A stretch of 64,000 nucleotides of DNA from a virus. The stretch lies in the IMG/VR virus record IMGVR_UViG_3300043122_000050; one strand, 5' to 3'. Positions within the stretch are counted from its first letter, which is position 1, and every line of letters begins with the position of its first letter. Below, piece after piece: positions 1-64,000 of this stretch. The translations under genes were made by a program, and so were the position numbers. The notes under the pieces were generated by a model. The model made no database searches, had not been told where the DNA came from, and was given only the letters and a program-made list of their open reading frames with translations.

Positions 1-163
1 ACTCCCCTGGCCTTGCCAGGTAGGCTGAACTCCCCTGGCCTTGCCAGGTAGGCTGAACTCCCCTGGCCTTGCCAGGTAGGCTGAACTCCCCTGGCCTTGC
101 CAGGTAGGCTGAACTCCCCTGGCCTTGCCAGGTAGGCTGAACTCCCCTGGCCTTGCCAGGTAG
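1..163. repeat. 28-bp perfect tandem direct repeat: 5 full copies plus a 23-bp partial copy (unit ACTCCCCTGGCCTTGCCAGGTAGGCTGA). Each unit contains the palindrome CCTGGC-CTT-GCCAGG
   Basis: The unit restarts exactly at 1, 29, 57, 85, 113 and 141 and diverges after 163. The array is cut by the window edge and may extend further left. Confidence 0.95.
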
Positions 164-250
164 CCATATAAAAGAACGCGCACACGCGAGTAGCACAAGC
201 CTGTTAGGTGTGCAAGGGGATTCTTTAAAAGAATTGTTTAAAATAATTGT

Positions 251-278
251 TTGCTTTGCTGGTTTTAGTGTGTATAAT
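251..278 (+). promoter_or_regulatory. sigma70-like promoter candidate (TTGCTT, 16 nt, TATAAT) pointing into an ORF-poor stretch
   Basis: TTGCTT at 251-256 and TATAAT at 273-278, with TG just upstream. No convincing RBS or ORF lies downstream. Confidence 0.35.
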
Positions 279-731
279 GATCACAAGCGGGCAACGCAGA
301 CTAGGACAGTCGAGCGCCGGAGACAAACAGGGAGGGTGGGCGTTATTCTGGGAATGCGAATAGCTCGCATCAAAAATCATGCCAACAATAACGCTTTACA
401 TTGTCCAAATTATATGGGCATAATCAGACAAATTTTCGGCAGCCCAGCAGGGACGGCCATTGTGTGCCTGCTATTCTGAAAATTTAAGCAAACATCATAC
501 CAAGGCGTGACGTATAGATATTTTATATCGGCTATGCCGTGACGGATAGGCTGTCACTATGATGATAGCGGCTATCTATCGGCCAGCGTCTGTCGATAGA
601 ATATAGGCAACGTCTATGGCTACCCCATTAGGCGATAGAGGATGACTATAGTCATCGCCTCTCTGCCCCCCTACAGGGCAAAACAAATCCTGTAGAAACT
701 CAGGGGTCACAGGAAATTTTTGTATAGAATT

Positions 732-825
732 TTCTGGCTGTCAAAAACGCCCTAGGTCTAAATTTTTGGCTGTAAAAAGCTGTCTAGACCTCGTTTTCTG
801 GCTGGGAAAAGCTGTCCAATCCCTG
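732..825. repeat. Three iteron-like direct repeats at 32-bp spacing (TTYTGGCTGnnAAAAnGC..)
   Basis: TTCTGGCTG at 732, TTTTGGCTG at 764 and TTCTGGCTG at 796. Each is followed by an A-run and GC(T)GTC. Confidence 0.6.
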
Positions 826-1143
826 AGAATTTGAAACTGTAAGAGTTTTATAAGACCACCCCGCCTAAACAGCTCACATTAACCACATCACTATCTCCTC
901 TCCCCTCACCCCTCTCAAACATCAAACAAAACACCTCTATTCGTTGCTTAAAACAGCATAGAAATCGTTTTCTACCCCTACCCCATACAAGGGTGGCGCT
1001 ACGCGCTTACAGCGCTTAAAACAGCCTTAAATTAGCTACAAATAATCGAGCCTTCAAGATTCTAGTCCCGGCTCGAAATATTGCAGCATTTTAGGAGGGT
1101 GGCATCAAATATCCAACCCTTCAAATATCATGGTGAAGTATCC

Positions 1144-1425
1144 TTACGGTACAAGACCTAGGCGCAATAGGTTATGACCTTCATACTTAAAGTATCCCTT
1201 TGATATATATCTCACTTCAAAATCTATGGCAGTTCGCTTTAAATCTTCAAGAATACGGTTGAGTTTACCTGTAGATACTGATGGTATCCCACCTTTAGAT
1301 AAAGAAATGTAATGGAAATCTACAGGGTCAATACACATCAAACTATTCCTGACAGTTTGCCCATAAAGATATAAGTAGGGCGTTATATGGTTTTGTTCAA
1401 CGTATAAGATATTCTTATCTGTCAT
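1144..1425 (-). CDS. Hypothetical early protein, paralog family L1 (N-terminal ..ILYVE..PY.Y motif)
   Basis: GGAGGG RBS 9 nt upstream. ATGA overlap with the stop of the upstream gene. Similar to 1802..2053 and 2046..2336. Confidence 0.7.
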   Translation of the reverse strand: MTDKNILYVEQNHITPYLYLYGQTVRNSLMCIDPVDFHYISLSKGGIPSVSTGKLNRILEDLKRTAIDFEVRYISKGYFKYEGHNLLRLGLVP

Positions 1426-1805
1426 ACTTTCTTACCCTCCTCTCTTACCTTCTTCCGCTCTTTAGCAGCTAAAATCTTCTCAATCTCAGCCTTCTTTTCA
1501 CTACGAATTGTAGCCATGGAGTGAAGTATATCAGCAGGAAGACGGTCGTACAACCAATCTTCTTCTACAATCGTAACAGTCCCGTTCTCCACCCACTGAT
1601 GCCCAACCGTAAGCTCACTGGACATTGACCAACTTCCATTGAGATATTTAGAGCCATAGTAAGTGTAGCCTAACTTAATTTTCTTTCGCACTTCCAAGAC
1701 AACTCCGAATTGAATTGTATGCTTATCTTTGACAAACAAACACAAATCCCCTTCTTTGATGTTCTGTCCTAGAATGTCTTTATATTCACTTAGTAATATT
1801 GTCAT
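1422..1805 (-). CDS. Hypothetical protein, 127 aa, with a Lys/Glu-rich C-terminus
   Basis: GGGAGG RBS. Start and stop overlap the neighbouring genes. Confidence 0.7.
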   Translation of the reverse strand: MTILLSEYKDILGQNIKEGDLCLFVKDKHTIQFGVVLEVRKKIKLGYTYYGSKYLNGSWSMSSELTVGHQWVENGTVTIVEEDWLYDRLPADILHSMATIRSEKKAEIEKILAAKERKKVREEGKKV

Positions 1806-2053
1806 TTAATTCCTCCCTCAGTTTGAAACCACTCTACATCCTTATATACAATCTGATATTCAATAGTTGTACCGTCAAGGAATTTTAGGAAAGGCTGATA
1901 CTCCTCCTCAAAGTAAGCCATCCAATGACCATTAGCAAGATGTTCAGAGATGTCCCCATGATTATACAGAGCAGCTATATTCTTAATCGTACTACTCTCT
2001 GTGTAGATATAAGGAACGCCGCTCTTTCCCTCTACATATAATATTTCAGTCAT
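1802..2053 (-). CDS. Hypothetical early protein, family L1
   Basis: GGAGG RBS embedded in the last codons of the upstream gene. Begins MTEILYVEGKSGVPYIY, like its paralogs. Confidence 0.7.
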   Translation of the reverse strand: MTEILYVEGKSGVPYIYTESSTIKNIAALYNHGDISEHLANGHWMAYFEEEYQPFLKFLDGTTIEYQIVYKDVEWFQTEGGIK

Positions 2054-2336
2054 CCCATGCCTCCATTAGCTTCTTAGTATTATCAGAGTTAAAGAATCCT
2101 TTTCCATGAGGAACCATCTCAATAGTTACAAACCCCATTCTTGATACTAACTCTTTTATATTCTTTAGAACCATCTGATCAACAACTACCCTATTCCAAT
2201 CTTCCAGCTTTGATGTACCAACAGTGACATCTCCGAATGCATACTTCATTGTCAAATTCCTGGCTATCATACTACCAAACGTAATATATGGCATGTGGTT
2301 ATCAGCTTCAATATAAATCACATCTTTATCTTGCAT
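2046..2336 (-). CDS. Hypothetical early protein, family L1
   Basis: Begins MQDKDVIYIEADNHMPYITF, like its paralogs. RBS is weak. Confidence 0.65.
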   Translation of the reverse strand: MQDKDVIYIEADNHMPYITFGSMIARNLTMKYAFGDVTVGTSKLEDWNRVVVDQMVLKNIKELVSRMGFVTIEMVPHGKGFFNSDNTKKLMEAWDD

Positions 2337-2339
2337 GAC

Positions 2340-2849
2340 CTAGCCCACTACGTTTAAGTCAGACACTTTAACAATCTTTGTCCACACCCCTTCACTAACA
2401 TTACGCCACCCATCAATACGAAAGAAGTTTTCCAGAGCGTTCTTATCTGCTTCGTTTGAAAGATAAAACTTAGACTCCTCTTTCTCTAGATAACTCTTAA
2501 AGAAGTTTGATACAGCCTTTGTTGATGCTTTCTTAGTGCAACCACTCATACCATCTCTGTAGTTTGATGAGTATTTAGATATATCTTCCACTACCACTGT
2601 ACGGCCAAGATTGTTATAGAGATAGCTACCAAAGAATTTTATAAGGAACCAAACTGGATATAGAAAGAATACAAACATAAGTGGCCCCATGTAAATATGG
2701 ACAATTTCTGGGATTTCCTCGTATGTAAAAAACTTATCTCCATTTAGATACATAGCTACTAAATTCATAGAGCATACAACAAGCCAACCACAAAAAAGCC
2801 ACAAAGAGATGAGAATAAGCAGTCCAGTTAACCCGTACAAAATTTCCAT
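2340..2849 (-). CDS. Hypothetical membrane protein (about 3 hydrophobic helices in the N-terminal half)
   Basis: AGGAGGA RBS. Hydrophobic segments LTGLLILISLWLFCGWLVVC and GPLMFVFFLYPVWFLIKFF. Confidence 0.65.
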   Translation of the reverse strand: MEILYGLTGLLILISLWLFCGWLVVCSMNLVAMYLNGDKFFTYEEIPEIVHIYMGPLMFVFFLYPVWFLIKFFGSYLYNNLGRTVVVEDISKYSSNYRDGMSGCTKKASTKAVSNFFKSYLEKEESKFYLSNEADKNALENFFRIDGWRNVSEGVWTKIVKVSDLNVVG

Positions 2850-2862
2850 ATCTTCCTCCTAA

Positions 2863-3087
2863 TTATTCCTGAAACTCTCGGATGATGGTATCCATCTTAT
2901 CGTTGATGGAGCATAGCACAAGGAACATGCTCATTGGAATAGACGTGAGGATGAATGTTACAAGAGAAGCAATCAACCCAGCAACAATGCCAGATGTAGC
3001 TGCAAATGCAATCCCTACAACCCCTGTCACTACAACAATAATTGCAATACTTAGGAGCTTCAGTGTATTAATAATAAAGCTGTTCAT
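2863..3087 (-). CDS. Small membrane protein, 74 aa (2 TM helices)
   Basis: GGAGGAG RBS. The protein is almost entirely hydrophobic. Confidence 0.65.
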   Translation of the reverse strand: MNSFIINTLKLLSIAIIVVVTGVVGIAFAATSGIVAGLIASLVTFILTSIPMSMFLVLCSINDKMDTIIREFQE

Positions 3088-3254
3088 TTATTGTTCTCCT
3101 CCATTTGTTCTAAGACAGCACGATATTGTTCTGTAAGATATTTCACTTGATTTCTGTAGAAGTCTCTTACAGCTTCAGGGGAATTCTGACAGATGTGTTC
3201 GTTAATGGCAATAGCTTCAGCTAACCCTTGTTTACGAGATTCCAAGCTTTCCAT
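3084..3254 (-). CDS. Hypothetical small protein, 56 aa. Start moved to the internal ATG
   Basis: GAGGAGGAAGGT lies directly before the ATG at 3254. The track's GTG start at 3290 has no RBS. Confidence 0.55.
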   Translation of the reverse strand: MESLESRKQGLAEAIAINEHICQNSPEAVRDFYRNQVKYLTEQYRAVLEQMEENNK

Positions 3255-3264
3255 ACCTTCCTCC

Positions 3265-3546
3265 TCAGAATTTGTAGACTTTACCTTCACACTTCACCTC
3301 GCTCAATGTATCCAAAGAAATATTCACCCACTTATCACTTTTATCAACGTCGCAAGCTGTGTAGTATTGAGGCTTGCTAGCTACAGGGTTTTCTTTAGCA
3401 AGGCTTGCATGGCCCTCTGTAAATGCAGCATGAATAAAACGCTTGCAATTAGCCTCACGAATCTCCCCACTCTTCACTTTCCAGACAGCTTTAAAGAACT
3501 TGCCACCAAAGGAATCAAGAAGTTGACGCTTTTGAGTGATATCCAT
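3265..3546 (-). CDS. Hypothetical protein, 93 aa
   Basis: GAGAGGAG RBS. Confidence 0.65.
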   Translation of the reverse strand: MDITQKRQLLDSFGGKFFKAVWKVKSGEIREANCKRFIHAAFTEGHASLAKENPVASKPQYYTACDVDKSDKWVNISLDTLSEVKCEGKVYKF

Positions 3547-3579
3547 TTTGTTTCTCCTCTCTGAGTTGATGTGTCTATT

Positions 3580-4332
3580 CTAAGACAACCGTGAAACTGC
3601 GTCAAGCAATTCTTTCAGCTTTTGATATTCCTCAAACGCTTCATTCCCAAGGACAGCAATGGCATCTAGTACAGCATGGGCATCTAGGGAGTAATCAAGA
3701 TTGTGCTTAATTTTCAGTGTAGTGGCATAGTTGATTACAGCTTTCTCAGCAGCAACACGATCAGCTTCTTTCTCAGCAGCAGCAAGCTCTGTGATCTTCT
3801 GCTTTGCATACAGTTCAATCTCCCTCATCTTGCTTTCCATATCACGCTTGACAGTATCCCAATTATCCACCGTAGGAACACTACGACGAACATCCTGAAG
3901 CCATCCAGCAGTGTGTGTTGTAATTGTAGGCTTACGACTACGAGATGTCTTGTATTCAGAGGTTGTGTATGTTTCAGGGATACCGATGAATTTCATGATA
4001 TCTTTAACTTTACCACGTACACGCAGATTGTTCTCAATAGCATCTTTATTCACATGCTCTTGAAGCTTATGTGCATCCATTGCAACTTTATAGCTCTGCA
4101 TTACATTCAGCAGTTTCATCTGAAATTCATTGGCTGTCGTGAATTCGTCCCAATTACTCCAGCCACGATTTAGGCTAAAGATTTGCTTTGTTGTTACACT
4201 CTGTAAATCCCAAGGATTCTTATGTGTAATCAGCTTCTGTACGGTTGGGATTGTATCATCACCTTTCTTCTTCAACCCCTCGATCTGAATCTTCATAGCT
4301 TCTAGAGCTTTATCAATATCGCTTACAAACAT
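3580..4332 (-). CDS. Hypothetical protein, 250 aa
   Basis: TAGGAGGA RBS. Long ORF with normal composition. Confidence 0.7.
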   Translation of the reverse strand: MFVSDIDKALEAMKIQIEGLKKKGDDTIPTVQKLITHKNPWDLQSVTTKQIFSLNRGWSNWDEFTTANEFQMKLLNVMQSYKVAMDAHKLQEHVNKDAIENNLRVRGKVKDIMKFIGIPETYTTSEYKTSRSRKPTITTHTAGWLQDVRRSVPTVDNWDTVKRDMESKMREIELYAKQKITELAAAEKEADRVAAEKAVINYATTLKIKHNLDYSLDAHAVLDAIAVLGNEAFEEYQKLKELLDAVSRLS

Positions 4333-4344
4333 AAATCCTCCTAA

Positions 4345-4494
4345 TTATTTAATAGCCTTCATAATCTTTACAAACTTCTCAGGACGACTATACAACCAGC
4401 CTTCTTCACTTCCAATGACAGAAAACTGAGAAGCTCTCTCTAAAGCAATCGCTTTCATAGCGTCGTCAAACGAATTGAATAATGTAGCTACCAT
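4345..4494 (-). CDS. Small ORF, 49 aa (MVATLFNSFDDAMKAIALE...), below the ORF-track length cutoff
   Basis: GAGGTG RBS 6 nt before the ATG. It fills an otherwise empty gap between genes. Confidence 0.45.
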   Translation of the reverse strand: MVATLFNSFDDAMKAIALERASQFSVIGSEEGWLYSRPEKFVKIMKAIK

Positions 4495-4550
4495 TTTATA
4501 CACCTCGTAGAGTTGTGGATAAGATCAGAGTTGTGGATAGAATCACCATT

Positions 4551-4763
4551 CTATAGTTCCTCCAAGAGTTTATTGAGAGCTTTAAGTGCATTGTTTTTGT
4601 TCGCAAACTGGCTTCGCTCCGATGTGCAGATTGTACCTAAGCCAGTGGGTTTGTGCAAGATATAAATTCCTGATGGAATGGTTCCTGTCATCATTCCTGT
4701 GCGTACTACAGGAGGCCATACGCCTATTTCGAGGTCTTCTGGTGGGATTGTGTTAGCGCTCAT
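4551..4763 (-). CDS. Hypothetical protein, 70 aa
   Basis: ATGA start/stop overlap with the upstream gene. Confidence 0.6.
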   Translation of the reverse strand: MSANTIPPEDLEIGVWPPVVRTGMMTGTIPSGIYILHKPTGLGTICTSERSQFANKNNALKALNKLLEEL

Positions 4764-5044
4764 TTGATTTTGATTCCTAGGTTCGTGGATTCAATGGCGG
4801 TGCGTACCTCGTCAGCATCAACCACATCGCTAAACCAGCCGCCTTCATCAATAATTTCTCTGCTTTCTGGGAGGCTAATCACAACACTATCTAGAGCAGC
4901 ATTAAAAGCCTCCCAAGCATACTGTACAACCCAAAAGTTCTTACCAACGTAGCTGTTAGTTGCAACAGACCAACCTACACCTTCTGGAATAGTTGTAGAT
5001 TGTTCAAACAGCTCACGGCGAGTTTCTTTCACTGTCTTATTCAT
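4760..5044 (-). CDS. Hypothetical protein, 94 aa. Start moved to the ATG at 5044
   Basis: GGGAGGGGAA ATGA: the RBS lies in the last codons of the upstream gene, with an ATGA overlap. Confidence 0.65.
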   Translation of the reverse strand: MNKTVKETRRELFEQSTTIPEGVGWSVATNSYVGKNFWVVQYAWEAFNAALDSVVISLPESREIIDEGGWFSDVVDADEVRTAIESTNLGIKIK

Positions 5045-5349
5045 TTCCCCTCCCATTTAATAATCTCTAGAGCAATATCATTTGCAAGACACCCTAGGAT
5101 GATTTTATCCCTAACTGCACCTTCTACAATACACCAGCCTCTTTTAACTCTCTGTGCAGCTGGACCGTAGTAATTTATAAGTTGTTCACCTAATGATTGT
5201 ACAAGTATACCAAACTCTTCTTCTGTAAAGGCACGACAATTCTCTGCTGTCCATTTAGGGCCTTCTTCCTCTGAAAGTGCTGTCCTTAGAACTGACTGAG
5301 GGCCTTTTGTATCGTAAAGGTATAACTTATTGATTACTACAACACTCAT
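5041..5349 (-). CDS. Hypothetical early protein, paralog family L2 (..LYLY.. near the N-terminus, ..ILGCLAN....I.W at the C-terminus)
   Basis: GGGAGA RBS before the ATG at 5349. Similar to 5351..5686 and 5706..5993. Confidence 0.65.
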   Translation of the reverse strand: MSVVVINKLYLYDTKGPQSVLRTALSEEEGPKWTAENCRAFTEEEFGILVQSLGEQLINYYGPAAQRVKRGWCIVEGAVRDKIILGCLANDIALEIIKWEGK

Positions 5350-5350
5350 A

Positions 5351-5686
5351 TTAATTCTCCCAAGTAATAACTTGAACATCTACACTGTTAGCTAGGCACC
5401 CTAGTATGAATTTCTGATAAACCATCTCATTTATCCTTCTGTAATCTGTACCTCCCCAAACATAGAAGAATCCCGGTTTATCTTCAACAAGGGAAGTTGG
5501 GGTTTCGTACATTGTCCCTTCAACAGAATGTTTAATAACCATACGCTCCACTTCTGTAAATGATTTACAATTTTTACTACTCCATGTAGGAGTTTCAGTC
5601 TCTAGAGGAGGATTCTTCCTGATTACAAATGCAGTGTTCTTTAGGCTGTATAGGTATAAATCTGGGAGCTTAGCTTTACTATTCAT
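5351..5686 (-). CDS. Hypothetical early protein, family L2
   Basis: GAGGA RBS. C-terminus KFILGCLANSVDVQVITWEN. Confidence 0.7.
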   Translation of the reverse strand: MNSKAKLPDLYLYSLKNTAFVIRKNPPLETETPTWSSKNCKSFTEVERMVIKHSVEGTMYETPTSLVEDKPGFFYVWGGTDYRRINEMVYQKFILGCLANSVDVQVITWEN

Positions 5687-5705
5687 TCTATTGTCCTCTA
5701 GATGA

Positions 5706-5993
5706 TTAACGCCAGTTTATCACTTCCAAGTCAACATCACAAGCCATACACCCAATAATAAACTTCTCCACGGCGTAATCTGGAAATCTTGTCCATCCAT
5801 ACCCGCGAGTGCTCGGGAACCGCTGTAAGTCTCCATCGCTAAGGACTTTCCTAAGAATATCTTTTTCTTTACCTGAAAAAGACGGGCAGAAATCTGCCTC
5901 CCAGTCAGGAGCCTTACCTCTAAGATCACTTGAGGTTCTTAGTACATGGCTACGTAAATTCCAATCAGTTACGTTAAGATATAGGTATAACAT
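5706..5993 (-). CDS. Hypothetical early protein, family L2. Start moved to the ATG at 5993
   Basis: TAGGAGGA RBS 5 nt before the ATG at 5993. The paralogs begin at the equivalent ..LYLY.. position. Confidence 0.6.
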   Translation of the reverse strand: MLYLYLNVTDWNLRSHVLRTSSDLRGKAPDWEADFCPSFSGKEKDILRKVLSDGDLQRFPSTRGYGWTRFPDYAVEKFIIGCMACDVDLEVINWR

Positions 5994-6222
5994 AGATATC
6001 CTCCTACATATCCACAGAACTACTCCAACGATTGCGTTTTTCCTTACGTTCTTTCCGAAACTCACGTTGTTTCTTCTTAGTGTCTTTCTTGTAAGAGTCA
6101 TACTCATACTGCTTATTGAATTCTTGTGCTTGCATGGTTTTCAAAATTAAATCTCCTGTTGATTGTGTTTAGGCTTACGTTTGTACTTTGTTCGATCACG
6201 CTGTACAGATGGTTTGTTGAAT

Positions 6223-6696
6223 TTATGTAGGTGTATTGCTACTGGGTTGTTCATCTTCAGTCCCTTCTTCCCCGACTTCTTCTTTTTCGTCTTTGTCACC
6301 TTCTCCCTCCAGAGCTTCATCAATCTTCTTGTTCAAGAGTTCAAGAGCTTTACCGCCAAGCTGTTTAGCTGGCTCACTCGTCAATACGTTGTATGTTACA
6401 CCACTCCCTACAATGATTGCAAGCTGTTGTTGTGTAGGAATTAGGTTGGCAATGCATACAAATACAATCCCTATAGGAGCACAAATCTTAGCAAGCTTTC
6501 GTGTCTTCACTGGAAAGCTCATGTTCCAGAAGTCTGTGAAATAATTTTTACGGCTCTCGCTGGCGGCAATACCACAGCCTATTGCCAACACAGGGATTGA
6601 AAACACAGAGAACCAGAACATATGTCCACCAATCATCATTAAGAAGCCGCCAAGACTCTCAGCCATTACAAACAAGTAAATCAAAAAGAATTCCAT
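6223..6696 (-). CDS. Membrane protein with about 4 TM helices and an acidic C-terminal tail
   Basis: GGAGGTG RBS. TAATG overlap with the upstream gene. Confidence 0.65.
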   Translation of the reverse strand: MEFFLIYLFVMAESLGGFLMMIGGHMFWFSVFSIPVLAIGCGIAASESRKNYFTDFWNMSFPVKTRKLAKICAPIGIVFVCIANLIPTQQQLAIIVGSGVTYNVLTSEPAKQLGGKALELLNKKIDEALEGEGDKDEKEEVGEEGTEDEQPSSNTPT

Positions 6697-7070
6697 TATT
6701 CACCTCCGTTATCAAAGTAATATTCCAATACCAATCCGCATCTAACATAAGCTGGAATCTCTGGGTTGTCAAGAGGAAAGCCTGCCAAGCTTTTGTAGCC
6801 TTCAATCTCAGCCCAATCCTTAACATCAATGTTACACACCTTTAACAATCTTTTCAAGTGTTTCGTTTCTGAACAGGGAGTATATGATGTAGGCAATCGA
6901 AACCCAATACGGCTAGCAAGCTCACGCCAATGGTTCTCATCTTGCCACGAGGTTTTTAGATTATCCTCAGCAAAGAGCTTCTTAGCAGCCTTTGAAGCCT
7001 TAGCCTTCTCTCGCATTTCAAGGCGTTGTTCTGGTGTTAAATTGGATAAGTAATCTTTATTCATTTGCAA
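6696..7070 (-). CDS. Hypothetical protein, 124 aa
   Basis: AAGGAGG RBS. Confidence 0.7.
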   Translation of the reverse strand: MQMNKDYLSNLTPEQRLEMREKAKASKAAKKLFAEDNLKTSWQDENHWRELASRIGFRLPTSYTPCSETKHLKRLLKVCNIDVKDWAEIEGYKSLAGFPLDNPEIPAYVRCGLVLEYYFDNGGE

Positions 7071-7551
7071 CCTCCTTAATCTTATCCCGAATCTGCTGGA
7101 TAGAGATTGGGGAGTAGTTAGTATTCTCTAAACAGCAATTGAAGTAGTTGATGTCTGGAATTGTACTACCATGTACATGACCATGCAAGTTAATTTTACC
7201 ACGAAGCTCTTGTGGGTGTAGAGGAGCATGACTCAACCAGAACTCTTTATACTTGATCAGCGAGTGAACACTGTCAAAGTGCTTTACAATCTCACTAATA
7301 TGTACATGCTCTGTGCAATGATTACCTAAAACCAACACCCTCTGTTCACCCACCCAACTACCAATATCTTCCAGACGTTCTTGTGTGAAAGCAATATCTC
7401 CCAAGAAGAACACCTTATCCCGTTTAGTTACAACTTTGTGGTAGTTCTCTTTAATAGTGTTAAAGTGTTCTTCTTCAGATTCAAAGGGACGATACTTACA
7501 AATGGTATTATGTCCACCGTGTATATCTGATATAAACCAAACATTAGCCAT
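7057..7551 (-). CDS. Calcineurin-like metallophosphoesterase
   Basis: Motifs SDIHGGH, LGDIAF, GNHC and HGHVHG occur in the canonical order. Confidence 0.8.
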   Translation of the reverse strand: MANVWFISDIHGGHNTICKYRPFESEEEHFNTIKENYHKVVTKRDKVFFLGDIAFTQERLEDIGSWVGEQRVLVLGNHCTEHVHISEIVKHFDSVHSLIKYKEFWLSHAPLHPQELRGKINLHGHVHGSTIPDINYFNCCLENTNYSPISIQQIRDKIKEVANE

Positions 7552-7702
7552 TCACATTCTCCGTATTAAACTCACAATGTGCAATATAATACAACACTAA
7601 GAAGAATACAAGGAAATCAAACCCTCCAGTTATAATTGTCATAAACAAAGCTAGCATTGAAGCGGGAAGTGTAACTTTCCATTCATGCATTAAATTATTC
7701 AT
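7544..7702 (-). CDS. Small hydrophobic ORF, 52 aa, below the ORF-track cutoff
   Basis: A GGAGGA RBS is supplied by the ..LMED stop region of the upstream gene. One clear TM segment. Confidence 0.45.
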   Translation of the reverse strand: MNNLMHEWKVTLPASMLALFMTIITGGFDFLVFFLVLYYIAHCEFNTENVNG

Positions 7703-7704
7703 AT

Positions 7705-7917
7705 TTAATCCTCCATTAATTCAAGAATATCTATAACAATCTTTACTTCTCTTCTGCTTAATTTATAACAGCCTCCGAATTGAGTGACTTTATATGGCTC
7801 AAACAGTGTGCTAATTATATTCCTAGATGTCTGTGACAGATAATAATCTTCAATATAATACTTAAATCCAACTAACTCAGAACAGTTGAGTAGTATAATA
7901 TCCTGTTTTATACCCAT
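7705..7917 (-). CDS. First leftward early gene, 70 aa, with C-terminus ..IDILELMED (small-protein superfamily)
   Basis: ATGGAGGCTGTC ATG: the RBS favours the ATG at 7917. Confidence 0.6.
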   Translation of the reverse strand: MGIKQDIILLNCSELVGFKYYIEDYYLSQTSRNIISTLFEPYKVTQFGGCYKLSRREVKIVIDILELMED

Positions 7918-7946
7918 GACAGCCTCCATTCGTTTTCAATGAGTCA

Positions 7947-7976
7947 ATCATACCTCAACCCCTTCCCCTCAGTCAA
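7947..7976 (-). promoter_or_regulatory. Leftward early promoter candidate (TTGACT, 18 nt, TATGAT on the minus strand)
   Basis: Plus-strand ATCATA at 7947-7952 and AGTCAA at 7971-7976. Two AGA(A/T)TTCT motif copies lie just upstream at 7988-8006. Confidence 0.45.
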
Positions 7977-8171
7977 GCTCCAAATCAAGAAAATCTACAG
8001 AAATCTCCTACAGAGAGGAGGGGAAGGCATAAAGGCACCTCTAGAATCAAACGAAACCGATTGTTTGTACTGTTTTAGCATCATAAAATCAACGAACGGC
8101 TATCGCCCTAGGCCATGGTAGCTCTTAGCTATAAAGAATGCAAAACTACCTCCTGTAGCATAGGAAGGAGG

Positions 8172-8200
8172 TTGACAAGGGAATCCGTGAGGAATACAAT
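8172..8200 (+). promoter_or_regulatory. Rightward early promoter (TTGACA, 17 nt, TACAAT)
   Basis: Consensus -35 at 8172-8177 and near-consensus -10 at 8195-8200. It lies 30 nt upstream of the gene at 8231. Confidence 0.6.
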
Positions 8201-8230
8201 CCTCTCACACAAGTCAAACCGGAGGGGATT

Positions 8231-8677
8231 ATGTCTGTCAAAAATGGGATGTGGAAAGAACGTGGTGGTGTCTTGCTGCCGATTGTCCGATACCAACAAA
8301 CAATAAAAGAGTTTGTTCCATACTGCGAGGAGATGCATAAGTTTAATTTCATCTGGCCTTTCCCGGAAGTTGTGACCTTAGCAGGATCACAGCAAGTATG
8401 TGTAATTGCATACCCAACAAGTTACGCATTTCGTCAACGTGAGAAAGTATTGAAAGCACAAGGTTGGCATAATACAGGGCCAATGAGAGAAAAGAATTGT
8501 TTTGTATTTGCTAAGAAAGTTGTTGAAGGAAATAACTTAGAGAAAACAAACAGCCCAATACGAATTGCATTAAACTTTGATGGTCGTTGGTTTATCTGGA
8601 TTGATATGGGAATGAGTGAAGATAAAACGGTAGATCAGTTTAAGATGATTGTAAACATGTTGGAGACTGTCTTATAA
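8231..8677 (+). CDS. Hypothetical early protein, 148 aa
   Basis: GGAGGGG RBS. It is the first gene after the strong promoter. Confidence 0.7.
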   Translation: MSVKNGMWKERGGVLLPIVRYQQTIKEFVPYCEEMHKFNFIWPFPEVVTLAGSQQVCVIAYPTSYAFRQREKVLKAQGWHNTGPMREKNCFVFAKKVVEGNNLEKTNSPIRIALNFDGRWFIWIDMGMSEDKTVDQFKMIVNMLETVL

Positions 8678-8679
8678 TT

Positions 8680-8880
8680 TAGGAGTTGTTGTATATAATA
8701 ATATAAGTAATACAAGATAATCTTTTAATACTAGAATAATAAATATAATTCTTATATTTACTAAATAATATTACTTATAGGGTATAATTCTTTAAGTATG
8801 TATAATATATTATTTAATAATAATATAGATATATAATACTTTAATATAAGATCAAGATCAAAAGCTTTTAAAGCTTATTC
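8680..8880. other. Extremely AT-rich non-coding block packed with TATAAT/ATAATA-like words
   Basis: About 200 bp with very few G or C and no ORF. Possible DNA-unwinding element, curved DNA or a promoter cluster. Confidence 0.5.
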
Positions 8881-8982
8881 TACACTAGATTTCTGATTTG
8901 TCAATAGGAGATTTAGAAATATTTCTGTATTGGCTGAAGTTCAGTAAAATCAAGGCTTGTAGACGTATTCAGCAGATTTCTC

Positions 8983-9010
8983 TTGACAACAGAGATTTCT
9001 GTGGTAGGCT
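8983..9010 (+). promoter_or_regulatory. Promoter candidate (TTGACA, 16 nt, TGgTAGGCT extended -10) flanked by AGATTTCT motif copies
   Basis: TTGACA at 8983-8988 and TAGGCT at 9005-9010 with TG at 9002-9003. Motif copies at 8973-8982 and 8992-9002. Confidence 0.45.
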
Positions 9011-9040
9011 TGTCTCATTGGTTCGTATTAGGAGGGTTTT

Positions 9041-9244
9041 ATGGAAATTAAAGATACTAATAGCTATGCTTCCTTAAATTGGAATGGAACTAGGACTAAG
9101 TTGGAGGTACTAACCATAGATGGCAGGTTAGTCCTCAAGGGGCCAAGCAGTAATGTTGAAGGAGATGACGACTATTTCGTGAAGATTAGTGATCCTGTTA
9201 CACTAGAGCATGTATTGAATATCCTGAATATGATGGAGGGATAA
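9041..9244 (+). CDS. Small early protein, 67 aa, C-terminus ..ILNMMEG
   Basis: AGGAGGG RBS. Confidence 0.7.
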   Translation: MEIKDTNSYASLNWNGTRTKLEVLTIDGRLVLKGPSSNVEGDDDYFVKISDPVTLEHVLNILNMMEG

Positions 9245-9246
9245 GA

Positions 9247-9522
9247 ATGAAATATTTTAATGTAAAAGATGTTATAGATAATGAGAGCTGTGTATGTGTT
9301 ACCTTTAAGAAAGGTGATAATTACCAGAGTTTTCTAAACTACTTAAGCTCCCTTAAGGATGATAATAGATATAACGGAGAAGTTGTAGATATTGAAGATT
9401 ATCCATCGTTCAGAAGTAATCATATAGAATACTTCAGTGTGAACAAGGAATATAATTATGCGTATAACTACTTCTTACCGTATTCTGTCGTAAGAGACTA
9501 CTTAAAACTAATGGAGGATTAA
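9247..9522 (+). CDS. Small early protein, paralog family R1 (..F.NYL.S.. and a ..LMED C-terminus)
   Basis: The RBS lies in the preceding gene's C-terminal codons. Clear similarity to 9524..9787. Confidence 0.75.
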   Translation: MKYFNVKDVIDNESCVCVTFKKGDNYQSFLNYLSSLKDDNRYNGEVVDIEDYPSFRSNHIEYFSVNKEYNYAYNYFLPYSVVRDYLKLMED

Positions 9523-9523
9523 T

Positions 9524-9787
9524 ATGAAATATTTTAATAATCACACAACGGAAGATAACCTTGTTTGGGTGGTATTTAAAGAAGAAGATGATAAACAAAC
9601 TTTCTTAAACTACTTAACAAGTATTAGTGAAGATGATAGATATCATTCTGAAGTTGTTCAGCTTGGAGATTACCCTTCCTTTGTAAAGGAATACCAAGAT
9701 TACCTTAACGATGATTATAAGTATGCTTACGCTAACCAAGTACCACAATCTGTAGTTGAAGACTTTATAACTTTAATGGGAGATTAA
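9524..9787 (+). CDS. Small early protein, family R1
   Basis: The N-terminus MKYFN, the FLNYL motif and DYPSF are shared with 9247..9522. Confidence 0.75.
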   Translation: MKYFNNHTTEDNLVWVVFKEEDDKQTFLNYLTSISEDDRYHSEVVQLGDYPSFVKEYQDYLNDDYKYAYANQVPQSVVEDFITLMGD

Positions 9788-9788
9788 T

Positions 9789-9992
9789 ATGCAGAAAACA
9801 ATCTTGTTGACAGACAGCGATGCTAATTCTATAATGGCTCTTGTTGAATACAATCCTGATTACATCCAAGATTTTAAAGTGCTATATGCCACTGTAGAAT
9901 TGAAAGCTAATGGGAATGTGCATTATATTAGTAATCTTGAGATGCTTCGGTTTCAATACTCTGAAGATATTATTAAACAATTGAGGGAATGA
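9789..9992 (+). CDS. Small early protein, 67 aa
   Basis: GGGAGA RBS within the upstream ..LMGD stop region. Confidence 0.7.
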   Translation: MQKTILLTDSDANSIMALVEYNPDYIQDFKVLYATVELKANGNVHYISNLEMLRFQYSEDIIKQLRE

Positions 9993-10261
9993 TTGTGTCT
10001 GAAATTAAAACAATCTATGACAGCGGGGAGCATACTCTTGCTATTTTTAAGAGTGCCTCCACTGCAATTGCATTTGAAAACTACCTAAAATCTCTAGGTA
10101 GTCATACAGGAGAGACAACTAAGGTTAGGTTAATACGTGATTTTAGTGGATATTTATATGAGAGTATTGACAGTCTTGTAGAGGAAGGATATTCTTTTAT
10201 ATATTCAAAGTATATTTACACAAAGACTGTCAAAGACTTTATAAGCTTTATGGAGGACTAA
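9989..10261 (+). CDS. Small early protein, family R1 (..FENYLKSL.., C-terminus ..FISFMED)
   Basis: GAGGGA RBS. ATGA overlap with the upstream gene. Confidence 0.7.
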   Translation: MIVSEIKTIYDSGEHTLAIFKSASTAIAFENYLKSLGSHTGETTKVRLIRDFSGYLYESIDSLVEEGYSFIYSKYIYTKTVKDFISFMED

Positions 10262-10263
10262 TC

Positions 10264-10815
10264 ATGTACGATACAATCCAATTTATTTGTAAATGCATTA
10301 TGCTTGCAGGAACAGCAGCTCTTTCTTGTCAAGCTTTTGATGCCATTATATACAAACGAGAGGTATTTGTAATTGATGCTGTTACATCAGCAGGACAGCC
10401 CTCCATTTCAAAGCAGGAAGAGCTTTCTTGCAGGCAATCAAAGGAATGCTCTACAATGTCTATTGCTGTCTATCACGAAGCAAGAGGGGAAGGGTGGGAT
10501 GGGATGAAAGCTGTTGCCAACGTGATCAAGAATCGTGTAGAATCATCTAAATTCAAGAATACAGTGGTTGATGTTGTTCACCGTCCTTGGCAGTTTTCTT
10601 ATGTGCATGAGCTAGACAATAAAGAGCCTAGAGATTTACGTTCATATAAGAAAGCTTTAATTATTTCACATCGTGTGTTGACAGGGAAGGTGGAAGACAA
10701 TACAATGGGATCAACACATTATCTAGCCCCCAAGAAGCTGAAGAAGCTCCCTCGTTGGGCTAATGAATTTGAACGTACAGTGGCTATCAATAACCACGTG
10801 TTCTTTAGGGGGTAG
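10264..10815 (+). CDS. SleB-like cell-wall hydrolase with an N-terminal signal/anchor
   Basis: The segment VYHEARGEG..GMKAVANVIKNRV...WQFS resembles the SleB/CwlJ (Hydrolase_2) core. The N-terminus is hydrophobic. Confidence 0.65.
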   Translation: MYDTIQFICKCIMLAGTAALSCQAFDAIIYKREVFVIDAVTSAGQPSISKQEELSCRQSKECSTMSIAVYHEARGEGWDGMKAVANVIKNRVESSKFKNTVVDVVHRPWQFSYVHELDNKEPRDLRSYKKALIISHRVLTGKVEDNTMGSTHYLAPKKLKKLPRWANEFERTVAINNHVFFRG

Positions 10816-10819
10816 TTAT

Positions 10820-11080
10820 ATGGATTCAAATGCTTTAGTCCTATTCAAGTGGGTAGGCAATAATAGGGAAGACACAGCTTTTCCTTCTCACGAAGTTGCT
10901 CAGCTATTTTGTAACTGGATAAACACCAAAGACGGGGTAGATACTGAAGTATCTGATTGGGACTTGCCAGAACAAATGAAGGGTGCGTTCGGTATAGATA
11001 ACCGCTGGGTAGATTGGTCAGAAGCTAGAGAATTTTCAAACCTATTTGACTTAGAGGTGAAAGAATATGAAAGTGTTTGA
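10820..11080 (+). CDS. Hypothetical protein, 86 aa. Start moved to the ATG at 10820
   Basis: GGGGG RBS 7 nt upstream. The track's start at 10763 lies inside the previous gene. Confidence 0.6.
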   Translation: MDSNALVLFKWVGNNREDTAFPSHEVAQLFCNWINTKDGVDTEVSDWDLPEQMKGAFGIDNRWVDWSEAREFSNLFDLEVKEYESV

Positions 11081-11321
11081 AACTCACCCTGGTAGATATG
11101 ATGTTTATTTCAAGACTGAAGATTCTGGTAATCAGTTTGTAAACTTCTTGTATGCTGTCAGTGGCCGTGATTGCATGATTTGTAGTATTGCATACTTTAG
11201 TAACTCAGCTAAGGAGCGTGGGGTGTATGGTAGTCATTTATATACCTTACCCAGATACATTGAAGAAAGTGCTATTACTTCTTATTTAGAACTCTTTCCA
11301 GAGGAGGATGAGTCATGTTAG
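11067..11321 (+). CDS. Small early protein, distant family R1 member
   Basis: GAGGTGAAAG RBS. The FVNFLYAV motif sits at the family position. Confidence 0.6.
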   Translation: MKVFETHPGRYDVYFKTEDSGNQFVNFLYAVSGRDCMICSIAYFSNSAKERGVYGSHLYTLPRYIEESAITSYLELFPEEDESC

Positions 11322-11390
11322 GTTTACAAAGTATTTGCTTTTGGGTGGTGTTTAGTGTATGTTATGTTCTAACAGCTGTGACAATTCCAA

Positions 11391-11678
11391 ATGATTAGGG
11401 TTTGTTTAGGAAGCCAACTTGCCACCTACTTCGACATTCATTCCGATACAGAGGGAGAGATTGAGTTTGCAGTTGTTGCTCTCAATGCCGTATGTCCTGA
11501 TATTGTAGACCGTTGGCGATTAAATGGTGACAACCCCACATTCGATAGTTCTGAATTTGACAGGTGGGAGATTGTGTGGTGTATTGATGATGAGGAAGGG
11601 TGGCCTTTGGCTCACAAGGTTTACAACTACATAAAAGATTTTGAATTCGATGTAGAAATAGTTAAAGAAAAAGCTTGA
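11391..11678 (+). CDS. Hypothetical acidic protein, 95 aa
   Basis: ORF of normal composition. RBS is weak. Confidence 0.55.
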   Translation: MIRVCLGSQLATYFDIHSDTEGEIEFAVVALNAVCPDIVDRWRLNGDNPTFDSSEFDRWEIVWCIDDEEGWPLAHKVYNYIKDFEFDVEIVKEKA

Positions 11679-11702
11679 CCAGATTTAGAAACGCTGTATG
11701 AT
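11675..11702 (+). promoter_or_regulatory. Promoter candidate (TTGACC, 16 nt, TATGAT) upstream of the MoxR-like gene
   Basis: The -35 overlaps the stop codon of 11391..11678. The spacer contains CAGATTTAG. Confidence 0.45.
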
Positions 11703-11759
11703 GACCACAAGCCAAACGAAACAAGGCTTACAAATTAAACTGAATGGAGGATTCAACCA

Positions 11760-12899
11760 ATGATCAAATGCACTTTTAGCCAACTCAAAACCCTTCTGCC
11801 TCTCTACATTAAAGCGGATAAGCCAGTCATTCTTTGGGGCGGGCCTGGCGAAGGCAAATCGGGCTTCATTCGCTCCATTGTTGAGAAGATGGAGTATGAT
11901 CTACAAGACTTCCGCTTGCTGATGCGTGACGCTGTTGATATCCACGGCTTGCCTAAGATGAATGAAGCTGGCCGTATGGGTTGGGCTTTGCCAGAAGAGA
12001 TGCCTCTGGCTTCTGACAATATCACTAAGCCACGTGTAATGTTCCTTGATGAATTGCCAGCAGCTCCAACAAACGTACAGACTGTTGCATACCAGATGCT
12101 CCACGAACGTGCAATTGATAACGTAAAGCTGCATGAGAATGTTCGCTTTATCGCAGCAGGTAACCGTGAACGTGATGGTGCTGTAAGCAATCGTATGCCA
12201 ACACCTCTTGCTAATCGCATGGCTCACTTTGATGTTCAAGCTGACATCAAGAGCTTCTTGGAATGGGGTCATCAGAAAGGTATTCACCCGTTTGTTCTGG
12301 CTCACTTGGAAAACAGTCCACAAGATTTGCGTGTAAGTGATGAGAAGGAATACACCACTAGCAAGGCTTTCCGTAGCCCACGTGCTTGGGAATATGCAAG
12401 TGATGTTATTCATGAAGCAATGCGTGGTACTGACACTATCACTGAAACTCAGATTAACTTGATGGGTGATATTGTAGGCAGCTTTGTAGGTACGCCTACA
12501 GCTGCCAACTTCACTGGTTATCTAGCTGTTGGTAGTAAGCTCCCACGTCCACAGGACATTGTGAGTGGTAAGGCTAAAGCACAGAAGTTTGAGCTTCACG
12601 AAGCGTTCTTTATCTCCTGTGGTGTACTGGCTCATTTGAGCGAGCATCGTAAGCATGTAGAGATTAAGGAAGGCACTAACTACCACATGGATGATAAGTT
12701 CACCAAAGCTGTTGATAATACCTTACACTTCGTACAGGACAACTTTGATGCTGAAGTGCTTGCTAGCTTTATTACGCGGTTTGTGGGGCGAGAGGCATAT
12801 AGCTTTAGCTTCAACCCTACCAGTGCAATTCAGAAGCAGTTCGCTCGTTGGGTGTTTGGTGGTGCTAGCGGGGAAGCTCGGCTCATCTATGCAAACTAA
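11760..12899 (+). CDS. MoxR/CobS-like AAA+ ATPase (AAA_5 type)
   Basis: Walker A GGPGEGKS and Walker B VMFLDELP, followed by AAGNRE and the MPTPLANRM region typical of MoxR-type ATPases. Confidence 0.8.
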   Translation: MIKCTFSQLKTLLPLYIKADKPVILWGGPGEGKSGFIRSIVEKMEYDLQDFRLLMRDAVDIHGLPKMNEAGRMGWALPEEMPLASDNITKPRVMFLDELPAAPTNVQTVAYQMLHERAIDNVKLHENVRFIAAGNRERDGAVSNRMPTPLANRMAHFDVQADIKSFLEWGHQKGIHPFVLAHLENSPQDLRVSDEKEYTTSKAFRSPRAWEYASDVIHEAMRGTDTITETQINLMGDIVGSFVGTPTAANFTGYLAVGSKLPRPQDIVSGKAKAQKFELHEAFFISCGVLAHLSEHRKHVEIKEGTNYHMDDKFTKAVDNTLHFVQDNFDAEVLASFITRFVGREAYSFSFNPTSAIQKQFARWVFGGASGEARLIYAN

Positions 12900-12915
12900 T
12901 ATATAACTTAATTAG

Positions 12916-12936
12916 GGGACGCATTGCGTCCCTTTT
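12916..12936 (+). terminator. Rho-independent terminator
   Basis: GGGACGC-ATT-GCGTCCC stem-loop followed by TTTT. Confidence 0.75.
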
Positions 12937-12951
12937 CTTATTGGAGAAAAT

Positions 12952-13587
12952 ATGAAAGAAAGTAAAAGAGCCGTAGGGTTTAATGATGCGGATTATGTCG
13001 TAGTTAGAAAGATAACGGTTGGGTATAAAAATGGTAAGAGAGTTAGAAAAATACTCTGGACTTGTCCTTACTACAGAACTTGGTCTAATATGATAAGTAG
13101 GTGTTACAATAATAAGGCTCTAGATTTACAGCCTTCATATAAAGGGTGCTCTGTTTGTGATCAGTGGTTACTGTTTAGTAATTTTAGAGCATGGATGGAA
13201 ACACAGGATTGGGAAGGGAAACATCTGGATAAAGATTTACTTGTAAGAGGGAATAAAATATATAGACCAGACACTTGTGTTTTTATTAGTGCTAATCTAA
13301 ATACCTTCTTGACAGATTCTTCTGCTTGCAGGGGAGAGTATCCTATAGGGGTATCTTATAAAAAGAAGCCGAAGGATATGATAAATGACCACTCTAAACC
13401 TTACACAGCACAAATAAGCCTTGGTAAAGGGTCTAAGTACATTGGATTATTCGCCACACCAGAAAAAGCTCACCAAGCTTGGTTGACAGCGAAGCTGGAA
13501 CAAGCTAAGATTCTTGCAGCAGAGCAATCTGATCCTAGAGTTGCTAAAGCTTTGGTTGGTAGGTACGAGAATTACACGGAGGATTAA
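12952..13587 (+). CDS. Free-standing homing-endonuclease-like protein with an AP2-type DNA-binding domain
   Basis: GVSYKK....YTAQISLGKGSKYIGLFATPEKAHQAW resembles an AP2 domain. The Cys-rich N-terminal half is common in phage HEG-like proteins. Confidence 0.55.
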   Translation: MKESKRAVGFNDADYVVVRKITVGYKNGKRVRKILWTCPYYRTWSNMISRCYNNKALDLQPSYKGCSVCDQWLLFSNFRAWMETQDWEGKHLDKDLLVRGNKIYRPDTCVFISANLNTFLTDSSACRGEYPIGVSYKKKPKDMINDHSKPYTAQISLGKGSKYIGLFATPEKAHQAWLTAKLEQAKILAAEQSDPRVAKALVGRYENYTED

Positions 13588-13588
13588 A

Positions 13589-13843
13589 ATGACTTTCAAA
13601 CATAAGGCTATACTCCCTAAAGTGGAAGATTGTAATTACCAATATAATACTGACACTGGTGAAGATACACAGACGTGGAACTTGGATGGATATTGTGATG
13701 AGCAAAATAATCCAGACGAAATCTTCTATCTGGGGTTTGATGACGTTATGTCAGCAGATGATAAAGAGGGGTTTCTGTTGATGTGCTCAGAGAATGAGTT
13801 AGTGCAGCTAATCAACCACTTACGAATGATTAGGGGAATTTAA
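13589..13843 (+). CDS. Small protein, paralog family R2 (C-terminus ..LINHLRMIRGI). Start moved to 13589
   Basis: GGAGGA RBS 5 nt upstream of the ATG at 13589. Confidence 0.65.
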   Translation: MTFKHKAILPKVEDCNYQYNTDTGEDTQTWNLDGYCDEQNNPDEIFYLGFDDVMSADDKEGFLLMCSENELVQLINHLRMIRGI

Positions 13844-13844
13844 G

Positions 13845-14096
13845 ATGACTGAACTACCAGTGTTTATCACTAGGATTGAATGCAGTGAGGATGCAAGCCA
13901 TATTCAATACGGGAGACATATGATTGCTCAACCCTCCTCAATGAGCCTTACTCTAGAGGGTTATTTCTCTGTAGATCACCAGTTAGGCTGCTTAATGCTC
14001 AGAGGACACCTAGGAGCAGGAACAGCATTCTTGCTTTCTTGTACAGAAGATGAGATGATTATGGTTCAGAATTTACTAGAGACAATTAGGAGTTGA
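13845..14096 (+). CDS. Small protein, family R2 (..FLLSCTEDEMIMVQNLLETIRS)
   Basis: The C-terminal block is shared with the neighbouring genes. The RBS lies in the upstream stop region. Confidence 0.7.
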   Translation: MTELPVFITRIECSEDASHIQYGRHMIAQPSSMSLTLEGYFSVDHQLGCLMLRGHLGAGTAFLLSCTEDEMIMVQNLLETIRS

Positions 14097-14097
14097 T

Positions 14098-14322
14098 ATG
14101 GCCGAGAAAAGATATGCACTAACTTGTCTTGAAGATGTCAAAGAAGGTCGTAACCACTTCAGGCTGGATAGAGGTGAAATCTCTAACCCGAAGATTACTT
14201 ACTTCGACATAATGTCTACGTGGTATCCAACTGCCCTTAAAAGCCCAGATTTCACCCTTGTGGTTGTGAAGGCAGAAGAATTTGAATCTGTTAAAAACTT
14301 TCTACTAACTTTGAGAGGATGA
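14098..14322 (+). CDS. Small protein, family R2 (..EEFESVKNFLLTLRG)
   Basis: Same C-terminal block. AGGAG RBS. Confidence 0.7.
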   Translation: MAEKRYALTCLEDVKEGRNHFRLDRGEISNPKITYFDIMSTWYPTALKSPDFTLVVVKAEEFESVKNFLLTLRG

Positions 14323-14323
14323 T

Positions 14324-14533
14324 ATGGAGTGTGATGCAGAGCTTACTTTCAAGATTGGAGGGTGTTACCAGTTACAGGAATTTACTGTAGGTGACTAAGG
14401 ATTTAATTTCCGTTTTCTAGGGAGTGATGGGTATAATCAGTATGTCAATAGTAAACAGGAGTACGCACTTATATACGCCAGAGGAGAAGAGATAGAGATT
14501 GTTAAAAACTTCTTGACAACCATCCGTTCGTGA
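14324..14533 (+). pseudogene. Fourth family R2 copy, interrupted by an in-frame TAA (14396-14398)
   Basis: It reads MECDAELTFKIGGCYQLQEFTVGD*GFNF...EEIEIVKNFLTTIRS in one frame, so the family C-terminus is retained after the stop. Confidence 0.55.
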
Positions 14534-14541
14534 TGTACAAT
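14513..14541 (+). promoter_or_regulatory. Strong sigma70-type promoter (TTGACA, 17 nt, TACAAT) embedded in the pseudogene's 3' end
   Basis: Consensus -35 at 14513-14518 and -10 at 14536-14541. It lies 33 nt upstream of the gene at 14575. Confidence 0.6.
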
Positions 14542-14574
14542 CTCAGCACATACAGACAATTGGAGGACTAGGTT

Positions 14575-15729
14575 ATGTCAAATTTCACTACAATGGAGCG
14601 TCTTCAGATTGCTCGTATCAAGCTTCAGCGCCAGGCTCCTTTCTATGGCTTCCTTGCATTACAGCTCAAGCTTATTGAGCAATCATCTGTAGGCACTGCT
14701 GGTGTAGACAGTAAAGGGCGTATGTATTATGCTCCGGAGTTCATTGATAAGCTGGATACAGAAGAGCTTGTATTCTTGTTTGCTCACGAGCTTGGCCACT
14801 TGGTATTTGATCACATCACCCGTAAAGGTAGTCGTAACCACATGCTTTGGAATATGGCTGGTGACTATGTTATCAACCTCACTCTTGAGAAAGACAGTGT
14901 TGGTAAATTCATTGAAGGTGGTTTGAAGGATGACAAATATAAAGGTATGACTGCTGATGAAGTGTATGAGCTTCTGAAGAAGGATATGGAGCAAGCCATG
15001 AAAGATTACCAGAAGTCTCAAGAATCTGGTGGCTCTGACAGCCATGAGATGTGGGGTGATGGAGAGATGACAGAGGAAGAGAAGCAAGCTGTAAGCAAGA
15101 AGTGGCAACAGGCTGCTGTCTCTGCTGCACACGCTGCTAAAGCTGCTGGTAAAGAGGTTCCTGAAGCTTTCCGTGGTTTGATTGCTGAGCTGACAGAGGG
15201 GAAGATTAGCTGGCGTGACCTTGTACGTGAAAAGATCAAGGCTCAGAACAAAGAAGAACAAACTTGGTCTAAGGTGAATCGTCGTCGTCAGCTTGGTCAA
15301 TTCAACGCACCGGGTCAGGCTCCGGGGGAGAAAGTAAGCTTCCTTGTAGCTCTAGACGTATCAGGGAGCTTCACTCAACAGATGGTGAATGATGCTATGT
15401 CTGAGGTGTATAGTGCTACTCGTGAGTTTGAGGAAGTGACTATTGATGTACTACAATGGGATACTCGATGCTATGCTCATAAAGTGTTTACACAGGATAA
15501 TGCTGAAGAGATGCTTCAATATCAAATTGAGGGCGGTGGTGGTACGGATATCACTTGCTTACATGAATGGTTGATTAATGAGCGTAAAGAGCCTGCACAA
15601 ATCTTTGTGTTCACAGATTTGTATTTCACCTACATCCCTGATCATGGTATTGCCCCTACAACATTCATTGTCATTGGGAATGATACTGCTCCTCCTTATG
15701 GTGAGGCTGTGATTTATGATGAAATGTAA
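14575..15729 (+). CDS. vWA-domain protein with an N-terminal HExxH metallopeptidase-like domain (DUF2201-type partner of MoxR ATPases)
   Basis: HELGH zinc motif (FAHELGHLVFDH) in the N-terminal half. MIDAS-like DVSGS (VALDVSGSF) in the C-terminal half. Confidence 0.75.
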   Translation: MSNFTTMERLQIARIKLQRQAPFYGFLALQLKLIEQSSVGTAGVDSKGRMYYAPEFIDKLDTEELVFLFAHELGHLVFDHITRKGSRNHMLWNMAGDYVINLTLEKDSVGKFIEGGLKDDKYKGMTADEVYELLKKDMEQAMKDYQKSQESGGSDSHEMWGDGEMTEEEKQAVSKKWQQAAVSAAHAAKAAGKEVPEAFRGLIAELTEGKISWRDLVREKIKAQNKEEQTWSKVNRRRQLGQFNAPGQAPGEKVSFLVALDVSGSFTQQMVNDAMSEVYSATREFEEVTIDVLQWDTRCYAHKVFTQDNAEEMLQYQIEGGGGTDITCLHEWLINERKEPAQIFVFTDLYFTYIPDHGIAPTTFIVIGNDTAPPYGEAVIYDEM

Positions 15730-15961
15730 GATTAAAACTAATGAAAAGTACGACGATTATCCACACAAAGTTTTTGGGGTAGGTAGGGAGACATCAATGC
15801 TATTACAGAACTTCCTCAATACGCTTGCAATCTCAGATGTTCCTTTGAATGTGGATACCCTTGAAGAGGTTCACTGTTTATGGATTAGTGATGCTGAATA
15901 TAAAGCTCTGTTGGATAACGCAGAGCTTCTTGGTATTAAGTTTATTGTGGAGGGAGCATGA
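15716..15961 (+). CDS. Small protein, paralog family R3 (..LLGI.. near the C-terminus)
   Basis: KALLDNAELLGIKFIVEG resembles the ends of the next two genes. Confidence 0.65.
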   Translation: MMKCKIKTNEKYDDYPHKVFGVGRETSMLLQNFLNTLAISDVPLNVDTLEEVHCLWISDAEYKALLDNAELLGIKFIVEGA

Positions 15962-16236
15962 CAAAGAAAGTATTTTATAAGGAACATCTCATATCAGATG
16001 AAGGCTCTTCACTCGGGTTTAGGGAGTTATTCTTTGATGAGGCTGGTGATACTTGCCGGGATATGCTAATGAATTACCTAACTACATGTCAGCTATGGGG
16101 AAGTGATTCAGAGGCTCCATTTCTAGGAGAGGCGGGGGAGATTGAAATTACTCATGAAGAGTGGGAGAATCTATTATTGAACCAAGACCTTCTAGGAATA
16201 GAGCTGCTTCCTTATCCAGAGGAAGACAGTCCATGA
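15958..16236 (+). CDS. Small protein, family R3
   Basis: GGAGGGAGC ATGA overlap. NYLTT..WG.. and NQDLLGIEL motifs. Confidence 0.7.
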   Translation: MTKKVFYKEHLISDEGSSLGFRELFFDEAGDTCRDMLMNYLTTCQLWGSDSEAPFLGEAGEIEITHEEWENLLLNQDLLGIELLPYPEEDSP

Positions 16237-16487
16237 ACAACGTAATCATCTACACAGACAATGAGATAGAGGTGGATAAGGAGGTTTCAGATATTATTCT
16301 AAACTACCTAACAACTCTTGGTGATTGGGGTGGTATTCATGAAGGTAGTCTTATGGAGCCTGATTGGAGTCATTCTGAGGATGATGAGTATAAGATGTGT
16401 ATCTCTTTGGTGGAGAGGGATGCGTTGATTGCAAATCAAGAGTTGTTAGGAATTAATGTAAAACTAGAATCTAAGGAGGTAAATTAA
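16233..16487 (+). CDS. Small protein, family R3. Start moved to 16233
   Basis: GAGGAAG RBS and an ATGA overlap. NYLTTLGDWGG and NQELLGINV motifs. Confidence 0.65.
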   Translation: MNNVIIYTDNEIEVDKEVSDIILNYLTTLGDWGGIHEGSLMEPDWSHSEDDEYKMCISLVERDALIANQELLGINVKLESKEVN

Positions 16488-18212
16488 TTGGCGTGCATAG
16501 AGCGTGTGAAGCATGATGTACCACATTGCACATCTGAAAAAGGTTTGCAAGTATTTTATGATGACGGTAAGAACAAATTTTCTGGGTACTGCTTCAGTTG
16601 TGCCTCTAAAGGTTTGGAGGCTTATGTAGAAGACCCTTACAACGGTAAACTTCCAGCACCACCTAAGCGCAAATCTGAAGATGAAATCTTTGAAGAGATT
16701 CAGGAGATTCGTAACCTAAAACCACCTCGTGAAGAGCACCGAGGTATTGCAGCAGAATATTTTGCCCGTGCTGGTATTAAGTTGGCTTATAGTGAATATG
16801 ATGGAAAAACTCCGTTTACTTTTAACTTCCCTTATACACTTGAGGGTAAGCTTGTTGGTTATAAGTCGATTATGATTGACAAGAAGGCCATGTGGTCTAT
16901 TGGTGACATTAAAGGCGCTGACCTGTTCAACTGGGAGATTGCCAAGAAGAATGCCAGTGGCCCTAAGCCACGCCTGTACGTCACAGAAGGGGAGTATGAT
17001 TGTAGGGCGCTGGAACAAATGCTTGAAGCACATGCCTTGAAGCACAAGACACAAGCACCTTACAATAAATTCTCAGTGACAAGCCTTCCACATGGAGTTG
17101 GCAGTGCTGTAACCACACTTGGACGTATGCGTAAAGAGGTTGAGAAGTTCTTTACTGAGATTGTCTTGGTGTTTGATAACGATGAAGCGGGACTTAAAGC
17201 TGTAAAAGACGTACAGAAGGTGTTGCCTGACGTAAAGACAGTCACTTACCCAACCAATGCCAAAGATGCCAATGAGGCACTGCTTAAAGGTGATGGTGAG
17301 TTGTTTGCAAGCTTTTGTATTTGGAAGAGCGCAAAGCCTGTAACTGAGGGTGTTGTTAGTGTTGGTACAGTGTTGAGCCGTGACCTTGAACCACCACAAC
17401 CGGGATTTTCATACCCTTGGCAGGCGTTTACAGATATGAACTGCACACAACGGATGGGGGAGGCAACTTGTACTGCTGCTGGTGTTGGCCTTGGCAAGAC
17501 ACTGATTGCCCATATGAAGCACTCGCACAACATTATTGAACACAAAGAGAAGGTTTTCTTGGCTTTGTTGGAGGAACCAAACCGAACAACCTTGTACAAT
17601 ATGGCAGGTAAGATTGACGGTATTCCTTACCATGTACCAAGTATTCATGAGAAGCATCGTGAGCAATACCTTGAGACAGCCTATAGCCTAGAGGGTAAGT
17701 TATTTCTTTGGGAGAGTGAGGGTCAAGCAGCACATAACCGTTTCGATATTGAAGAGATTGTTAAGGCTATCCGATACAACACAATGGAGTATGGGGTACG
17801 TTTCCATGCAATTGATAACATGACCCGTTTGGTTGACCACCTTTCAACAGGGGAGGCAAACGAATTCATTAACAAATGGTCTAGTGAACTTGCTAACCTT
17901 GCTTCTGAGCTTAGTGTTCACATTGACCTTTATAGCCACCTTAACCCTCCAAAAGGTAAAGACGCTAAGGATCATGAGAATGGTGGAGAAGTTTTGGCTA
18001 GTCAACTGACGGGTAGTCGTGGTATCATGCGGGCATTCCCATTAATTATGAGCTTTGAACGTAACAAACATGCCCAAGGGGATTTGAAAGCAAACAGCTT
18101 TTTAGGTTGTATTAAGAATCGTATGTTTGGCGGAGAAGATAAATTCAAAACTCGTTATGAACAAAGCACAGGCCGACTACTTCAATACGAATGGGAAGGT
18201 GATTCACTATAA
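16488..18212 (+). CDS. Bifunctional DNA primase/helicase (T7 gp4-like), TTG start
   Basis: N-terminal Cys-rich zinc-finger region. TOPRIM motifs VTEGEYD and VFDNDEAG. DnaB-type Walker A AAGVGLGKT. AGGAGG RBS. Confidence 0.85.
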   Translation: MACIERVKHDVPHCTSEKGLQVFYDDGKNKFSGYCFSCASKGLEAYVEDPYNGKLPAPPKRKSEDEIFEEIQEIRNLKPPREEHRGIAAEYFARAGIKLAYSEYDGKTPFTFNFPYTLEGKLVGYKSIMIDKKAMWSIGDIKGADLFNWEIAKKNASGPKPRLYVTEGEYDCRALEQMLEAHALKHKTQAPYNKFSVTSLPHGVGSAVTTLGRMRKEVEKFFTEIVLVFDNDEAGLKAVKDVQKVLPDVKTVTYPTNAKDANEALLKGDGELFASFCIWKSAKPVTEGVVSVGTVLSRDLEPPQPGFSYPWQAFTDMNCTQRMGEATCTAAGVGLGKTLIAHMKHSHNIIEHKEKVFLALLEEPNRTTLYNMAGKIDGIPYHVPSIHEKHREQYLETAYSLEGKLFLWESEGQAAHNRFDIEEIVKAIRYNTMEYGVRFHAIDNMTRLVDHLSTGEANEFINKWSSELANLASELSVHIDLYSHLNPPKGKDAKDHENGGEVLASQLTGSRGIMRAFPLIMSFERNKHAQGDLKANSFLGCIKNRMFGGEDKFKTRYEQSTGRLLQYEWEGDSL

Positions 18213-18229
18213 TATTTTAGGAGTAAATA

Positions 18230-20152
18230 ATGCAGGAATATCTAGGTAAGGATGAGATTGTTTTTGACTGTGAAACAGACGGATTCAACGCAAGCAAGAT
18301 TCACGTTGTTAGTATTAGCAACGTGACAACAGGCTCAGAGCGCTCGTTTATTAAATATGATCAAATGCGGGCCTTCCTTGAGAACCCTGATGCCATTCTA
18401 ATTGCACATAACGTAGAGTCTTTCGATAAGCCAACTCTTGAGCGTGTGTTAGGTATTAAAATAAAAGCTACAGTTATTGATACGCTGGGCCTTTCTTGGT
18501 ACTTATACCCAACTCGACAGCTTCACGGACTTGCATCTTGGGGGGAAGATTTTGGAGTTCCTAAGCCGGAGGTTGAGGATTGGAATGATCAGCCAATAGA
18601 GGTGTACATCAACAGGTGTGAGGAGGATGTTAAGATAAACACAGCCCTATGGCTTAAGATTAAGAAAGACCTCCAAACTTTGTATGGTAAGGAAAACTTT
18701 TGGGTTGCTGTTGACTACATATGCTTCAAGATGAAGTGTGCAGCACTTCAAGAGAAGTGCAAGTGGAAGCTAGACGTAGAAAAAGCCAAAGCTCTCGTTT
18801 CAGAGTTTGAAAATAAAATTCAGGATAGTAAAAATACTCTACAGCAGGTTATGCCAAAAGTGCCTGTGTATGTAATCAAAAGCAGACCAAAAAAGCCCTT
18901 TAAAAAAGATAAAAGCTTGTCTTCTATTGGGGAATCTTGGAAAGCTTTATGCGAAGAGCATGGCTATGATTTTGACTATCAGGGAGAGATTAAGTATGTA
19001 AAAGGCTATGAAGAGCCTAATGGCGGGAGTCCTTTGCAGATAAAATCTTGGCTGTACGGTCTTGGCTGGGTTCCCCAACTATTTGTCTATAAGCGAAACA
19101 AAGAAACTGGGGAAGTTAAGAAGATTGAACAAATTAAGAATAAAGATACTGGCGACCTTTGCCCTGATATTGTACGTCTGATAGCTAAGACCCCGGAACT
19201 ACAAGTCTTAGAGGATTTGTCTGTGCTAAGTCATCGTAAATCTGTTGTTCAAGGATTCTTGGATGATGTTGATGAGCATGGTTTTATTGCCGCAAGGATT
19301 CAAGGGTTTACCAACACACTTAGATTTAGGCACAAGGTCTTTCTGAACATCCCTTCCCTAAGAAAGCCTTACGGGAAGGAGATTAGAGGGCTGCTTATTG
19401 CAAGAAGTCCTGATATGGAGCTTATGGGTGCGGACTGCTCTTCTTTGGAAGACAGGACTGGGCAACACTTCATGTGGAAGTATGATCCTGATTATGTAAA
19501 GGATATGATGCAAGATGATTTTGACCCGCACTGTGACATTGCTGCGGAGGCTGGCTTAATGACAGCAGATGAGGTATCTGCGTATAAAATAATGGATGCT
19601 AAGGATTTAAAGGAGGTTGATTATAACGGAAAACATTACATAAAGAAGGTACTAGCTCTGAAGCGTCACGCAGGTAAGTCTTGCAACTATGCCTCTAAGT
19701 ATGGTGCTGGAGGGCCAACTATTGCACGAGCTGCTGGCGTTACAGAAGCAACAGGGAATAAGCTCCATAAGGCTTATTGGAAGCGTAATTGGTCGCTAAA
19801 GAAAATTGCAGAAGACTGTGTAGTAAAACAGACTCTTGGTGTTAAGTGGCTATGGAATCCTATAGCAAATATGTGGTACTGGCTAAAAACGGATAAGGAT
19901 AAGTTCAGCACCCTTAACCAAGGGACAGGCACATTCTGTTTTGATATGTGGATTAAGGAAGTGCTTAAACGTCGTAGACAATTGACTGGCCAAGCTCACG
20001 ATGAGGGAATCTGGGAAGTAAAGAAGGGATACAGGGAGCAAGCTGCTAAACTCCTTAAAGATGCTATTCAAGAGGTAAACAAGCAGCTAAAACTAAATCG
20101 TGACCTTGACGTTGGTATTCAATTCGGGGAGAATTATGGGGAGATTCATTAA
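18230..20152 (+). CDS. Family A DNA polymerase with a 3'-5' exonuclease domain
   Basis: Exo I FDCETDG. Pol motif A DCSSLEDR, motif B KSCNYASKYG and motif C QAHDE. Confidence 0.9.
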   Translation: MQEYLGKDEIVFDCETDGFNASKIHVVSISNVTTGSERSFIKYDQMRAFLENPDAILIAHNVESFDKPTLERVLGIKIKATVIDTLGLSWYLYPTRQLHGLASWGEDFGVPKPEVEDWNDQPIEVYINRCEEDVKINTALWLKIKKDLQTLYGKENFWVAVDYICFKMKCAALQEKCKWKLDVEKAKALVSEFENKIQDSKNTLQQVMPKVPVYVIKSRPKKPFKKDKSLSSIGESWKALCEEHGYDFDYQGEIKYVKGYEEPNGGSPLQIKSWLYGLGWVPQLFVYKRNKETGEVKKIEQIKNKDTGDLCPDIVRLIAKTPELQVLEDLSVLSHRKSVVQGFLDDVDEHGFIAARIQGFTNTLRFRHKVFLNIPSLRKPYGKEIRGLLIARSPDMELMGADCSSLEDRTGQHFMWKYDPDYVKDMMQDDFDPHCDIAAEAGLMTADEVSAYKIMDAKDLKEVDYNGKHYIKKVLALKRHAGKSCNYASKYGAGGPTIARAAGVTEATGNKLHKAYWKRNWSLKKIAEDCVVKQTLGVKWLWNPIANMWYWLKTDKDKFSTLNQGTGTFCFDMWIKEVLKRRRQLTGQAHDEGIWEVKKGYREQAAKLLKDAIQEVNKQLKLNRDLDVGIQFGENYGEIH

Positions 20153-20682
20153 TGACTGAGGTGTGGAAGCCATTGCTTGACAAAGATGTACAGCAAAGGT
20201 ATGCTATTAGCAACTTAGGTAGGGTATTTGACCTTTTCAAAGTTTGCTATCTAAGGTGGCTCGATAACGGGGCTGGGTATAAAATAGTTGGGTTGCAAAG
20301 AAAGGATAAGAATAACGTATCAATGAGGTACGTGCACAGGCTAGTTGCGTTGCATTTTATACAAAATCCTGATAATCTACCTCAAGTTGGGCACAAAGAT
20401 CACGAAAAGGATAACAACAAAGAATCTAACTTGTACTGGACAACAGCAAAGCAAAACACTGCTGATGGTATAAGAGATGGCAGGATAAATGCTAAGAAAA
20501 GGCCGGGAACAAGAAAGCTAAGTAAGTCCGAAATTTGCTTTATCGCCTTATTAAAGGCTGAAGGTCTTGGGGTTAATGAAATTGCCAGAAAGATTGGTTG
20601 TCCAAGAACTACAGTATCTAGCGTGTTCAACAAAAGGTCTAATTGGGAATTGTTTTCTTTTGTTCTGGAAGAAGTTGGCTAA
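20152..20682 (+). CDS. Free-standing HNH_3/NUMOD4-type homing endonuclease abutting the polymerase stop codon
   Basis: The N-terminal W.P....Y.ISN.GRV, then HRLVALHFI.NP and a C-terminal HTH-like region resemble the intron-encoded ORFs at 46857 and 59288. TAATGA overlap with the polymerase gene. Confidence 0.7.
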   Translation: MTEVWKPLLDKDVQQRYAISNLGRVFDLFKVCYLRWLDNGAGYKIVGLQRKDKNNVSMRYVHRLVALHFIQNPDNLPQVGHKDHEKDNNKESNLYWTTAKQNTADGIRDGRINAKKRPGTRKLSKSEICFIALLKAEGLGVNEIARKIGCPRTTVSSVFNKRSNWELFSFVLEEVG

Positions 20683-20715
20683 GATAAAAGATACAGCGAG
20701 ATTCACTAATTAGTA

Positions 20716-20743
20716 TTGACAAATAGAGATGCTGTGTTAAGAT
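20716..20743 (+). promoter_or_regulatory. Promoter (TTGACA, 16 nt, TGtTAAGAT extended -10)
   Basis: -35 at 20716-20721, TG at 20735-20736 and -10 at 20738-20743. Confidence 0.55.
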
Positions 20744-20771
20744 AGCATCTTCAAAACAGGAAGGAGGAAAT

Positions 20772-20936
20772 ATGAACACAAATAAAATTCGATCTTGGGC
20801 AACAGTGGATGAGAAAGGTAATATCATTGCTCTTTGTGCATCGCGCGAAGAAGCTCGTAAACAAAAGAAATATGCAGCACAGAATGGGTGGAAGCAACGT
20901 GTTGCAAAACTTGAATTCTCGGAGTTTTCTAGTTAA
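20772..20936 (+). CDS. Small ORF, 54 aa (MNTNKIRSWATVDEKGNIIALCASREEARK...), below the track cutoff
   Basis: AAGGAGGA RBS 5 nt upstream. It lies just downstream of the promoter. Confidence 0.6.
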   Translation: MNTNKIRSWATVDEKGNIIALCASREEARKQKKYAAQNGWKQRVAKLEFSEFSS

Positions 20937-20958
20937 AATAAGTAATTAGGAGGGGTGT

Positions 20959-21204
20959 ATGACTTGGGAATATCGTTTGGCACAGAAAGTTGTAAACTAT
21001 AATCATCCAATCACCGGGAATAAAGATACTGTTCTCTACGGGATTGTTGAGGTGTACTATGATAAACAAGGTAAGGTAGAGGGCTGGACTGACTTCATTG
21101 ACCCTAATGGTTGGGATAACATTGACGATCTTCAAGTGACTCTTGAGAAGATGTCATCTGCTTTTAACAAACCTTTGTTTGACAAAATTATTGAGGGGGA
21201 GTAA
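20959..21204 (+). CDS. Hypothetical protein, 81 aa
   Basis: TAGGAGGGG RBS. Confidence 0.7.
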   Translation: MTWEYRLAQKVVNYNHPITGNKDTVLYGIVEVYYDKQGKVEGWTDFIDPNGWDNIDDLQVTLEKMSSAFNKPLFDKIIEGE

Positions 21205-21206
21205 GA

Positions 21207-21383
21207 ATGAAAAAGTATAGCAAATCTCGTATGAAAGGTGCTCGTAAAGCAGCACAAGCTCGGTGGCAAGGCAGTGAGAAGATTCTAAAGCTTCTTGCTC
21301 GTGCAAATCATTCCTTGGAGGTTGAACCTGTAGTGGTGAATCATTACGCTGTTGATCTTCTTGTGAATACCTATAGCCTCTAA
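21207..21383 (+). CDS. Small basic ORF, 58 aa (MKKYSKSRMKGARKAAQARW...), below the track cutoff
   Basis: GAGGGGGAG RBS. Followed by the hairpin AGCCTC-TAATC-GAGGCT. Confidence 0.5.
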   Translation: MKKYSKSRMKGARKAAQARWQGSEKILKLLARANHSLEVEPVVVNHYAVDLLVNTYSL

Positions 21384-21457
21384 TCGAGGCTTTCCAAAAC
21401 AGGAATAATGCAAATAAGCACATTCCAAATCTAAATGTAATAAAGGAGAAATACTAT

Positions 21458-22432
21458 ATGTTTAAAGTTCATGGTGGTCAGCAACAATCTTCTTCGTCTT
21501 CTGCTAAGGAAGTGAATTTCGATGAGCTGAATCAATACACTGTTGAAACTGCTGGCCTTCAAGATCGTGAAACTCTTGTTGGCTATATCAGTCAGATTGT
21601 AGACCTTGGCACACAGAAGCTTCCAGATGTGGAGAACGTGTTCACTGGTACAGCAGAGGAAGAAGCTGAGATTATTGCTAAACAACCAGCTACATACTTC
21701 AAAGATGCTTTTGATTGGGAAACTAAGAAGCAGGCTCGATTCAAATGTTACCCACAGAAGGATCAGCCTTGCGTAGCATTCGCTGTTGACTTCCCAGATA
21801 TCATGATTGATAAGGGTCAATTCTTTGGTGAATCTAAGCCTCTTCCATTGCGTCTATGGATGGGTGGTCAATTCTACACACAAGATGGTGGTATGGTGCT
21901 TGGTCGTCCTACTCCCCTGAAGTACACTAATCTGGATAAGAGTCGTGCTACAAAGGTGTGGTCTATGGCTCAGAATAGCCTCCCTTACAAGATGGCTGTT
22001 GCAGCTAAGCTTGTTAAGAATGGAGAACCATTCCTTCCAGAGCGTATTGATGAGCTGCTTGGTAAGAGCTTCCAATTCAGTGCTCAGGTGTGGATGAAGG
22101 AGAGTAAGGGTAAGCAGTATTACACAGAGTATGTTAACTTCGTTGGTGCTCTTGGTCGTGGACAGGCTGAATGTGAACATGTTACAGTGCCACAACTGGT
22201 TCACTTTGAAGCTGATAACTCTGAGGAAGCAATCAAAGAACTTCGTGCTCATGTTGTGAATACAATTAAGAAGGCAACAAACTACGAAGGCTCTAAGATT
22301 AAAGGCCAGATTGAACAATGGCGTTACAATAAGGAGAAGACTTCCCACGAAGCCTCTACTCCTTCAGATGCTCCGGCTCCGCAACAAGTTGCTGATTTTG
22401 ACGCTTTCGATGACACTGATCTACCTTTTTAG
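21458..22432 (+). CDS. Putative ssDNA-binding protein with an acidic SSB-like C-terminal tip
   Basis: The C-terminus ..DFDAFDDTDLPF resembles the bacterial SSB tip DFDDDIPF. It lies in the replication module. AAGGAGA RBS. Confidence 0.5.
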   Translation: MFKVHGGQQQSSSSSAKEVNFDELNQYTVETAGLQDRETLVGYISQIVDLGTQKLPDVENVFTGTAEEEAEIIAKQPATYFKDAFDWETKKQARFKCYPQKDQPCVAFAVDFPDIMIDKGQFFGESKPLPLRLWMGGQFYTQDGGMVLGRPTPLKYTNLDKSRATKVWSMAQNSLPYKMAVAAKLVKNGEPFLPERIDELLGKSFQFSAQVWMKESKGKQYYTEYVNFVGALGRGQAECEHVTVPQLVHFEADNSEEAIKELRAHVVNTIKKATNYEGSKIKGQIEQWRYNKEKTSHEASTPSDAPAPQQVADFDAFDDTDLPF

Positions 22433-22493
22433 AGGTAGTAGGTAACTAGGAATTAACAGCCAAGGATGGCTTTATTTATGGAGGATAATTAAT

Positions 22494-22727
22494 ATGACTG
22501 ATGTTATTAAATTGAAGGGTTATGTAAATGAGCTGGTTACTGGTCTTCAGCGACGTGCAGATTGCAACAGCTTTATGAAGGATGTTCTGGAATCTGCTAA
22601 AGAGGATGGTTTTGACAAGAAGCAACTACGTCAACTAAGTAAGCTTGCTTATGATCGTAACAAAGAGCAAGTGGCAGCAGAGATTGATGAGCTTCTTGAG
22701 TTGTATGATAGCCTAGAGCTTCAATAA
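22494..22727 (+). CDS. Hypothetical helical protein, 77 aa
   Basis: TGGAGGA RBS. Confidence 0.7.
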   Translation: MTDVIKLKGYVNELVTGLQRRADCNSFMKDVLESAKEDGFDKKQLRQLSKLAYDRNKEQVAAEIDELLELYDSLELQ

Positions 22728-22741
22728 AATTTAATAGTTGT

Positions 22742-22793
22742 AGCCCCTGCATGGCTGTCACAGTAGTGGCTTCTTTGCAGGGGCTTTTGTTTT
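22742..22793 (+). terminator. Rho-independent terminator
   Basis: A 10-bp stem AGCCCCTGCA/TGCAGGGGCT, followed by TTTTGTTTT. Confidence 0.7.
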
Positions 22794-22801
22794 AAGGAGG
22801 G

Positions 22802-23752
22802 ATGATGAAAAGAACTCTAATCATTGACGGTGATACGATTTTACATGCGTCAGCCGCCCAACAGCAGAAGAACCATTGTAAAGCAATAAATATTAAGTCT
22901 GGAGATGAGGAAGTTTGGCCTAGTAAAACAGATTTTAATAAGTGGCTAGCTGGACAAGAAGAGTGGGAGAAGACAGACTTTGTGTTTGATGTTGTTCCTG
23001 AGCTTACAGGGCATATTTCATTTGCTTGTAAGTCTATTAGAGAGAAGATTGACAAAATCTTTAACCGCTCTTATTGTGATGACTTCCTATTCATTCAACA
23101 AGGCTCTGGAAACTTCCGAAACTTCTATGAGAGTGAGTATGTCACTTACAAAGGACAGCGTGGGGCCAAACCTCTTTTGTTTGAGGAATGCTTTGAGTTT
23201 ACAAAGAAGAAGTATAAGGATAGATGCCTTGTCACTTCAGGAGTTGAGACTGATGATGTCGTTTGTACAATGGGGTGGGAGAGCTTCAACACTGCTGTAG
23301 AGAGTGGGAAGAAGTCACTGTCTCCGTATGTTATTGCCGCTGTCGATAAAGACATTCCTGCTAATACTCCCGGCTTCATGCTCAACTACGGGAAAGATGA
23401 TCCTATCTTTTGGAATACTAAGTTTAGTCAGACCAAGCAGTTTATGGCTCAATTGCTTAGAGGTGACAGTGCTGACTTTATTCCCGGCTTATCCGTTCTG
23501 TCAGAGGAATCTAAAAAGAAATATGGTATCAATAGAGATGGTATTGGCCCTGTAGCTGTTGAGAAGATTCTTGGGGGCTGTACAACAGAGAAAGAGCTTG
23601 CAGAGAATACAGTTGAATGCTATATATCAGCATGGCCTAACGACTGGAAAGCTAGATTGAATGATATGGGATTCTTCTTGTACTTGCTTAGACATGAGAA
23701 TGATAAGTGGGATGTTGATAGGTATTTTAAAGAGTTAGGAGTGAGCCTGTGA
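22802..23752 (+). CDS. 5'-3' exonuclease / flap endonuclease (FEN, PIN-like)
   Basis: N-terminal LIIDGDTILH, then VDKD, then GDSADFIPGL (compare GD.SDNIPG of 5'-3' exonucleases). Confidence 0.75.
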   Translation: MMKRTLIIDGDTILHASAAQQQKNHCKAINIKSGDEEVWPSKTDFNKWLAGQEEWEKTDFVFDVVPELTGHISFACKSIREKIDKIFNRSYCDDFLFIQQGSGNFRNFYESEYVTYKGQRGAKPLLFEECFEFTKKKYKDRCLVTSGVETDDVVCTMGWESFNTAVESGKKSLSPYVIAAVDKDIPANTPGFMLNYGKDDPIFWNTKFSQTKQFMAQLLRGDSADFIPGLSVLSEESKKKYGINRDGIGPVAVEKILGGCTTEKELAENTVECYISAWPNDWKARLNDMGFFLYLLRHENDKWDVDRYFKELGVSL

Positions 23753-24312
23753 GCAAGTTTGAACCGTGGCTCTTGTACCCTCACATCTGGAAGACTAAGA
23801 GTGCTTGGTTTAGTTGGCTTCGTGGAGGGATTCGTAGAAGCCTGTGGAATAAGTCTCCAATCAAGCTAGAATACATCAGGAATCATCGTAAACGTATTCC
23901 CAACCCCAATCCAAAGGGGAAGGTGGCAACAGTGTGGGGAGGCACGTGTGAGCTTTGTAAGAAGGATTTTGTGATAGCTCAGCTAGACGTTGACCATAAA
24001 CAAGGGAACCACTCCCTGAATGAGTTATCTGATATTCAAAACTTCATAGAAAACATTGTACTTACCACAGAAAATGATCTACAATTCGCTTGCAAGACGT
24101 GCCATAAAATTAAGAATCAACAAGAGAGGAAGGGAATCTCTTTTGAACAGGCATCTTATGAGAAGCTTGCCATCGATATGGAGAAGAAAAAGATGGTTAT
24201 TCCGTGGCTTGAGAGTAAGGGTGTTGTTCCAGCTAAGAACGCTAAGCTTAGACGTATTCAAGTAGTCGATACACTAAAGATCAACAAATTGAAGGAGGAT
24301 AATGATGGCTGA
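23749..24312 (+). CDS. HNH endonuclease-like protein
   Basis: CELCKK...DVDHKQGN....CKTCHKIKN: a Cys-pair/His-Asn-His arrangement. Confidence 0.6.
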   Translation: MSKFEPWLLYPHIWKTKSAWFSWLRGGIRRSLWNKSPIKLEYIRNHRKRIPNPNPKGKVATVWGGTCELCKKDFVIAQLDVDHKQGNHSLNELSDIQNFIENIVLTTENDLQFACKTCHKIKNQQERKGISFEQASYEKLAIDMEKKKMVIPWLESKGVVPAKNAKLRRIQVVDTLKINKLKEDNDG

Positions 24313-24595
24313 GAAACAAAAGAAGATTGTAATTGAGACAACTCACAGTAAACGGAGTGCTGTCCTCCCAGAAGGGGCATTTGTGCAGTATGTTGGTAAC
24401 TACATTGTTGCTTACCCTAATACTTGGGAGAGGAGTACTCCTATCTTCCAATTCAAATGTGAGGATGTAGACCCTCCAATGATTTCTGTCGTAGACATTA
24501 GTGAAGATGAAGAGATTGTTGAGAAAGTGAAGAAGCTTTCTAAAGATGAGATGAATACATTGCGTAACATCATGGACAGCACAGGGCTGTTATAA
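24302..24595 (+). CDS. Hypothetical protein, 97 aa
   Basis: AAGGAGGA RBS. Confidence 0.7.
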   Translation: MMAEKQKKIVIETTHSKRSAVLPEGAFVQYVGNYIVAYPNTWERSTPIFQFKCEDVDPPMISVVDISEDEEIVEKVKKLSKDEMNTLRNIMDSTGLL

Positions 24596-24607
24596 ATAGG
24601 AGGAAGG

Positions 24608-25381
24608 ATGCAGAAGAAACGTATACTCGTTGTAGGGGATTGCCAAGTCAAGCCCGGTGAAGACCAGACACACTTGCTACACATCGGCAGATATTTAGTA
24701 GATAAGCGTCCAGATATTGTTGTTTGTATCGGAGACTTCTACGACTTCCCAAGCCTATCTTCATATGATAAGGGTAAGAAGAGCTTTGAAGGGCGTAGAC
24801 TCAAAGATGACATTGATGCTGGTAATGCTGCAATGGACTTAATGTTGTCCCCTCTTAGAGAGCTTCAGCAACGTCAGAAGGATAATCGTAAGAAGGTGTA
24901 TTCTCCACGGATGATCTTTACAATGGGGAACCATTGTGATCGGTTTGATCGTCTAGCTAATGATCAGCCAGAGCTTGCAGGCTTTGTAGGGACTGAGACA
25001 CTAAATCTTGAAAAGTGGGGCTGGGAGGTGTATCCTTTTCTCAAGCCTGTGGAAGTGGATGGCATCTTCTTTGTTCATTACCTTGCCAATCCTATGACTG
25101 GTAAGCCTTATGCTGGTACAGCGTTGTCTCAGCTTAAAACTGTAGGGCGTAGCTTTGTTGTAGGGCACAAGCAATGCCTGGATATGGCAATCCATCCCCG
25201 TTTAGATGGTAAGATGCAGATTGGCTTGATTAATGGAGCTTCATACCCTCATTTTGAGAATTATAAAGGTTATGTTGGTAACAACCACTTCCGTGGTGTT
25301 ATGATGTTGAATGAGGTGAGTGATGGTATGGCTCTACCTTGCCCTGTTAGTTTGGAATATTTGGAGGACAGATATGGATGA
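24608..25381 (+). CDS. Metallophosphoesterase (Ser/Thr phosphatase-like)
   Basis: VVGDCQ, CIGDFYD and GNHC motifs occur in order. Confidence 0.7.
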   Translation: MQKKRILVVGDCQVKPGEDQTHLLHIGRYLVDKRPDIVVCIGDFYDFPSLSSYDKGKKSFEGRRLKDDIDAGNAAMDLMLSPLRELQQRQKDNRKKVYSPRMIFTMGNHCDRFDRLANDQPELAGFVGTETLNLEKWGWEVYPFLKPVEVDGIFFVHYLANPMTGKPYAGTALSQLKTVGRSFVVGHKQCLDMAIHPRLDGKMQIGLINGASYPHFENYKGYVGNNHFRGVMMLNEVSDGMALPCPVSLEYLEDRYG

Positions 25382-25535
25382 TGTTGAACAACTAAAACTG
25401 ATGCTGAAGAAGTATTTGGAAGTGATGGTTGACACCCACCTTACAGCTTCAGGGCACACTAAGGTAGAGGTGGTTATCTCCTTTGACGGAGAAGAGATTA
25501 CAAAATCCTCGAACTATGTACTTAAGCCAGAATAA
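25374..25535 (+). CDS. Small protein, 53 aa. Start moved to 25374
   Basis: GGAGGA RBS 5 nt upstream of the ATG at 25374. Confidence 0.55.
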   Translation: MDDVEQLKLMLKKYLEVMVDTHLTASGHTKVEVVISFDGEEITKSSNYVLKPE

Positions 25536-25544
25536 GGAGAAGAA

Positions 25545-25871
25545 ATGACATATTTTATTGCTTGGGTTGTAATTGGTGTTTGTTGCTACTACATTGGTAA
25601 GAATCGACGTGATCGTTACCTCCCGAAGTACCACCTTGGTATGCTCTTTATCCAAAAGAATGATGATCTAGGAGAACCTGCAACGCCAGAGAACGTAGCT
25701 CGTTGGAGTAAGATTCTGGAGAATGCAATCTTGGTTACTAACATTATCATTGCCCCAATCTCTCTGCTGTTGAAAATTAAGAAGTTGTTCTCTAAGGGGC
25801 CGGGAGAGGGTATTCTACGTATGAAGTCTTGCTGTGATGAGTTCGTGAAACGTCATGGACTTATATTCTGA
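25545..25871 (+). CDS. Membrane protein, 108 aa (2 TM segments)
   Basis: AAGGAGA RBS. Hydrophobic segments at the N-terminus and mid-protein. Confidence 0.65.
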   Translation: MTYFIAWVVIGVCCYYIGKNRRDRYLPKYHLGMLFIQKNDDLGEPATPENVARWSKILENAILVTNIIIAPISLLLKIKKLFSKGPGEGILRMKSCCDEFVKRHGLIF

Positions 25872-25880
25872 TATACAATA

Positions 25881-25900
25881 GGGCTGGAAGCAGCCCTTTT
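25881..25900 (+). terminator. Rho-independent terminator
   Basis: GGGCTG-GAAG-CAGCCC followed by TTTT. Confidence 0.7.
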
Positions 25901-25916
25901 CTAATTGGAGGGAATT

Positions 25917-26489
25917 ATGGATAAGAAGCTTCTAGCAGTGGACGTAGACTGTGTGGCTGTAGATAGCGCTTATGCTTGGTATAGGTGGTTGGAAGATGTA
26001 ACCAAAGCTGGGTTTGATTATGAGTGGATTAGTCAGTGGTATGACTTCTCGATTCCCTATGGCCCTATCTGGGATCATAAGAATATTGGAGGTACGCCCT
26101 TTGACTACTGGCGGGCTAAAGGGATTTATGATAGCCTAGAGCCAATGGAAGGTTGTGTAGATGCTCTTGAAGAAGCGTCTAAAGACTTTGACATTGTGTT
26201 TATCAGCCAGCATAAAGGGGATCATGGTAAGAGCAAATACTATTTCCTTGATAAGTATTTTCCCTTTAAAGAGGCAGTTATGCTAACGAAAGAGAAGTAC
26301 GTTATGAATAGTGCTGTGGTAGCAATGATTGACGATAGGAAATCTCAACTAAAGGGGTTTGATCTGGATAAGAGGATTCTATTCAAAACTCCACACATGC
26401 AAGATGTTGAGTGCGATGTTTTTACAACACTTGATGGTTGGGATTTAAATAGGTTTAAGGGTTTGATAGAAATTTTGAAATCTCGTTAA
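25917..26489 (+). CDS. HAD-family 5'(3')-deoxyribonucleotidase-like hydrolase. Start moved to 25917
   Basis: DxDxV motif (AVDVDCV) near the N-terminus. GGAGGGA RBS. Confidence 0.6.
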   Translation: MDKKLLAVDVDCVAVDSAYAWYRWLEDVTKAGFDYEWISQWYDFSIPYGPIWDHKNIGGTPFDYWRAKGIYDSLEPMEGCVDALEEASKDFDIVFISQHKGDHGKSKYYFLDKYFPFKEAVMLTKEKYVMNSAVVAMIDDRKSQLKGFDLDKRILFKTPHMQDVECDVFTTLDGWDLNRFKGLIEILKSR

Positions 26490-26498
26490 GGAGGGGTT

Positions 26499-26738
26499 AT
26501 GTTAAAAGATCAACTAGGGCAAGAAATTAAAGTTGGAACTATATTAATACGTCCTGAACTATACAATAAGGCTGCTCGTTTCCGTGTAGTGAAAGTTGTA
26601 GAGCTTACAGATAAGTCCTTCAAATATGTAACTCTATTACCACGTAAAAATGCTCAGGTGAGGTTGTGTAGAATGGCGAACTGTTGTCTAGTTGTTCCTG
26701 AAATCATTATGAATTACTGGAGTATTCTGGAGGGATAA
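26499..26738 (+). CDS. Hypothetical protein, 79 aa
   Basis: AAGGAGGGG RBS. Confidence 0.7.
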   Translation: MLKDQLGQEIKVGTILIRPELYNKAARFRVVKVVELTDKSFKYVTLLPRKNAQVRLCRMANCCLVVPEIIMNYWSILEG

Positions 26739-27421
26739 TGAACGTAATAGCATTCACTGGCATGAAGCGTAGTGGGAAGGATTCTGCTGCTTCATTCCTA
26801 ATTAAACATTTCCCAGACCAATACCTTCCTGTATCATTTGCAGCTCCTTTGAAGGCTGTATGTGAGAAGTATTGGGGAGGTTATGGGATTAGCGAACAAG
26901 ACAGGGAATTGGTACGTGTTTTTAGGCTTCAATTCAGGGATATCGTCAAGGGGATGGGAGAGCTAGGATACTCGGCAAGCCTCGCATATTCCTTCACAGA
27001 ACGTGTGATTGATGTATTCTCTGATTACATTGTCAGTGTAGATGAGAGGTTTATTGAAATCTCTTGCTCATACAGAACAATCCTTCAGCTTGTAGGAACA
27101 GATATTTGTCGTCACTTCAATGATACGATTTGGATTGACAAGGCTAAGAAAGCAATTGATAATGTACATGCTCTGGGAAAGGATGTAGTGATCACAGACC
27201 TACGGTTTGATAATGAAGCTCATATGCTTAGTGAAGAATATAATGCTTTCATTGTTGAAGTTAAAAGGGAATTGTGCTATAATCCCTCCCAGTTACAGAG
27301 GCATGATTCTGAGAAAGGGTTGTCCACTGAGTACGTAGATTATATTATTTACAATACAGGGACACTTGAGGAATATGAGAGTAAAGTATTGAATTTGATT
27401 GGAGGAAATAATGGATTATAA
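26738..27421 (+). CDS. Deoxynucleoside monophosphate kinase-like P-loop protein
   Basis: P-loop FTGMKRSGKDS at the N-terminus. Lies in the nucleotide-metabolism cluster. Confidence 0.6.
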   Translation: MNVIAFTGMKRSGKDSAASFLIKHFPDQYLPVSFAAPLKAVCEKYWGGYGISEQDRELVRVFRLQFRDIVKGMGELGYSASLAYSFTERVIDVFSDYIVSVDERFIEISCSYRTILQLVGTDICRHFNDTIWIDKAKKAIDNVHALGKDVVITDLRFDNEAHMLSEEYNAFIVEVKRELCYNPSQLQRHDSEKGLSTEYVDYIIYNTGTLEEYESKVLNLIGGNNGL

Positions 27422-27788
27422 AGCGATTCAAGGTTTGCAAGATTTGGTGTATAAGAATAATGTAGAAGCTGGGTGGTGGACTAACCTAGACACAGGAGAG
27501 TTGAAAGCTAAGGGTAATATTACAGAAATCCTTGCTAAGCTGGCTCTTGTACACAGTGAAGTCAGTGAGGCTCTTGAAGGAGTTCGTAAGGACTTGATGG
27601 ACGATAAACTCCCTCATCGTAAGATGGTAGAGGTTGAACTAGCAGATGCTGTAATCCGTATCCTTGACCTCTGTGGTCATGAAGGTTATGATCTTGCTGG
27701 AGCCATTGAAGAGAAGTTGGCTTACAATGCTGTGCGAGAAGATCATAAAGTAGAGAACCGCATGAAGGTTGGCGGTAAGAAGGCATAA
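27411..27788 (+). CDS. MazG-like nucleoside triphosphate pyrophosphohydrolase. Start moved to 27411
   Basis: HSEVSEALE and EVELADAVIRILD helices (EExxE/D-type metal site). GGAGGA RBS. Confidence 0.7.
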   Translation: MDYKAIQGLQDLVYKNNVEAGWWTNLDTGELKAKGNITEILAKLALVHSEVSEALEGVRKDLMDDKLPHRKMVEVELADAVIRILDLCGHEGYDLAGAIEEKLAYNAVREDHKVENRMKVGGKKA

Positions 27789-27797
27789 GGAGGAAGA

Positions 27798-28061
27798 ATG
27801 AATTATAAAATTACTGTAGTGTCGGCAAGCTGGTGCAAAAATTGCGGCACACTTAAAGATTCTCTTACACAAGCAAACATCATTTACCACATGATTGATT
27901 CTGATTCGGATCAAGGGATGGAGTATTGTACAGAGCATGGGATCAGAGGTCTTCCAACAACTATCATTACAGATGAAGCTGGGGAGGTTGTTCGTAAGGT
28001 GGTAGGATTGCAACCAGCTAAGGTGTTCCAAGAATATGCCAGTAAAGAAGTGGAGGTGTAA
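27798..28061 (+). CDS. Glutaredoxin/NrdH-like redoxin
   Basis: CKNC active site near the N-terminus and the GLPT motif. Adjacent to the RNR genes. Confidence 0.75.
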   Translation: MNYKITVVSASWCKNCGTLKDSLTQANIIYHMIDSDSDQGMEYCTEHGIRGLPTTIITDEAGEVVRKVVGLQPAKVFQEYASKEVEV

Positions 28062-28733
28062 GTGAGAGGGATTAAAGTAGAACTGCTGGATTGGATGGGT
28101 AATGATTTAGACATTGCAAACGCTGCACGGGTATCATTTAATAAAGAGAGTGAAGAGTTTACATTCCGAGCTGACAAGCCAAAAGGTAGTGATGAAGGCT
28201 TGATTGAGTATCTGGCAAAGTATGACCACTGGACTCCATTCGCCCATACAGCTTTGAAGTTCCGTGTAGCAGCTCCTGTACCAATCCGTACACAATGTTT
28301 TAAACACAAAGTGGGGATGGTGGAGAATGAGGAGAGTCGTCGGTATATTAGTTCTACACCAGAAATATTTGTTCCTGAATTCTTCCGAACTAAGCCAGAA
28401 GGAAGTATTAAGCAAGGGAGTGCTGGTAAACACTACCAGTCTGACCTCTGGATCAGGGAGTATGAAGAAACTGCTGAGCGTTCAGTTAACCTATACTTGG
28501 AAATGATTGAAGATGGGGTGTGCCCAGAACAAGCACGGTTTATTCTCCCACAAGGTACTATCGTTAATTGGATTTGGACTGGTAATCTTATGAGTTTTGC
28601 CAACTTCTATAACAAGCGTACTGACCCAACAGCGCAGAAAGAAGTAGAACAAGTTGCTACGCAATTAGGAAATCTCGTTAAAGATATTTTCCCTGTCAGT
28701 TGGAAAGCCCTTACAAATAAGGAGAACGTATGA
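28062..28733 (+). CDS. thyX: Flavin-dependent thymidylate synthase ThyX, GTG start
   Basis: HWTPFAH and the ..ESRRY.. block are present. The signature RHR reads KHK here. Confidence 0.75.
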   Translation: MRGIKVELLDWMGNDLDIANAARVSFNKESEEFTFRADKPKGSDEGLIEYLAKYDHWTPFAHTALKFRVAAPVPIRTQCFKHKVGMVENEESRRYISSTPEIFVPEFFRTKPEGSIKQGSAGKHYQSDLWIREYEETAERSVNLYLEMIEDGVCPEQARFILPQGTIVNWIWTGNLMSFANFYNKRTDPTAQKEVEQVATQLGNLVKDIFPVSWKALTNKENV

Positions 28734-29101
28734 GTACACAATGGTTTAAGAGCTATCAATACCTTTCAGAAGCAGACCTTCAGAAACTATCTTTCTGGAC
28801 AGAAGACTTCCCAGAAACAAATCCAGAAGCATTCAAAGATATTCTATTTCAACACGGAGCTGAGGTTTCACAAGAGATTGAATGTGTAACAGATACACAT
28901 CGTATGCGTACAAGTAATCAAACACATACAGGTAAGCGTTGGGTGTTTGTTGAACGTCAAGATCGTGATTATTTGAATAGTGGTATTGCATCTATGGAAG
29001 CTTGGATTGCCTCTTCTGATGAATCTACACGAGAAGATATGATGAATATGAGCCGTCGATACCAATTACCAAGTAAGAAAGAAAAGGAGAGTGGAGTTTG
29101 A
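28730..29101 (+). CDS. Hypothetical protein, 123 aa
   Basis: AAGGAGAA RBS. ATGA overlap. Confidence 0.65.
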   Translation: MSTQWFKSYQYLSEADLQKLSFWTEDFPETNPEAFKDILFQHGAEVSQEIECVTDTHRMRTSNQTHTGKRWVFVERQDRDYLNSGIASMEAWIASSDESTREDMMNMSRRYQLPSKKEKESGV

Positions 29102-31275
29102 AAGTACAGAAACGTAATAACACTCTTGAAGAGTTTGATGTAGAAAAGATTAAACAGGTGATTGACTGGGCATGTGAAGGTTTGGATGTAAACCCTCTGG
29201 CACTAGAGGCAAAGTTTGATGAATTCCTATTTGATGGTATTCAGACTATAATCCTCCAAAAGAACCTGATTGAACATTGTAAAGCCTTAGTATCTCCACA
29301 AGAGCCGGACTGGGTTTTTGTAGCAGGGCGACTTAAGACGATGAATCGTTGGGCTGACACTCATAGTTATGAGATTGAGTTTACTGAGTTCGTTGCTCAG
29401 CAGAAGAACCTTGGTATCTGGACTCATGAAGCTTTCTTTGCCTACTCTACACAGGAGTTGGAAGAGATTGGCACTTGGATTGACAAAGAGTATGACCTTA
29501 ATCACTCCTATGCTTCAGTAGTAACAGCAGAAAGTAAATACTTGATGTCCAATGAGTGTATCCAGCACATGTTTATTGGTGAGGCAATGATCTGTGCCTT
29601 TGTTGAGAAGGCTGCTGAAGATCGGATGAAGTGGTGTAAAATCTTCTTCGAGCGCTTCCGTAAACGTAAGCATAGCTTAGCTTCACCTTGGCTTTCAAAC
29701 TTGCGTGGTAATGGTAATATCAGCAGTTGCTTTATTATTGCTCCAGAGGATTCGCTGGTAAGCATCTTCGATAACAATAAGAATGCGGCTTTGATTAGTC
29801 AAGCTGGTGGTGGTCTTGGTTATTATCTTGGCTTCTTGCGAGCATCTGGTTCTAATTTGATGGGTAATGAAGGTGCTGCTGGTGGGATTGTTGGTTGGGT
29901 TAAGATTCTGAATGACATTGCAGTGTATGTTAACCAAGGTGGGAAGCGTGCTGGAGCAATTACAACAGCTCTTCCTATCTGGCACGCTGATATTGCATCT
30001 TTCTTGGACTTGCAAACAGAGGCTGGTGATCAGCGTTCTAAGGCACACGATGTAATGCTGCAAGTGACAATGCATGATTTGTTCATGGAAATGAAGGATG
30101 ACCCTGAAGCAACGTGGTATACTTTCTGCCCTTATGAGGTTAAACAGGCTCTTGGTATTGACTTGCCTGAGTGTTACTGTGAGGCTTTTGAGAATGCATA
30201 CTATACATGTGTAGAAGCTGCGAATCAGGGTTTACTTAAGGTAGTTCGTAAATTCAATGCTAAAGACCTCTTCAAGAAAATGATGAAGGTTGCTTTTGAA
30301 ACTGGCCTGCCTTATGTACCTTTCATTGATGAGATTAACCGCCACAACCCAAATAAGCATGAAGGTAATATCTATTGTGTAAACTTGTGTGTTGAGTCGT
30401 TTAGTGTAATGAAGCCAGATAAGTATGCACACACATGTAACTTGTTATCCCTGGTTACAGGACGTATTCCGATGGATGAACTGAGTGACGAGGCAGAGAT
30501 TGCAGTACGGATTCTAGACAATGGTATTGAGCTTACTAAGCCTCCAATTGGAGAGTCTATGGAGCATAACAACCGCTACCGTACAATTGGGGTTGGGATT
30601 CTGGGTCTTGCAGACATTGTAGCTCGTGAAGGTTCAAGCTTCGGTAATACTAAGTTTGTCACTGAGGTGGCAGAGCGTATTATGTATGGTTGTGTGAAAG
30701 GGAGTATTCAGCTTGCTAAGGAGCGTGGAGCATACCCAGCGTTCAAGGGTAGTATGTGGGATACAGGAGAGATGATTAGCAAATTCCATAAAGAGTCTGT
30801 TTGTAATGATCTAGATTGGCTAGCCTTGCAAGCTCAGATTAACCTCTATGGTATTCGTAATAGTCAGCTAACCTCCCCAGCTCCTAATACGACAACTGCA
30901 TTGTTCATGGATGCTGGCCCAAGCTGGACTCCAGTGTACTCTGCAATGTACTTTGAAGATAACAAAGATGGCCCTATGCCAGTTGTTGCGATGTACCTGA
31001 AAGAGAACCCACTTTCTTATGCACGTAACATCACCAAGTTTAAACCTTGGGAGTTGACAACTGTGGTATCTGCTGTGCAGAAGTTTACGGACACTGGCAT
31101 CTCTGCTGAGTATCTGATGGACAAGAACCAAGAAGGGTTTAGTGCTAAGTGGTTGTGGGATACTTGGGATCAAGCTTGGAGGAAGAAAACAAAGGCTGTA
31201 TACTACATCCGAACAATTAAGAAGGGTGACAGTTACGTGAAAGATAATGACGTTTGCGTCGGGTGTCAGGGATAA
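29098..31275 (+). CDS. nrdA: Class I ribonucleotide reductase large subunit with an N-terminal ATP-cone, TTG start
   Basis: ATP-cone-like N-terminus (V.KRNN.LEEFD.EKI). Active-site NLCVES. C-terminal CVGCQG redox pair. Confidence 0.9.
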   Translation: MKVQKRNNTLEEFDVEKIKQVIDWACEGLDVNPLALEAKFDEFLFDGIQTIILQKNLIEHCKALVSPQEPDWVFVAGRLKTMNRWADTHSYEIEFTEFVAQQKNLGIWTHEAFFAYSTQELEEIGTWIDKEYDLNHSYASVVTAESKYLMSNECIQHMFIGEAMICAFVEKAAEDRMKWCKIFFERFRKRKHSLASPWLSNLRGNGNISSCFIIAPEDSLVSIFDNNKNAALISQAGGGLGYYLGFLRASGSNLMGNEGAAGGIVGWVKILNDIAVYVNQGGKRAGAITTALPIWHADIASFLDLQTEAGDQRSKAHDVMLQVTMHDLFMEMKDDPEATWYTFCPYEVKQALGIDLPECYCEAFENAYYTCVEAANQGLLKVVRKFNAKDLFKKMMKVAFETGLPYVPFIDEINRHNPNKHEGNIYCVNLCVESFSVMKPDKYAHTCNLLSLVTGRIPMDELSDEAEIAVRILDNGIELTKPPIGESMEHNNRYRTIGVGILGLADIVAREGSSFGNTKFVTEVAERIMYGCVKGSIQLAKERGAYPAFKGSMWDTGEMISKFHKESVCNDLDWLALQAQINLYGIRNSQLTSPAPNTTTALFMDAGPSWTPVYSAMYFEDNKDGPMPVVAMYLKENPLSYARNITKFKPWELTTVVSAVQKFTDTGISAEYLMDKNQEGFSAKWLWDTWDQAWRKKTKAVYYIRTIKKGDSYVKDNDVCVGCQG

Positions 31276-31284
31276 GGAGAAGAA

Positions 31285-32292
31285 ATGTTAAACCGTATTA
31301 AACTATTTAACGAGCTGGGAGGGGACTCGTTCTCCGACCAGTCTCTTTTTGGAGGCAACCCTACAGGAATTTCAAACCTAAACAATATTCGTTATGGGTG
31401 GGTCAATCCACTGTATCGGACAATGGTAGGGAATTTCTGGTTGCCTCAGAAGGTGTCTTTGGTTGAGGATAAACTGAGTGTAAAAACTCTCACTGTAGAA
31501 GAAGACCAAGCTGTGCGCGATACACTGTCTTTCTTGATTTTTCTAGATAGCTTTCAGTCAAACAACCTACCTAACGTGGCCGAGTATATTACTTGCCCCG
31601 GTGTTAAGAACTTGATTGCTATCCAGACTTTTCAAGAGGTTATCCATTCTGAAACTTATCAGTATATTATGGAAGCTCTGTATCCCAGTGTAGAAAGGGA
31701 TGAGATTTATAATCGCTGGCGTACAAACGAGAACCTGATGAAGCGTAATAAGTTTGTTGCTTCGATTGCAGACGAGTTCGTAGACAGTCCAATAGAACAG
31801 AACCTACACAAAGTGTTAGTTGCTAACCTTGTACTGGAAGGGGTTTACTTCTACCAAGGCTTTAACCTGTTTGATCAGCTAGGACACCGTGGTAAGATTG
31901 TAGGGACAAGTAAGGAGATTGACTATATCCGCAGGGATGAGCTTACTCACGTAGGTATTTTTACTAACATGATTAAGGAAGTACGACCTTCTGTCGATCT
32001 TGTACATAGTATATTTGAAGAAGGTGCCACTCAAGAGATTGATTGGTGTAAATCAACCTATGGTAACAAGATTCTTGGTATCTCTGAGACAAGTAGTAAA
32101 GCCTATGTTAAGTGGTTGGTGAATGAACGCCTTGGTCGTATCGGGTATCCAGCTCTGTATGACAATGTGGAGAACCCTTACAAACACATCACTGATTCAG
32201 CCAAGGAGGGTAACAAACGGGAGAACTTCTTTGAAACCTCAGTCACATCCTATGATATGGCAGACTCTGTAGATGGTTGGGATGATCTGTAA
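31285..32292 (+). CDS. nrdB: Class I ribonucleotide reductase small subunit
   Basis: Di-iron ligand blocks EVIHSETY, LEGVYFYQGF and RDELTHV. Confidence 0.9.
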   Translation: MLNRIKLFNELGGDSFSDQSLFGGNPTGISNLNNIRYGWVNPLYRTMVGNFWLPQKVSLVEDKLSVKTLTVEEDQAVRDTLSFLIFLDSFQSNNLPNVAEYITCPGVKNLIAIQTFQEVIHSETYQYIMEALYPSVERDEIYNRWRTNENLMKRNKFVASIADEFVDSPIEQNLHKVLVANLVLEGVYFYQGFNLFDQLGHRGKIVGTSKEIDYIRRDELTHVGIFTNMIKEVRPSVDLVHSIFEEGATQEIDWCKSTYGNKILGISETSSKAYVKWLVNERLGRIGYPALYDNVENPYKHITDSAKEGNKRENFFETSVTSYDMADSVDGWDDL

Positions 32293-32328
32293 GATGAGCT
32301 TTACAAAGACAATATGATGATGTAATCT

Positions 32329-32359
32329 AATCCCTATGACTCACGTTGTAGGGATTTTT
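32329..32359 (+). terminator. Rho-independent terminator after nrdB
   Basis: AATCCCTA/TAGGGATT stem followed by TTT. Confidence 0.6.
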
Positions 32360-32375
32360 CTATGGAGGATATTAA

Positions 32376-32645
32376 ATGAACACAGTGTTTATACAGAAAG
32401 ATGGAGGGTTTGAGGTATCTTTTATCTGGTCAGAGGATATCAGTACGTTAAAGAATTTATTAACTGCATACCACGAAGATGTTCTTTCTTTTGGGGATGA
32501 ATCTCTTGGTTACTACACCGAAGATTTTGAAGCAATCTGCTCAGCTTGTAATGTTGTTTTTGATGAGGTGATTATTATTGAAAATGATGAAGGATGTGGG
32601 TATGACTTCATTAAGTCTTGTGTGGGGATGTTAAATGAACAATGA
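32376..32645 (+). CDS. Small acidic protein, 89 aa
   Basis: TGGAGGA RBS. Confidence 0.7.
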   Translation: MNTVFIQKDGGFEVSFIWSEDISTLKNLLTAYHEDVLSFGDESLGYYTEDFEAICSACNVVFDEVIIIENDEGCGYDFIKSCVGMLNEQ

Positions 32646-32820
32646 AACTAATCCTAAAACTACTAAACTCATCCAAGGAGGGTGGATGGATTTCCTAAAA
32701 CAAGTGAGGGATTCTTCTGAAAAAGAATTGACAGAGAATCAAGTGAAAGATATGATGAAGCTCTATATCACTGGCACTTCTGTTGAAGAAGCTTTGAAGA
32801 CATTTAAGAAGGGTATATAG
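32635..32820 (+). CDS. Hypothetical protein, 61 aa
   Basis: ORF overlaps the upstream stop. RBS is weak. Confidence 0.5.
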   Translation: MNNETNPKTTKLIQGGWMDFLKQVRDSSEKELTENQVKDMMKLYITGTSVEEALKTFKKGI

Positions 32821-32829
32821 GTGGATAAT

Positions 32830-33171
32830 ATGAATAGTAAACCTCCAAAGATTTACTTTGCAGAGGTGCACACAGGAGGGAGTAGTGAGAGGACTGCTCT
32901 AGGTTATATTCCTAAAGGGTATGAGATGTTCTGTAATTTCATGCCTGTTAAGTTAAACCATAAATCTGACGATGGTAACACTTTCCGTTTAAAATGTCCT
33001 GAAGATGGTAAAGTGTTGCCAGCAAATACTTTTGTACTGTGGCAAAATGAACATGGGAGCCGTTATACATTTGAAGAGTTCTTTGAAGATATGCAAATGC
33101 TTGGATATGAGGTAATCTTGTTACCAAAAGGAATTAATAATTCTTTGAGCGGAGTGGTAGCTTATGTGTAG
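32830..33171 (+). CDS. Small protein, paralog family R4 (..EEFFEDMQMLGYEV..). Start moved to 32830
   Basis: AGGTGGA RBS 6 nt before the ATG at 32830. Paralogous to 33164..33508. Confidence 0.6.
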   Translation: MNSKPPKIYFAEVHTGGSSERTALGYIPKGYEMFCNFMPVKLNHKSDDGNTFRLKCPEDGKVLPANTFVLWQNEHGSRYTFEEFFEDMQMLGYEVILLPKGINNSLSGVVAYV

Positions 33172-33508
33172 GGTAATTATAATGAATAAAGCTTATATTG
33201 ATTTGTTAGACTTACCAACAAATGCAGTCCTTGTATACATTCCAGAAAACCCTGAACCTATCAATAATCTACTTAACACTAAGTTTCCAAATGGATTCTG
33301 TGGCGAGGATGAAGTGTGGGGTAACGGGTATCAGGATTCTGTGATAAACAATATTAAACAATTAGTAGTGTGGTTCTATTGTAACGTCTATTCACACAAA
33401 GAATTTCTTGAGGATATGGATATGCTTGGCTACACTGTTGTTAGAATAAGTCAGACATTCCATAATTTTGACAAGATGGAGAAGTATATCGAGGAGAACA
33501 ACCTATGA
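33164..33508 (+). CDS. Small protein, family R4 (..KEFLEDMDMLGYTV..)
   Basis: Shares the C-terminal block with the previous gene. The start is uncertain (33164 or 33182). Confidence 0.6.
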   Translation: MCRVIIMNKAYIDLLDLPTNAVLVYIPENPEPINNLLNTKFPNGFCGEDEVWGNGYQDSVINNIKQLVVWFYCNVYSHKEFLEDMDMLGYTVVRISQTFHNFDKMEKYIEENNL

Positions 33509-33840
33509 CAGATACAAAGATTATCTACATTCAAGATGATCGTAGGGATTGCACAACAATCCAATTCTGTTATTCTGAAGATATGCAACCAATTGATAAT
33601 TGGATAGAGGCTGTATATGGGGAAGATAAAGAGGATGTGTTCCATGATCATTGGCAACAGCTAACCCCTATTACCTTCACAGGGATTAGAAACTTAGAGA
33701 CAACAAAGTTAAGTGTTGATGATTTCATATGCATGTGTAACACCCTAGACTATGTTGTAAAAAGAGTTAAGAATGAACTTACAAATGGTGGTGGTTTCAA
33801 AATCTCTTGCCTTGAAGCTTATCCATGGGATTTCAAGTAA
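33505..33840 (+). CDS. Hypothetical protein, 111 aa. Last gene of the rightward block
   Basis: GAGGAGAA RBS. Confidence 0.7.
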   Translation: MTDTKIIYIQDDRRDCTTIQFCYSEDMQPIDNWIEAVYGEDKEDVFHDHWQQLTPITFTGIRNLETTKLSVDDFICMCNTLDYVVKRVKNELTNGGGFKISCLEAYPWDFK

Positions 33841-33863
33841 CTGTTTACTTTTCTGCAATTAAC

Positions 33864-33892
33864 AAAAAGCCCGCCATAAAGGCGGGCATAAT
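33864..33892. terminator. Bidirectional terminator between the convergent transcription blocks
   Basis: AAAAA-GCCCGCC-ATAAA-GGCGGGC-ATAATTATT. Confidence 0.75.
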
Positions 33893-33900
33893 TATTCTTA

Positions 33901-34224
33901 TTATTGTTTATTCTTATTATTGTCTTTTACATCTCCCTTCAAAGCTTCATCCTTGACATTCAGCTCCTCTAAGATCAGGGAGTATCTCCTTTGATTCAAA
34001 TAGACATCACTCTCAATCTTCTTGTTGAGTTTATCTAGGGAGTCTAGATATCCCTGCCTCTCCCTGTCCATCCTCTCTTCTAGCTCTTTCCTTAGAATCA
34101 TCAACTCATAGTCTGCCTTGTGTGTCCTAGTGGCCAACCCCACAGAAACGGAAACACTCCCAACTAATCCAACAGACAGAAGTATCATCACCGCCATCAT
34201 GATAAAATCAGATTTTCTCTGCAT
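33901..34224 (-). CDS. N-terminal TM plus coiled-coil protein, 107 aa
   Basis: AAGGGG RBS. One TM helix, then heptad-like charged sequence. Confidence 0.65.
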   Translation of the reverse strand: MQRKSDFIMMAVMILLSVGLVGSVSVSVGLATRTHKADYELMILRKELEERMDRERQGYLDSLDKLNKKIESDVYLNQRRYSLILEELNVKDEALKGDVKDNNKNKQ

Positions 34225-34241
34225 GAGTGGCCCCTTGACAA

Positions 34242-34538
34242 CTACTTGTTATTATATCTCTGTTGTAACTCCAATTGTTTAAGAATGATATCCATCTTAT
34301 TGTTGAGGTCGCCAATGCGAGTATCAACGAAGGAGATGATTTCTTGTTTAGTTGTTTGAAGCTTCTGCTCTGTAACTGCTGTGGCTTGGAGTTGATAAAT
34401 ACGCTCTTCAAGTTTCTGCACTTGTGATTGCTGCCATGTAAGGCCCAATACAAGAAAAGGAATTAGAAACTTACTGATTGTATCTACTACAATCTTCCAT
34501 CCACCATCATCACTGTTTTGCTGATTCCTTGTTGTCAT
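34242..34538 (-). CDS. TM plus coiled-coil protein, 98 aa
   Basis: One TM helix (FLIPFLVLGLTW), then a coiled-coil-like segment. Confidence 0.55.
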   Translation of the reverse strand: MTTRNQQNSDDGGWKIVVDTISKFLIPFLVLGLTWQQSQVQKLEERIYQLQATAVTEQKLQTTKQEIISFVDTRIGDLNNKMDIILKQLELQQRYNNK

Positions 34539-34812
34539 ACAATTGATTAGCCTCTTCTATAAACTTTCTAGCTGCTTTGAGGCGATTATTACACTCTGCA
34601 ACTTTCTTAGCTGATTTTATATAGGAGCTGGAAACACTGTAGAAAGCAGATTCATAAGAGTCTCCTAGTTCCCCTACATCACTAAATCCACAATCACTCA
34701 GGAGGTGCTGTGGAGGGGCAAGCACTACGGTTTCCTGCAAGACAAGCTGCTTCTGAGAGCAACCGCTTATGCTCAGAAAGATCAAGCTTGACAACAACAT
34801 CTTCTTCAACAT
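34510..34812 (-). CDS. Outer-membrane lipoprotein, o-spanin candidate. Its start is embedded in the i-spanin gene
   Basis: Signal peptide with the lipobox LSISGC. Overlaps the 3' end of 34694..35128 in another frame. Confidence 0.6.
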   Translation of the reverse strand: MLKKMLLSSLIFLSISGCSQKQLVLQETVVLAPPQHLLSDCGFSDVGELGDSYESAFYSVSSSYIKSAKKVAECNNRLKAARKFIEEANQLYDNKESAKQ

Positions 34813-35128
34813 CTGTAATTGCTCTCTGTGTTAGGAGAGGCTTACAAGACTTCCCCTTTAGTCCACTGAATTTAGCCTCTAAATCATCGAACTTCTCTTT
34901 GGTAGTATCTTGGTCAAGGAAAAGCTCAGCGATGATTTCTTCGTGTTTTTTACGTAGACTTTGAGCCTTTTGAAGCTCTTCTGAAGACTTCTCTAAGGAC
35001 TCCCTGAGTGTCTTTACCCTGAGTTCACTAACATCTAAAGATTTACTCTTAGAATCAAGCATTAGGTAAAGACCACTACAAGCTAGTGAGAGAGTTAGCA
35101 CGACCCCTAATAGAATCTTAGTCAGCAT
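34694..35128 (-). CDS. i-spanin candidate (N-terminal TM plus periplasmic coiled coil). Start moved to 35128
   Basis: AGGAGGCAGAGG directly precedes the ATG at 35128. Begins MLTKILLGVVLTLSL (TM helix), followed by charged helical sequence. Confidence 0.6.
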   Translation of the reverse strand: MLTKILLGVVLTLSLACSGLYLMLDSKSKSLDVSELRVKTLRESLEKSSEELQKAQSLRKKHEEIIAELFLDQDTTKEKFDDLEAKFSGLKGKSCKPLLTQRAITDVEEDVVVKLDLSEHKRLLSEAACLAGNRSACPSTAPPE

Positions 35129-35366
35129 CCTCTGCCTCCTTATCACATTCCATAACGTCATCAAGGTTCTGATCAACAAAACGGCCAGCAACCCCCAGAA
35201 GGCCAAGAAAGAGAGCACAACCAACCAGAATAGGGAACGCAAGCTCACTAGATAATACTCCCAATACTGATAACCCGGATACAGATAAAGCAATTAGGAA
35301 GTTAGCTGCCATTGAAAGGAAGCTGTAAGACTTAATAATCTTCTTTTTATTTGGTAGAAGTTTCAT
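35118..35366 (-). CDS. Class II holin / pinholin candidate (2 TM helices, acidic C-terminus)
   Basis: Two hydrophobic helices, then DKEAEDAD. Lies directly downstream of the endolysin. The start is uncertain (35366 ATG or 35387 TTG). Confidence 0.55.
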   Translation of the reverse strand: MKLLPNKKKIIKSYSFLSMAANFLIALSVSGLSVLGVLSSELAFPILVGCALFLGLLGVAGRFVDQNLDDVMECDKEAEDAD

Positions 35367-35856
35367 TAGACTCTTGCACCCCTTCAAGACAAAGTTTATT
35401 CTCAGATTGACGCCTAAGAGTAAGACCTTTTAGCTTCTTACCCCCAGCTTTATCCCAACGCAGCAACTGATTACAAGCTCCAGCTCTGTCCCCACTATTC
35501 AACTTCTTGAGCAGTGTTGACTTAGAGAAAGCTCCAACACCTACGTTGTAAGTGAAAGAGAGGTAAGCAGCTTCTTCTTTCTCACTGATTGGAGTCTTGA
35601 TATACACCACCATCTTCTTGTGGTGTTCTGTAAGCTCTTCAGCAAGAGAATCTAGACACTCTTCACCTGTCTTGTAATCTCCCTTAGCCACACCTTTAGT
35701 TTCTCCGTAGCAGATAGTCCAGATTCCTACAGGGTCAAGATAGGCTTTATTACTAACCCCTTCATAGTAAGATACTGTGCCAGCCCCTGCTAAGACTAAA
35801 GCAGCACTCAGACCAATTCCTGACAAGTGTTTAGCTATCTTCTGATTAAATTTCAT
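35347..35856 (-). CDS. SAR-type endolysin (GH24 / T4-lysozyme fold)
   Basis: E-8-D-5-T catalytic spacing in YYEGVSNKAYLDPVGIWT. A weakly hydrophobic N-terminal signal-arrest helix rich in Gly and Ala. Confidence 0.8.
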   Translation of the reverse strand: MKFNQKIAKHLSGIGLSAALVLAGAGTVSYYEGVSNKAYLDPVGIWTICYGETKGVAKGDYKTGEECLDSLAEELTEHHKKMVVYIKTPISEKEEAAYLSFTYNVGVGAFSKSTLLKKLNSGDRAGACNQLLRWDKAGGKKLKGLTLRRQSENKLCLEGVQESNETSTK

Positions 35857-36770
35857 CAACTAATATCCTTGTACGGATTTATTTCAAAAGTGAATTCTAC
35901 CCACTTACTATCCTGTACAGGTATCCATCCTGAGAGGAAGCGCTTAACTAAGTTTCTCCAAGAAGTGTACCCATGATCGCTGCCGAGCCGTTTCCTTAAG
36001 AAGCTGTAGGTTATATCCTTATTATCTATCCAGACATCATATACTTTATCAGCATCAGCCCAAAACTTTAAGATACTGAGATCAGACTTGGCATGTGGCG
36101 TTTCCCATGGGCGTATATTTCGAAGTTTAGCCCTTTCAGATACGTCCGGCCTTGGCTTACCTTTCGACTTTTCAGACATTTTCTTTCTAGCCTCTTCAGA
36201 ATGGGTTTTACCCCTCATGGGACTGGGTTTGCCCTTATTCTTTTCGGATATCTTTTTCTTAGCCTCTTCAGAGTGCGTTTTACCATACATAGGGTTTCCT
36301 TCCCCAGTATTGTTAATTTTTGCCTTTTCTGATAAAATCTTTCTGGCCTTTTCTGAGTGAGTTCTACCTTTAAAAAAGCTGGGTTTACCTTTCTTGCTTC
36401 TAGACATTTTAATGCGAACTTCTTCCCGTTTCGAAGGGTTATTTTCACCTTTCTGATTCTCGGAGAATGCCGTTTTAAGGTTTTGATACTCTCTGGAAGA
36501 AACTTTATAACCCCTATCATTAGGGTCTATGGACATTTGATAGAGTGCAAAGAAGAGATTCTTCTGCTCTGGGTAAACCTTGCATAGTAATTTATGAGCT
36601 ATAAAGTGCTCTCTTCCTGTAAAGAGCACTAGGTTTTCGGCACTATCGTTACCACCCATGCATTTAGGCAGGACATGATGCTTTTCAAAGTAGCCTTCAA
36701 ATAGCCCCTTGTTTAAACCCCGTGGGGTTGCTCTTTCTACAAGAGAGTCGTAAACTCTTTTATAATTCAT
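35856..36770 (-). CDS. Free-standing HNH homing endonuclease with NUMOD3 repeats
   Basis: HHVLPKCMGGNDSAENLVLFTGREHFIAH (HNH). Three to four repeats of G..H(S/T)EEA(K/R)KK(I/M)SEK.KGK. Confidence 0.8.
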   Translation of the reverse strand: MNYKRVYDSLVERATPRGLNKGLFEGYFEKHHVLPKCMGGNDSAENLVLFTGREHFIAHKLLCKVYPEQKNLFFALYQMSIDPNDRGYKVSSREYQNLKTAFSENQKGENNPSKREEVRIKMSRSKKGKPSFFKGRTHSEKARKILSEKAKINNTGEGNPMYGKTHSEEAKKKISEKNKGKPSPMRGKTHSEEARKKMSEKSKGKPRPDVSERAKLRNIRPWETPHAKSDLSILKFWADADKVYDVWIDNKDITYSFLRKRLGSDHGYTSWRNLVKRFLSGWIPVQDSKWVEFTFEINPYKDIS

Positions 36771-36781
36771 TGCAAACCCTC

Positions 36782-37402
36782 CTATACTATGGATTTGTAA
36801 AGGGAAATTTCAAAAGTGAAACCCTTGAAGTATTTATACTCTTGCTCTGAAGGGTAAGCTTTGAAATTGTCTTGTAAGTCAAACTTATTCCCAAGCTGGA
36901 TTACAACAGCATGAGTGTCAGACCATTTCCATTTCCAAACACCGTAGAATGTGTAATATTTGCCACACTTCAAGAATTGCCATCCTGTAGACCTAAGATC
37001 ATCACGAACATAATCCTGACCAGCAATCTTCTCTACGATGCCCTTACGAACATCACAAGCAAGAATGAAGCGTTTGAAGTAGTTGAAAGGGTTACGGAAA
37101 GCCATCCACCAATATTGCCCAAGAAAAGATGTATTCTTTAAACCAAATGGGATATCCCTTGAAGCCCAACGAAAGTTGTCATCCCCTAATGTACCATCAA
37201 TTTTATTGTTCCAGAACAGGGCAAACTTGGGTAGTGTTCTCAACCACCATTCATTTACACCATCTGTTCTATAGGTAAGCTCTTTCTTTGAATCATCTAC
37301 AAATAGTAGGAAAATGGGTATAAAGAAGACACCCAATACAATCCCTACAAGTTGTGTAATGAATTGAAAGAGCCACAAAAGCGTAGCCCTTACAATGTTC
37401 AC
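36782..37402 (-). CDS. Hypothetical membrane-anchored protein, 206 aa, GTG start
   Basis: N-terminal TM region. Trp/Phe-rich body. Confidence 0.6.
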   Translation of the reverse strand: MNIVRATLLWLFQFITQLVGIVLGVFFIPIFLLFVDDSKKELTYRTDGVNEWWLRTLPKFALFWNNKIDGTLGDDNFRWASRDIPFGLKNTSFLGQYWWMAFRNPFNYFKRFILACDVRKGIVEKIAGQDYVRDDLRSTGWQFLKCGKYYTFYGVWKWKWSDTHAVVIQLGNKFDLQDNFKAYPSEQEYKYFKGFTFEISLYKSIV

Positions 37403-37404
37403 TG

Positions 37405-37785
37405 TTATAACTCTCTTGCTTTAAGGAATAGATCATCAAGCGATTGGTTGTCAAGCTCAAGTGCTGCACCTAGAAGAGTGACAAAGGGGGAATCACGATG
37501 TACCTCGCTTGCATAATCCCATTCAATACGAGCCGCAGTGCGAGGTGGCTCTGGGAGTGTATTAATTGCAAGTTCTACTGTTGCAAGCCTACCTGTATTA
37601 TGCAAAGCAAGGCGAGCCTGCCTCATAGTAACCTTGGTGGGTATACGCGCAACGGGTATCCAAGTGCCGTTGACATACTTGGAGTTGGCATCATCAGGTG
37701 GACTTGGAACCTCTATAGCATCCTCTGGGATATCTTCTGACCAACCACCAAGATAAACTCCTTCAGCATTAGTACAGTATTTCAT
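37405..37785 (-). CDS. Tail-fibre accessory/assembly-like protein. Start moved to 37785
   Basis: ATGA overlap with the fibre gene's stop, with GAGGG upstream. The C-terminal RQARLAL...W...LF..A..L block is typical of fibre-associated small proteins. Confidence 0.5.
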   Translation of the reverse strand: MKYCTNAEGVYLGGWSEDIPEDAIEVPSPPDDANSKYVNGTWIPVARIPTKVTMRQARLALHNTGRLATVELAINTLPEPPRTAARIEWDYASEVHRDSPFVTLLGAALELDNQSLDDLFLKAREL

Positions 37786-38591
37786 GCCCATGCCCTCAGT
37801 ACAAATCTCCAATTACCTACAGTAATTGAAGCAGATGAGCCAGTTGTTTTATTGATAATTACTGGCGGTGCCGATCCAAACCTCACATAAAGGTTTGTAG
37901 CATCCTTGACCACAGATGTACCGACACCTACTGTAGAAGAGGAGTCCCCATAAAATCCCATTACCAACACATCTCCAATTGAGTAACCATGCTCTGCCGT
38001 CTTACATACGTATTCTCCAGCAAGAAGTTTAGGAGAGGCTGATAGTGAGTGTGCTATTGTTAATGATCCAGCAAGTGTAATAACTTGTTCGGAGCTGGTA
38101 AAACCTTTAGTAAAAGGTAGTGCAGCTATTACTGCATCCACTCCAAGATTTGTGCGAGCAGTTGCAGCATTGGGGAGGTCACTAAGGTTATTGGATCGTT
38201 GCGTATAACGAGTATCACCAGCAGCTTGAGTAAGGAATGCTCCTACATCAGCAAATGCAACAGTCCAGTATGTATCTGTACCATCAGTGGTAGGATTACT
38301 TACTACACTAGAGGGGCCACTGGCTGCAACAGACTTATAAACCTTACCGTCACTACCTTGAACATAAGATAGTCCACCGGCTTCATAGTTAGTAAGTCCG
38401 TCCCAAGCAGGGATACCACGCTGGTTAATGTGAGCAAGATATTCATCTTGTCTATTTTGAATCCAGTTTTCAAACTGGTGCGGGGGAACTTCTACAGTCC
38501 ACCCCTGTTGCTTTTTGAGGTCAGATGGTTCTACAATATCCCCACCTGAAGCCCAAACCTGTTGCATATTAGGCTTTGTAATTAATGCCAT
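37782..38591 (-). CDS. Tail fibre protein
   Basis: The N-terminus ..VWASGGDIVEPSDLKKQQGW....PP.QF.NW....DEYL resembles widespread phage fibre N-termini. Its position is consistent. Confidence 0.6.
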   Translation of the reverse strand: MALITKPNMQQVWASGGDIVEPSDLKKQQGWTVEVPPHQFENWIQNRQDEYLAHINQRGIPAWDGLTNYEAGGLSYVQGSDGKVYKSVAASGPSSVVSNPTTDGTDTYWTVAFADVGAFLTQAAGDTRYTQRSNNLSDLPNAATARTNLGVDAVIAALPFTKGFTSSEQVITLAGSLTIAHSLSASPKLLAGEYVCKTAEHGYSIGDVLVMGFYGDSSSTVGVGTSVVKDATNLYVRFGSAPPVIINKTTGSSASITVGNWRFVLRAWA

Positions 38592-38648
38592 TATTTTATT
38601 TCCTTAAATTGATCTTTACGGGAGTGTAATATTTTCAACAACACATGC

Positions 38649-38873
38649 TCACCCAAAAACCCTCCACGGGCTTACTGGCTCAGATCGCACGACATTCTCA
38701 GGCCATTCGATAGGGTCATGCGAGCGCACATTAAAATGCCAGCCTTCCCTATTGGTGCTTGTTTCGGTTTCCGCGTCGTAGTCTGACCAAGTGCCGATAA
38801 CGTCAAGAGTTGCACCTTCTGGAATTTCAGGCATATCGGCTTCGGTTGGTACGCTTAAGTAGTAGTCGATCAT
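38649..38873 (-). CDS. Small protein, 74 aa, in the GC-rich fibre island
   Basis: GGAG RBS. ATGA overlap with the upstream fibre ORF. Confidence 0.6.
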   Translation of the reverse strand: MIDYYLSVPTEADMPEIPEGATLDVIGTWSDYDAETETSTNREGWHFNVRSHDPIEWPENVVRSEPVSPWRVFG

Positions 38874-40070
38874 GCGGTGATCTCCTGTAATTCGGAGTCG
38901 GCTAGACGGCTTGGGAAATAGCGGATATGTTTGATATGCCCAGTGAAGGGCACTCCGCCTGTCCGGAGACCAATTCTCAGTTGGTTAATCCCTGACGGGA
39001 GGGCCGAATATGCAGCCGACCCAAGTAGGTCACCCCCTTCTGCGAGGGTGCCAGTCGTAGCGTCGTAGGTGAGCGCTACCCGCGAAATAGTGCCAATACT
39101 CAACTGGTTGTTCGCTTCAATGATGCTGCCTGCCACGCCTCCGGCGTTTCTGCCTGCCGCTATAGATTTCAGCGGACCCCAACTGCGAATCTCAATGACG
39201 TTCGCCGTAGTGCCGTCATCCAATCTTAGCCAGCCAGTGTTGGCTGCCGGCGCAAACCCCGATGGCGCTGCCTCCACAAACAACGTCCCCTCATCCGCCC
39301 GATACCAAGGCGACAGCGTGTTAACACTCGCGATATCGCTTGCCCTGGTGACCTGTGCGTCTGTCGTGTGTATGAGAGAGGTGGGGAAGGCGCCTGCTTC
39401 GAGTTGGGCGCCCCAGATGTAGATGCCGGAGGTGCCGTCTCCTTGATATAAACGGTTAGCCCATAGACCATCTTTTGATATGCGGAAATCGGGACTGAGG
39501 GCGCTCGTATCAACAGCAGTCGCTGTTACGGAAACCTTCCACCAACCACTCCCAACATTTGTTGCGGAGTAAGATGTAGGCGACCCACTCACAACTGTAG
39601 CGACTCCAGTGGAGAGGTTTACACCGATGAAGGGGGGCAGTAGAAATTCCCCCTCCGACAAATCCGGCCATTACGAAGCCACGCTCAGCAGCTTTTACAA
39701 ATCCAGAATAAGTGTACGCCTGCCCGGCAGTCGGCATGACTGATCTGCCTAGCGTGTGATTACTAAGCGATGAATCCTCTTGCAGCTTAGATGCTGTGAG
39801 TGTGCCATCAGGAGAAAGCACAGCATTTGCAACCACAGTCGATGCCAATTTAGTCCAAACCGCATTCGCAAAATCATTCGAATACGTCAGCAAATTCGTC
39901 CGCTGCTCTTCAATCAAGATGCCAAGCGGAGCACCTGTCACTGGGTCGTGATCGAATCGTGGCTGGTTTACTGCGGCAACTTGCAGCATGCCGTTAGCGT
40001 CAAAGTAGGTGCCGGTTGATGATCTGGTGAAGGTGATAATATCACCAAAGGGTTTATTAACCATCGTCAT
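38870..40070 (-). pseudogene. Tail fibre / receptor-binding-like gene split by a 1-nt frameshift at a G5 run (plus-strand C5 at 39649-39653)
   Basis: ORFs 39510..40070 and 38870..39661 overlap in different frames. Removing one G gives a continuous 1200-nt (399-aa) ORF reading ..GFVGGGEFLLPPFIGVNLSTG.. Confidence 0.6.
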
Positions 40071-40082
40071 ATAAAATTCTCA

Positions 40083-40901
40083 CTAGAATAGTGTTGCATA
40101 TTTACCTCCTCCAACTATTGTGTAAGATGTTTCGTATACGATATACTGCTGGTTAGCAAAATCGAGAATAAGAGATTCCTCTAAGGGGATATCTTCCACT
40201 AAATCTCCATAACCTTTAGCTCCGGGAATCCCTTGAAACCCAAAGAAATTATCACTTGAAAACTGCCCATAGTTAACTTTCACCCCTACAGGTTTAGGGA
40301 TGAATGGGACATCATACCCTTCTGAATTTGTGGTGTAAGTTAGTAGTGCTCTCTCAAAAGAATTAAGCTCTTTACCGACGAGAATAGTGAACTCAGCATT
40401 ACCCTCTGTAATTACAGAATTGAGTGTTGTACCATACACAAAACCAATGAAATTTAGAAAATCATTCGGTGTGGCGTTAGTTCTATTCTTTAGAATCTTA
40501 GCTTTAATGAATAATCTATACTGTTCATCATTAAGAAGTGTGTTACCAGCTAGAGGATCACCAAGTGAATACCAAGTACCTCCTACACTACCATCGTTTA
40601 AATCCCCATAACTCTTACCATCTAGTACCCCATCAAATGCAAAATACTCTAGGAGGGCTGTGTCAATAAGTACTCTCGGTTGTCCTACAATATCCCCAAG
40701 AATGTCTAGTTGAACACCTTCAGCAGTGTCAATACTTCTCTTCTGCATAAGGTCTTTCAAGGCAAGTTGCACATCAATACTATTTTCAAGCATTAGCTGT
40801 ACAAACTTATCGAACATTGGCTTATTCTTGAAGACTTCTGTGTAACGACTTCTAGCTTCTTCTAGGTATTCAACAACTTCAAATTCATTTATCTCACTCA
40901 T
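40083..40901 (-). CDS. Baseplate-associated protein (DUF2612-like position, downstream of gpJ)
   Basis: GAGGGGA RBS. Gene order J-like then this gene then fibres. The family assignment is from memory only. Confidence 0.45.
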   Translation of the reverse strand: MSEINEFEVVEYLEEARSRYTEVFKNKPMFDKFVQLMLENSIDVQLALKDLMQKRSIDTAEGVQLDILGDIVGQPRVLIDTALLEYFAFDGVLDGKSYGDLNDGSVGGTWYSLGDPLAGNTLLNDEQYRLFIKAKILKNRTNATPNDFLNFIGFVYGTTLNSVITEGNAEFTILVGKELNSFERALLTYTTNSEGYDVPFIPKPVGVKVNYGQFSSDNFFGFQGIPGAKGYGDLVEDIPLEESLILDFANQQYIVYETSYTIVGGGKYATLF

Positions 40902-40908
40902 AATCCCC

Positions 40909-42354
40909 TCATACGAAAGTAATAGCTAAGTAGTCAGTCATTGCAAGCTCATCAAAATCAATAGTGAGGTTGGACATTCCTACAGGTGAAGGGGAGGTTG
41001 AGATATTTAAGCTGTTAACTTGATGACCCGGAATACTGTTGATTGGGGTATAAAGTCTACTATATACAACATCATCACCAATCTTCAGATTACCGATATA
41101 TTGAATAAGTGCATCTCTAATAGCATCCTCCCCATTAAGAGGGAATTGGGAGTTGGTGGTAAGAGACAGTTCAATATAGATTGTTACAGGAACAGGTCTT
41201 GAGAAGTTAACATCATGAGGCAACCTTTGAGTGTCCAAGACAGTCACTGTAGTATTCCCTTGACTCAGAATCCCAATCGGTTTATTACCCCAAATGGCCT
41301 GAGCAATAGCAGAGCCTAAACCTCCATCTACAATGGTTAAGAAACTATGACCTAGTACACCATTACCATCAGTGACATTGGTGTCATTCTCATAGATTCT
41401 GAGGTCTTGTACACCCGGAATGCCAAGAATTGCACTATAAAGAGCTTCGGTTACGTTAGTAGACTTGTCGAACTTAGAGTTTCTAAACCTTTCTCTCAGT
41501 TCTGAATCTGTCTCAATGAAACTACCAATAGCAGCCTCTACAGGGTTGCTTATAGAGTCCCATCCGAGTACAGGAGTGGAAATGGTATCAATAGTGTCCA
41601 CTGGTTGCTCTACAGGGCCAACCTCATCTCCGGTAAACACCAGAGGTTTAATCACTTTTATGATGCCGAGGTTAGCAGAACTGGAGTAGGTGAATAGCTG
41701 GAAAGGGTCAACACTCTCAACATATAATATGTTGTTAACTACTGATGTTTTTAAAGCTGGGAAGCTGCCTGCAATTAGCACTTCAAACTGATTAAACAGA
41801 GAAAGGAGCGTTGTACCACTCATGGGAGTAGTGACACTAACATCAATGTTGGTGATATCATTAGCTTCTCTATACGACAATGTATACACTGTATTGTTTG
41901 TCACTGAGATAGGGTTAACACCTACACCAGTAGCACTGACAACAGATAGCTGAGTAAGGAGTAAGTTTGAATACGTCTTACCACTAGTGGAGCTTGTAAC
42001 CTTTGAGTTTGCAGGGATAATAATGTTTGTACTCCCTGTAACAAGGCAAGTAGCTCTTGTAGGGGAAGACGGGATTCTTGTAATACCACCAAGAGCAACA
42101 ATGTTATCCAGAGCAACCCCAACTGCTGTGTTTGGATTGAAAGCGTCGTACACTTGCTGTACAGCTTCCCACAGATCAGCCCCTGACGGTGCTACAACAC
42201 CAATCTGCCTACCAATGGCAGAGTTGTCTTCTACGTTAACAACTTCGCCTTCAGGCACTGTATCTGCCCAGATTTCTCTAGCTTTATCTCTAAGTTCTTC
42301 AACAACCTCTGGCAGTCTGAGAACTGTAAGTCCTTCTGGTGTAAGTCCTGCCAT
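40909..42354 (-). CDS. Baseplate J-like protein
   Basis: Size of 481 aa and position after the gp25/W-like gene. The N-terminal ..VE.LR......W pattern is typical of gpJ/gp6-like wedge proteins. Confidence 0.6.
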   Translation of the reverse strand: MAGLTPEGLTVLRLPEVVEELRDKAREIWADTVPEGEVVNVEDNSAIGRQIGVVAPSGADLWEAVQQVYDAFNPNTAVGVALDNIVALGGITRIPSSPTRATCLVTGSTNIIIPANSKVTSSTSGKTYSNLLLTQLSVVSATGVGVNPISVTNNTVYTLSYREANDITNIDVSVTTPMSGTTLLSLFNQFEVLIAGSFPALKTSVVNNILYVESVDPFQLFTYSSSANLGIIKVIKPLVFTGDEVGPVEQPVDTIDTISTPVLGWDSISNPVEAAIGSFIETDSELRERFRNSKFDKSTNVTEALYSAILGIPGVQDLRIYENDTNVTDGNGVLGHSFLTIVDGGLGSAIAQAIWGNKPIGILSQGNTTVTVLDTQRLPHDVNFSRPVPVTIYIELSLTTNSQFPLNGEDAIRDALIQYIGNLKIGDDVVYSRLYTPINSIPGHQVNSLNISTSPSPVGMSNLTIDFDELAMTDYLAITFV

Positions 42355-42355
42355 T

Positions 42356-42739
42356 TTAGGCTCCTGCGTTCACTTGGATATTATTTGTAATCTGCCCCAG
42401 AGTTGTTCTAACTCTGAAGTTTATTGTGTATGTTCTACCATTGGAGACATCACTAAAGAACTCTGTAAGTTCTACAACATCAGGCTCTTCTAGAATCTTT
42501 TGTTGGAAGATAAGGTCGATGGTTTGTTTGTTCCTCACCTTACCAAATATCTCTTGGTAATAGGGAACACCGTTGTCTGTGTTGATAAACCACTCACCTA
42601 GAAAGGTAGATAGCTTTATCTTCAACTTCTGTGCTACACTGTCAGCTTGATCTAGTGTAGTAGTGGCTCCGGTGTTGTCGTACAATAAATCTCCATAAGT
42701 AGGAGATAGAGGATCATCATCTAATCGCATATCTGTCAT
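42356..42739 (-). CDS. Baseplate wedge protein (gp25 / GPW-like)
   Basis: 127 aa. The ..LKIKLSTFLGEWF.N...G.PY.. block resembles GPW_gp25. Confidence 0.65.
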   Translation of the reverse strand: MTDMRLDDDPLSPTYGDLLYDNTGATTTLDQADSVAQKLKIKLSTFLGEWFINTDNGVPYYQEIFGKVRNKQTIDLIFQQKILEEPDVVELTEFFSDVSNGRTYTINFRVRTTLGQITNNIQVNAGA

Positions 42740-42752
42740 ATTTATCTCCTAG

Positions 42753-43502
42753 TTATTGAGGGACGGATGTATTACTTAGGCCGGGTTGAACACCACCATG
42801 TACGTGAGCATTCATGTTGATACCATCTAGAGAGTAAACACCTAGTTGTGTAAGTGCTCCGTTCAGGGTAACATCCCCATTGAATGTAAGGTTTCCACTC
42901 CACTCAGTTGCTGGACAATTGATGGTTGTAGAAGCGCTGACATTGACAACTGCTTTCTGACACTCTACAGTGATAGCAGTGGGTGATTTGAGAAGTACAC
43001 TCCCATCTGGACGCATTCTCAGCTCAACCTCTGCACCACCCAAGTTATGAGCAACCACCAAATCACTTGTTGAATGAGGAAGACTTCTTACGGTAGCATT
43101 ATTAATAGACTCAGAGAATGGGAATAATCCGGGGATTGCTATTGCATCCCTTTTGTCAAACTTCCTAAAGTCTGTTGGTGTTACAAACCTTGAGTCTGAA
43201 CTTGAGTTCTTGAATGTGTCTAGTCCACGTTGACTGAATACGCACAACACCGTATCACCAATACTGATTGGGAATGTCAAGGCTGATGTAGAGCTAGATG
43301 GGAATATCACTGGAATACTAAGGATTGGAGGGTGTTGCTCTACAGTGTCATTCTTAAATCTCTTATTAACTACAGGCTGTACATCTAGCATCTGAGAAGC
43401 AATGTTAGAGTTACCAACCACTACACAAGGGAGGCAAGTATAGATGTTGCTCATCTGTGATAAGAAGCCTGTACGAGACAACTCTTCAAAAACATCATTC
43501 AT
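42753..43502 (-). CDS. Baseplate spike/plug (gpV / Mu gp45-like)
   Basis: C-terminus ..NAHVHGGVQPGLSNTSVPQ and its position before the W-like gene. Confidence 0.55.
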   Translation of the reverse strand: MNDVFEELSRTGFLSQMSNIYTCLPCVVVGNSNIASQMLDVQPVVNKRFKNDTVEQHPPILSIPVIFPSSSTSALTFPISIGDTVLCVFSQRGLDTFKNSSSDSRFVTPTDFRKFDKRDAIAIPGLFPFSESINNATVRSLPHSTSDLVVAHNLGGAEVELRMRPDGSVLLKSPTAITVECQKAVVNVSASTTINCPATEWSGNLTFNGDVTLNGALTQLGVYSLDGINMNAHVHGGVQPGLSNTSVPQ

Positions 43503-44392
43503 GATGGTATATCTCCATTTAGTATCTCTTCACAGAAGCAGTCAATATACCAATCATTATCGTTATAACCACCATAATATCTAGCGTTCACAACTCTGAA
43601 TGTTCCTGTGATAAGAGTACTCTGAATGACTACAGGACTTCCGGGGAAGATTCTTCCGTTCAAGAGAGCTTTGAATTGAACTCCTTTACGCTTAGTCTTA
43701 TCTCCTTTCAGCTTAGCCCCATCTGCTGTAGTTCTGTAAGGGATATCAATAAGACCAGTGTTTTCACTTAGGATGAAAGCTGTAGTGAGGTTCTTATCTG
43801 TAAGCTGTGATTCATCTGAGACATATAAAGCATCCCTGTCAATCCGATACTCCATACGATTAGCTTCACACACTTCACTAAGCATTTGTCTAGGAGTTCC
43901 TGTTAGGGGATATCCATACAGACACTGTTGGTTCTTATTTAGTCCAACATAACCACCTTTTACAATACCGGGCATCTGCTTTCTAATCTCTTCAATTGTT
44001 TGTTCAACTGTAGAGCCAGCAGGAGTAACACCTTTCAAGTATTGTTGGTTAAGCTCAATGTACCCTTCACCAATAACAATAGTAGTAACTTTATCTGTAC
44101 CGCTACGTCTTGTAGTTACTTGAGTGACTTGTCCTGTAATCAAATTCACAAGACCAGTATCCTCATAACCACAAGACAGACTCACTCCTAAATACTCAGT
44201 TGAGTCTAGTTTAGCAATAGTGTTATTGGAGAGGTTATACACTTCAATATTAGCTGAGTTACTTTTTCTTTTATTATCGCTTGACTTACTTACATCAAAG
44301 GTGACTTGAAGATTAGTGATACTGATAGCGTCTTTATTCTTACTTTTGTAATCACCTAAGATCAGCTCATAAATACGCTGTCTCTGTAGCAT
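43499..44392 (-). CDS. Baseplate hub-like protein, 297 aa
   Basis: Assignment by position (between the TMP-distal genes and the spike). No motif recognised. Confidence 0.4.
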   Translation of the reverse strand: MLQRQRIYELILGDYKSKNKDAISITNLQVTFDVSKSSDNKRKSNSANIEVYNLSNNTIAKLDSTEYLGVSLSCGYEDTGLVNLITGQVTQVTTRRSGTDKVTTIVIGEGYIELNQQYLKGVTPAGSTVEQTIEEIRKQMPGIVKGGYVGLNKNQQCLYGYPLTGTPRQMLSEVCEANRMEYRIDRDALYVSDESQLTDKNLTTAFILSENTGLIDIPYRTTADGAKLKGDKTKRKGVQFKALLNGRIFPGSPVVIQSTLITGTFRVVNARYYGGYNDNDWYIDCFCEEILNGDIPS

Positions 44393-44733
44393 TAATCTTC
44401 TTCCTCATAAATATAAAATAGTCTGTAGTATTGGGCAAGAGCTTCTGGAGAAGTGTCTAGCTTATCCGTAACGAAATCCCCGCTGTCTACCAGAACAAAG
44501 TACCCATTGATGCCAAGGCCCTGAAGCTGATAGTCAGCTAGGATAGGGTAGTAAGGGACGATTTTAATGCCTAGAACAATAGGAGTTAGATCATCCTGCT
44601 TAACATCTAGATACCAAGAGGATGTTCTATCTTGCCAACGGAATGTGATCACTCTTGCTTCATCTTCTAAAGCAATACGGTATTCGTAGAAGGAGTCTGA
44701 ATAGAGGGGAAGCTCTGTAAATTTCTGAGCCAC
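44392..44733 (-). CDS. Tail/baseplate protein, 113 aa, GTG start
   Basis: GGGGG RBS. Assignment by position. Confidence 0.5.
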   Translation of the reverse strand: MAQKFTELPLYSDSFYEYRIALEDEARVITFRWQDRTSSWYLDVKQDDLTPIVLGIKIVPYYPILADYQLQGLGINGYFVLVDSGDFVTDKLDTSPEALAQYYRLFYIYEEED

Positions 44734-44734
44734 G

Positions 44735-45568
44735 TTAACCCCCTGTAGCTTGTTTAGTTAAATCTTTTAAGATAGACGAGTCATTCTTCAAGCTAGAGGT
44801 TTCAGTCTTAGCAGGAGCAGCAATACCCTGAGGAATGTCATACTCTTTAGCAGGCTGATTCCCTTTCTGTGCTTTCTCTGAGCCACTATTCTTAACGTCT
44901 GAGGAAATACGGTTAGTTGGGAATGTTGTTTTCATTAGCTCAACAAACCTAACTTGTTCAAAAGACATTTGAGGGTAGATTGCATCACCACTCTCAGGGT
45001 CTTGTGCAAAGCTAAGCGATGTACATACACAATTATCAAATAGATTCTTTACAGTGAAGTCTGTGTCAAACTCCATAAGAGATACTACTTGTTTTCTCTT
45101 AATGGTTTTTCTATCAGCAGTAACTTCTGTGAATCCGTTAATAATACTCTTAAGGGTTTCATAAACACTTGTTGAATTCTTCTCAAAAGCTACAGCCCCC
45201 ATTACAACTTCTGGAGGTGAGTCGTTACCAATAAACTGACTAATGGAGCTTGGGAGAAGTTTCACAAGAGGATTTTGCTGAGAAGAACCTATAAGAACTT
45301 GTGTTGGTTGGAACTCAAGGTTTTTAATGTTCTCCTGATTAGGAATAACATCCTGAGATATCTTCTGTAAATCAAATGTCTTACAGAAATCTACTTCAGT
45401 GACAACCCCTGAGATAGAAAACTTAGCGTTGTCTTGTATAATGTGGTCGGAAATACTACTTCCACTTTCAATCTGGTGTTTAGTTACGGAAGAGCTGTAG
45501 CTCTCCGAGAAGGAAAGTACAGCATCCATCCAAACAACATCACCAGACTCTAGCTTTAGTGCTATCAT
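44735..45568 (-). CDS. Tail protein, 277 aa, immediately downstream of the tape measure gene
   Basis: ACGGAG RBS. Assignment by position. Confidence 0.5.
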   Translation of the reverse strand: MIALKLESGDVVWMDAVLSFSESYSSSVTKHQIESGSSISDHIIQDNAKFSISGVVTEVDFCKTFDLQKISQDVIPNQENIKNLEFQPTQVLIGSSQQNPLVKLLPSSISQFIGNDSPPEVVMGAVAFEKNSTSVYETLKSIINGFTEVTADRKTIKRKQVVSLMEFDTDFTVKNLFDNCVCTSLSFAQDPESGDAIYPQMSFEQVRFVELMKTTFPTNRISSDVKNSGSEKAQKGNQPAKEYDIPQGIAAPAKTETSSLKNDSSILKDLTKQATGG

Positions 45569-45571
45569 CTG

Positions 45572-46698
45572 TTACTCCGTAACTGGTAGGTTCTTCATCG
45601 CATTAGATGAATATTCCTTGATTTTTTCCAAGACAAGGTCAGCTGTCTTCTGCGGATCACCCCCACCATCCACACTAATGGAAATTTTATCTACCATCAT
45701 CATGGGGGCGTTTACACCGGGCAGTCGATTATAAGAAGATGTTCTGTAAGGATCAAATGCCGGGCGATTCAGGTTATCCATAGTGACTTTCTCTTGGAGA
45801 TTAGAGATAGCTGTACTTGTAGGGAAGTCAGCAGAACTCTTAACTTTTTCAAGGTGCTCTTCAGCTTTTGAAGCATACACACTATGGGCAACATTCAGTG
45901 CGATTGTTGCAGCTACCAAGGCTGCAATTAGTGGGTGTTTGGCTATCACGCTAAGTATTCCTCCTACCATTCCACCAGCGGCACCTGCCCCATTGACAGC
46001 AGCAATACCACCAGCAATCTTGATTAAGTTGGAGGCGATCAACCCAAGTCCCACAGCAAATGCTGTAGTCTTCAAGCCTATCTCAGCCCAAGCATTATCT
46101 TGAAGAAATTCAAGGAAGTCTTTGGTATAAGATTCACCGCCCTTCAGACCAACAGAGATATCTTCCAGTACAAGGAATAGTATACCTGCGGCTGCTGCGA
46201 TTCTACCAAACCTTGCGGCAAGAAGTAAAGCCATTCCTGCTATTCCTGCCATCCCCTCGTCTGAAACCTCAAAATACCTAGCCATCCTTGAAAAGCCGCC
46301 TATTATGTTGTCAATGCCTACCACAACCCTTTTAAAAACATCTCCTAGGTTATTCCAAACACCTCCCAACCTTCGCGCCATTTCATAGTTATCCCTCATA
46401 ATATCTGAGAGGGAGTTAAAGATTTTTGCAAACCCTTGCTCACCACCATTCTTGGAGAATATACCTACAAACTTTTCAAACTGGAAGTTCATCCTTCCTT
46501 GAGCAACAATAGATGTACCGAGCGCAATTTGGTATGCATTGTTTGCTTCAGACATCTTTTCCATGTAAGCTGCCATTTTTGGTAGCATTTCATTAGGGTC
46601 AAGTTGTCCAGCTTCCATCATTTTGTTAAGAGCTTTGGTGTCTCCACCAGTCATAACTTCAGCGGCAATTCTAACTGCTGCTGGTAATCTTTCAGCTA
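45572..46698 (-). CDS. Tape measure protein, exon 2 of 2
   Basis: The frame is open from 46698 (..AERLPAAVRIAAEVMTGGDTKALNKMMEAGQLDP..). Gly/Ala-rich TM-like region. Joins in frame to 47717..48896. Confidence 0.75.
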
Positions 46699-47716
46699 CG
46701 TTTGTGTTCAGGAGAGGTCGTTAATCTCTCCCCGCTTTATTCAAGCTGCTATATGTTTCCATATAGACCAGACTATATCTTGTTGCACATGTGCGCAACC
46801 TCACCATTTCCACTCACTTGAGTGTACGCCCGTAGGCTAGTCGTTGAAGTTTACAACTACCAACTATATTTACAAGATATATGTTTGAAACCTCTACGTC
46901 TTTTTATATCGTAGATATGATCAAGTTTCACACTCTTGTTTGTACACAAATCATAGATTTCTTTCGGGCCTACGCCCCTCTCTATCATTTGGCAAATCCA
47001 TTCCACCGTTTTCTCAGACAACCTTTCGGACTTAGCCTTTATTGGAATATCTGGTAAATTCTTTGTTATCTCAGTCCAGTTAGTTTTGGATTTAATCTCC
47101 ATAACTGCTGTTCTTGAAAGGTTGTACTCTTTAGCAAGATCAGAGTTTCTTGCCCCGTTATATAACTTCCAGTAAACCTCTAATACCTGATCACTAGATA
47201 GGATTGATCTACCGTTTGATTCTCCAACATTAGTGTTAAGTCCGTTAGAAAAAGCATGTTGCTGATTTTCTTCCCTTGTAACCCACTCTAGGTTTGATAA
47301 GGTATTATTTGTCTTAATCCCGTCAATGTGGTTGACTTCACTCTTAAAGTCTGGGTTTGGTATGTAAGTTAGAGCTACAAGTCTGTGTATCAGGAAAGCT
47401 CTAGCTACACCATCGTCACATTTAATATTAACCCTTAAATAGCCATTCCTAATGAGTCTGGGTTTCATTAACCTGTTTCTGTGAAGGCTAAAAACATTAC
47501 CCTGAGTATCTATCTTGTAGTTCTTTGCAAATGGAATTTCTTTCATATAATTCTCCTTACTTAGTCATTCTGGAGTTTGTAGTTGTCTTACCTGCTGATC
47601 GCCCAATCTTGACAATTTTCAAACATTCACGCTCGATATTACTATCCACGTTGTAGTTTGTCAAGCTCTAAGGGGTTTCCAGCAATTAAATGAGTTTAAA
47701 GTCAGCTATTATGTTA
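46699..47716 (-). mobile_element. Group I intron (T4 td-like core) in the tape measure gene, carrying a homing endonuclease ORF
   Basis: The 5' exon ends GUCAGU, which pairs with GCUGAC 10 nt into the intron (U.G at the splice site). The intron ends ..GAUUAACGACCUCUCCUGAACACAAACG. Conserved AACGACUA and GAUAUAGUCUGG blocks are present. Confidence 0.8.
46857..47546 (-). CDS. Intron-encoded HNH_3/NUMOD4-type homing endonuclease
   Basis: HRLVALTYIPNP and VNHIDG.K.NN..SNLEWVT motifs, with C-terminal HTH-like repeats. AAGGAGA RBS. Collinear with 59288..59971. Confidence 0.8.
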   Translation of the reverse strand: MKEIPFAKNYKIDTQGNVFSLHRNRLMKPRLIRNGYLRVNIKCDDGVARAFLIHRLVALTYIPNPDFKSEVNHIDGIKTNNTLSNLEWVTREENQQHAFSNGLNTNVGESNGRSILSSDQVLEVYWKLYNGARNSDLAKEYNLSRTAVMEIKSKTNWTEITKNLPDIPIKAKSERLSEKTVEWICQMIERGVGPKEIYDLCTNKSVKLDHIYDIKRRRGFKHISCKYSW

Positions 47717-48896
47717 ACTGACCGCGAAGTTCCTCCGCATAAACCTGTTGTTTACTTACCATTTGCGACACTGCTCGAAAAGAACCTTTCATGGCCTCTT
47801 CATCAAGACCCATCACAGTGCCGTATTTCATAAACGATTTGAAGATTGTTTGTTCTTGTCCGCCAAGGGCTGTACCTTGAATGGAAGCTGCGAGCTTAAC
47901 AAACTCAGGCCCAAGACCTCTTACCGTTTTACCCATCTCTGCTCCTACAGAGTTGAGGAAAGCCATGTTCTCTGCTGCTGCTTGTTCTGACCCAGATACA
48001 GCCAGCAAAGCGTTCTCTACAGACTTAAGCTCTTGTCCAATCTTATTGAAGTTGACAGCAGCGTATGCAGCACCGAAACCCGGAAGTAATCCAGACATAC
48101 TACTAGAAGCAGCTCCGACAGCACCACCTACTGTAGCACCGCCAAACATACCTCTACCACCCGGTCTTCCAGCTCCACCCCCTCCCATTCTAGAAGCAAT
48201 GGCTTGAGCTTTCAATTCAGCAGCAGTGATAATAGCAGCAGCTCTCTTAGCCCCAGCTTCTCTGATAGCTGCTGTACGTTGAGCCATGATAGCTTCACGT
48301 CTAGCTACGTTCTCTTGGATTCTAGCTAAGTTTTGTGCAGCTCTTGATCTCCGCATATCTTCACGCATTGCAGCAGCGTGAGATTTATCCATACCCTCGT
48401 ATGCAGATTGCTTAGCTCCAAACAACTGATTGTACATTGCCTGCTGGGCATTTCTGGCTTTGTTCGTCATATTAGACGATCCACCAGTTAGTCTACCTAC
48501 ACTCTCCCTGAAGTTTGTTTGCCAAGCCTTAGCATTCTTACCAACTGCTCCGGGGCCAGACCACTTCCTAGTTTGCCTTGTAGCCCCTTCCCCAAACAAT
48601 TTATCATACATTGCTTGTTGGGAAGCTCTACTAACTTTGTTGTTTGCTTGTTGTATCTTTCTAGTAACAGCAGCTCTTTTATTAAGAACCTTATTACCAT
48701 CAGAGATAGCTTTGTTTAAATTCTTATTCTGTGTAACTAAGCTAGAAGCTTGTTTAGCAGACTTCTTAGCGCCAGCCTCCATGTTATGAAGACCACGCTC
48801 AATATTATCTAAAGATTTGCCCAGACGATCAATAGACTTCTGGTCTACCTTAATACCAATCTGAGCAAAATAATCAGCAATCTTTTGTCTTGCCAT
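47717..48896 (-). CDS. Tape measure protein, exon 1 of 2
   Basis: Long Ala/Gln/Lys-rich helical sequence ending ..QQVYAEELRGQ(L). A stop occurs 2 codons into the intron. Confidence 0.75.
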
Positions 48897-48914
48897 TATT
48901 CCACCATTCGTTTA

Positions 48915-49106
48915 CTATTGTTTTTGTTTAGGAGCTGGTGTTGGAGCTGTCAATGTATGGTGAGCATCCATAACTTCAAGGATGTCATACATATCCTCTA
49001 CATCGTATATTGTTTGAAGATCATTCAATGTAGCAAGTTTCAGCTCACTCGTAATAATAGCGAAGATATCAAAGTCTTGTGAAAACTCTTTAGAAACCCT
49101 TCTCAC
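48915..49106 (-). CDS. -1 frame extension ORF of the tail assembly chaperone (gpT-like part)
   Basis: This frame is open back to about 49175 and is offset by -1 from 49139..49531. A T5 run (plus-strand A5 at 49169-49173) is a candidate slip site. Confidence 0.45.
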   Translation of the reverse strand: MRRVSKEFSQDFDIFAIITSELKLATLNDLQTIYDVEDMYDILEVMDAHHTLTAPTPAPKQKQ

Positions 49107-49138
49107 TTCATTACTAACGATCTTGTCCGATTCAGAGA

Positions 49139-49531
49139 TTAGTTGCTTTCTTCTGAACCGAACAGTGTAAAAACCGAGCCGTAGTTAAACTCCACAATCT
49201 CTTTCACCAGAGTGAACAGCTTGCCATACTCACCAGAGAACTCCATATCGAAGTTAATGGCCATACTACCCTTAGTAGCACTTGCAGATACAAGCTCTTT
49301 AATAAGGCTTTCTACGTCTACAGTGTCAAGGTTATCAAACAATTTCTCCATAGCCAATCCCATAGGATTTGCATCAGCTTTCTCATCAGATTCACCGCCC
49401 TTCAAGAGTTCTGTGAAAGATGGGCCAATAAGCTTAGTCAGTTGCTTTAGAAGTTTAATCCCTTTAGTGGCAGGGATAGTGGACAACAGGAATTCTTCGC
49501 CGTTGATAGTAGTTGTCTTTTGCTTAATCAT
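49139..49531 (-). CDS. Tail assembly chaperone (gpG-like)
   Basis: AAGGAGGAA RBS. 130-aa acidic protein between the tube and tape measure genes. Confidence 0.6.
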   Translation of the reverse strand: MIKQKTTTINGEEFLLSTIPATKGIKLLKQLTKLIGPSFTELLKGGESDEKADANPMGLAMEKLFDNLDTVDVESLIKELVSASATKGSMAINFDMEFSGEYGKLFTLVKEIVEFNYGSVFTLFGSEESN

Positions 49532-49558
49532 AAAATAAGTTCCTCCTTAGGAATGTAG

Positions 49559-50098
49559 TTAAAAGCCAATAGCAGAAGATACTGTCTTCACTGCTGATTG
49601 ACCCGCTTGTGCAATCTTGTCTACTCCAGCTCCAAGGAACCCAGCAATATCTTCTAAGAATTGAGGTCTTGATCTAGAGTTACCACCAACCCAGATTACG
49701 TTGGTATTCAACATTTGAATAGTCCAAGTACGAGTAGATAGTTCGGTTGAATAGTTTAGTTCTGAGTAGCTAGAAACAAAAGCATTCTCTGTTTGTACTT
49801 TACTTGTCCCTGCTGTATCCTCTAGAGAGATACTTAGTCTGCCACGCCCTGTAGTAATATCTTGAGAGATAATATCTGACAGAACATCGTTAGCAACGGA
49901 GGTTTGTAAAAGTTCTACACTAAGAGTGCAGGATGTATCTTGTGTTCTAACTCTTGAATGCTGTCCTTTGATCCCCTTAATGATCTTATATCTTTCTGGA
50001 AAAGACATAGAGATACTAACGATACCACCTACTTGGTAATCACCAGCGATAAAGAGTTTTAGGTCAGCTGGTTTATAAGTTTTAACTTGAGCTGCCAT
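49559..50098 (-). CDS. Tail tube-like protein, paralog 3
   Basis: Shares Y.P.D, ..L.Q(T/S)S.(A/S)N..LS and R(T/E)W blocks with 50098..50604 and 50660..51184. Confidence 0.55.
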   Translation of the reverse strand: MAAQVKTYKPADLKLFIAGDYQVGGIVSISMSFPERYKIIKGIKGQHSRVRTQDTSCTLSVELLQTSVANDVLSDIISQDITTGRGRLSISLEDTAGTSKVQTENAFVSSYSELNYSTELSTRTWTIQMLNTNVIWVGGNSRSRPQFLEDIAGFLGAGVDKIAQAGQSAVKTVSSAIGF

Positions 50099-50604
50099 TA
50101 GATAACTCCTAGATCACTGAGAATAGGGAGAGCACTTGCACCAAGACCAATAATGTCTAGTACAGTGTTGCCTTCCTGATTACCACCGATACTCAAGGCT
50201 GCTTCAGAGGTTCCTAACACCCATGTACGGGTTGTCAAGGATGCACCAAAAGAAGTGTCAGGAATATCTTCAATCCATGCTGTACCAGCAAAGAATGTAG
50301 TGGAACCTTTCTGATCTTTAATAAAAAGGGGAAACTTACCCATCTGCGTTGCAACATCTACGTTGTAGATTGCCGAGAGGATATTGTTTGCAGAAGACGA
50401 TTGAGCTAAGGTCAGCTCGACTGTGTAACCTTCGTCTTTGCGATAAATGCGGGCTTGTTCACCATCCATGCTCTTCATGGCATCAAATGGCTTTACATCT
50501 TTTCTAATACTGATGAATGTGTCTGATGCATATCCATCTAGCTTATAGAATCCACCTAAGAGGACTGTAACATCTTTAGGTGAATATAGAGCAATACTTG
50601 CCAT
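50098..50604 (-). CDS. Tail tube-like protein, paralog 2
   Basis: See paralog 3. AAGAGG RBS. Confidence 0.55.
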   Translation of the reverse strand: MASIALYSPKDVTVLLGGFYKLDGYASDTFISIRKDVKPFDAMKSMDGEQARIYRKDEGYTVELTLAQSSSANNILSAIYNVDVATQMGKFPLFIKDQKGSTTFFAGTAWIEDIPDTSFGASLTTRTWVLGTSEAALSIGGNQEGNTVLDIIGLGASALPILSDLGVI

Positions 50605-50621
50605 ATTCGCCTCTTAGAAAT

Positions 50622-50639
50622 GGGGCTGTTTCCAGCCCC
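50622..50639 (-). terminator. GC hairpin between tube paralogs 1 and 2 (attenuator or partial terminator candidate)
   Basis: GGGGCTG-GAAA-CAGCCCC followed by ATTTCT on the minus strand. Confidence 0.4.
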
Positions 50640-50659
50640 TATTCACTTTAATGGATTCC

Positions 50660-51184
50660 TTATGGAGTCCACTGTGCTCCAACAGTACCACCCAGAGCAG
50701 CAACAGAGTTGGCATCGTCAGCACTGAAGCGAGCGTTACCAGCAATGGTGGTGTTGAGCGAAGCAGCGTGGATCACCCACTCACGAAGTTCCATAGAGTT
50801 GCTGAAAGCACTGTTAGGTACAATAGCAATGTAGGCTTCGTCAGAGAAGTAGACAGAACGTCCAGTAAGGTCTTTGATTTGCAGAGAGAACAAGCCATCT
50901 GAGTTCAGACGTGCTCTATCGTACTCGTACAGCAAACTAAAGATATCGTTACTGTTGGAAGTTTGTTGCAGAGGAACAGTGATTGTAGCAGAGCTATTAC
51001 TGTTAAAGATACGAGTCTTGGTATCATCTGCACCGTAGTACATGGTGAATGTTTCAGCATTTCTTTCGATAGAAACAATGCTATCTTCACTGAAACCTGA
51101 TACAGTGTGCACAATCCCAGTAGCAGGGTGTGTGATAATCACACTAACACTATTAGGGCTGTAAGTTTGAAGTCTTTGTGTCAT
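50660..51184 (-). CDS. Tail tube-like protein, paralog 1
   Basis: TAAGGAG RBS. Lies directly downstream of the sheath-like gene. Confidence 0.55.
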   Translation of the reverse strand: MTQRLQTYSPNSVSVIITHPATGIVHTVSGFSEDSIVSIERNAETFTMYYGADDTKTRIFNSNSSATITVPLQQTSNSNDIFSLLYEYDRARLNSDGLFSLQIKDLTGRSVYFSDEAYIAIVPNSAFSNSMELREWVIHAASLNTTIAGNARFSADDANSVAALGGTVGAQWTP

Positions 51185-51195
51185 TTCCTAACTCC

Positions 51196-51507
51196 TTATA
51201 CGAAAACTTTACCTTGGATTTTGACGTAGTGAATAGCGCCTGCTAGGCGAGCTTCAAAACTCAAGTCTTCCAAAGTACGGGTTGCACGGAGGTTAGGGTC
51301 AACAGCCAAAACATCAGGTACACTGATCACAGGAGCAGGACTATCAGCCAGGAAGTTATTACGAATACCTTCTTGAATCTGCGCTCTTACTTCTGCTTCA
51401 ATAATAGAAACTCCAGCCGCCGTATAGGCAATTTTTGAAGTATTAACCAAGCGGAACCAGATACGTTCACGCATACGAGCGGTTAGCCAAAGTACACCAA
51501 TCATAAC
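51196..51507 (-). CDS. Tail sheath-like structural protein (DUF3383-type), exon 2 of 2
   Basis: The frame is open upstream of the track's GTG start. The C-terminus ..RLAGAIHYVKIQGKVFV is typical of this family. Confidence 0.65.
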   Translation of the reverse strand, partial: VMIGVLWLTARMRERIWFRLVNTSKIAYTAAGVSIIEAEVRAQIQEGIRNNFLADSPAPVISVPDVLAVDPNLRATRTLEDLSFEARLAGAIHYVKIQGKVFV

Positions 51508-51840
51508 CGTTACTTTCACAAAGAGGCGTTAACTCTTTGCTGGTTTACTTTTACATAAACTCCACTCACACTTTCATGTAAGACAAGACTATATCTTCAC
51601 CCTCTTAACAAGTAGGGTGTCTCCCATTTCGCCTCACTTGAGGCTACGGCATTCCTGCCTAGTCGTTGAACCTTCCCCTCATCAGGGCTTGGCTGCTGAT
51701 TGCCACATAATGTATTGTTCTCAGACATTCACGCTTAACTATATCTCAAGTTTACGTTGTAGTCAACACACCTTCGCGGGATTCCAGCAATTAAAGAGAT
51801 TTTTCACTAACCAATTACTTGATTAGGCGACCTTTTTCAA
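51508..51840 (-). mobile_element. ORF-less group I intron (333 nt) in the sheath-like gene
   Basis: Shares UUUAAUUGCUGGAA, CUACAACGU, AGCGUGAAUGU, AACGACUAG and GAUAUAGUCUUG blocks with the TMP intron. The 5' exon ends in U (UCGAU/GUCG P1). The intron ends ..AGUAACG. Confidence 0.75.
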
Positions 51841-52800
51841 ATCGACAAATTCACCACCAACCATCTTACCGTTAGTAGTTGCGTTTACACCACCAATGTT
51901 CTCATAAGTGTTTACGTTCTTATTAAGAAGATTGACAGTTTCAGTACCAGTTAGTTTATCTACCGAAGTACCAGTGAGGGTTTTATAAGCCCAAGTGTTA
52001 CTGCCCGGAAGAGGTTGAATCTGATAAGCAGTCCAAGCACACTCTGGATAGTTAGCATCGGCATCGGCTTTCCACATGATAGCTGTCTTGTTATAACCAA
52101 GGTCTTTCAGTTGGGAGGCAACGTCAGTGGTTACAGCAGTTTTGACAGCAGCAGAGTTGGTGGAAGTGATATACACTTTCTCACGAGCTTCAATGGCTTC
52201 AGCCAGCTCAAGGATAACAGCGTCAGAATGATCTTCAGCGTTCAGTGCAATCCATTGGTTGTTAGAGAACTCAACAGCGGTGAGGGCGTCAGACCAACTT
52301 TCAGTGGATGCTTTCTTAACAATACTTAGGTTGCTAGAAGTAGTGATACTCCACTCAGCACCCGGCACTGCAACATCAACTTCAAAAGTACCGTCAAGGT
52401 TGTCTGTGAAGTTTACACCAGTGATTTGGAGTTCGGCAGCTACAGCCAGATCAAGAGCAGTGATAATCTCAATGGCAGTGGCAGAAGCATCAGAGGTGAT
52501 TGCAACCTTGACACCATTAATGGTTACGCTATACTCGGTGCTATTAGAAACAGTAGCAACAGTACCGTCTACACCATCAATCTGCTTACGGCCAATGATT
52601 ACAGAGGCTGGAACAAGCTCTTGACCAAAGTAACGAAGACCAGCTTCATATACCGAGGAACCAGAACGGAAATCTTCAGCGAGAGCGCCAAAGGATGTAT
52701 ATGTACGTGTACGTTCAGCGAACGCTGTATGCTCAGCCAAGAAAAGAGGGATGTTAAAAGCAGCTCTACTTACTGCTTGTGTCTCCCTGCTGATGCTCAC
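51841..52800 (-). CDS. Tail sheath-like structural protein, exon 1 of 2, GTG start without an obvious RBS
   Basis: Ends ..NGKMVGGEFVD and joins to VMIGVLWLTARM.. in exon 2. Total 423 aa. Confidence 0.65.
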
Positions 52801-52857
52801 CTGAACAATGTCGGTTAAAACTGTGATTTTAGTCTCCCACGGAATCCATGATTCCTG

Positions 52858-53568
52858 CTATTTGTTTAAGTATTGATTTTTGATGTAAGTAACAAGTACA
52901 TCGGTCAATTCTTTGTTGATTCCGCCTGAAACGAAACTGAAGTTGTGTACTTCAAAATGACATTCTCGGCAAAGAGTTACAAGGTTGGTTTCTTCATACA
53001 CCAATTCTTCGTTTCCACGAAAGGGTAGTATATGGTGTGCATTTAATTGGCACCCCTTATTATTGCAAAGAACACAGGTGAATGAGTCCCTTTCAAAAAT
53101 CTTACGAGAGAGTCTTCCACCAGTTTCACGTTTCTTAATTAGAGTTTCTGGATCAAGACCTAATGACGCTCTGTATTTCCTAAATCTTTCCTTCTGCGAT
53201 TCTGTAGCCCTCTCTAGTCTGAGACATCCACAACTTTGACTTTCACCAGCTTTTAATGTTCTCAGTTCTACTAAGGCGGTTCCACCGCAATCACAGATAC
53301 ATTCGCAAAGTCTTTTACCAGTATCTTGCCTGTTAGTTACAACTAATCTACCAAACCTATTGCCCACAGGGTCTTCTACAGGCCGAGCTTTACTCTTAGA
53401 GATGCAGCCGCAACTTTTAAATATTCCCAGTTTAGATTTTGATACAACTGTAGAGTTTCCACAAATACATAAGCAATTGTAGTACATTCGCTTAAATTTT
53501 TCATGTATGCCCGCCTCGGAGACGACTGTAAGATAGTTATAGGTTTCCCCTATTTCAACTTTTCTCAA
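52858..53568 (-). CDS. Free-standing HNH endonuclease
   Basis: CVLCN...NAHHILPF......NLVTLCRECH..VH, plus several N-terminal CxxC-like pairs. Confidence 0.8.
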   Translation of the reverse strand: MRKVEIGETYNYLTVVSEAGIHEKFKRMYYNCLCICGNSTVVSKSKLGIFKSCGCISKSKARPVEDPVGNRFGRLVVTNRQDTGKRLCECICDCGGTALVELRTLKAGESQSCGCLRLERATESQKERFRKYRASLGLDPETLIKKRETGGRLSRKIFERDSFTCVLCNNKGCQLNAHHILPFRGNEELVYEETNLVTLCRECHFEVHNFSFVSGGINKELTDVLVTYIKNQYLNK

Positions 53569-53590
53569 TAGTTTTTACTCCTTGCAAGTA

Positions 53591-54133
53591 TTATTTAATA
53601 ATTTGTGTAATTATAACTGGAGGTGAATTATCTAGTTTCTTGTAAGTACCAGTTAACTCTACTGTCTCAATTATATCTACAGATTGTCGGGCCTCGACTT
53701 GATACGCAAAGAAGACATCAATCTGAAAGCACATATACCAATCAGTTTCACGCTTCTTTGGAACTCTTCTCACACTACCTTTACGCATAAAAGAAAGGGC
53801 ATTCTTTAGAAATGCTTCTTGTACTGGGGTAGAGTCGATTTGAAAATAAAACTCGTTAGCCATATCTGCTGCAACGAAGTCGTCATCTTGTTTACCAACA
53901 AACTCAAATAAAACTCTCGTTTCAAACTGACTTACTATTTGTTGTTCACCGATTGAATTTGTCAGTGTAGAGATATATTCTCTTCCAACCTGATCAACTT
54001 GGATAACATCAAATACAATATATTCTGTAGGAACCTCAGGGCCGTTTGTATAGGCTTGTACGATTTGTGTAGTGGGGAATACTAAAGCAAGACTGTCATA
54101 CAGCTTGTCTCTTAAATCTGTGTAGATGCTCAT
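53591..54133 (-). CDS. Head-tail joining/neck-region protein, 180 aa. Start moved to 54133
   Basis: AAGGGA RBS and an ATGA overlap with the upstream gene. Assignment by position only. Confidence 0.5.
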   Translation of the reverse strand: MSIYTDLRDKLYDSLALVFPTTQIVQAYTNGPEVPTEYIVFDVIQVDQVGREYISTLTNSIGEQQIVSQFETRVLFEFVGKQDDDFVAADMANEFYFQIDSTPVQEAFLKNALSFMRKGSVRRVPKKRETDWYMCFQIDVFFAYQVEARQSVDIIETVELTGTYKKLDNSPPVIITQIIK

Positions 54134-54510
54134 GTTAATTCCCTTCTCACGCAAATGCTCTTAAAGTGTGACAAGACTCCCATCTTATAAGAGATAACCT
54201 TCATTACTTCCCATGTTTTACCATCGAAAACGAACGTATCTCCTTGAGTGGGGGTAACACCCTCTGTACGCTGAACCAGCGCAGAAGTGGTGTACACCTT
54301 GACCATTTCCTTACTTCTATCACCTTCTGGCATCAACATAGTCTCTGTTGATTTCAAGACTGGTTGTATGTTAGCTTTCATCACTACAGCTACTGGGGCA
54401 TTTGGTTTATAAACACCTTTCACCCAAGTACCGCCACTACTTCTATTTACAGTGATTTCTACTTGACCATTTAGAGGAAGTAGTAAAGGAGGGGAAATCC
54501 CTAAGCTCAT
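54130..54510 (-). CDS. Head-tail joining protein, 126 aa
   Basis: GAGAGGTG RBS. Assignment by position. Confidence 0.5.
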   Translation of the reverse strand: MSLGISPPLLLPLNGQVEITVNRSSGGTWVKGVYKPNAPVAVVMKANIQPVLKSTETMLMPEGDRSKEMVKVYTTSALVQRTEGVTPTQGDTFVFDGKTWEVMKVISYKMGVLSHFKSICVRRELT

Positions 54511-54512
54511 TG

Positions 54513-55007
54513 TTACACCTCTCTAACTTGGTATTCGACAGAATCAAGAAGTAGTCCAGATTCAATTAAAGGGTCAATAGAAGATTCACCTCTCCATTCC
54601 CTCATAGCTAATGTAGCTTGACTAAGGGTACGTGGCCTGAAGTTGATAATACTTTGTCTAAGCTGCTTTACAGCAAGCTCTCCAAGTGCTTCCATCTTAT
54701 CTTCTGGAGTGATCTTGCCTTGTAAGACAAGACGCTGTAATCTTTTAATGGCTCTACGCATCTCAGCGTGGTTTCCTTTATCGGAAACAGCTTGATCAAA
54801 GAAGGGTCTTGCTGGAGTAGTTGTACCCGGAAATGCACCACCGTTCTGGTGCCCATCATTTACCAGCTTAGCAACTTCTGCTACACTAGCCTCACCTCTA
54901 GGATCAGGATATTCAGTATCAGAGAAGAATCCCCACTCCACTTTCATTCCGTTCATCTTACGAAGGGACTTGAGCATCTTATCCAAGGCTCTGGTGTTCT
55001 TCTTCAT
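54513..55007 (-). CDS. HK97 gp10-like head-tail component
   Basis: The N-terminal ..ALDKMLKSLRKM....VEWGFF pattern and the size are typical of the gp10 family (from memory). Confidence 0.5.
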   Translation of the reverse strand: MKKNTRALDKMLKSLRKMNGMKVEWGFFSDTEYPDPRGEASVAEVAKLVNDGHQNGGAFPGTTTPARPFFDQAVSDKGNHAEMRRAIKRLQRLVLQGKITPEDKMEALGELAVKQLRQSIINFRPRTLSQATLAMREWRGESSIDPLIESGLLLDSVEYQVREV

Positions 55008-55441
55008 TAAAAGAACTCCGTCTCATCCTCATAAATTCTTTTACCCTGTGAAAACCCTTTATAGAAGGTTGGGCAAAGATTATCTGGATTACTATCGTTT
55101 TGAATCATATCACTCTTAGAGATACCACCAGCGTAAGCTCTAGCTCTGTCAAGAAGCATTTGAGGATTTCTGATAAGCTCAATAAGAAAGTCTTTATAAT
55201 TCTTGAACATCTCAGCACCGTACACTTCAATATCACCTGTACGCTGACGGGAGTATTTAGCAAGGCTACCAAGAATGTATCTTGCAGCTTCAAGAGCTGC
55301 TGCTGTCTCATTGTCGTTATACTTATTCAGAAGATACTCATATGTTTCATCTGAAAGGTACTCGAATTCTGTAGCTGTATCCCCTACAATCAACCGCACT
55401 CTGTCTGTGGCGGATAAAGCAGGGTTGTTTGTAAATGCCAT
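55007..55441 (-). CDS. Head-tail connector/adaptor-like protein, 144 aa
   Basis: AAAGGAGAA RBS. First gene after the capsid terminator. Confidence 0.5.
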   Translation of the reverse strand: MAFTNNPALSATDRVRLIVGDTATEFEYLSDETYEYLLNKYNDNETAAALEAARYILGSLAKYSRQRTGDIEVYGAEMFKNYKDFLIELIRNPQMLLDRARAYAGGISKSDMIQNDSNPDNLCPTFYKGFSQGKRIYEDETEFF

Positions 55442-55494
55442 TCTATTCTCCTTTCTTTTTGAGAAGATTCACAACTGGATAGTCATAAACCTTC

Positions 55495-55526
55495 TTAGAA
55501 AGAAAGGAGCCTCTTTCAAGGCTCCA
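55495..55526 (-). terminator. Rho-independent terminator downstream of the major capsid gene
   Basis: Minus strand GGAGCC-TTGAAAGA-GGCTCC followed by TTTCTTTCT. Confidence 0.65.
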
Positions 55527-55540
55527 ATTCTTAATGTTGC

Positions 55541-56569
55541 TTAGTTGCTAGTGGTACCCTTAACTACTCCGGCTGGGCGGCGCAGTACGTTCAAGAAATT
55601 CGACTCAGATTGCAGTTCGATTTTCTCGCCTTTAGGATCAAGGAACTCAAAGGCATAGGCTTCTTCACCAACAGTGTTAACGAAGTCAAACTTGTTAGCT
55701 GGGCCGTAGTAGGTTACGAACAGGTCTTCAACACCCATTGGAACCATAACAGCATCGTTAGCAGGAATCAGGCGACTACCGTTATAACTACCGCGATACT
55801 CAACAAAGCGCATACCACCGTGGAAGAACTCACGATACATAGTGGATGCACCGCCCAGACGCTGACGTAGCGGCTCTTGGGTAGAGGCGTAGAACTGGTA
55901 AGCAGCTTTAACGCTATCATGAGCAATCAGCTTGCCGAAGAACTCAGGCGAGCACAGAGCCATAACACCAGTCATTTGACCACCGTTACCAAGGTTGTCT
56001 TGGATGTGGGCAACTACTTCTTCAATCTTAGCCAGTACGTCAGTGGTGTTAGTGCCTAGAACGAAGTCAACAGACTTCTGAGTAACACCAAACGAGGTGA
56101 ACCAGTTAACCGATACGCTACCGTTAGGAGCATATACAGTACCAGCGGTCAGGGCTTGCATACGAGCAGCTTCAAGAGTCCAAGCATGGGACTGACGAAT
56201 ACGTTGCAGTTTACGAGCACGAACAGCAGCCAAGGTTTCAGCAGCATTAGGCTGACCATAAGCACGCTTGCCTTGTACGTCCTGTGGAGTGATATAATCA
56301 TCCAGTGGGAAGTGTGGGATTGGGAAGCTATGCAGCTTACGGGTGAAATCTTTGTTTTGGTTGTTACGATCACCACGAACGCGGTCAAGGATCAGACCAG
56401 CGGATTCGGTGATTTCTTCAACGGTGATGGTATGATCAGCAACGCCATCGTTGGCGAACAAGCCCATTTCATTGACCAAGCCCCACTGGTTAGGAACCAT
56501 CAACAGTTCTTCAGTGTAGTCTGTCAGTTCAAACTGGCCATTAGCGCCAAAACTTCTTACGAGTGCCAT
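55541..56569 (-). CDS. Major capsid protein (lambda gpE-like family)
   Basis: 342 aa. Follows the protease/scaffold and the gpD-like gene. Strong AAGGAGAA RBS with a terminator downstream. The sequence pattern resembles the Phage_cap_E family (from memory). Confidence 0.7.
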   Translation of the reverse strand: MALVRSFGANGQFELTDYTEELLMVPNQWGLVNEMGLFANDGVADHTITVEEITESAGLILDRVRGDRNNQNKDFTRKLHSFPIPHFPLDDYITPQDVQGKRAYGQPNAAETLAAVRARKLQRIRQSHAWTLEAARMQALTAGTVYAPNGSVSVNWFTSFGVTQKSVDFVLGTNTTDVLAKIEEVVAHIQDNLGNGGQMTGVMALCSPEFFGKLIAHDSVKAAYQFYASTQEPLRQRLGGASTMYREFFHGGMRFVEYRGSYNGSRLIPANDAVMVPMGVEDLFVTYYGPANKFDFVNTVGEEAYAFEFLDPKGEKIELQSESNFLNVLRRPAGVVKGTTSN

Positions 56570-56594
56570 ATTAGTTATTCTCCTTAAATTTAGA

Positions 56595-56966
56595 TTAGAT
56601 AGCTTTTTCTACGATCAGACCTTTGGCCTTGAGAGCTGCGTGTACTGCAACTTTCTCAGGGTCAGTGTCTACATCAGTACCGTAGGTCAGCATGTAATCT
56701 TTCAGGATTACCGGGCCACGAGACAGAACTAGCAAGTTGTGGGTGCCTGGAGCGAGGTCTTTAACACGCTCATCAATCAGGACATAGGAAGCATCAGCAG
56801 TGGTGAGGACGGTGACAAGTGCGCCAACATTGTCCAGAACAGCGCCAATCTTCATACCAGATACAACAGTTACAGCGACAACATCACGGCAATAAGCAAC
56901 AGCAGGCTCATATTCGTGGGCGATGATGGCCGACAATCTTTGGCTATCGTTAGCGATTACAGTCAT
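56595..56966 (-). CDS. Head decoration protein (gpD-like)
   Basis: 123 aa, located between the protease/scaffold and the capsid gene, as in lambda-like head modules. Confidence 0.55.
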   Translation of the reverse strand: MTVIANDSQRLSAIIAHEYEPAVAYCRDVVAVTVVSGMKIGAVLDNVGALVTVLTTADASYVLIDERVKDLAPGTHNLLVLSRGPVILKDYMLTYGTDVDTDPEKVAVHAALKAKGLIVEKAI

Positions 56967-56990
56967 TATTTTATTTCTCCAATTAACTAA

Positions 56991-58355
56991 TTAAGATTTT
57001 GCTTTATTAAGTTGAGCTTTCAGAATCTTTGCTGTATCGCTCAGGGCTTCTTCATCGCCTTGATCACCTACGCCCAGTTCTTTAAACAGGTCAGTTGCCT
57101 CGACGGCTTTTGCTTTCTTCTCAAAGGAGCCAGCTACAGTGTCAAATGCAGCATCTTCCAGCGAGCCAAGGGAAGCCATCAAAGCCTCCGCTTCTTCTTT
57201 ACCAACACTTGCTTCCAGACGAGCTTGACGAGCATCTAGTTTGGCTTGTGCGGCTACAGCTTCAGCTTCCAAACGAGCAGCTTCAGCTTCTGCTTGGAAT
57301 TGAGCCATCTGTTCTTTAATAGAGGTGGCTTCTGCCTGTGCAGCAGTCATAGCTTCAACAGCCTGTGTCAGTTGCGCCTCCATCTGAGTTTTTTCATCAG
57401 TCAGGGCAGCAAAAGCGGCCTGAAGTTCTACGAGTTCTTGCATTTTGGCAGTATCCCCTTGTTTCGATTTATTTAGAAAACGAGCAGTAAGCATTTTGGA
57501 ATTAGTCTCCCCACTTGCTACGGTTGATAGATAAGAGTAGAATTCTTCAACTTCCATAGCTTTATCAGCCAAGCCAAGTTGAATAGCCTTATCGGCAAGG
57601 AATGTCTTAGCCTCTGTGTTAGTCACAGCTTCAGGAGTCATTCCTCTCATTTGAGCAACATGGGAAGTAAATTCCCCATAGAGCACGTTAACCTTCTCTT
57701 GAAGGTCACTAAGAAACTCTTCTGCGAAGTCGCCTTCAGCATTAAAAGGAATCTTAGATTTACCAGCAAAAACATAAGTGTCTTCAACACCCATTGTCTT
57801 CATTGCTTTATTGGTATTACGAAGTCTGACAACAACACCAATACTTCCCACTTCAGCAGAAGGGTTCATGATGATTTCATCAGAGATAGAAGCTAGAGCA
57901 TAAGCAGCAGAAGCAGCCATACCGTCTACATAAGTAATCACTTTAACGCCAGCTTCATCAGCCATTGTGCGAATACGTTTAGCAGATTCAAATACACCGT
58001 AAGCTTCACCACCGGGACTATCTGTATCAAACACAATAGTCTTTGCACCAGAGCTAATCAGCGACTCTACGTCAGCAAGCATACTTTGATAGCTTGTTGG
58101 AGATTCGCCACACATAGGTTGGTAGTGCAAGTAAGTAAGTGGCCCTTTAAGCTCTACAATCCCTACCTTGGTATCGGAGTTGTAAATAAGCTCACGGCTT
58201 TCACTCTTAGCTTTATTTTCAAGAGCTAGCTGAATCTCTCCAGCATTACGATCTTCCAGAAGGGAGGCAATCTTTTCAAAGTATTGAGCCTCCATCATCT
58301 GAGGTGTTGCAACAAGCTTATTTGTTAGCCTAATAAGACTATGAGCTTTTGACAT
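56991..58355 (-). CDS. S49-family (SppA/ClpP-like) head maturation protease fused to a coiled-coil scaffold domain
   Basis: VFDTDSPGGE and GMAASAAYALAS (catalytic Ser region). The C-terminal half is an Ala/Glu/Gln-rich coiled coil. Confidence 0.85.
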   Translation of the reverse strand: MSKAHSLIRLTNKLVATPQMMEAQYFEKIASLLEDRNAGEIQLALENKAKSESRELIYNSDTKVGIVELKGPLTYLHYQPMCGESPTSYQSMLADVESLISSGAKTIVFDTDSPGGEAYGVFESAKRIRTMADEAGVKVITYVDGMAASAAYALASISDEIIMNPSAEVGSIGVVVRLRNTNKAMKTMGVEDTYVFAGKSKIPFNAEGDFAEEFLSDLQEKVNVLYGEFTSHVAQMRGMTPEAVTNTEAKTFLADKAIQLGLADKAMEVEEFYSYLSTVASGETNSKMLTARFLNKSKQGDTAKMQELVELQAAFAALTDEKTQMEAQLTQAVEAMTAAQAEATSIKEQMAQFQAEAEAARLEAEAVAAQAKLDARQARLEASVGKEEAEALMASLGSLEDAAFDTVAGSFEKKAKAVEATDLFKELGVGDQGDEEALSDTAKILKAQLNKAKS

Positions 58356-59105
58356 TAACTGTTCTCCAGATTATCTGTAGAGTTGTCTTGACCGGCGACA
58401 CTATCACTAGTACCATTACCAGAACCTTTAGCCATTCCATCTCCAGCTCTGCTTCTATTTTGAGGAAGCAAATCTTCATCCACTGGCTGATCTTTAGGGT
58501 AAGGAGTAGCACCAAAGCCTCTCTCACGAATGATGTTGGCAATCTCACGATCAAACTCAATAGCATTTACGGAGAAAATACGTTGTACAAGTTTACTGAA
58601 CTCATCCAAGTCTTCTTCGTCAAGGTCGGTGTAGGTGAACTTAGGAAGCTCTTCATCATCCCAGCCATTCAGGGCGAATGTTTGAGGGATAAGGTCTTTG
58701 TTAAGAACATCTGCAATCTCACGAAGGCGAGCTTCAATGGCCATAGCCATGATGGATGTTTTAGCGCCAGCAAGGGCAAAAGAGCCTACTTGATCTTGAC
58801 CAAGTTTTAGGAAGTCAGCAAACAAAGAAGTGAGGATTTTGTAGTCCCAACGTGTGATAATTGCTGATGTGTCATATTGCTTACCAGAAGCAACAGACAA
58901 GAGTTCAAACTCAAATAGAGGTTGTCTTGATTCAGGATCATATGCGTTTGGAAGGACAATACCGGATTGTTCATTACGTTCAAGGTTTCTCACCATGTTG
59001 TAATAATAATCACGGATAGATTTCTGTTCTTCTGTAGCATCGGGGCTAAGATAGATGGCAGGAATTTTTATTACAGGAGTTCCCACCATATTTCGGGTAA
59101 TTCCA
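58355..59105 (-). CDS. Portal protein, exon 2 of 2
   Basis: The frame is open to 59105 (..(I)GITRNMVGTPVIKIPA..). Overlaps the protease start by 1 nt (TAATG). Confidence 0.75.
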
Positions 59106-60125
59106 CGCTTGTTCGACGAAGATCGTTACACTTCGCCCGTTCTCTTATGAACTGCTGCATGTTTCCATGCAGGCCAGACTATATCATCACCCTTCTACTT
59201 GAGTTAGGGTGCCTACCATTTCCACCCACTTGGGTGTACTCCCTTGCGGGATAGTCGTTGGACGCTTACGATTGAATTGCTGATTATTTAAAAGTTATAT
59301 TCTTTAGAGATATTTGTGTAGATTTTCCTTTTACGCAAACCATGTAGAAGGTTGGCATTAATTTCGGAATTTCTACTTTCCGAGATTATCTCGGCGTTTG
59401 TCTTACCTTCGGCAATAAGATCACAAACCCATCTTATAGTGCTTTCGGAGAACCTTTTAGCTCTGTTTACTTGAATATTGTATTCTTTTGAAATGTGTCT
59501 CCATGCTTTCTTAGCACGAACCATTGATATAAAAGAACGATGAACACCTGTGGTGCGCTCTATGTCAATGTTCCGCATACCGCTCTGAAGCAGTTCACAC
59601 ACTTCTCTTACTTCTGCTTCTGTGTACTTTGAGAGGTAGTGGTTTTCACCAATACTATTGTCAAGTAACCCATTCTCATGGGCATGTTCATAATTACCTT
59701 TATGACTAACCCACTCAAGGTTTTCTACACAGTTATTAAGCTTGTTACCATCTTTATGGTTAACGAGAGGTAGACTGTCTACGTTAGGGACAAAAGCTTC
59801 TGCCACAAGTCTGTGTACAGAGTGTTTCTTAACGCTTCCATCTTTGTAGTAAATAGCGACTCTTGCATACCCGGCATTTGAAATATCGGGAGTAAGTGCT
59901 GCACCAGTCTGACCAATCACTGCACCATCTTCAGTAACGAAGTAGTTATCAGTTTTTGCAATTCTTTTCATTTAAGCCTCCTACAGATTCGGAAGCAATT
60001 CAATCGTTTTCGCTCAGGATTACCCACGACATCACTCGTTTGGGCTTCCCCTGAATTAGATAGGTTTTGGAGCTAGGCTCCGAGGTCATCATACCAGATT
60101 TCTCTGTGTATGCCACTAGAAGTTA
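59106..60125 (-). mobile_element. Group I intron in the portal gene, carrying a homing endonuclease ORF
   Basis: P1 is GCCAU/GUGGC (U.G at the splice site, 9-nt loop). A 5-bp P10 forms between UGGAA of exon 2 and UUCUA next to the guide. The core blocks AACGACUAUCCC, CAAGUGGG and GAUAUAGUCUGG are present. The intron ends in G. Confidence 0.85.
59288..59971 (-). CDS. Intron-encoded HNH_3/NUMOD4-type homing endonuclease
   Basis: HRLVAEAFVPN and VNHKDGNKLNN..ENLEWVS motifs. TAGGAGG RBS. Full-length paralog of 46857..47546. Confidence 0.8.
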   Translation of the reverse strand: MKRIAKTDNYFVTEDGAVIGQTGAALTPDISNAGYARVAIYYKDGSVKKHSVHRLVAEAFVPNVDSLPLVNHKDGNKLNNCVENLEWVSHKGNYEHAHENGLLDNSIGENHYLSKYTEAEVREVCELLQSGMRNIDIERTTGVHRSFISMVRAKKAWRHISKEYNIQVNRAKRFSESTIRWVCDLIAEGKTNAEIISESRNSEINANLLHGLRKRKIYTNISKEYNF

Positions 60126-60850
60126 ATGGCCTCTTGTTCTTCTATTCCAGTGCGGTATTTCCATGCAAGCCAAGCATTCTTTAGCATACTTGAACCTTCA
60201 GGGTTATCCCTCTCAGGGTTCACTCTAAAAAGCATAAACTTGTTCCTAGGGATCGTAATAACATTACCATTACGAGCACTTAGGGAGTTGTATCTACCGT
60301 ACTGATTAACCGTTGTGAGGTCTTGCTCTACAGCTTGTAAGTCTCTACCATCGTCACTAAATACCCAACCAGAGATTGTATCTTGTGAGCGAATAGGAAG
60401 TTTCTTCCAGCCAATCAATCCATCATTGAATTTAGAGCCTGTAGCTTTAAGGCGTCTTCGATACACCTTCTCTTGTACAGAGAATCCATAGACATAGCTA
60501 CTAGATACGTCTTGGATGAATGAGGCCCAAGTAGCCTCCATATCGTCTGTACATTGCTGAAGGAATGCAGCCTTCTTTTCTTGTTCTGGTGTAGCCCCTT
60601 TAGGCGCTTCCACTTTCCAATCAATCCGTGCTAACATCATTTTATAGAGGTTGATTGCACTGTTGATTGTAGCGTCTTTCTGCATATTCTTGTAAGTGTT
60701 GATAACCTTTGGCCATCGTAGCTCTGTACGAGCTTCTTCAAGAATAACTTTATTACTGACTTTTAATCCGGTTGTACCTACTTCACCCATTCTAATTCTG
60801 GGTACAGAGGCATCTCCTGATTCTAGTCCAGCAGTATCAAGCTCTGCCAT
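60126..60850 (-). CDS. Portal protein, exon 1 of 2
   Basis: TAGGAGG RBS. Immediately downstream of terL. Ends ..YRTGIEEQEA(I). Exons 1 and 2 together give 491 aa. Confidence 0.75.
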
Positions 60851-60858
60851 CTAACCTC

Positions 60859-62177
60859 CTAAACATGGAATGGGTTTTCTCTTTGCATATTAGGTAATAC
60901 GAAAGAGGTGGGTATTTGTGCTGATCTTGCTAAGTGTTTGAATGCGTCTGAGCAGGAGTCAACGATATCGTCCTTGACCTTGCGGCTACCGTCAAAAGCT
61001 TCTAGTTCGTCAACCAATTCATCATTCCACGGCCCTCTCACCATCGAAACATGCTTAGCTTCAGCTACAGCAGCGAATGGTTGGAATCTCAGCACTTTGG
61101 ATTGACTTGCTTGATAGATACGTGCATAGAAACCACGTTCAGCAAGCTCTTTAACGATTGACTGAGCGTAAGCTTTACCAGCAGCTCCGGGGTCAGCAGG
61201 GATTACAATATCTGTTGTTGGGCCATCATGAATGGCTGTCTGGATAATCTTCTCCAGAACACCATGTGCTCTATCTCTAAAGCGTTCAAGGTCTTCAATG
61301 TAGTAACGTCCATACTTATCTCTGGACATTAGAACACCAGCAGTCCAGTCTGGATTTGGATTAGATTCGGAAGGAATACTTCCGCTAATATCCCAAGCCC
61401 TTACTCTCTTCATGATATGATCTGTTGGCCTTGTAGGGACAATCTCTAACCAATCCCCTTTGAAGTAGCCAGCGGCCTCTTCTTTAGCATACCAAGAGCC
61501 GTCTAGAAGACGCATCCTCTCGATACGTTTCAAACCAAGCAAGAATGCTAGGTATTTAGGGTTCTTCTGAATGCCAATTGGGTTATCATACACATTAGCA
61601 CTTACAAATGTCATAGAGAGGATGTGTTCCTCTTTAATATGTGGAACCTTCTTTAGCATCTCCTCTTTAGTAAGAGCAAACACAGGTTTACCGCCATCGT
61701 TTGTGAAGAAGCGGATTACACCGTCCTTCTCTGGCAGAGGAATCCCTGTCTCTGGGTCAAGGTGCCATTCCACCCAGTTACGGAGAAAGGAGTTGTACAG
61801 AGGGTTACAAGTCATTACTAGCTGACTGCTCATTTGTGCTTTAGAACGCAAACGAGACATTAGATAGAGAACACTTACTTCTTGTTGGTGTTGAGCTTCG
61901 TCAAACACTACGAGAGAATATTGTCCACCGTCGAAGTTATATCTGTCTTCTGGTCTATCAAGGCCAGCAAAACTAATCACTGCCCCGCTTGGGAAAGTTG
62001 CTGAGAGTTTCTGTTCGTGAAACTTTGGCTTGAACGGTTTATACATCTGTTTGGCTTCATCAAACAAGCCACCAGATTGTGTTAGTTGTGTACGTGTCTG
62101 TCGAATAAACACAGCACGGAAATGAGGGTCGCCAATTTGACCTAGTGCTTTAAGTAGAGCACAATGTGATTTACCAC
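60859..62177 (-). CDS. terL: Terminase large subunit, exon 2 of 2
   Basis: Begins in mid Walker A (..GKSHCALL). Walker B VVFDEAQ. C-terminal nuclease-type acidic residues (AWDISGS, DDIVDS). Confidence 0.85.
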
Positions 62178-62424
62178 CATGATTGTTCAAGAAAGTTCGT
62201 TACTCTTTCTCCGCTTTCGCAGCTACATATTCCTATGCAGACCAGACTATATCATCATCCCGTAGGATGCCCACCGCTTCCACTCACTTGAGTGTACTCC
62301 CTTTCGGGATAGTCGTTACGCTTTCTGAAATTAATCAGCTTAGCTCGGTATTGTCCGTTCTGGAGTTTCACCGAATTCAATGGGTTATTCGATCAACATT
62401 ACTGTTGAAAGGGACTGTAGGTCA
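62178..62424 (-). mobile_element. Compact ORF-less group I intron (about 247 nt) inside the terL Walker A codons
   Basis: P1 is GGGAU/GUCCC (9-nt loop, U.G at the splice site). Core AACGACUAUCCCGAAAGGGAGUACACUCAAGUGAGUGG...GAUAUAGUCUGG. The 3' boundary was chosen so that the ligated exons read GGGAGCGKS. Confidence 0.7.
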
Positions 62425-62518
62425 ATCCCGCGCCGCCGCCGAAAATTATAATGTCAGCAGGACAGTTTAAAAACATCTTTTGTTTCGGGCTTGAAGGCCC
62501 ATAAGCTTGATTTGTCAA
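62425..62518 (-). CDS. terL: Terminase large subunit, exon 1 of 2 (31 codons plus 1 nt), TTG start
   Basis: AAGGAGG RBS 6 nt upstream of the TTG. Reads (M)TNQAYGPSSPKQKMFLNCPADIIIFGGGAG. This ORF is not in the supplied track. Confidence 0.7.
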
Positions 62519-62592
62519 AGTTATCCTCCTTGTAGACAGCTTTATCAAGCGTCCTGTATTTCAAAGACGCTTTGTAAAACTTTGTAAAACTC

Positions 62593-62880
62593 TCAGACAG
62601 GTAAATCCCTTATTGAAATTGTAACAAACCTACTTTCAATAAGACCGTTTTCTGTTGTAATCTTATTAAATAATCTATAACTCTGCCCATTCACACCACC
62701 TGAAATATAGCAAGAAGTGGTTTTTTCATCTTCTTCTGTATTAAAGATAACTAACTCTGGATCATTAATCCATTCACTAGAGATAATAGTATCTGTCCCT
62801 AGCCAATCAGACCAATTAATCCCTAGGTCTAGTATAGAGGATTCACCCTTTACAAGACTGCTCGCTTGATGTAGTTTCAT
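62593..62880 (-). CDS. Hypothetical beta-rich protein, 95 aa, in the position usually held by the small terminase
   Basis: GAGG RBS and an ATGA overlap. The pattern ..W.DWLG.DTI.S..W......Y..GG..G..Y.. is seen in phage virion proteins (from memory). Confidence 0.55.
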   Translation of the reverse strand: MKLHQASSLVKGESSILDLGINWSDWLGTDTIISSEWINDPELVIFNTEEDEKTTSCYISGGVNGQSYRLFNKITTENGLIESRFVTISIRDLPV

Positions 62881-63755
62881 ACCTCAAATTCCCTAATCTG
62901 TTTATCTATTTTAAAAGTAGTATCGACCGAATCTACAGTGAACACTCTGTCAACCTTTCTAATGTTAAATACCTTTTTAGGTATAGTAGGCTTATATACC
63001 CTTACCACTACATTAGAAGTTGATTGGTTTGTTGTAGTTGAAAGTTCTACTTTATTTTCAAGAGTAACACTGTAACTACAAAAACTATCATTTGTAAATG
63101 AGTTGAGATTAAGTGTAGAGTTACTACTTAAGTACAGTTCAGATAGGCAATCGCTTGTCCTACATTCAATAGTCAGTGAAGAATTGTTTTCCACATATAT
63201 GGAAGCATAAGACTCTTCAGTGACAGCATTTATAACTACAACAGGCGGTACTTCACCAATATTCAACTCTATATGGGAAATACTTGGGTTAGTATTTACA
63301 GATATAGAAATAAGAGTTTTAGAGTCTAAACTTATTAAAGAGGCTGAATCCTGCGTAACTGCATCTATGTTAACCTGTGAGTAAGTACTAACTGTTACAA
63401 CTGAATTACAAGAGTCTGTGTTGGCGGTAACATCAAGGCTAAGAGCACCAAGAATCTCGATATCTGAGACTACTGAAGCAGTGATTGAATCCAGTGTAGC
63501 ACTGGTACTAACTTCCAACTCTAAACTTGAATATGCCTGACCTGTAACTACATCAATCGTTACTTGAGAACTTGAACTTAGTTGTATCGAAGATTCTGAA
63601 TTGCTTAGCGTTGTTAGTAGGGATACTTCGCTAGAAAGTTTACATTCTATTGATGAGACACTGTTGTTTGTTGTAGATATAACATTTACAACTACTGGGG
63701 TTGGTGTGTAGAACCCGTTGTTATCAAATGCCGCTGCGTAAAAGGCTCCAGACAT
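62877..63755 (-). CDS. Ser/Thr/Val-rich protein built of about ten 21-residue tandem repeats
   Basis: Period-21 pattern S.(S)S(I/L).(L).....(L/V).(I/L/V)..(V/T).., e.g. SESSIQLSSSSQVTIDVVTGQ / AYSSLELEVSTSATLDSITAS. Confidence 0.6.
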   Translation of the reverse strand: MSGAFYAAAFDNNGFYTPTPVVVNVISTTNNSVSSIECKLSSEVSLLTTLSNSESSIQLSSSSQVTIDVVTGQAYSSLELEVSTSATLDSITASVVSDIEILGALSLDVTANTDSCNSVVTVSTYSQVNIDAVTQDSASLISLDSKTLISISVNTNPSISHIELNIGEVPPVVVINAVTEESYASIYVENNSSLTIECRTSDCLSELYLSSNSTLNLNSFTNDSFCSYSVTLENKVELSTTTNQSTSNVVVRVYKPTIPKKVFNIRKVDRVFTVDSVDTTFKIDKQIREFEV

Positions 63756-63797
63756 ATTGATAACCTACCTATTATTTGTTCTAATTTGAATGAGGGC

Positions 63798-64000
63798 TTA
63801 CCCAACCCATAGTCGGGCTTGCTCGGCACCCGCCAAAGTCAAAGCCTCTCGCAGCTCTGCCCCCGTGGCGTCGATTTCAGTATTGTCATGTAAAACCCAG
63901 CGTACAGTCTGCCCTTCCGGTAAAGCGAGAATTGCACGAGCCATTCGCCCCTGACTTACCTCGTCACCGTCGAAAGTGTTTCCGGCAGAGGTGGTTACGG
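63798..64000 (-). CDS. 3' end of a GC-rich ORF that continues beyond the window (fibre-associated C-terminal domain)
   Basis: The minus frame reads ..RMARAILALPEGQTVRWVLHDNTEIDATGAELREALTLAGAEQARLWVG*. It resembles the C-terminus of 37405..37785. No start lies in the window. Confidence 0.55.
   Translation of the reverse strand, partial: VTTSAGNTFDGDEVSQGRMARAILALPEGQTVRWVLHDNTEIDATGAELREALTLAGAEQARLWVG

Follow-up and report, generated by a model that had tools for sequence, protein, structure and literature searches.

Sequence and predicted structure place four group I introns of the T4 td and Twort kind in essential late genes of a Pakpunavirus-related myovirus

The DNA analysed here (the window, a stretch of 64,000 nucleotides) derives from a myovirus of ~90 kb that is a distant relative of the PAK_P1-like phages (Pakpunavirus). 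Four essential late genes on its minus strand, encoding the tape-measure protein, the tail sheath, the portal and the large terminase (TerL), are each interrupted by an insert; those in the tape-measure and portal genes contain an endonuclease ORF and those in the sheath and TerL genes are ORF-less (Table 1). Boundaries re-derived from the sequence coincide with those of an earlier sequence-only reading, each insert being preceded by T and ending in G. A U.G pair closes P1 at the splice site in all four cases, the pairings being GGUCAGU/GCUGACU (tape measure), CGAU/GUCG (sheath), GCCAU/GUGGC (portal) and GGGAU/GUCCC (TerL), and P1 of the sheath insert comprises just four exon base pairs plus two on the intron side.

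Table 1. Exons, introns and endonuclease genes at the four interrupted loci
Feature	Position	Strand	Remarks
Tape-measure exon 2	45572..46698	-	spliced product 768 aa
Tape-measure group I intron, 1018 nt	46699..47716	-	P6 region split by endonuclease ORF
Predicted intron-encoded HNH homing endonuclease gene, 229 aa	46857..47546	-	Pfam HNH_3 + NUMOD4; phrog_59 2e-47
Tape-measure exon 1	47717..48896	-	in-frame stop 2 codons into intron
Tail-sheath exon 2	51196..51507	-	DUF3383 picks up at profile position 368
Tail-sheath group I intron, 333 nt, no ORF	51508..51840	-	RF00028 E 1e-26, full model
Tail-sheath exon 1	51841..52800	-	DUF3383 profile positions 14-367, ending exactly at last exon residue
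Free-standing HNH endonuclease gene	52858..53568	-	Pfam HNH, PHROG HNH families
Portal exon 2	58355..59105	-	spliced product 491 aa
Portal group I intron, 1020 nt	59106..60125	-	endonuclease ORF in P6 region
Predicted intron-encoded HNH homing endonuclease gene, 227 aa	59288..59971	-	Pfam HNH_3; phrog_59 1.6e-46
Portal exon 1	60126..60850	-	Portal_Mu profile positions 2-154
TerL exon 2	60859..62177	-	spliced product 470 aa
TerL group I intron, 247 nt, no ORF	62178..62424	-	RF00028 E 2e-14
TerL exon 1, 31 codons + 1 nt	62425..62518	-	TTG start; AAGGAGG upstream

Once the exons are joined, the reading frames are free of stops and encode proteins of 768, 423, 491 and 470 aa, with the junction peptides quoted earlier. 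The proposal that the flanking ORFs belong to single genes is borne out by uninterrupted homologs that span the junctions and by single Pfam or PHROG domains that cross every one of them: after joining, TMP_3, DUF3383, Portal_Mu and Terminase_6N each match in a single stretch, with scores exceeding those of the separate exons. Tape-measure exon 1 alone matches TMP_3 profile positions 5-113, and the spliced protein matches over residues 285-456; the junction, at residue 393, falls inside this stretch and is covered by the uninterrupted homolog of the related sequence L016 as well. The spliced sheath protein corresponds in one stretch to phrog_205 ('tail sheath', 3.5e-101), and its junction is spanned by uninterrupted homologs in L016 and L019. 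In the portal protein Portal_Mu covers residues 51-427, and uninterrupted homologs, more than 15 of them, run through the junction. The TerL intron lies within the coding sequence of the Walker A motif; exon 1 encodes ..FGGGAG followed by the first base of a Cys codon, and splicing restores the loop (GGGAG/CGKS, the slash marking the junction). Residues 1-470 of the spliced TerL align in one piece with an uninterrupted Pakpunavirus TerL (48%), Terminase_6N being matched from profile position 1.

The inserts have near-identical sequence blocks in common, which represent the core that is conserved universally in this family of phage introns. The 15-mer AGRCMAGACTATATC occurs exactly four times, at 46765, 51581, 59171 and 62239, whereas shuffled sequences are expected to contain none. 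The 8-mer TAGTCGTT is found at 46838, 51660, 59252 and 62310 as claimed; taken alone it is within chance (1.27 copies expected, four reached in 3 of 100 shuffles), and every copy is 73-81 nt away from a copy of the 15-mer, with CAAGTGRG between the two in all four inserts. The likeness to T4 td and nrdB put forward earlier holds: T4 td contains these blocks too, and its 3' end, GAUUAACGACCUUAUCUGAACAUAAUG, had been quoted correctly.

When searched with the Rfam group I model RF00028 (gathering score 50 bits), three of the four introns exceed the threshold, with 106.6 bits for the sheath intron, 65.8 bits for the TerL intron and 53.5 bits for the 3' half of the portal intron, whose 5' half scores 22.7 bits. 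The tape-measure intron stays below it, matching in two halves of 32.4 (46749-46981) and 22.5 bits (47502-47750), as do the bona fide, ORF-containing introns of T4 td, T4 nrdB and Twort nrdE, which were included as controls. Its 5' half aligns with the sheath intron, its 3' domain covaries with the other introns, and its top database match is the Twort nrdE intron carrying I-TwoI, with 78% identity in both halves. A 3'-domain HMM built from the introns of the clade aligns over its whole length with T4 td (score 83.8) and with nrdB (85.5). In a comparison of nine introns compensatory changes preserve 25 of 35 predicted 3'-domain pairs, and the five P7 pairs are invariant. The long-range helix P3 has 6-7 bp in all ten introns of this phage clade, formed by nine different sequences, and P3, P7.1, P7.2, P8, P9 and P9.2 covary among the ten. 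The 5' domains of the four window introns fall into three types (AAUUGCUGG, AAUUCAGGG and AAUUCGGUG). By sequence and predicted structure, then, the four minus-strand inserts belong to the group I introns, and among these to the T4 td and Twort kind (IA-type, with P7.1 and P7.2).

Could they be decayed, non-splicing relics, or the contig mis-assembled, so that the genes are broken or encode separate polypeptides? We regard this as hardly credible. An independent Logan contig (L017) does stop inside the portal intron, which indicates that such repeats disturb assembly; in the same contig, however, the 3' end of this intron independently runs on into portal exon 2, and similar introns are found in relatives that were assembled independently. 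Moreover, the catalytic-core helices are all intact and kept by compensatory changes, and in each of the four essential genes the junction is nucleotide-exact and preserves the frame, in one case within the Walker A loop. Some phage group I introns splice in vivo only (PMC11878797).

The window introns agree with those of T4 td and nrdB (IA2; td has I-TevI in P6) in the blocks AACGACUA and GAUAUAGUCU, in P9, in the hairpins P7.1, P7.2 and P9.2, the last with a UAACG loop, in the P6-region location of the ORF, in a stop codon that follows the 5' splice site in frame, in the U.G pair of P1 and in the last-base G. They differ in that 3'-domain identity is just 57-71%, in that the T4 hosts are genes of nucleotide metabolism and the window hosts virion and packaging genes, and in that the td endonuclease is of the GIY-YIG type as opposed to HNH/NUMOD4. 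In phage Twort, with its I-TwoI-carrying nrdE intron and three introns in orf142, and in its Silviavirus kin with four tandem introns, related late-gene introns are clustered and separated by tiny exons, an arrangement also seen in L019. These are, however, Herelleviridae of Gram-positive hosts, and neither their host genes nor their insertion sites are those of the window introns. Terminase and virion genes are known to host group I introns, and these often carry phrog_59 HNH endonucleases (PMC4299906, PMC11878797, PMC3706429); in Cluster J mycobacteriophages an intron of a capsid gene and introns of tail genes have a related segment in common (PMC3706429). TerL introns occur in LL-H, Moonbeam, rV5 (two) and Aeromonas phage phiA009; those of phiA009 and rV5 lie outside Walker A, whereas the window intron lies inside. 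For portal, tail-sheath and tape-measure introns a limited literature search found no prior report.

The two intron ORFs, to which the sequence-only reading makes no reference, resemble I-HmuI, I-BasI and I-TwoI, nicking HNH enzymes of SPO1-like and Twort-like phages which are likewise intron-encoded, in combining NUMOD4 and HNH_3 with an internally repeated C-terminal region. Identity to these enzymes does not exceed 39%, the value for the tape-measure intron enzyme and the N-terminal part of I-TwoI, and nicking activity and target of the window enzymes are putative. The portal intron enzyme is 32% identical to that of the tape-measure intron and 44% identical to the enzyme of a portal intron in L024. 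The tape-measure intron gene has its own Shine-Dalgarno sequence (AAGGAG) upstream of its ATG.

Comparison with close relatives, which covers the portal and TerL introns rather than those of the sheath and tape-measure genes, reveals both presence and absence. In L001 the portal gene (98.4% identical at the amino acid level) is intron-less and the Walker A site uninterrupted; intron-less TerL alleles are found in L001 (94%) and L002 (86%), and in L002/L016 all four genes are uninterrupted and no group I match was found. Around the portal site 13 of 46 nt differ from intron-less L001, as against 47 of 1427 elsewhere (p = 8e-9). Twelve of these 13 differences are synonymous third-position changes within the 40 nt directly 3' of the insertion, whereas the 5' flank is identical at 49 of 51 positions. 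The TerL site shows the same recoding pattern (17 of 52 nt differ; p = 3e-6). Such synonymous recoding packed just 3' of the insertion sites is expected from homing, and enzymes of the I-HmuI type bind and nick on this 3'-exon side. Alternatively to co-conversion, the recoded tracts could reflect selection for endonuclease resistance; a donor allele for them was searched for and not found.

But how did four related introns come to reside in one genome? Four introns within 16 kb are a high load, as the sequence-only reading had emphasized, yet not without precedent, since a Staphylococcus Silviavirus has four annotated in tandem next to its sheath gene, the rV5 TerL gene contains two, and Bastillevirinae have up to six per genome (PMC11878797). 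That reading took the load to imply recent spread of a single lineage within the genome to four unrelated target sites. The four do form one structural family with identical core blocks, within the window the portal intron and the TerL intron match each other best (78%, 3' domain) and the two endonucleases are homologous. The proposal is nonetheless not supported, and we judge it very unlikely, because identities are low (59-78% for the 3' domains, 53-68% by MAFFT or 59-69% by pairwise alignment for the whole ribozymes, and the 32% given above for the endonucleases), the 5' domains are of three different types, and introns of unrelated phages are equally close or closer. By identity ranking and a neighbour-joining tree (~150 alignable nt, without support values) the closest intron lies outside the present genome in three cases out of four: for the portal intron it is the nrdA intron of Xanthomonas phage DES1 (84%, with Pseudoalteromonas HP1 at 81%), for the 3' domain of the tape-measure intron, which is 78% identical to Twort nrdE as noted, a portal intron of L019 (83%), and for the sheath intron the sheath intron of L019 (68%). 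Only the TerL intron has its nearest neighbour, the portal intron, in the window. This suggests separate acquisition of the four from a pool of introns common to many phages, as opposed to recent copying of one from another.

Then again, some of them may stem from other sites in related phages by older ectopic transposition within the clade, having jumped to sites whose 5' exon fits the internal guide sequence, either by reverse splicing or through off-target endonuclease cuts filtered for splicing competence. In kin phages the TerL, portal and sheath genes harbour related introns at seven further sites; 11 different insertion sites occur in these genes and the tape-measure gene across four related sequences, and the tape-measure intron is close to an intron in a portal gene. 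Three pairs of introns have the same guide and context at different sites of the same gene, namely the portal introns of the window and L024 (GCCAU/GUGGC, 30 codons apart), the sheath introns of the window and L019 (GGUCGCC with target CGAU, 93 codons apart) and portal introns 1 and 3 of L019 (UAGCGCC with target GCGU), and target-site likeness is confined to exon positions -1 to about -5. However, the paired introns are ~67-72% identical overall, so that any ectopic events would be old, and a P1 match to the exon is obligatory for any surviving intron whatever its insertion route, so that guide sharing is silent on mechanism. The sample is moreover small and without a statistical model, and reverse-splicing mobility lacks direct experimental support (PMC3984707). 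We hold this route to be rather unlikely, if clearly less so than recent spread. Membership by sequence and structure, exact in-frame junctions, presence and absence in close relatives and recoded exon flanks are direct observations, and their best explanation as a whole is, very probably, separate acquisition of four splicing-competent IA-type introns from the common phage pool.

That the introns splice, that their endonucleases are active and how they were acquired we infer from sequence, and the following course appears plausible. On the minus-strand late transcript translation would run 2-8 codons into each intron before meeting a stop in frame. The core of the ribozyme would fold through P3-P9, with the IA-specific P7.1 and P7.2 hairpins and the UAACG-capped P9.2. 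External guanosine would then attack behind the U that pairs with G in P1, and the freed 5' exon behind the terminal G, leaving the tape-measure, sheath, portal and TerL frames intact at the lengths given above. The enzymes predicted from the P6-region ORFs of the tape-measure and portal introns, HNH (NUMOD4) endonucleases of the I-HmuI/I-TwoI type, would presumably nick intron-less alleles of co-infecting relatives, and repair would carry over the intron along with neighbouring exon sequence; the recoded tracts of the window lie on the side at which enzymes of this type act. The ORF-less sheath and TerL introns may be passengers of such events or be mobilised in trans, for which the free-standing HNH endonuclease encoded immediately upstream of the sheath gene is a possible candidate; no ORF was found at the equivalent position in L002/L016 and L019. 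Taken together, the four introns look mobile, and they are fresh examples of a long-known type of element.

The 15-mer AGRCMAGACTATATC occurs on the plus strand in exactly four copies in the 64-kb window, at every position where the sequence-only reading had placed it, and in none of 100 shuffles. The 8-mer TAGTCGTT likewise has four copies against 1.27 expected, which alone is not improbable, but all four sit 73-81 nt away from a 15-mer. When group I introns were searched for with the Rfam covariance model RF00028 (gathering score 50 bits), three of the four inserts that carry these blocks reached the gathering score, and the fourth, in the tape-measure gene, was recovered as sub-threshold halves when a permissive threshold was applied (Table). 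The tape-measure intron remains below the gathering score (32.4 and 22.5 bits) because it is split by an ORF of ~690 nt; an ORF of this size also separates the halves of the portal intron. As controls, the T4 td, T4 nrdB and Twort nrdE introns, all of which contain ORFs, fail the gathering score as well, so a low score was to be expected for the tape-measure intron and gives no cause for concern. The permissive matches at 47502-47750 and 59801-60135 were rejected as additional introns: each is the 5' half of one of the ORF-containing introns. An Rfam scan of positions 1-45000 at a permissive E-value revealed no further group I intron. A c-di-GMP-I riboswitch match at 51131-51223 on the minus strand, which extends from the end of the sheath gene into the beginning of the gene that follows, is probably due to chance (28.5 bits, E = 0.05; gathering score 35). 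Judged by sequence, the four inserts are group I introns, as had been proposed, and would be expected to undergo guanosine-dependent self-splicing.

Table. Introns, RF00028 matches and a free-standing nuclease gene in the window and in contigs of related phages
Feature	Coordinates	Strand	Length or score	Remarks
Tape-measure intron	46699-47716	minus	1018 nt	inner ORF 46857-47546; P1 GGUCAGU/GCUGACU; spliced protein TMP_3 285-456
Tail-sheath intron	51508-51840	minus	333 nt	without ORF; P1 CGAU/GUCG; spliced protein DUF3383 8-374
Portal intron	59106-60125	minus	1020 nt	inner ORF 59288-59971; P1 GCCAU/GUGGC; spliced protein Portal_Mu 51-427
TerL intron	62178-62424	minus	247 nt	without ORF; P1 GGGAU/GUCCC; spliced protein Terminase_6N from profile position 1
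RF00028 match, sheath intron	51565-51850	minus	106.6 bits
RF00028 match, TerL intron	62223-62434	minus	65.8 bits
RF00028 match, portal intron 3' half	59155-59362	minus	53.5 bits
RF00028 piece, tape-measure intron half	46749-46981		32.4 bits	permissive threshold
RF00028 piece, tape-measure intron 5' half	47502-47750		22.5 bits	permissive threshold
RF00028 piece, portal intron 5' half	59801-60135		22.7 bits	permissive threshold
Free-standing HNH gene	52858-53568	minus		just upstream of sheath gene
L001 TerL intron	1553-2323		771 nt	after TerL residue 434; phrog_2081 HNH ORF 3' of P9
L019 portal introns	147-410, 431-725, 1025-1304			sites differ from the window's
L019 sheath intron	7779-8096			after sheath residue 413; followed by free-standing GIY-YIG gene
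L024 portal intron	460-1460			with HNH gene; 30 codons downstream of the window portal site

The intron boundaries, worked out afresh on the minus strand, agree with the sequence-only reading. Each window intron is preceded by a U and ends in a G, and a guide located 9-11 nt inside the intron base-pairs to the last nucleotides of the 5' exon, the cleavage site being occupied by a U.G pair. The U.G wobble closing P1 and the terminal G are found in all four window introns and in all six introns of the relatives, with 4-7 exon base pairs in P1. An in-frame stop codon lies 2-8 codons past every 5' splice site. Joining of the exons gives, as anticipated from the sequence alone, stop-free proteins of 768 (tape measure), 423 (sheath), 491 (portal) and 470 (TerL) amino acids, which in alignments are collinear with uninterrupted homologs. 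Pfam domains that are cut at the exon ends become single stretches over the junctions and their scores rise after splicing. The unspliced sheath exons cover DUF3383 positions 14-367 and then 368-421, an exact continuity, and the spliced protein matches the PHROG family 'tail sheath' (3.5e-101). In TerL the Walker A loop is restored at the junction (GGGAG|CGKS), and residues 1-470 of the spliced protein align in one piece to uninterrupted Pakpunavirus terminases at 48% identity. Uninterrupted alleles show amino acid identities of 98.4% for the portal protein, 94% and 86% for TerL, 54-56% for the sheath and 33% for the tape measure. The closest portal and TerL alleles, the latter with an uninterrupted Walker A motif, belong to the related contig L001; in the 89-kb viral contig L002/L016 (TerL 86%, portal 78%, sheath 54%, tape measure 33% identical) all four genes are uninterrupted and no group I match was found. 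Gene callers would break the four genes into eight fragments plus "hypothetical" pieces, and it is the exact junctions that give the true proteins. Directly downstream of the sheath gene the window contains three tandem paralogous genes on the minus strand (49559-51184; 179, 168 and 174 aa), which all match phrog_280 'virion structural protein' and are probably tail-tube-like.

An alignment of the 3' domains of nine introns of the window phage and its relatives, with structure prediction by RNAalifold, shows an invariant P7 (GACUA/UAGUC) and predicts P7.1, P7.2, P8, P9 and P9.2, the last being a terminal hairpin whose loop is UAACG, with 25 of the 35 pairs kept by changes on both sides. All 10 introns also have, at equivalent places, a P3 helix of 6-7 bp, the long-range pairing that creates the pseudoknot, and nine different sequences are used to form it; P4-P6 were assessed through the Rfam alignments. 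Two hairpins between P7 and P3' (P7.1 and P7.2) are a hallmark of IA introns, and two covarying hairpins sit at this place in the introns of the clade. Moreover, the T4 td and nrdB introns are matched end to end by an HMM of the clade 3' domain, and the Twort nrdE and tape-measure introns share 78% identity. These features would assign the window introns to subgroup IA2, the T4 td/Twort type, with homology to td favoring IA2 over IA1 and IA3. The tape-measure intron also aligns in its 5' half with that of the 106-bit sheath intron.

The four introns had also been taken to reflect recent intragenomic spread of a single lineage, and here the data speak against the earlier interpretation. The window ribozymes are only 53-68% (MAFFT) or 59-69% (pairwise alignment) identical to one another, their 3' domains 59-78%, and three types can be distinguished among their 5' domains. 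When the clade introns were compared together with 15 introns of other phages, the four window introns were dispersed, both in a ranking by identity and in a neighbour-joining tree built from ~150 columns without support values. The portal intron is nearest to the nrdA intron of Xanthomonas phage DES1 (84%), followed by Pseudoalteromonas phage HP1 (81%), the tape-measure intron to a portal intron of L019 (83%), the sheath intron to the sheath intron of L019 (68%), and the TerL intron to the window portal intron (78%), followed by HP1 (75%). In BLAST searches for distant matches the best database match of the tape-measure intron is the Twort nrdE intron, and the best matches of the TerL intron are introns of Staphylococcus, Aeromonas and Shigella phages. 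The blocks held in common make up the conserved core of the entire intron family, and the ~150-column tree shows a lack of evidence for an intron burst rather than a resolved history. The sequence-only reading was right as to what the inserts are and as to the td 3' end, which agrees with T4 td, but not as to a recent common origin of the inserts.

The reference collection contains no close sequenced phage: DNA matches are confined to the intron cores and the best TerL is 48% identical. A search of the genome collection for a host or prophage context returned two distant MAG contigs only, and the relatives come from environmental contigs. Among these, L019 (JACCDZ010357403.1; major capsid protein, MCP, 80% identical) contains within 8.9 kb four group I introns that lack an ORF and score 69-101 bits with Rfam; between its portal introns 1 and 2 lies an exon of 20 nt that encodes NMVGTPV. 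In the clade of the window, L001, L019 and L024 introns sit at 11 distinct positions, spread over four late genes, and three of the portal sites fall within 33 nt of one another. Nineteen further viral or metagenome loci (MCP 46-75% identical), scanned or checked for the core motif, have no group I introns; L024 is the exception among relatives in this identity range. In L017, a contig of an independent SRA assembly, portal exon 2 follows directly on the same 3' end of the portal intron, and this Logan contig breaks inside the portal intron, suggesting that assemblies are fragmented by the repetition of intron cores. The window lacks tRNA genes; in the related 89-kb contig ~10 lie just upstream of TerL (L016:2001-3893, Rfam gathering matches).

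Both intron ORFs are preceded by their own Shine-Dalgarno sequence, lie between the P5/P6 and P7 sequences, contain the Pfam domain HNH_3 (with NUMOD4 in the tape-measure intron ORF) and match phrog_59 (~1e-47), which in Bastillevirinae is the most frequent family of nucleases encoded by introns (PMC11878797). The two proteins are 32% identical to each other, and that of the tape-measure intron shares 39% identity over the catalytic part with I-TwoI, the endonuclease of the Twort nrdE intron. They are predicted to be HNH homing endonucleases of the I-HmuI/I-TwoI type that would cleave DNA. The free-standing HNH gene beside the window sheath gene, which is interrupted by an ORF-less intron, has no counterpart at that position in two relatives. 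In L019, a free-standing GIY-YIG gene (8163-8747) adjoins the sheath gene with its ORF-less intron, a position that is empty in relatives. Both arrangements resemble the 'collaborative homing' described for T4 mobE (PMC2790892) and S-PM2 F-CphI (PMC6083498).

Comparison with the intron-less alleles of L001 reveals altered exon flanks at two of the sites. The portal genes are 96% identical in nucleotide sequence overall, and at the start of portal exon 2 (59064-59105) 12 of the 14 codons just 3' of the site carry synonymous third-position changes that leave the protein the same. Differences amount to 13 of 46 nt in portal stretch 720-765 versus 47 of 1427 nt elsewhere (p = 8e-9; Fisher test on aligned counts), and the 5' flank is identical at 49 of 51 nt. 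Similarly, eight of nine codons are synonymously different at the start of TerL exon 2 (62151-62177), and 17 of 52 nt differ around the insertion site (p = 3e-6). Both tracts end sharply and near-identity resumes; a weaker cluster of differences surrounds the L001-specific TerL intron site (p = 0.012). The tracts fit exon co-conversion, with a diverged donor and homing set off by an endonuclease, or else selection for a flank that resists cleavage. Among all relatives retrieved, no donor allele matched the recoded portal tract. With their presence and absence among near-identical alleles and their altered flanks, the portal and TerL introns would qualify as mobile introns.

But could the introns of the clade also have reached new sites through their guides? 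Three pairs of introns share a guide and yet occupy different positions of the same gene: the portal introns of the window and L024 (GUGGC), the sheath introns of the window and L019 (GGUCGCC), and portal introns 1 and 3 of L019 (UAGCGCC). Within each pair, similarity between the targets is confined to the 4-5 exon nucleotides engaged in P1. A guide and its context kept at different sites of one gene are the trace expected of guide-directed insertion, and the pairs are compatible with such an origin. Then again, P1 has to be satisfied by any intron that survives, and the paired introns are only ~67-72% identical overall. Mobility by reverse splicing itself is without direct evidence, with circumstantial support coming mainly from rDNA introns (PMC3984707). 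We consider it rather improbable that the clade is a natural system of IA2 introns moving repeatedly to non-allelic sites by means of the internal guide sequence. If true, it would be the clearest circumstantial case of ectopic group I transposition in protein-coding phage genes, possibly by reverse splicing.

Group I introns with HNH or GIY-YIG genes have been described in T4 (td, nrdB, nrdD), in Twort and its relatives and in SPO1-like and Bastille-like phages, and introns in terminase or virion genes in LL-H, Moonbeam, rV5 and the capsid and tail genes of Cluster J (PMC3984707, PMC4299906, PMC3706429, PMC11878797). Tandem introns separated by tiny exons are annotated beside the sheath gene of a Silviavirus. 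A precedent for dense introns in late genes is Staphylococcus phage CIFT_MFB_MRSA28, where a 1.15-kb stretch (L035:1054-2207) downstream of the genes for the tail sheath and a small virion protein holds four annotated group I introns in tandem (71-98 bits). Given these terminase, virion-gene and tandem introns, what is new here is therefore the host genes (tail sheath, portal, tape measure), the Walker A site in TerL and the phage lineage, not the kind of element. The splicing of the window introns and the activity of their endonucleases are predicted from sequence, and the understanding of group I intron function is left unchanged. Their value is raised somewhat by the diversity of sites across the clade and by the clean co-conversion-like tracts. 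Alleles with and without an intron that are 96% identical in nucleotide sequence and show a recoded tract with sharp borders, and related introns elsewhere in the same gene, could serve the study of homing, co-conversion and ectopic movement. With these introns, the range of the td/Twort-type family extends to virion-assembly genes in a lineage that is related to Pakpunavirus and comes from environmental metagenomes.

Follow-up and report, generated by a model that had tools for sequence, protein, structure and literature searches.

Introns have already been described in genes for the tape measure protein (TMP). In the Vibrio cholerae phage ICP1, TMP introns with HNH-3 endonuclease genes were found by RNA-seq and RT-PCR to be spliced in vivo, and the authors of that 2023 study term the TMP 'frequently interrupted' (Barth et al., PMC10448857). 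For prophages of the Bacillus cereus group, Tourasse and Kolsto (2008, PMC2504315) assign the TMP introns IVS1-3 to subclass IA1 or IA2 of the group I introns; these introns are polymorphic between related phages and lie in conserved target sequence. The same paper describes how related intron cores adapt to different sites via changes in P1, and it states that TMP-IVS3b and the tail-tube intron have no complete endonuclease gene.

Here, we analyzed a 64,000-nt stretch of viral DNA (IMG/VR record IMGVR_UViG_3300043122_000050, hereafter the window) in which a TMP gene is interrupted by a 1018-nt element. A first-pass annotation, made from the sequence alone, had regarded the TMP as an unusual host for a phage intron. 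The precedents above (PMC2504315, PMC10448857) show this view to be overstated, as does a sample of related introns, in which members of other TMP families make up at least 6 of the 77 host ORFs upstream (Pfam was mostly uninformative for these host ORFs and PHROGs worked better). The arrangement is already described in ICP1, together with evidence for its splicing, and the window adds another case. Based on its sequence, we hold with high confidence that the element is a mobile phage IA-type group I intron with an I-HmuI-like HNH endonuclease, located in codon 394 of the essential TMP gene. The features of the locus, with slashes marking splice junctions here and below, are as follows.

45572..46698, minus strand: tape measure gene exon 2, encoding aa 394-768 and the stop
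46699..47716, minus strand: predicted IA-like group I intron of 1018 nt, whose P6 loop contains an ORF (split sub-threshold RF00028 matches, covariation, orthologous introns)
46699..46860, minus strand: 3' catalytic domain, with P6 3' strand, P7, P7.1 (UACG loop), P7.2, P3 3' strand, P8, P9 (GAAA loop), P9.1, P9.2 and the terminal G at 46699 (partial Rfam match, helices 8-17)
46857..47546, minus strand: putative homing endonuclease gene, 229 aa, with NUMOD4, HNH_3 and two C-terminal helix-turn-helix units (Pfam, PHROG, 1U3E by sequence and fold)
47552..47558, minus strand: ribosome-binding site AAGGAGA, 5 nt before the ATG of the ORF (sequence)
47579..47700, minus strand: 5' catalytic domain, with P3 5' strand, P4, P5, P5a-c (GUAA tetraloop hairpin) and P6 5' strand (helices 1-9 of the covariation model)
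47701..47722, minus strand: P1 helix, exon GUCAGU (47722-47717) with internal guide GCUGAC (47706-47701), read from the sequence
47717..48896, minus strand: tape measure gene exon 1, encoding aa 1-393 and the first base of codon 394 (ORF list, sequence)

The joined tape measure gene

The first-pass annotation had split the TMP after ..AEELRGQ by a 1018-nt group I intron, and its coordinates proved right to the base. Read along the minus strand, exon 1 (48896-47717) ends with the codons for ...AEELRGQ plus a U at 47717, the intron occupies 47716-46699, and exon 2 follows at 46698-45572. Joining the exons produces an ORF of 2307 nt and 768 aa with no internal stops and restores the invariant motif EELRGQ/LAERLP in frame. 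The junction of the joined ORF reads ..LRGQLAERLPAAVR.., the peptide across the predicted splice junction is GQLAERLPAAVR, and the predicted ligated RNA is ..GGUCAGU/UAGCUGAA.. or, written longer, ..CGCGGUCAGU/UAGCUGAAAG... By comparison, translation of the unspliced RNA is predicted to stop two codons inside the intron (..GQLT, then a stop), and an in-frame stop soon after the 5' splice site is present in all orthologues with the TMP intron.

The joined protein behaves as a single TMP in database comparisons. Exon 1 alone covers positions 5-113 of the Pfam profile TMP_3 (PF20155) and scores 30.8 bits, whereas the joined protein scores 53.2 bits (cutoff 41) with a match (aa 285-456) that crosses the junction. 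The C-terminal 120 aa of exon 1 match TMPs of Pseudomonas, Pectobacterium, and other phages, and for a junction-spanning query of 232 aa, 1018 phage records gave a single unbroken alignment that covered 80% or more of it. More than 1000 phage TMP genes with no interruption align colinearly with the joined TMP, and the uninterrupted homologues include one of 770 aa that is 70% identical (P0001). The ORF layout around the gene is the same as in relatives, where Phage_TAC_15 lies upstream of the TMP and Dit_like and Pam3_gp18 lie downstream, which places the TMP between tail-chaperone and distal-tail/baseplate genes, and the tail module of the window is E217/Pam3-like.

The region could also be read as a free-standing HNH gene flanked by genes for two distinct TMP-like proteins of 395 aa and 360 aa, which would mean no splicing and a tail with two polypeptides. 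The ORF finder lists two ORFs with an ATG on each, and free-standing HNH genes among phage structural genes are common (PMC10448857). In addition, Rfam at its gathering threshold (RF00028, 50 bits) makes no intron call at the intact TMP locus. This miss is due to the ORF, which splits the core into two matches, and a permissive E-value recovers RF00028 as half-matches of 32.4 bits (46749-46981) and 22.5 bits (47502-47750). We regard two genes as exceedingly improbable. The ATG listed for exon 2, at 46654, is an internal codon and not a start, since the frame is open and conserved for a further 45 nt upstream, up to the 3' splice site (LAERLPAAVRIAAEV). Moreover, an invariant motif and a single Pfam domain are both interrupted by the split, the RNA between the exons has a group I fold supported by covariation, the intron boundaries are identical in eight lineages with covariation in P1, and the homologous arrangement in ICP1 is spliced (PMC10448857). 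Gene callers divide this essential gene into two fragments, annotated as "hypothetical" or TMP, and an HNH gene, and the same mis-annotation is present in all of the related metagenomic contigs that were fetched. Inteins and programmed frameshifts were ruled out as well, because every frame of the insert, counted from the exons, contains stops, and because the insert encodes an ORF with its own start and has a group I core fold.

Intron fold and encoded endonuclease

The junction sequence leaves a 1-nt ambiguity (T/T). A group I intron requires a U·G pair where the 5' exon is cut and a terminal G at the 3' end, and this places the splice sites at 47717/47716 and 46699/46698. Accordingly, U47717 forms the U·G wobble of P1 at the 5' splice site, and G46699 is the last nucleotide of the intron. 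Orthologues carry compensatory variants of P1, in which AUCAGU faces GCUGAU (L135) or GCCAGU faces GCUGGC (L136), and all orthologous TMP introns terminate as ..(A/U)(C/U)G/UAGC. P10 is weak, with 2 bp.

The fold was evaluated from P3 onward in an alignment (A3) of eight related introns from which the ORFs had been deleted, and P1 was judged by eye. The 74 proposed pairs of helices P3-P9.2 were paired in 96.2% of cells, as compared to 32-42% in slid controls, and changes on both sides were found in 40 of the 74. The observed pairing and covariation values were reached by none of 500 shuffles. Compensatory changes are abundant in helices 8-17 of the 3' domain; P7 (GACUA with UAGUC) is invariant across the alignment and thus carries no covariation information. 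Between P7 and the 3' strand of P3 are P7.1 (GCC-UACG-GGC, 100% paired, 3/3 pairs covarying) and P7.2 (CACUC-AAGU-GAGUG, 100% paired, 4/5 pairs covarying), by which the intron is subgroup IA-like (phage-type). P6 is formed by ACAACUAC (47586-47579) on the 5' side and GUAGUUGU (46860-46853) on the 3' side, and the UAG stop codon of the endonuclease (46859-46857) lies inside the latter strand. A sigma-70-like promoter match at 47664-47636 overlaps the conserved P5a helix.

Taken together, all of the hallmarks expected in the sequence of a self-splicing group I ribozyme are present in the TMP intron, namely the P1 U·G pair, the P3/P7 pseudoknot, P4-P6, P7.1/P7.2, P8, P9-P9.2, and the terminal G. 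From these hallmarks and from the encoded protein, we infer that the intron splices and that its endonuclease is active.

The 229-aa HNH_3-type ORF had been assigned to a peripheral region of the intron, with its own AAGGAGA ribosome-binding site; this assignment holds, and the region can now be named as the P6 loop. AAGGAG is also present upstream of orthologous endonuclease ORFs. The protein matches Pfam HNH_3 (37.7 bits, cutoff 24.8) and NUMOD4 (25.3 bits, cutoff 23.4) as well as the PHROG family phrog_59, HNH endonuclease. Its best match by sequence is I-HmuI (1U3E, E=2e-12, aligned to 1U3E residues 10-109), which is also the best fold match of the structural model (pLDDT 90.7, Foldseek E=2.2e-8, 165 columns). 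The C-terminal half weakly resembles tandem helix-turn-helix paired domains (Foldseek E about 0.01-0.02). Residues H54, N72, H73, N81, N85, N94, and H97 are invariant among 34 homologues, and the catalytic His is preceded by Asn where I-HmuI has Asp. The ORF is intact at 229 aa in 6/6 orthologues compared and measures 229-234 aa across every lineage sampled. Where dS was measurable, dN/dS was 0.10-0.15; this purifying selection indicates that the endonuclease protein is functional and nothing beyond that. By sequence and modeled fold, the intron ORF is an intact I-HmuI-like HNH endonuclease, and nicking or cleavage is its predicted activity.

Insertion site, homing, and related introns

The observation that the insertion falls in a well-conserved TMP motif was borne out by an alignment of 17 sequences, in which the most conserved 12-residue window of the TMP, aa 388-399 (EELRGQLAERLP), contains the insertion site. 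The junction residues Q393, A395, E396, R397, and P399 are invariant among the homologues. The same intron, together with its endonuclease gene, occupies this site in at least seven further metagenomic phage lineages (loci L123-L130, L135, and L136), and the metagenomic matches to the endonuclease comprise 1743 homologues. These same-site introns are 65-98% identical to that of the window, and the TMP exons around the endonuclease lineage are 37-100% identical. All of the endonuclease homologues on the fetched contigs, from 98% down to 49% identity, lie between TMP_3 exons at this site.

A comparison with the TMP genes of relatives, which the first-pass annotation had proposed, did yield intron-minus alleles. 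The site is empty at L002 and L131-L134, and L132 contains the exact uninterrupted junction DNA, GGTCAGT/TAGCTGAACGTATGCC (empty site GAAGAACTTCGTGGTCAGTTAGCTGAACGTATGCCTGCT). The intron is therefore polymorphic for presence and absence at one site, as expected of a mobile intron. In the close relative L131, the C-terminal module of the TMP has been exchanged in its entirety, with no clean gain or loss of the intron. L133 and L134 share a patch at the site with 93-100% amino acid and 71-83% nucleotide identity in TMPs that are otherwise about 31% identical. Around the insertion site, nucleotide identity to the intron-less alleles is 71-92%, and a codon-aware sliding identity analysis against all five detected no near-identical DNA tract indicative of recent co-conversion. 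The comparison with these alleles thus gives no evidence of recent homing into the sampled relatives. A megablast search with the 3.5-kb region found no close relative among phage genomes, its sole match being 115 nt of the KIL nrdB intron, and tblastn with the window TMP found no homologue in 120 IMG/VR contigs having the intron 5' motif.

With a mobile intron as the preferred reading, the following sequence of events can be proposed. After late transcription, the RNA would fold and use guanosine for a cut after U47717, and the exons would be joined after G46699, so that the full 768-aa TMP could be made. The endonuclease would use its N-terminal sheet and tandem helix-turn-helix domains to bind the intron-free TMP site in the DNA of a co-infecting relative and would nick or cut near the site, and repair would copy the intron, the endonuclease gene, and some flanking exon (homing). 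With a site in the best-conserved part of an essential gene, targets would persist, and the element would be tolerable only if splicing were clean.

The TMP intron belongs to a family that is present in four late genes of the window phage (terL, portal, sheath, and TMP), two members of which encode paralogous endonucleases and two of which encode none. The sheath intron is ORF-less and scores 106.6 bits with RF00028, above the gathering threshold. It had been proposed that the sheath and TMP introns share their 5' region and are endonuclease-minus and endonuclease-plus versions of one element. The first part stands, as the order of four 5' motifs is conserved between them (TMP intron, positions 27/61/84/118; sheath intron, positions 56/89/116/151), and the 3' tail architecture is common to the two. 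The second part does not, as the cores are 62% identical, and both the same-site introns and the nrdB intron of Pseudomonas phage vB_PsyM_KIL1 (89%, 5' domain only) are nearer to the TMP intron.

The KIL1 intron (KU130126, annotated as a joined CDS) passes RF00028 with 54 bits, and its P3-P5 domain is 88.7-89% identical to that of the TMP intron. It differs in its host gene (ribonucleotide reductase), its P1, and its 3' domain (61% identical). In its P6 loop, a ribosome-binding site, an ATG, and a start resembling NUMOD4 (MRKFHP..YSTDIDGNV) persist, apparently as the remnant of a related endonuclease gene from which the rest was deleted.

An alternative reading is that the TMP intron still splices but has lost homing, with an ORF that is decaying or domesticated and spread that is passive, by ordinary recombination of tail modules. 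The lack of a recent co-conversion tract relative to the five intron-less alleles, the module swap in L131, the loss of the ORF in KIL1, and the ORF-less family members in the same genome would all be compatible with this. It is very unlikely, however, given that the ORF is intact in all lineages sampled, that the HNH motif residues and the low dN/dS point to constraint, and that the endonuclease lineage tracks one site across TMP exons as divergent as 37% identity, as active homing predicts.

We also considered that the element is kept for a benefit to the phage, either because splicing sets the amount or timing of full-length TMP versus a truncated 395-aa form, or because the endonuclease excludes co-infecting relatives. 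This endonuclease lineage has long been associated with the one site (49-98% identity) and is under purifying selection, a stop near the 5' splice site is found in all orthologues, and four introns of one family reside in late genes of the same phage. Yet the close relatives at L002 and L131-L134 are intron-free, and the same features are expected of a purely selfish homing element, so that the sequence requires no host benefit. Such a benefit is, in our estimate, improbable.

A broader proposal, which we regard as unlikely, is that EELxGQLAERxP of TMP_3-type genes may be a long-lived homing hotspot across distant myophages (ICP1, marine vibriophages, and the E217/Pam3-like metagenomic group). 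One I-HmuI-like lineage would persist there under purifying selection, and repeated homing could be what exchanges the C-terminal module of the TMP, which determines length, among phages that are nearly identical elsewhere, as in the swap between the window and L131. If so, the intron would be more than a passenger and would itself drive mosaicism of the tail module.

Comparison with known systems

The TMP intron leaves the understanding of how such elements work unchanged. What it contributes is breadth, in that at least eight lineages and their empty-site relatives join the known ICP1 and Bacillus TMP-intron examples. The four-gene family additionally provides a natural series for the re-targeting of a core through P1 changes, the gain and loss of endonuclease genes, and the persistence of a homing element at one site.

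The host gene in ICP1 is also a myophage TMP of the same Pfam family, and its introns hit the same conserved motif (SKNQVMA/EELK/GQL/EVMP in ICP1 and SKQQVYAEELRGQ/LAERLP in the window). In ICP1 isolate M4, intron 3 encodes an endonuclease that matches 94% of the window ORF at 37% identity, the introns have a similar 3' tail with a hairpin that has a ..UAGCGAAC.. loop followed by CUGAACAAGAAAUG/, and terL is intron-split in both phages. However, ICP1 has three introns within about 30 nt of TMP coding sequence where the window has one, the site of ICP1 intron 3 is offset by about 2 nt, the ICP1 exon apparently ends in G and not U, and the introns have almost no nucleotide similarity. The host lineage of ICP1 is different as well, and the window is metagenomic, with an E217/Pam3-like tail module and splicing predicted from sequence. 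With respect to the B. cereus group, P1 re-targeting as described in PMC2504315 is also seen across the TMP, portal, sheath, terL, and KIL1 nrdB introns. The B. cereus-group hosts are siphophage prophages of Gram-positive bacteria with unrelated TMPs of more than 1200 aa and other insertion sites.

The DNA polymerase intron of SPO1/SP82, with I-HmuI/I-HmuII, is likewise a phage group I intron with an HNH endonuclease, although its host gene is not a TMP. I-HmuI has an N-terminal DNA-binding sheet, an HNH motif, and a C-terminal helix-turn-helix, and the window endonuclease has the same layout. The two differ in that I-HmuI has 174 aa and one helix-turn-helix unit, whereas the window endonuclease has 229 aa and two units that resemble a paired domain. 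Nicking by I-HmuI has been established by experiments and is a prediction for the window endonuclease. Finally, the td intron of phage T4, which encodes I-TevI, is likewise of subgroup IA. It interrupts an important gene, and its endonuclease ORF is looped out of P6, as in the window; unlike the window element, it encodes a GIY-YIG enzyme and lies in the gene for thymidylate synthase.

The split tape measure gene

Every gene around the tape measure (TMP) locus reads along the minus strand, and the ORF list and the sequence give the following features.

48896-47709, minus strand: upstream TMP ORF, 395 aa, with the C-terminus ..VYAEELRGQLT before its stop
47558-47552, minus strand: ribosome-binding site AAGGAGA of the endonuclease gene, 5 nt upstream of its ATG
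47546-46857, minus strand: endonuclease ORF, 229 aa (ORF list)
46654-45572, minus strand: downstream TMP ORF, listed from an internal ATG (ORF list)

Excision of 47716-46699 (1018 nt) fuses CAG U with UA GCU GAA and gives a stop-free TMP frame of 2307 nt (768 aa) with the junction ..EELRGQLAERLPAAVR... The first-pass annotation had read this segment as a group I intron with a homing endonuclease. The finding is real and the interpretation right, and re-reading the sequence returned its intron coordinates, ORF length and AAGGAGA site exactly. Our preferred explanation, which we hold to be very probable, is that the intron would self-splice and so restore the TMP frame in the RNA, and that its I-HmuI-like endonuclease would promote homing into the empty TMP sites of co-infecting relatives.

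The two listed TMP ORFs could also be read as separate genes with no splicing, which we regard as extremely improbable beside the domain and homologue evidence. Pfam TMP_3 (PF20155) matches exon 1 alone at 30.8 bits (profile positions 5-113; curated cutoff 41) and the exon 2 ORF alone has no Pfam match; joining the exons raises the score to 53.2 bits, with a match at residues 285-456 (profile 5-175) that crosses the junction at 393/394. With a 232-aa query centred on the exon junction, 1018 phage genome records align in one piece at a coverage of at least 80%, among them Pseudomonas KIL and PAK_P3-like phages and Pectobacterium phage Bobbio. Uninterrupted TMP homologues were found in the protein database, the best of which (P0001, 770 aa) has 70% identity over the full length. 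In a 17-sequence alignment, residues 388-399 (EELRGQLAERLP) are the top-conserved 12-residue window in the entire TMP and Q393, A395, E396, R397 and P399 around the junction are invariant; the earlier claim that the insertion falls in the one well-conserved TMP motif is therefore correct and is quantified by this window.

Intron fold

Two pairings involve the exon and the ORF directly.

47722-47717 (exon GUCAGU) with 47706-47701 (GCUGAC), minus strand: P1, with the canonical U·G at the splice site, read directly
47586-47579 (ACAACUAC) with 46860-46853 (GUAGUUGU), minus strand: P6, from which the ORF is looped out

At the gathering threshold, Rfam called three other group I introns across the whole window and missed the TMP intron; at a permissive threshold, the group I model matches 46749-46981 (32.4 bits) and 47502-47750 (22.5 bits), flanking the ORF. 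The endonuclease stop UAG falls within the 3' strand of P6. The P7 strands are GACUA and UAGUC, and the intron belongs to subgroup IA because P7.1 and P7.2 hairpins are present. P9 has a GAAA loop and is followed by two more 3' hairpins, and the last intron nucleotide is G (46699).

A hand-drawn structure from P3 to P9.2, including the P3/P7 pseudoknot, was tested on an alignment of ORF-deleted cores from the orthologous TMP-site introns, the Pseudomonas phage KIL1 nrdB intron and the window's sheath intron. Standard pairs occupy 96.2% of 501 cells, as compared to 32-42% after the 3' partners have been shifted by 1-3 columns. Both sides change in 40 of 74 pairs, and none of 500 shuffles matched any observed pairing measure. 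P1 covaries as well (AUCAGU/GCUGAU in L135 and GCCAGU/GCUGGC in L136, two contigs with the intron at the same site). On sequence evidence the group I fold is as well established as it can be, and we infer that the intron is catalytic.

The endonuclease and occupancy of the TMP site

Pfam finds NUMOD4 (25.3 bits, cutoff 23.4) and HNH_3 (37.7 bits, cutoff 24.8) in the 229-aa ORF, and PHROGs assigns it to HNH endonuclease families. The sole solved structure matching it by sequence is 1U3E (E=2e-12, residues 7-108), that of the nicking enzyme I-HmuI from the SPO1 polymerase intron. With 34 homologues as input, AlphaFold gave a model of mean pLDDT 90.7, for which 1U3E is again the only significant Foldseek match (E=2.2e-8, 165 columns); the C-terminal half of the model is weakly like paired-domain tandem helix-turn-helix folds (E about 0.01-0.02). 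Purely by analogy to I-HmuI, the enzyme is predicted to nick rather than make a double-strand cut. HNH residues H54, N72, H73, N81, N85, N94 and H97 are invariant across the family. All six orthologues compared are 229 aa and stop-free, and dN/dS, given only where dS is unsaturated, is 0.10 against L123 and 0.14 against L124, so selection maintains the gene. A host-beneficial role would be compatible with homing, though we consider it unlikely. A sigma-70-like TTGACA-17-TAATAT (10/12) sits at 47636-47664 (minus strand), ~90 nt ahead of the endonuclease start; it overlaps both the GUAA hairpin and the conserved P5a helix and may be mere structure-constrained sequence.

A protein search returned 1743 endonuclease homologues, and contigs were fetched for those at 98, 77, 72, 56, 55, 53 and 49% identity. 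In all seven, the ORF lies between TMP_3 exons at the same site (L123-L130, L135, L136), with ..EEL(R/K)(G/L/N)Q or ..EEARSQ before and LAE(R/Q).. after, and their TMP exons are between 37% and 100% identical to those of the window. The element thus recurs, site-specifically, among metagenomic myophages with E217/Pam3-like tail modules.

Comparison with relatives' TMP genes, suggested in the first-pass annotation as a route to intron-minus alleles, yielded empty sites in L002, L131, L132, L133 and L134. The exon-junction DNA of intron-plus alleles (GGTCAGT, then TAGCTGAACGTATGCC) is present exactly in L132, whose site either stands ready as a target or has lost an intron precisely. No near-identical co-conversion tract was found around the site, where identity to intron-less alleles is 71-92% at the nucleotide level. 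That the intron is spliced but immobile we regard as improbable; homing, with the empty site as putative target, probably continues at present.

Flanking DNA in the metagenomic phage L131 is 95.6% (upstream) and 89.9% (downstream) identical to the window, and the C-terminal two-thirds of its TMP are replaced as a whole by another module (window 45574-48064, L131 3639-5185). Identity breaks near 48064 and returns at the TMP stop. The swap begins in a Gly-rich linker (about aa 255-300) and ends precisely at the stop, with 13-67% aa identity in sliding windows. The intron site lies 347 nt within the swapped segment; L131 has the sheath intron and lacks the TMP intron. Separately, the L133 and L134 TMPs are ~31% identical overall to the window's, yet 93-100% at the aa level (71-83% nt) flanking the intron site (residues ~350-440, window numbering), where other homologues, L131 for one, reach only 27-67% aa. 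Very strong constraint could explain this patch, as could an old exchange of the core segment.

Related introns and published precedents

The window holds four introns, in terL, portal, sheath and TMP. The other three, and one from KIL1, are as follows.

59106-60118, minus strand: portal intron, about 1 kb, boundaries read by eye, splitting a Portal_Mu gene (exon ORFs 60850-60116 and 59089-58355)
~51508-51840, minus strand: ORF-less sheath intron (Rfam 51565-51850, 106.6 bits), splitting a DUF3383/E217_gp31-type sheath gene
~62178-62440, minus strand: terL intron (Rfam 62223-62434, 65.8 bits), near the 5' end of the gene
L001 (KIL1) 2271-2638: annotated nrdB intron whose P6 loop keeps a ribosome-binding site, ATG and short ORF (MRKFHPIFTRYSTDIDGNV, then a stop)

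All four window introns share a distinctive 3' tail in which P9.1 is followed by P9.2 (loop ..UAACG..) and by UGAA..CG at the splice site. The terL tail (..AGAGUAACGAACUUUCUUGAACAAUCAUG) has this architecture, and the true sheath 3' end, ~57 nt past the Rfam match (..GUGAAAGUAACG before GUUAUG), is preceded by P9.1 and P9.2 hairpins resembling those of the TMP intron. In the portal intron Rfam matches the 3' core alone (59155-59362, 53.5 bits), and its 227-aa HNH_3 ORF (59971-59288) is paralogous over its full length to the endonuclease of the TMP intron (32% identity, E=1e-39). The large terminase ORF (Terminase_6N/6C) spans 62190-60859; with the intron near the 5' end of the gene, the first terL exon must be short, and would be unannotated, as reported for ICP1 terL.

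The TMP and sheath introns do share, in identical order, the four motifs noticed at first pass. That these introns form one family stands; to call them a single element that has or lacks its ORF goes too far, the cores being only 62% identical, whereas the TMP-site orthologous introns are closer to the TMP intron (65-98%). The KIL1 nrdB intron (Rfam 54 bits) is 88.7-89% identical to the TMP intron in the 5' (P3-P5) domain and 61% in the 3' domain, and is thus closer than the sheath intron in the 5' domain only. Its halves appear to have different histories, and its P6 short ORF resembles a leftover N-terminal NUMOD4 segment from an endonuclease gene that was deleted.

The 23-nt P3/P4/P5 motif AATTGCTGGAAACCCCTTAGAGC occurs in at least 120 IMG/VR viral contigs (L003-L122), with 2-3 copies in several (e.g., L047, L055, L060). 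Among the matches listed, upstream host ORFs are highly diverse and form 46 clusters, mostly structural or replication genes. At least 6 loci belong to other TMP families (phrog_10871 and phrog_4211), where Rfam calls the intron of L030; further hosts include tail sheath, major capsid, portal, a virion structural protein, DNA polymerase III alpha and nrdB. Judged by these contigs, the family is far more widely distributed than isolate genomes suggest. TMP introns of Bacillus cereus-group prophages are described in PMC2504315, which also showed that related intron cores re-target through P1.

TMP had been presented at first pass as an unexpected intron host. Barth et al. 2023 call it 'frequently interrupted' (PMC10448857): by RNA-seq and RT-PCR, the TMP transcript of Vibrio phage ICP1 has 4 exons and 3 introns, the middle intron carrying an HNH-3 endonuclease gene (in isolate M4, introns 1 and 3 do so instead), and ICP1 terL is likewise spliced. 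The ICP1 TMP introns, at which Rfam detects group I cores, sit in the homologous motif (SKNQVMA/EELK/GQL/EVMP), intron 3 within about 2 nt of the window's insertion site. Over 94% of its length, the window ORF shares 37% identity with the endonuclease from intron 3 of M4, and Vibrio phage 1.084.O has the same TMP arrangement with a 44% identical endonuclease. The premise of an unexpected host is therefore unsupported. ICP1 TMP exons 2 and 3 are ~10-14 nt each, with the introns tightly packed (L139 3812-5620, L137 2023-4325), and the DNA suggests a G, not the usual U, as the last base of the exon preceding intron 3.

The value of the locus is mostly for annotation and as a comparative series, with 4 introns of the family in one phage, orthologues in at least 8 lineages, and empty sites. 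This kind of element, including its host gene, motif and endonuclease family, is already published with experimental support, and what is new here is a further member in a new phage lineage.

Follow-up and report, generated by a model that had tools for sequence, protein, structure and literature searches.

A group I intron with an open reading frame for a predicted I-HmuI-like endonuclease in the portal gene of a Felix O1-like environmental phage

The window analysed here is a stretch of 64,000 nucleotides from a virus (IMG/VR record IMGVR_UViG_3300043122_000050). On its minus strand lies the portal gene of an Ounavirinae-like (Felix O1-like) environmental myovirus, and this gene is interrupted. 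Exon 1 (60126..60850) comprises codons 1-241 and two nucleotides of the codon for Ile242. Its 3′ end is ...GAGGCCAU at position 60126, and the terminal GCCAU forms the 5′ strand of P1. It is followed by an IA2-like group I intron of 1020 nt (59106..60125), which starts with UAACUUCUAGUGGC, its first nucleotide being the U at 60125, and ends with ...AAGCG, the terminal G (omega-G) being at 59106. Exon 2 (58355..59105) starts with UGGAAUUACC at 59105 and extends from the last nucleotide of the Ile242 codon to the stop codon. The exons were delineated with the list of open reading frames, in-silico splicing and alignment to uninterrupted portal proteins, the intron with the Rfam match to its 3′ core, the homology-defined junction and the consensus fold.

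Removal of the intron in silico yields an in-frame portal protein of 491 amino acids. The spliced frame, ...EEQEAIGITRNMVGTP..., aligns without a gap with 13 uninterrupted homologs, one of which has 98% protein identity. The intron interrupts the motif IEEQEAIG, in which I236, E237, E238, E240, A241 and G243 are invariant in this alignment. Without splicing, translation of exon 1 would terminate at a stop codon that lies 9 nt inside the intron, and an ATG in frame is present 16 nt downstream of the start of exon 2. In all six complete orthologous introns, exon 1 ends with U and the intron with G. The group I intron which a preliminary description of this DNA had placed in the portal gene is thus borne out with its exact coordinates by the ungapped frame and by the Rfam match. 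Four RNA-type wastewater libraries were examined as well. These libraries have the character of total nucleic acid that includes phage DNA, with even coverage of the intron, and the exon–exon joint was found in none of the four; with a coverage that resembles phage DNA this result is uninformative on splicing.

Both splice sites are also marked by pairings. The internal guide sequence GUGGC (nucleotides 10-14 of the intron, 60112..60116, minus strand) pairs with the exon sequence GCCAU (60126-60130) to give P1, with a U.G wobble at the 5′ splice site; A60117 and the first U of the intron might contribute a sixth pair. This helix, whose guide starts after 9 nt of intron, had been proposed before from the letters alone and proves to be placed exactly. 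It is kept in six orthologs, and in L012 an A-U pair is replaced by G-C in a compensatory change (GCCGU/GCGGC). Immediately 5′ of GUGGC lies UUCUA (intron nucleotides 5-9, 60117..60121, minus strand), which can pair with the first five nucleotides of exon 2, UGGAA (59101-59105), to form P10, that is, five base pairs with one G.U. The proposal of this second helix has held up likewise. Position 4 of P10 is A-U, U-A or C-G in different orthologs, hence three Watson–Crick types, and in a register control with the orthologs the proposed register pairs 25 of 30 cells compared to 5-20 in shifted registers. In three orthologs out of six P10 has no more than 3-4 bp, and the comparison across orthologs lends the pairing moderate support. 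A lone pairing of 5 bp is not significant, as nine sites in the sequence pair fully with GUGGC and 11 with UUCUA. The significance of P1 and P10 stems instead from the coincidence of the pairings with the protein-defined junction, from the compensatory changes in the orthologs and from the register control. The junction derived from protein homology falls on the positions given by P1 and P10, and the two splice sites are therefore consistently defined, as had been argued at the outset.

The Rfam model RF00028 matches positions 59155-59362 with 53.5 bits, narrowly above the gathering score of 50 (E = 9e-11). The genuine match covers the 3′ core only, because the open reading frame of the intron splits the model; the 5′ half was recognised through the comparative fold. 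The P1-P2 of the Rfam alignment (59300-59362) lie inside the open reading frame and are forced onto its 3′ end. We rejected them, the true 5′ end of the intron being at 60125. The 5′ part of the ribozyme (59972..60111, minus strand) was assigned by the comparative fold and contains P2, P2.1, the 5′ strand of P3 (60059-60064), P4-P5-P5a, P6, the 5′ strand of P6a (59994-60007) and a Shine–Dalgarno sequence GGAGG (59977-59981) for the open reading frame. The 3′ part (59106..59287, minus strand) was assigned by Rfam and the comparative fold. It contains the 3′ strand of P6a (59268-59281), P6′, the 5′ strand of P7 (59252-59256), P7.1, P7.2, P3′ (59212-59217), P8, the 3′ strand of P7 (59177-59181), P9, P9.1, P9.2 and the omega-G.

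RNAalifold recovered P1-P9.2 from six distinct orthologous introns. With P7 and P10 added, 97.9% of the cells in the six orthologs are paired compared to about 39% in slid registers. Double changes occur in 54 of 98 pairs and none of the five measures was equalled in any of 500 shuffles, in a set which consists of six distinct sequences and from which the structure was partly derived. P3, P4, P5, P6, P7 and P8 are each 100% paired with compensatory changes, which supports the P3/P7 pseudoknot, and P6a, which closes the loop with the open reading frame, covaries at 11 of 14 pairs. A 3-bp helix which would sequester part of the ribosome-binding region of the open reading frame was 83% paired with no double changes and was dropped. 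Between P7 and P3′ we find P7.1 (59240-59251) and P7.2 (59223-59236), and the latter covaries at four of its five pairs. The presence of both helices at this place is a hallmark of subgroup IA. When a phage collection was searched at near-DNA level, no relative of the phage came to light and the matches were confined to about 150 nt of the 3′ core of the intron. With megablast, this core matches introns of T4-like and of many other unrelated phages.

The loop of P6a harbours an open reading frame of 227 codons (59288..59971, minus strand), which we assign to the I-HmuI-like HNH (HNH_3) homing endonucleases. The Pfam domain HNH_3 (PF13392) is matched with 37.5 bits (cut-off 24.8). An N-terminal beta domain is followed by the HNH motif (H53...N71 H72...N80...N93) and by two C-terminal helical repeats; the repeats had been noticed before, and the internal repeat is significant with E = 4e-10. 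Across 46 relatives, H53, N71, H72, N80, N84 and N93 do not vary. The only sequence match in the PDB is 1U3E (I-HmuI, E = 4e-12), with the similarity confined to residues 9-106 and including the HNH region of I-HmuI. An AF2 model (pLDDT 89.7) used as query in Foldseek likewise retrieves 1u3e (E = 1.8e-7, 162 aligned columns) and no other significant match. From sequence and model, the protein is predicted to be a monomeric HNH endonuclease of the I-HmuI type with an elongated fold. In I-HmuI an aspartate immediately precedes the catalytic histidine. In the clade of the portal endonuclease this residue is an invariant asparagine (N71 before H72), and activity or metal use of the 227-aa protein could therefore differ.

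Alleles of the portal gene with and without the intron coexist in the same metagenomes. The exons of the intron-less alleles L001-L003 have 97-100% DNA identity with the portal exons of the window, and the portal protein of L001 is 98% identical. In sequencing run X6 the depth is about 100-200 for the exons and 18.5 for the intron; in run X4 the values are 23-30 and 10.9. Thus, the intron is present or absent among otherwise near-identical alleles, a sign of mobility. The first 40 nucleotides of exon 2 (+1..+40, 59066..59105, minus strand) deviate from L001 by 12 silent differences. Twelve of the first 14 wobble positions differ, all silently, with a binomial P of about 1e-10 against a background of 2.1%. 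This tract presumably is the recognition region of the endonuclease or a co-conversion region. Nicking in exon 2 has precedents among the I-HmuI-like enzymes (PMC3428280), and by analogy the tract fits a nicking on the side of exon 2.

We consider it very likely that 60125..59106 is a mobile self-splicing group I intron of the IA2 type (IA2-like) in the portal gene which encodes an HNH endonuclease and, as part of the same judgement, that the endonuclease genes at the three sites discussed below belong to three separate lineages. We infer the catalytic splicing, the nicking activity and its position, and the homing of the portal intron. We suggest that the element would act in the following steps. 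The portal transcript would fold into a canonical ribozyme, in which GCCAU pairs with the guide GUGGC to form P1 with the U.G at the cleavage site. Exogenous guanosine would then attack after the U of this pair. The guide UUCUA would hold the start of exon 2, UGGAA, in P10, the terminal G would dock and the exons would be ligated to give the mRNA for the portal protein of 491 amino acids (...EEQEAIGITR...). The endonuclease would be translated from the P6a loop with the help of its own Shine–Dalgarno sequence. By analogy, it could bind a long asymmetric site, most of it within exon 2 of an intron-less portal gene, and nick near the insertion site. In a mixed infection, recombinational repair from the intron-plus genome could finally copy the intron and some flanking exon into the recipient.

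The portal intron resembles the td intron of phage T4 with I-TevI in its IA2 type, in P7.1/P7.2 and in having an open reading frame with its own ribosome-binding site. The td open reading frame is looped out of P6a, the same location as in the portal intron. The portal endonuclease is, however, an HNH and not a GIY-YIG enzyme, and the host gene is structural rather than involved in nucleotide metabolism. With the DNA polymerase introns of SPO1 and SP82 (I-HmuI and I-HmuII; I-BasI in phage Bastille) it has in common that a group I intron in an essential conserved phage gene is combined with a monomeric endonuclease with an N-terminal HNH domain, and I-HmuI is the only solved structure matched by the portal endonuclease, by sequence and by fold. 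In contrast to these systems, the host gene is that for the portal and not for DNA polymerase, and the phage is a Felix O1-like phage of Gram-negative bacteria. The protein is also about 50 residues longer than I-HmuI, and its C-terminus has two helical repeats in tandem in place of the single HTH of I-HmuI. We dropped the I-BasI and I-HmuI introns as a precedent for two nearby insertion sites, as these introns are at the same position (PMC3428280).

Self-splicing introns, often with HNH genes, for which splicing has been verified by RT-PCR, are known from the terminase and polymerase genes of Pectobacterium phage CB7, from the terminase gene of Shewanella phage KASIA and from capsid and tail genes of Cluster J mycobacteriophages (PMC7344957, PMC8541194, PMC3706429). 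Like the phage of the window, CB7 has a gene with two introns and numerous HNH genes that are free-standing. The gene gp210 of phage PhiPA3 codes for an intron-encoded I-HmuI-like HNH nickase which nicks the homologous intron-less gene and inhibits a competing phage (PMC11620839). Its host gene is, however, a vRNAP gene, PhiPA3 is a jumbo phage, and gp210 and the portal endonuclease are not orthologous at the level of sequence. A similar role of the portal endonuclease in competition is a hypothesis by analogy. A portal-gene intron of this lineage was not described in the literature which we searched, but the kind of element is already known, and the portal intron is an ordinary but well-preserved example. 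The current understanding of the workings of group I introns and HNH homing endonucleases is left unchanged. For annotation it matters that the portal gene, as well as the nearby terminase, sheath and tape-measure genes, will be miscalled as split or truncated unless the introns are recognised. The locus is a clean natural case of a virion structural gene with a mobile intron, and it adds a set of predicted nickases of the I-HmuI type whose DNA-binding repeat is duplicated and for which a candidate target is defined. Intron-plus alleles, intron-less alleles, alleles with two introns and alleles with an endonuclease in the second intron all occur in the same population and in related ones, a series which is useful for the study of homing, co-conversion and target-site escape in the wild.

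Two further endonuclease genes of the window belong to the same protein family. The tape-measure gene has a group I intron of 1018 nt (46699..47716, minus strand; Rfam 32.4 bits, sub-threshold) with P1 GUCAGU/GCUGAC and, in the loop of P6a, an open reading frame of 229 codons (46857-47546). A free-standing gene for a protein of 176 amino acids with a single C-terminal HTH (20152..20682, plus strand) abuts the stop codon of the DNA polymerase gene. All three proteins were identified by Pfam as HNH_3/NUMOD4 proteins, and the portal endonuclease aligns significantly with both others, as the preliminary description had expected: end-to-end with the tape-measure endonuclease in BLASTP (32% identity, E = 1e-39) and over 131 residues with the free-standing one (34% identity, E = 7e-15). 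It had been concluded that one endonuclease lineage colonised at least three sites. In the explicit form of this view a single gene recently spread within the genome to the portal intron, the tape-measure intron and the flank of the polymerase gene. The collinear domain order of the two intron proteins, which have 227 and 229 amino acids, the location of both genes in the P6a loop of introns that belong to one RNA family and the common HNH_3/NUMOD4 assignment speak for it. An identity of only 32-34% is, however, low, and, compared with the portal endonuclease, more than 120 proteins of the database score higher than the tape-measure endonuclease would. At each site the closer relatives are found at the same site in other phages. 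Six relatives of the portal endonuclease with 46-54% identity (P0123, P0124, P0125, P0126, P0127 and P0128) are encoded at the same portal site, a statement that covers every closer relative whose context was read, and those with 36-38% identity at a portal site 33 nt downstream. Relatives of the tape-measure endonuclease range, among the matches listed, from 98% down to 33% identity, and two which were checked are encoded between tape-measure halves. An ortholog of the free-standing protein with 77% identity is encoded in Pseudomonas phage vB_PsaM_M1, where its gene immediately follows that for DNA polymerase. A scan of viral contigs with the portal endonuclease gave no match, and a scan of metagenome contigs only distant family members (at most 57% identity, at most 35% over the full length).

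In a neighbor-joining bootstrap tree the portal and tape-measure endonucleases fall into separate clades of one family of about 225 amino acids, and the polymerase-flank pair is placed outside of it (86% bootstrap for the split). The three proteins are not each other's closest relatives, each having many closer ones elsewhere. Support for the deep nodes is weak (35% and 14% for the labelled clades), and the separation of the portal and tape-measure clades therefore rests mainly on identity ranks and genomic context. The RNAs point in the same direction, as the 5′ halves of the two introns have nothing in common beyond a local match of 33 nt and the 3′ cores, although 71% identical, are no closer to each other than to introns without an open reading frame. 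The free-standing protein, moreover, is shorter and has a different C-terminus. In our view a recent spread within the genome is therefore highly improbable. The word paralog is true for distant family membership only, as each of the three has closer orthologs at the same site elsewhere; it does not hold for a recent duplication within the genome. Judged by sequence and genomic context, the three insertions are old, separate and site-specific lineages which are common to other phages.

It could also be argued that the insertion is decayed or does not splice and that the portal is made from two polypeptides which assemble, for which the split NrdA of Aeh1 is a model (PMC7344957). The stop codon shortly after exon 1 and the early ATG in exon 2 would allow this, and no spliced RNA was seen, albeit in libraries which resemble phage DNA. 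We give this explanation very little credence. The complete ribozyme fold is kept by compensatory changes while the open reading frames are only about 46-54% identical, P1, the omega-G, P7 and the conserved core sequences of the J8/7 type are all retained, and the break lies within an invariant motif of the portal, where a viable split is improbable. Another explanation accepts splicing and sees the main reason for the retention of the endonuclease in its use as a weapon against relatives without the intron during co-infection, by interference or marker exclusion, so that the element would be beneficial to the phage and not purely selfish. The precedent of PhiPA3 gp210 (PMC11620839) and the occurrence of both alleles in the same samples are in line with it. 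In addition, several of the silent changes in the presumed target are derived states unique to the intron-less allele, as expected if it escapes cleavage. The silent tract is, however, equally explained by co-conversion from a divergent donor, and nothing here tells such a weapon apart from ordinary homing. We regard this explanation as unlikely and prefer the ordinary mobile intron.

The silent tract also spans a second intron site at +33. At this site B, 33 nt downstream of the site occupied in the window (site A), an intron is present in L096/L101, and in relatives site B is occupied by a sister endonuclease clade. One might tentatively, and with some doubt, regard the portal segment encoding EAIGITRNMVGTPV as a battleground of sister HNH lineages over two sites. 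The silent changes at +1..+40 would then reflect an endonuclease-driven diversifying selection on synonymous sites rather than simple co-conversion, with intron-less alleles escaping at their target sites and the two introns disrupting each other's targets, and the endonucleases would be weapons between co-infecting relatives. Some phages carry both portal introns around a mini-exon of 33 nt.

The portal reading frame (minus strand) extends from 60850 to ...GAG GCC AU at 60126, beyond which it reads UAACUUCUAGUGGC... and meets a stop after three further codons. The portal sequence is taken up again at 59105 by a second open reading frame in the same orientation. Joining 60126 to 59105 in silico removes 1020 nt (60125..59106), keeps the frame and yields a protein of 491 amino acids. 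With this protein as query, a large protein collection returned hundreds of uninterrupted portal proteins of about 490 residues (PF06074), one of which is 98% identical to the spliced product. In an alignment with 13 uninterrupted portals the junction is free of gaps and lies in the motif IEEQEAIG, six residues of which do not vary. A cut shifted by one nucleotide gives the identical mRNA. At group I introns, the exon ends in U and the intron in G; among the cuts equivalent by mRNA, only the one proposed in the preliminary description has both. The Rfam model RF00028 matches 59155-59362 with 53.5 bits (gathering score 50). Rfam recognises three more group I introns on this strand: one each in the terminase and sheath genes and, below threshold, one in the tape measure (TMP) gene.

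In the proposed P1, the guide GUGGC (intron nt 10-14) pairs with the exon end GCCAU, with a U.G pair at the splice site. In P10, UUCUA (nt 5-9, directly 5′ of the guide) pairs with UGGAA, the first five nucleotides of exon 2. P10 guides of group I introns lie directly 5′ of the P1 guide. In a single sequence such pairing is statistically unremarkable; full partners of GUGGC occur at nine sites in about 1.3 kb and partners of UUCUA at eleven in about 1.2 kb. Our comparative set consists of six distinct complete orthologous introns and one 5′ half from metagenomic phage contigs. Of the intron ORF's relatives, the nearest ones for which the genomic context was read (46-54% identity) are without exception flanked by the two halves of a portal gene, and the insertion point is identical in all orthologous introns compared. 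P1 is GCCAU/GUGGC in six, and contig L012 has GCCGU/GCGGC, a compensatory change of A-U to G-C. For P10, 25 of 30 cells are paired in the proposed register versus 5-20 in every shifted one; position 4 is A-U, U-A or C-G depending on the lineage, and only 3-4 bp are formed in three orthologs. On this comparison P1 is secure and P10 moderately well supported. The preliminary description was accurate in its observation and correct in how it read P1 and P10.

From the six orthologous introns with the ORF removed, RNAalifold predicts a textbook group I fold with P1, P2, P2.1, P3, P4, P5/P5a, P6, P6a (14 bp), P7.1, P7.2, P8, P9, P9.1 and P9.2. The intron belongs to subgroup IA, which is marked by P7.1 and P7.2. 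To this fold were added the pseudoknot P7 and three P10 pairs in register. Standard pairs are then found in 97.9% of 569 cells versus 36-42% after sliding the 3′ partners, both-sided changes occur in 54 of 98 pairs, and none of 500 shuffles reaches any observed measure. The covariation set is small (six sequences) and also served to predict the structure, but the contrast with slid registers and the double-change count are far beyond what relatedness alone produces. P6a covaries in 11 of 14 pairs and closes the loop holding the ORF; the ORF is therefore inserted peripherally and leaves the rest of the ribozyme complete.

The ORF (59288..59971) encodes a 227-residue protein with an HNH_3 domain. 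The sole solved relative is I-HmuI (1U3E), matched by sequence at residues 9-106 (E=4e-12). An AlphaFold model built with 46 family members as input is confident (pLDDT 89.7), and in a Foldseek search with it I-HmuI was the only significant match (E=1.8e-7, 162 columns). All family members share the residues H53, N71, H72, N80, N84, N93 and H96. The C-terminal HTH repeats noted earlier are real, since in this half a helical module of about 55 residues ending in ISKEYN is internally duplicated (E=4e-10).

The preliminary description took this ORF for a paralog of the TMP-intron ORF (46857..47546) and proposed that one lineage, including the free-standing ORF at the polymerase flank (20152..20682), had colonised at least three sites of this genome. 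The homology of the three is real: the portal and TMP ORFs are 32% identical over their full length (E=1e-39), and the polymerase-flank ORF shares 30-34% identity with each over about 130-150 residues. The proposal of a single lineage at these sites fails on several tests. More than 120 database proteins outscore the TMP ORF against the portal ORF, and every closer relative checked is a portal-intron ORF. Among the matches listed, the TMP ORF has its own relatives from 98% down to 33% identity, and the two checked both lie between TMP_3 halves. For the free-standing ORF, an ortholog of 77% identity in Pseudomonas phage vB_PsaM_M1 (Ounavirinae, seawater) begins at the DNA polymerase stop codon, an arrangement identical to that in the window. 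The suggested phylogeny unites the portal and TMP ORFs in one family of about 225 residues, but as separate clades, and the polymerase-flank pair falls outside (neighbor joining, 86% bootstrap; deeper nodes weak). In both introns the ORF sits in P6a; the 5′ halves share only a 33-nt local match, and the 3′ cores, 71% identical, are no closer to each other than to those of ORF-less introns. The three ORFs therefore represent old lineages of a single family, each specific to its site, that have come together in this mosaic genome; the earlier evolutionary inference is overstated.

Three contigs from independent samples (L001-L003) have a version of this portal gene that lacks the intron. The exons match those of the window at 97-100% DNA identity with the exception of one stretch in exon 2, where 12 differences lie at +1, 4, 7, 10, 13, 16, 22, 25, 28, 31, 37 and 40 (counted from 59105). 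All are silent and 12 of the first 14 wobble positions are changed, compared with a background of 2.1% elsewhere (binomial P ~1e-10). Within 60 nt of the junction, exon 1 differs at -5 and -26 only. Such a tract would be left alike by co-conversion from a divergent donor and by escape from an endonuclease that binds exon 2. By eye, comparison with contigs L004 and L009 reveals derived states in the tract of both alleles, at least four of them unique to the intron-less one. Among public-run contigs covering the region, a shale-gas metagenome contains the identical intron-plus allele, and wastewater, sediment and freshwater samples contain variants of about 97% identity. In two of those runs the intron depth is well below that of the exons (18.5 vs about 100-200 and 10.9 vs 23-30), so that intron-plus and intron-less genomes coexist.

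Relatives have a second intron at +33 in exon 2 (site B; site A being the window's insertion site). In L009 and L005-L008 the ORF-bearing intron at site A is followed by a 33-nt mini-exon coding for GIVRNMVGTPV and by an ORF-less intron of 265 nt with P1 CCGU/GCGG (in L009, 5843-6855, 6856-6888 and 6889-7153, respectively); Rfam scores are 54-83 bits. L096 and L101 have no intron at site A; their site-B intron (region 3780-4900 and 2760-3960, respectively; exon end CCCGU, guide GCGG) carries an HNH ORF from a sister clade with 36-38% identity to that of the window. Contigs from the run data break at 59072 (= +33), with loose ends resembling the 3′ end of the site-B intron, and the window's silent tract covers both sites. 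This hints that the two portal elements may influence each other by way of overlapping targets.

Phage genes for polymerase, terminase, capsid and tail proteins are well-documented hosts of group I introns with HNH ORFs, and in several cases splicing was verified (PMC7344957, PMC8541194, PMC3706429). I-HmuI-type nickases have an established role in homing and phage competition (PMC3428280, PMC11620839). We found no description of the portal intron lineage in the literature searched. In mechanistic terms the intron is unexceptional within its class; it offers a well-populated natural allele series and a two-site arrangement rather than a new mechanism.

Over the intron's 3′ core (59124-59285), depth in wastewater runs rises to between hundreds and about 17,000, with flanks at about 15-35, because many unrelated phage introns share this core. 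Contigs break there, and this breakage probably accounts for fragmented or chimeric assemblies at introns of this kind. One contig of public run X26 links 59263 to 60012, with the ORF replaced by 27 unrelated nucleotides (CTTAGCTAGATTATATTCTAGCTCTTG, a small hairpin); it may represent an ORF-less relative of the portal intron or another intron with a similar core.

The other introns of the window all lie on the minus strand. The ORF-less terminase intron (62178-62424, about 247 nt; 65.8 bits at 62223-62434; P1 by eye GGGAU/GUCCC) splits the large terminase gene within its Walker A region (...FGGGAG / CGKSH...), and the listed ORF 60859-62190 is terminase exon 2 only. An ORF-less intron of about 333 nt (51508-51840) in a tail-sheath-like gene (exons 51841-52800 and 51196-51507; P1 by eye CGAU/GUCG) gives the window's best Rfam match, 106.6 bits at 51565-51850. 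The TMP intron (46699-47716; 32.4 bits, below the gathering threshold) nevertheless forms P1 cleanly (GUCAGU/GCUGAC), ends in G and holds its ORF in P6a; its 3′ end is almost the same as in the portal intron of L009, and L097 and L099 carry orthologous ORFs, likewise between TMP halves. Two further free-standing HNH ORFs (52858-53568, minus; 23749-24312, plus) belong to a different Pfam family, PF01844, and bring the window to at least five HNH endonuclease genes beside four group I introns. In L009 the large terminase (2795-5113; 884-3202 in L010) is 772 residues long and includes a LAGLIDADG_3 domain that probably marks an intein; directly upstream, in a stretch that includes 2522-2747, lie a free-standing NUMOD4/HNH_3 ORF and a group I intron match of 89.6 bits. 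Contig L001, whose portal gene lacks the intron, has a group I intron match (60.2 bits, 1506-1736) at the 3′ end of the terminase ORF and, between terminase and portal, a 179-residue ORF without Pfam match (1762-2301), both absent there in the window. Upstream of the terminase gene, tRNA gene arrays occur in L004 (105-2456, about 18 matches), L005 (729-1049) and L009 (1197-1268).
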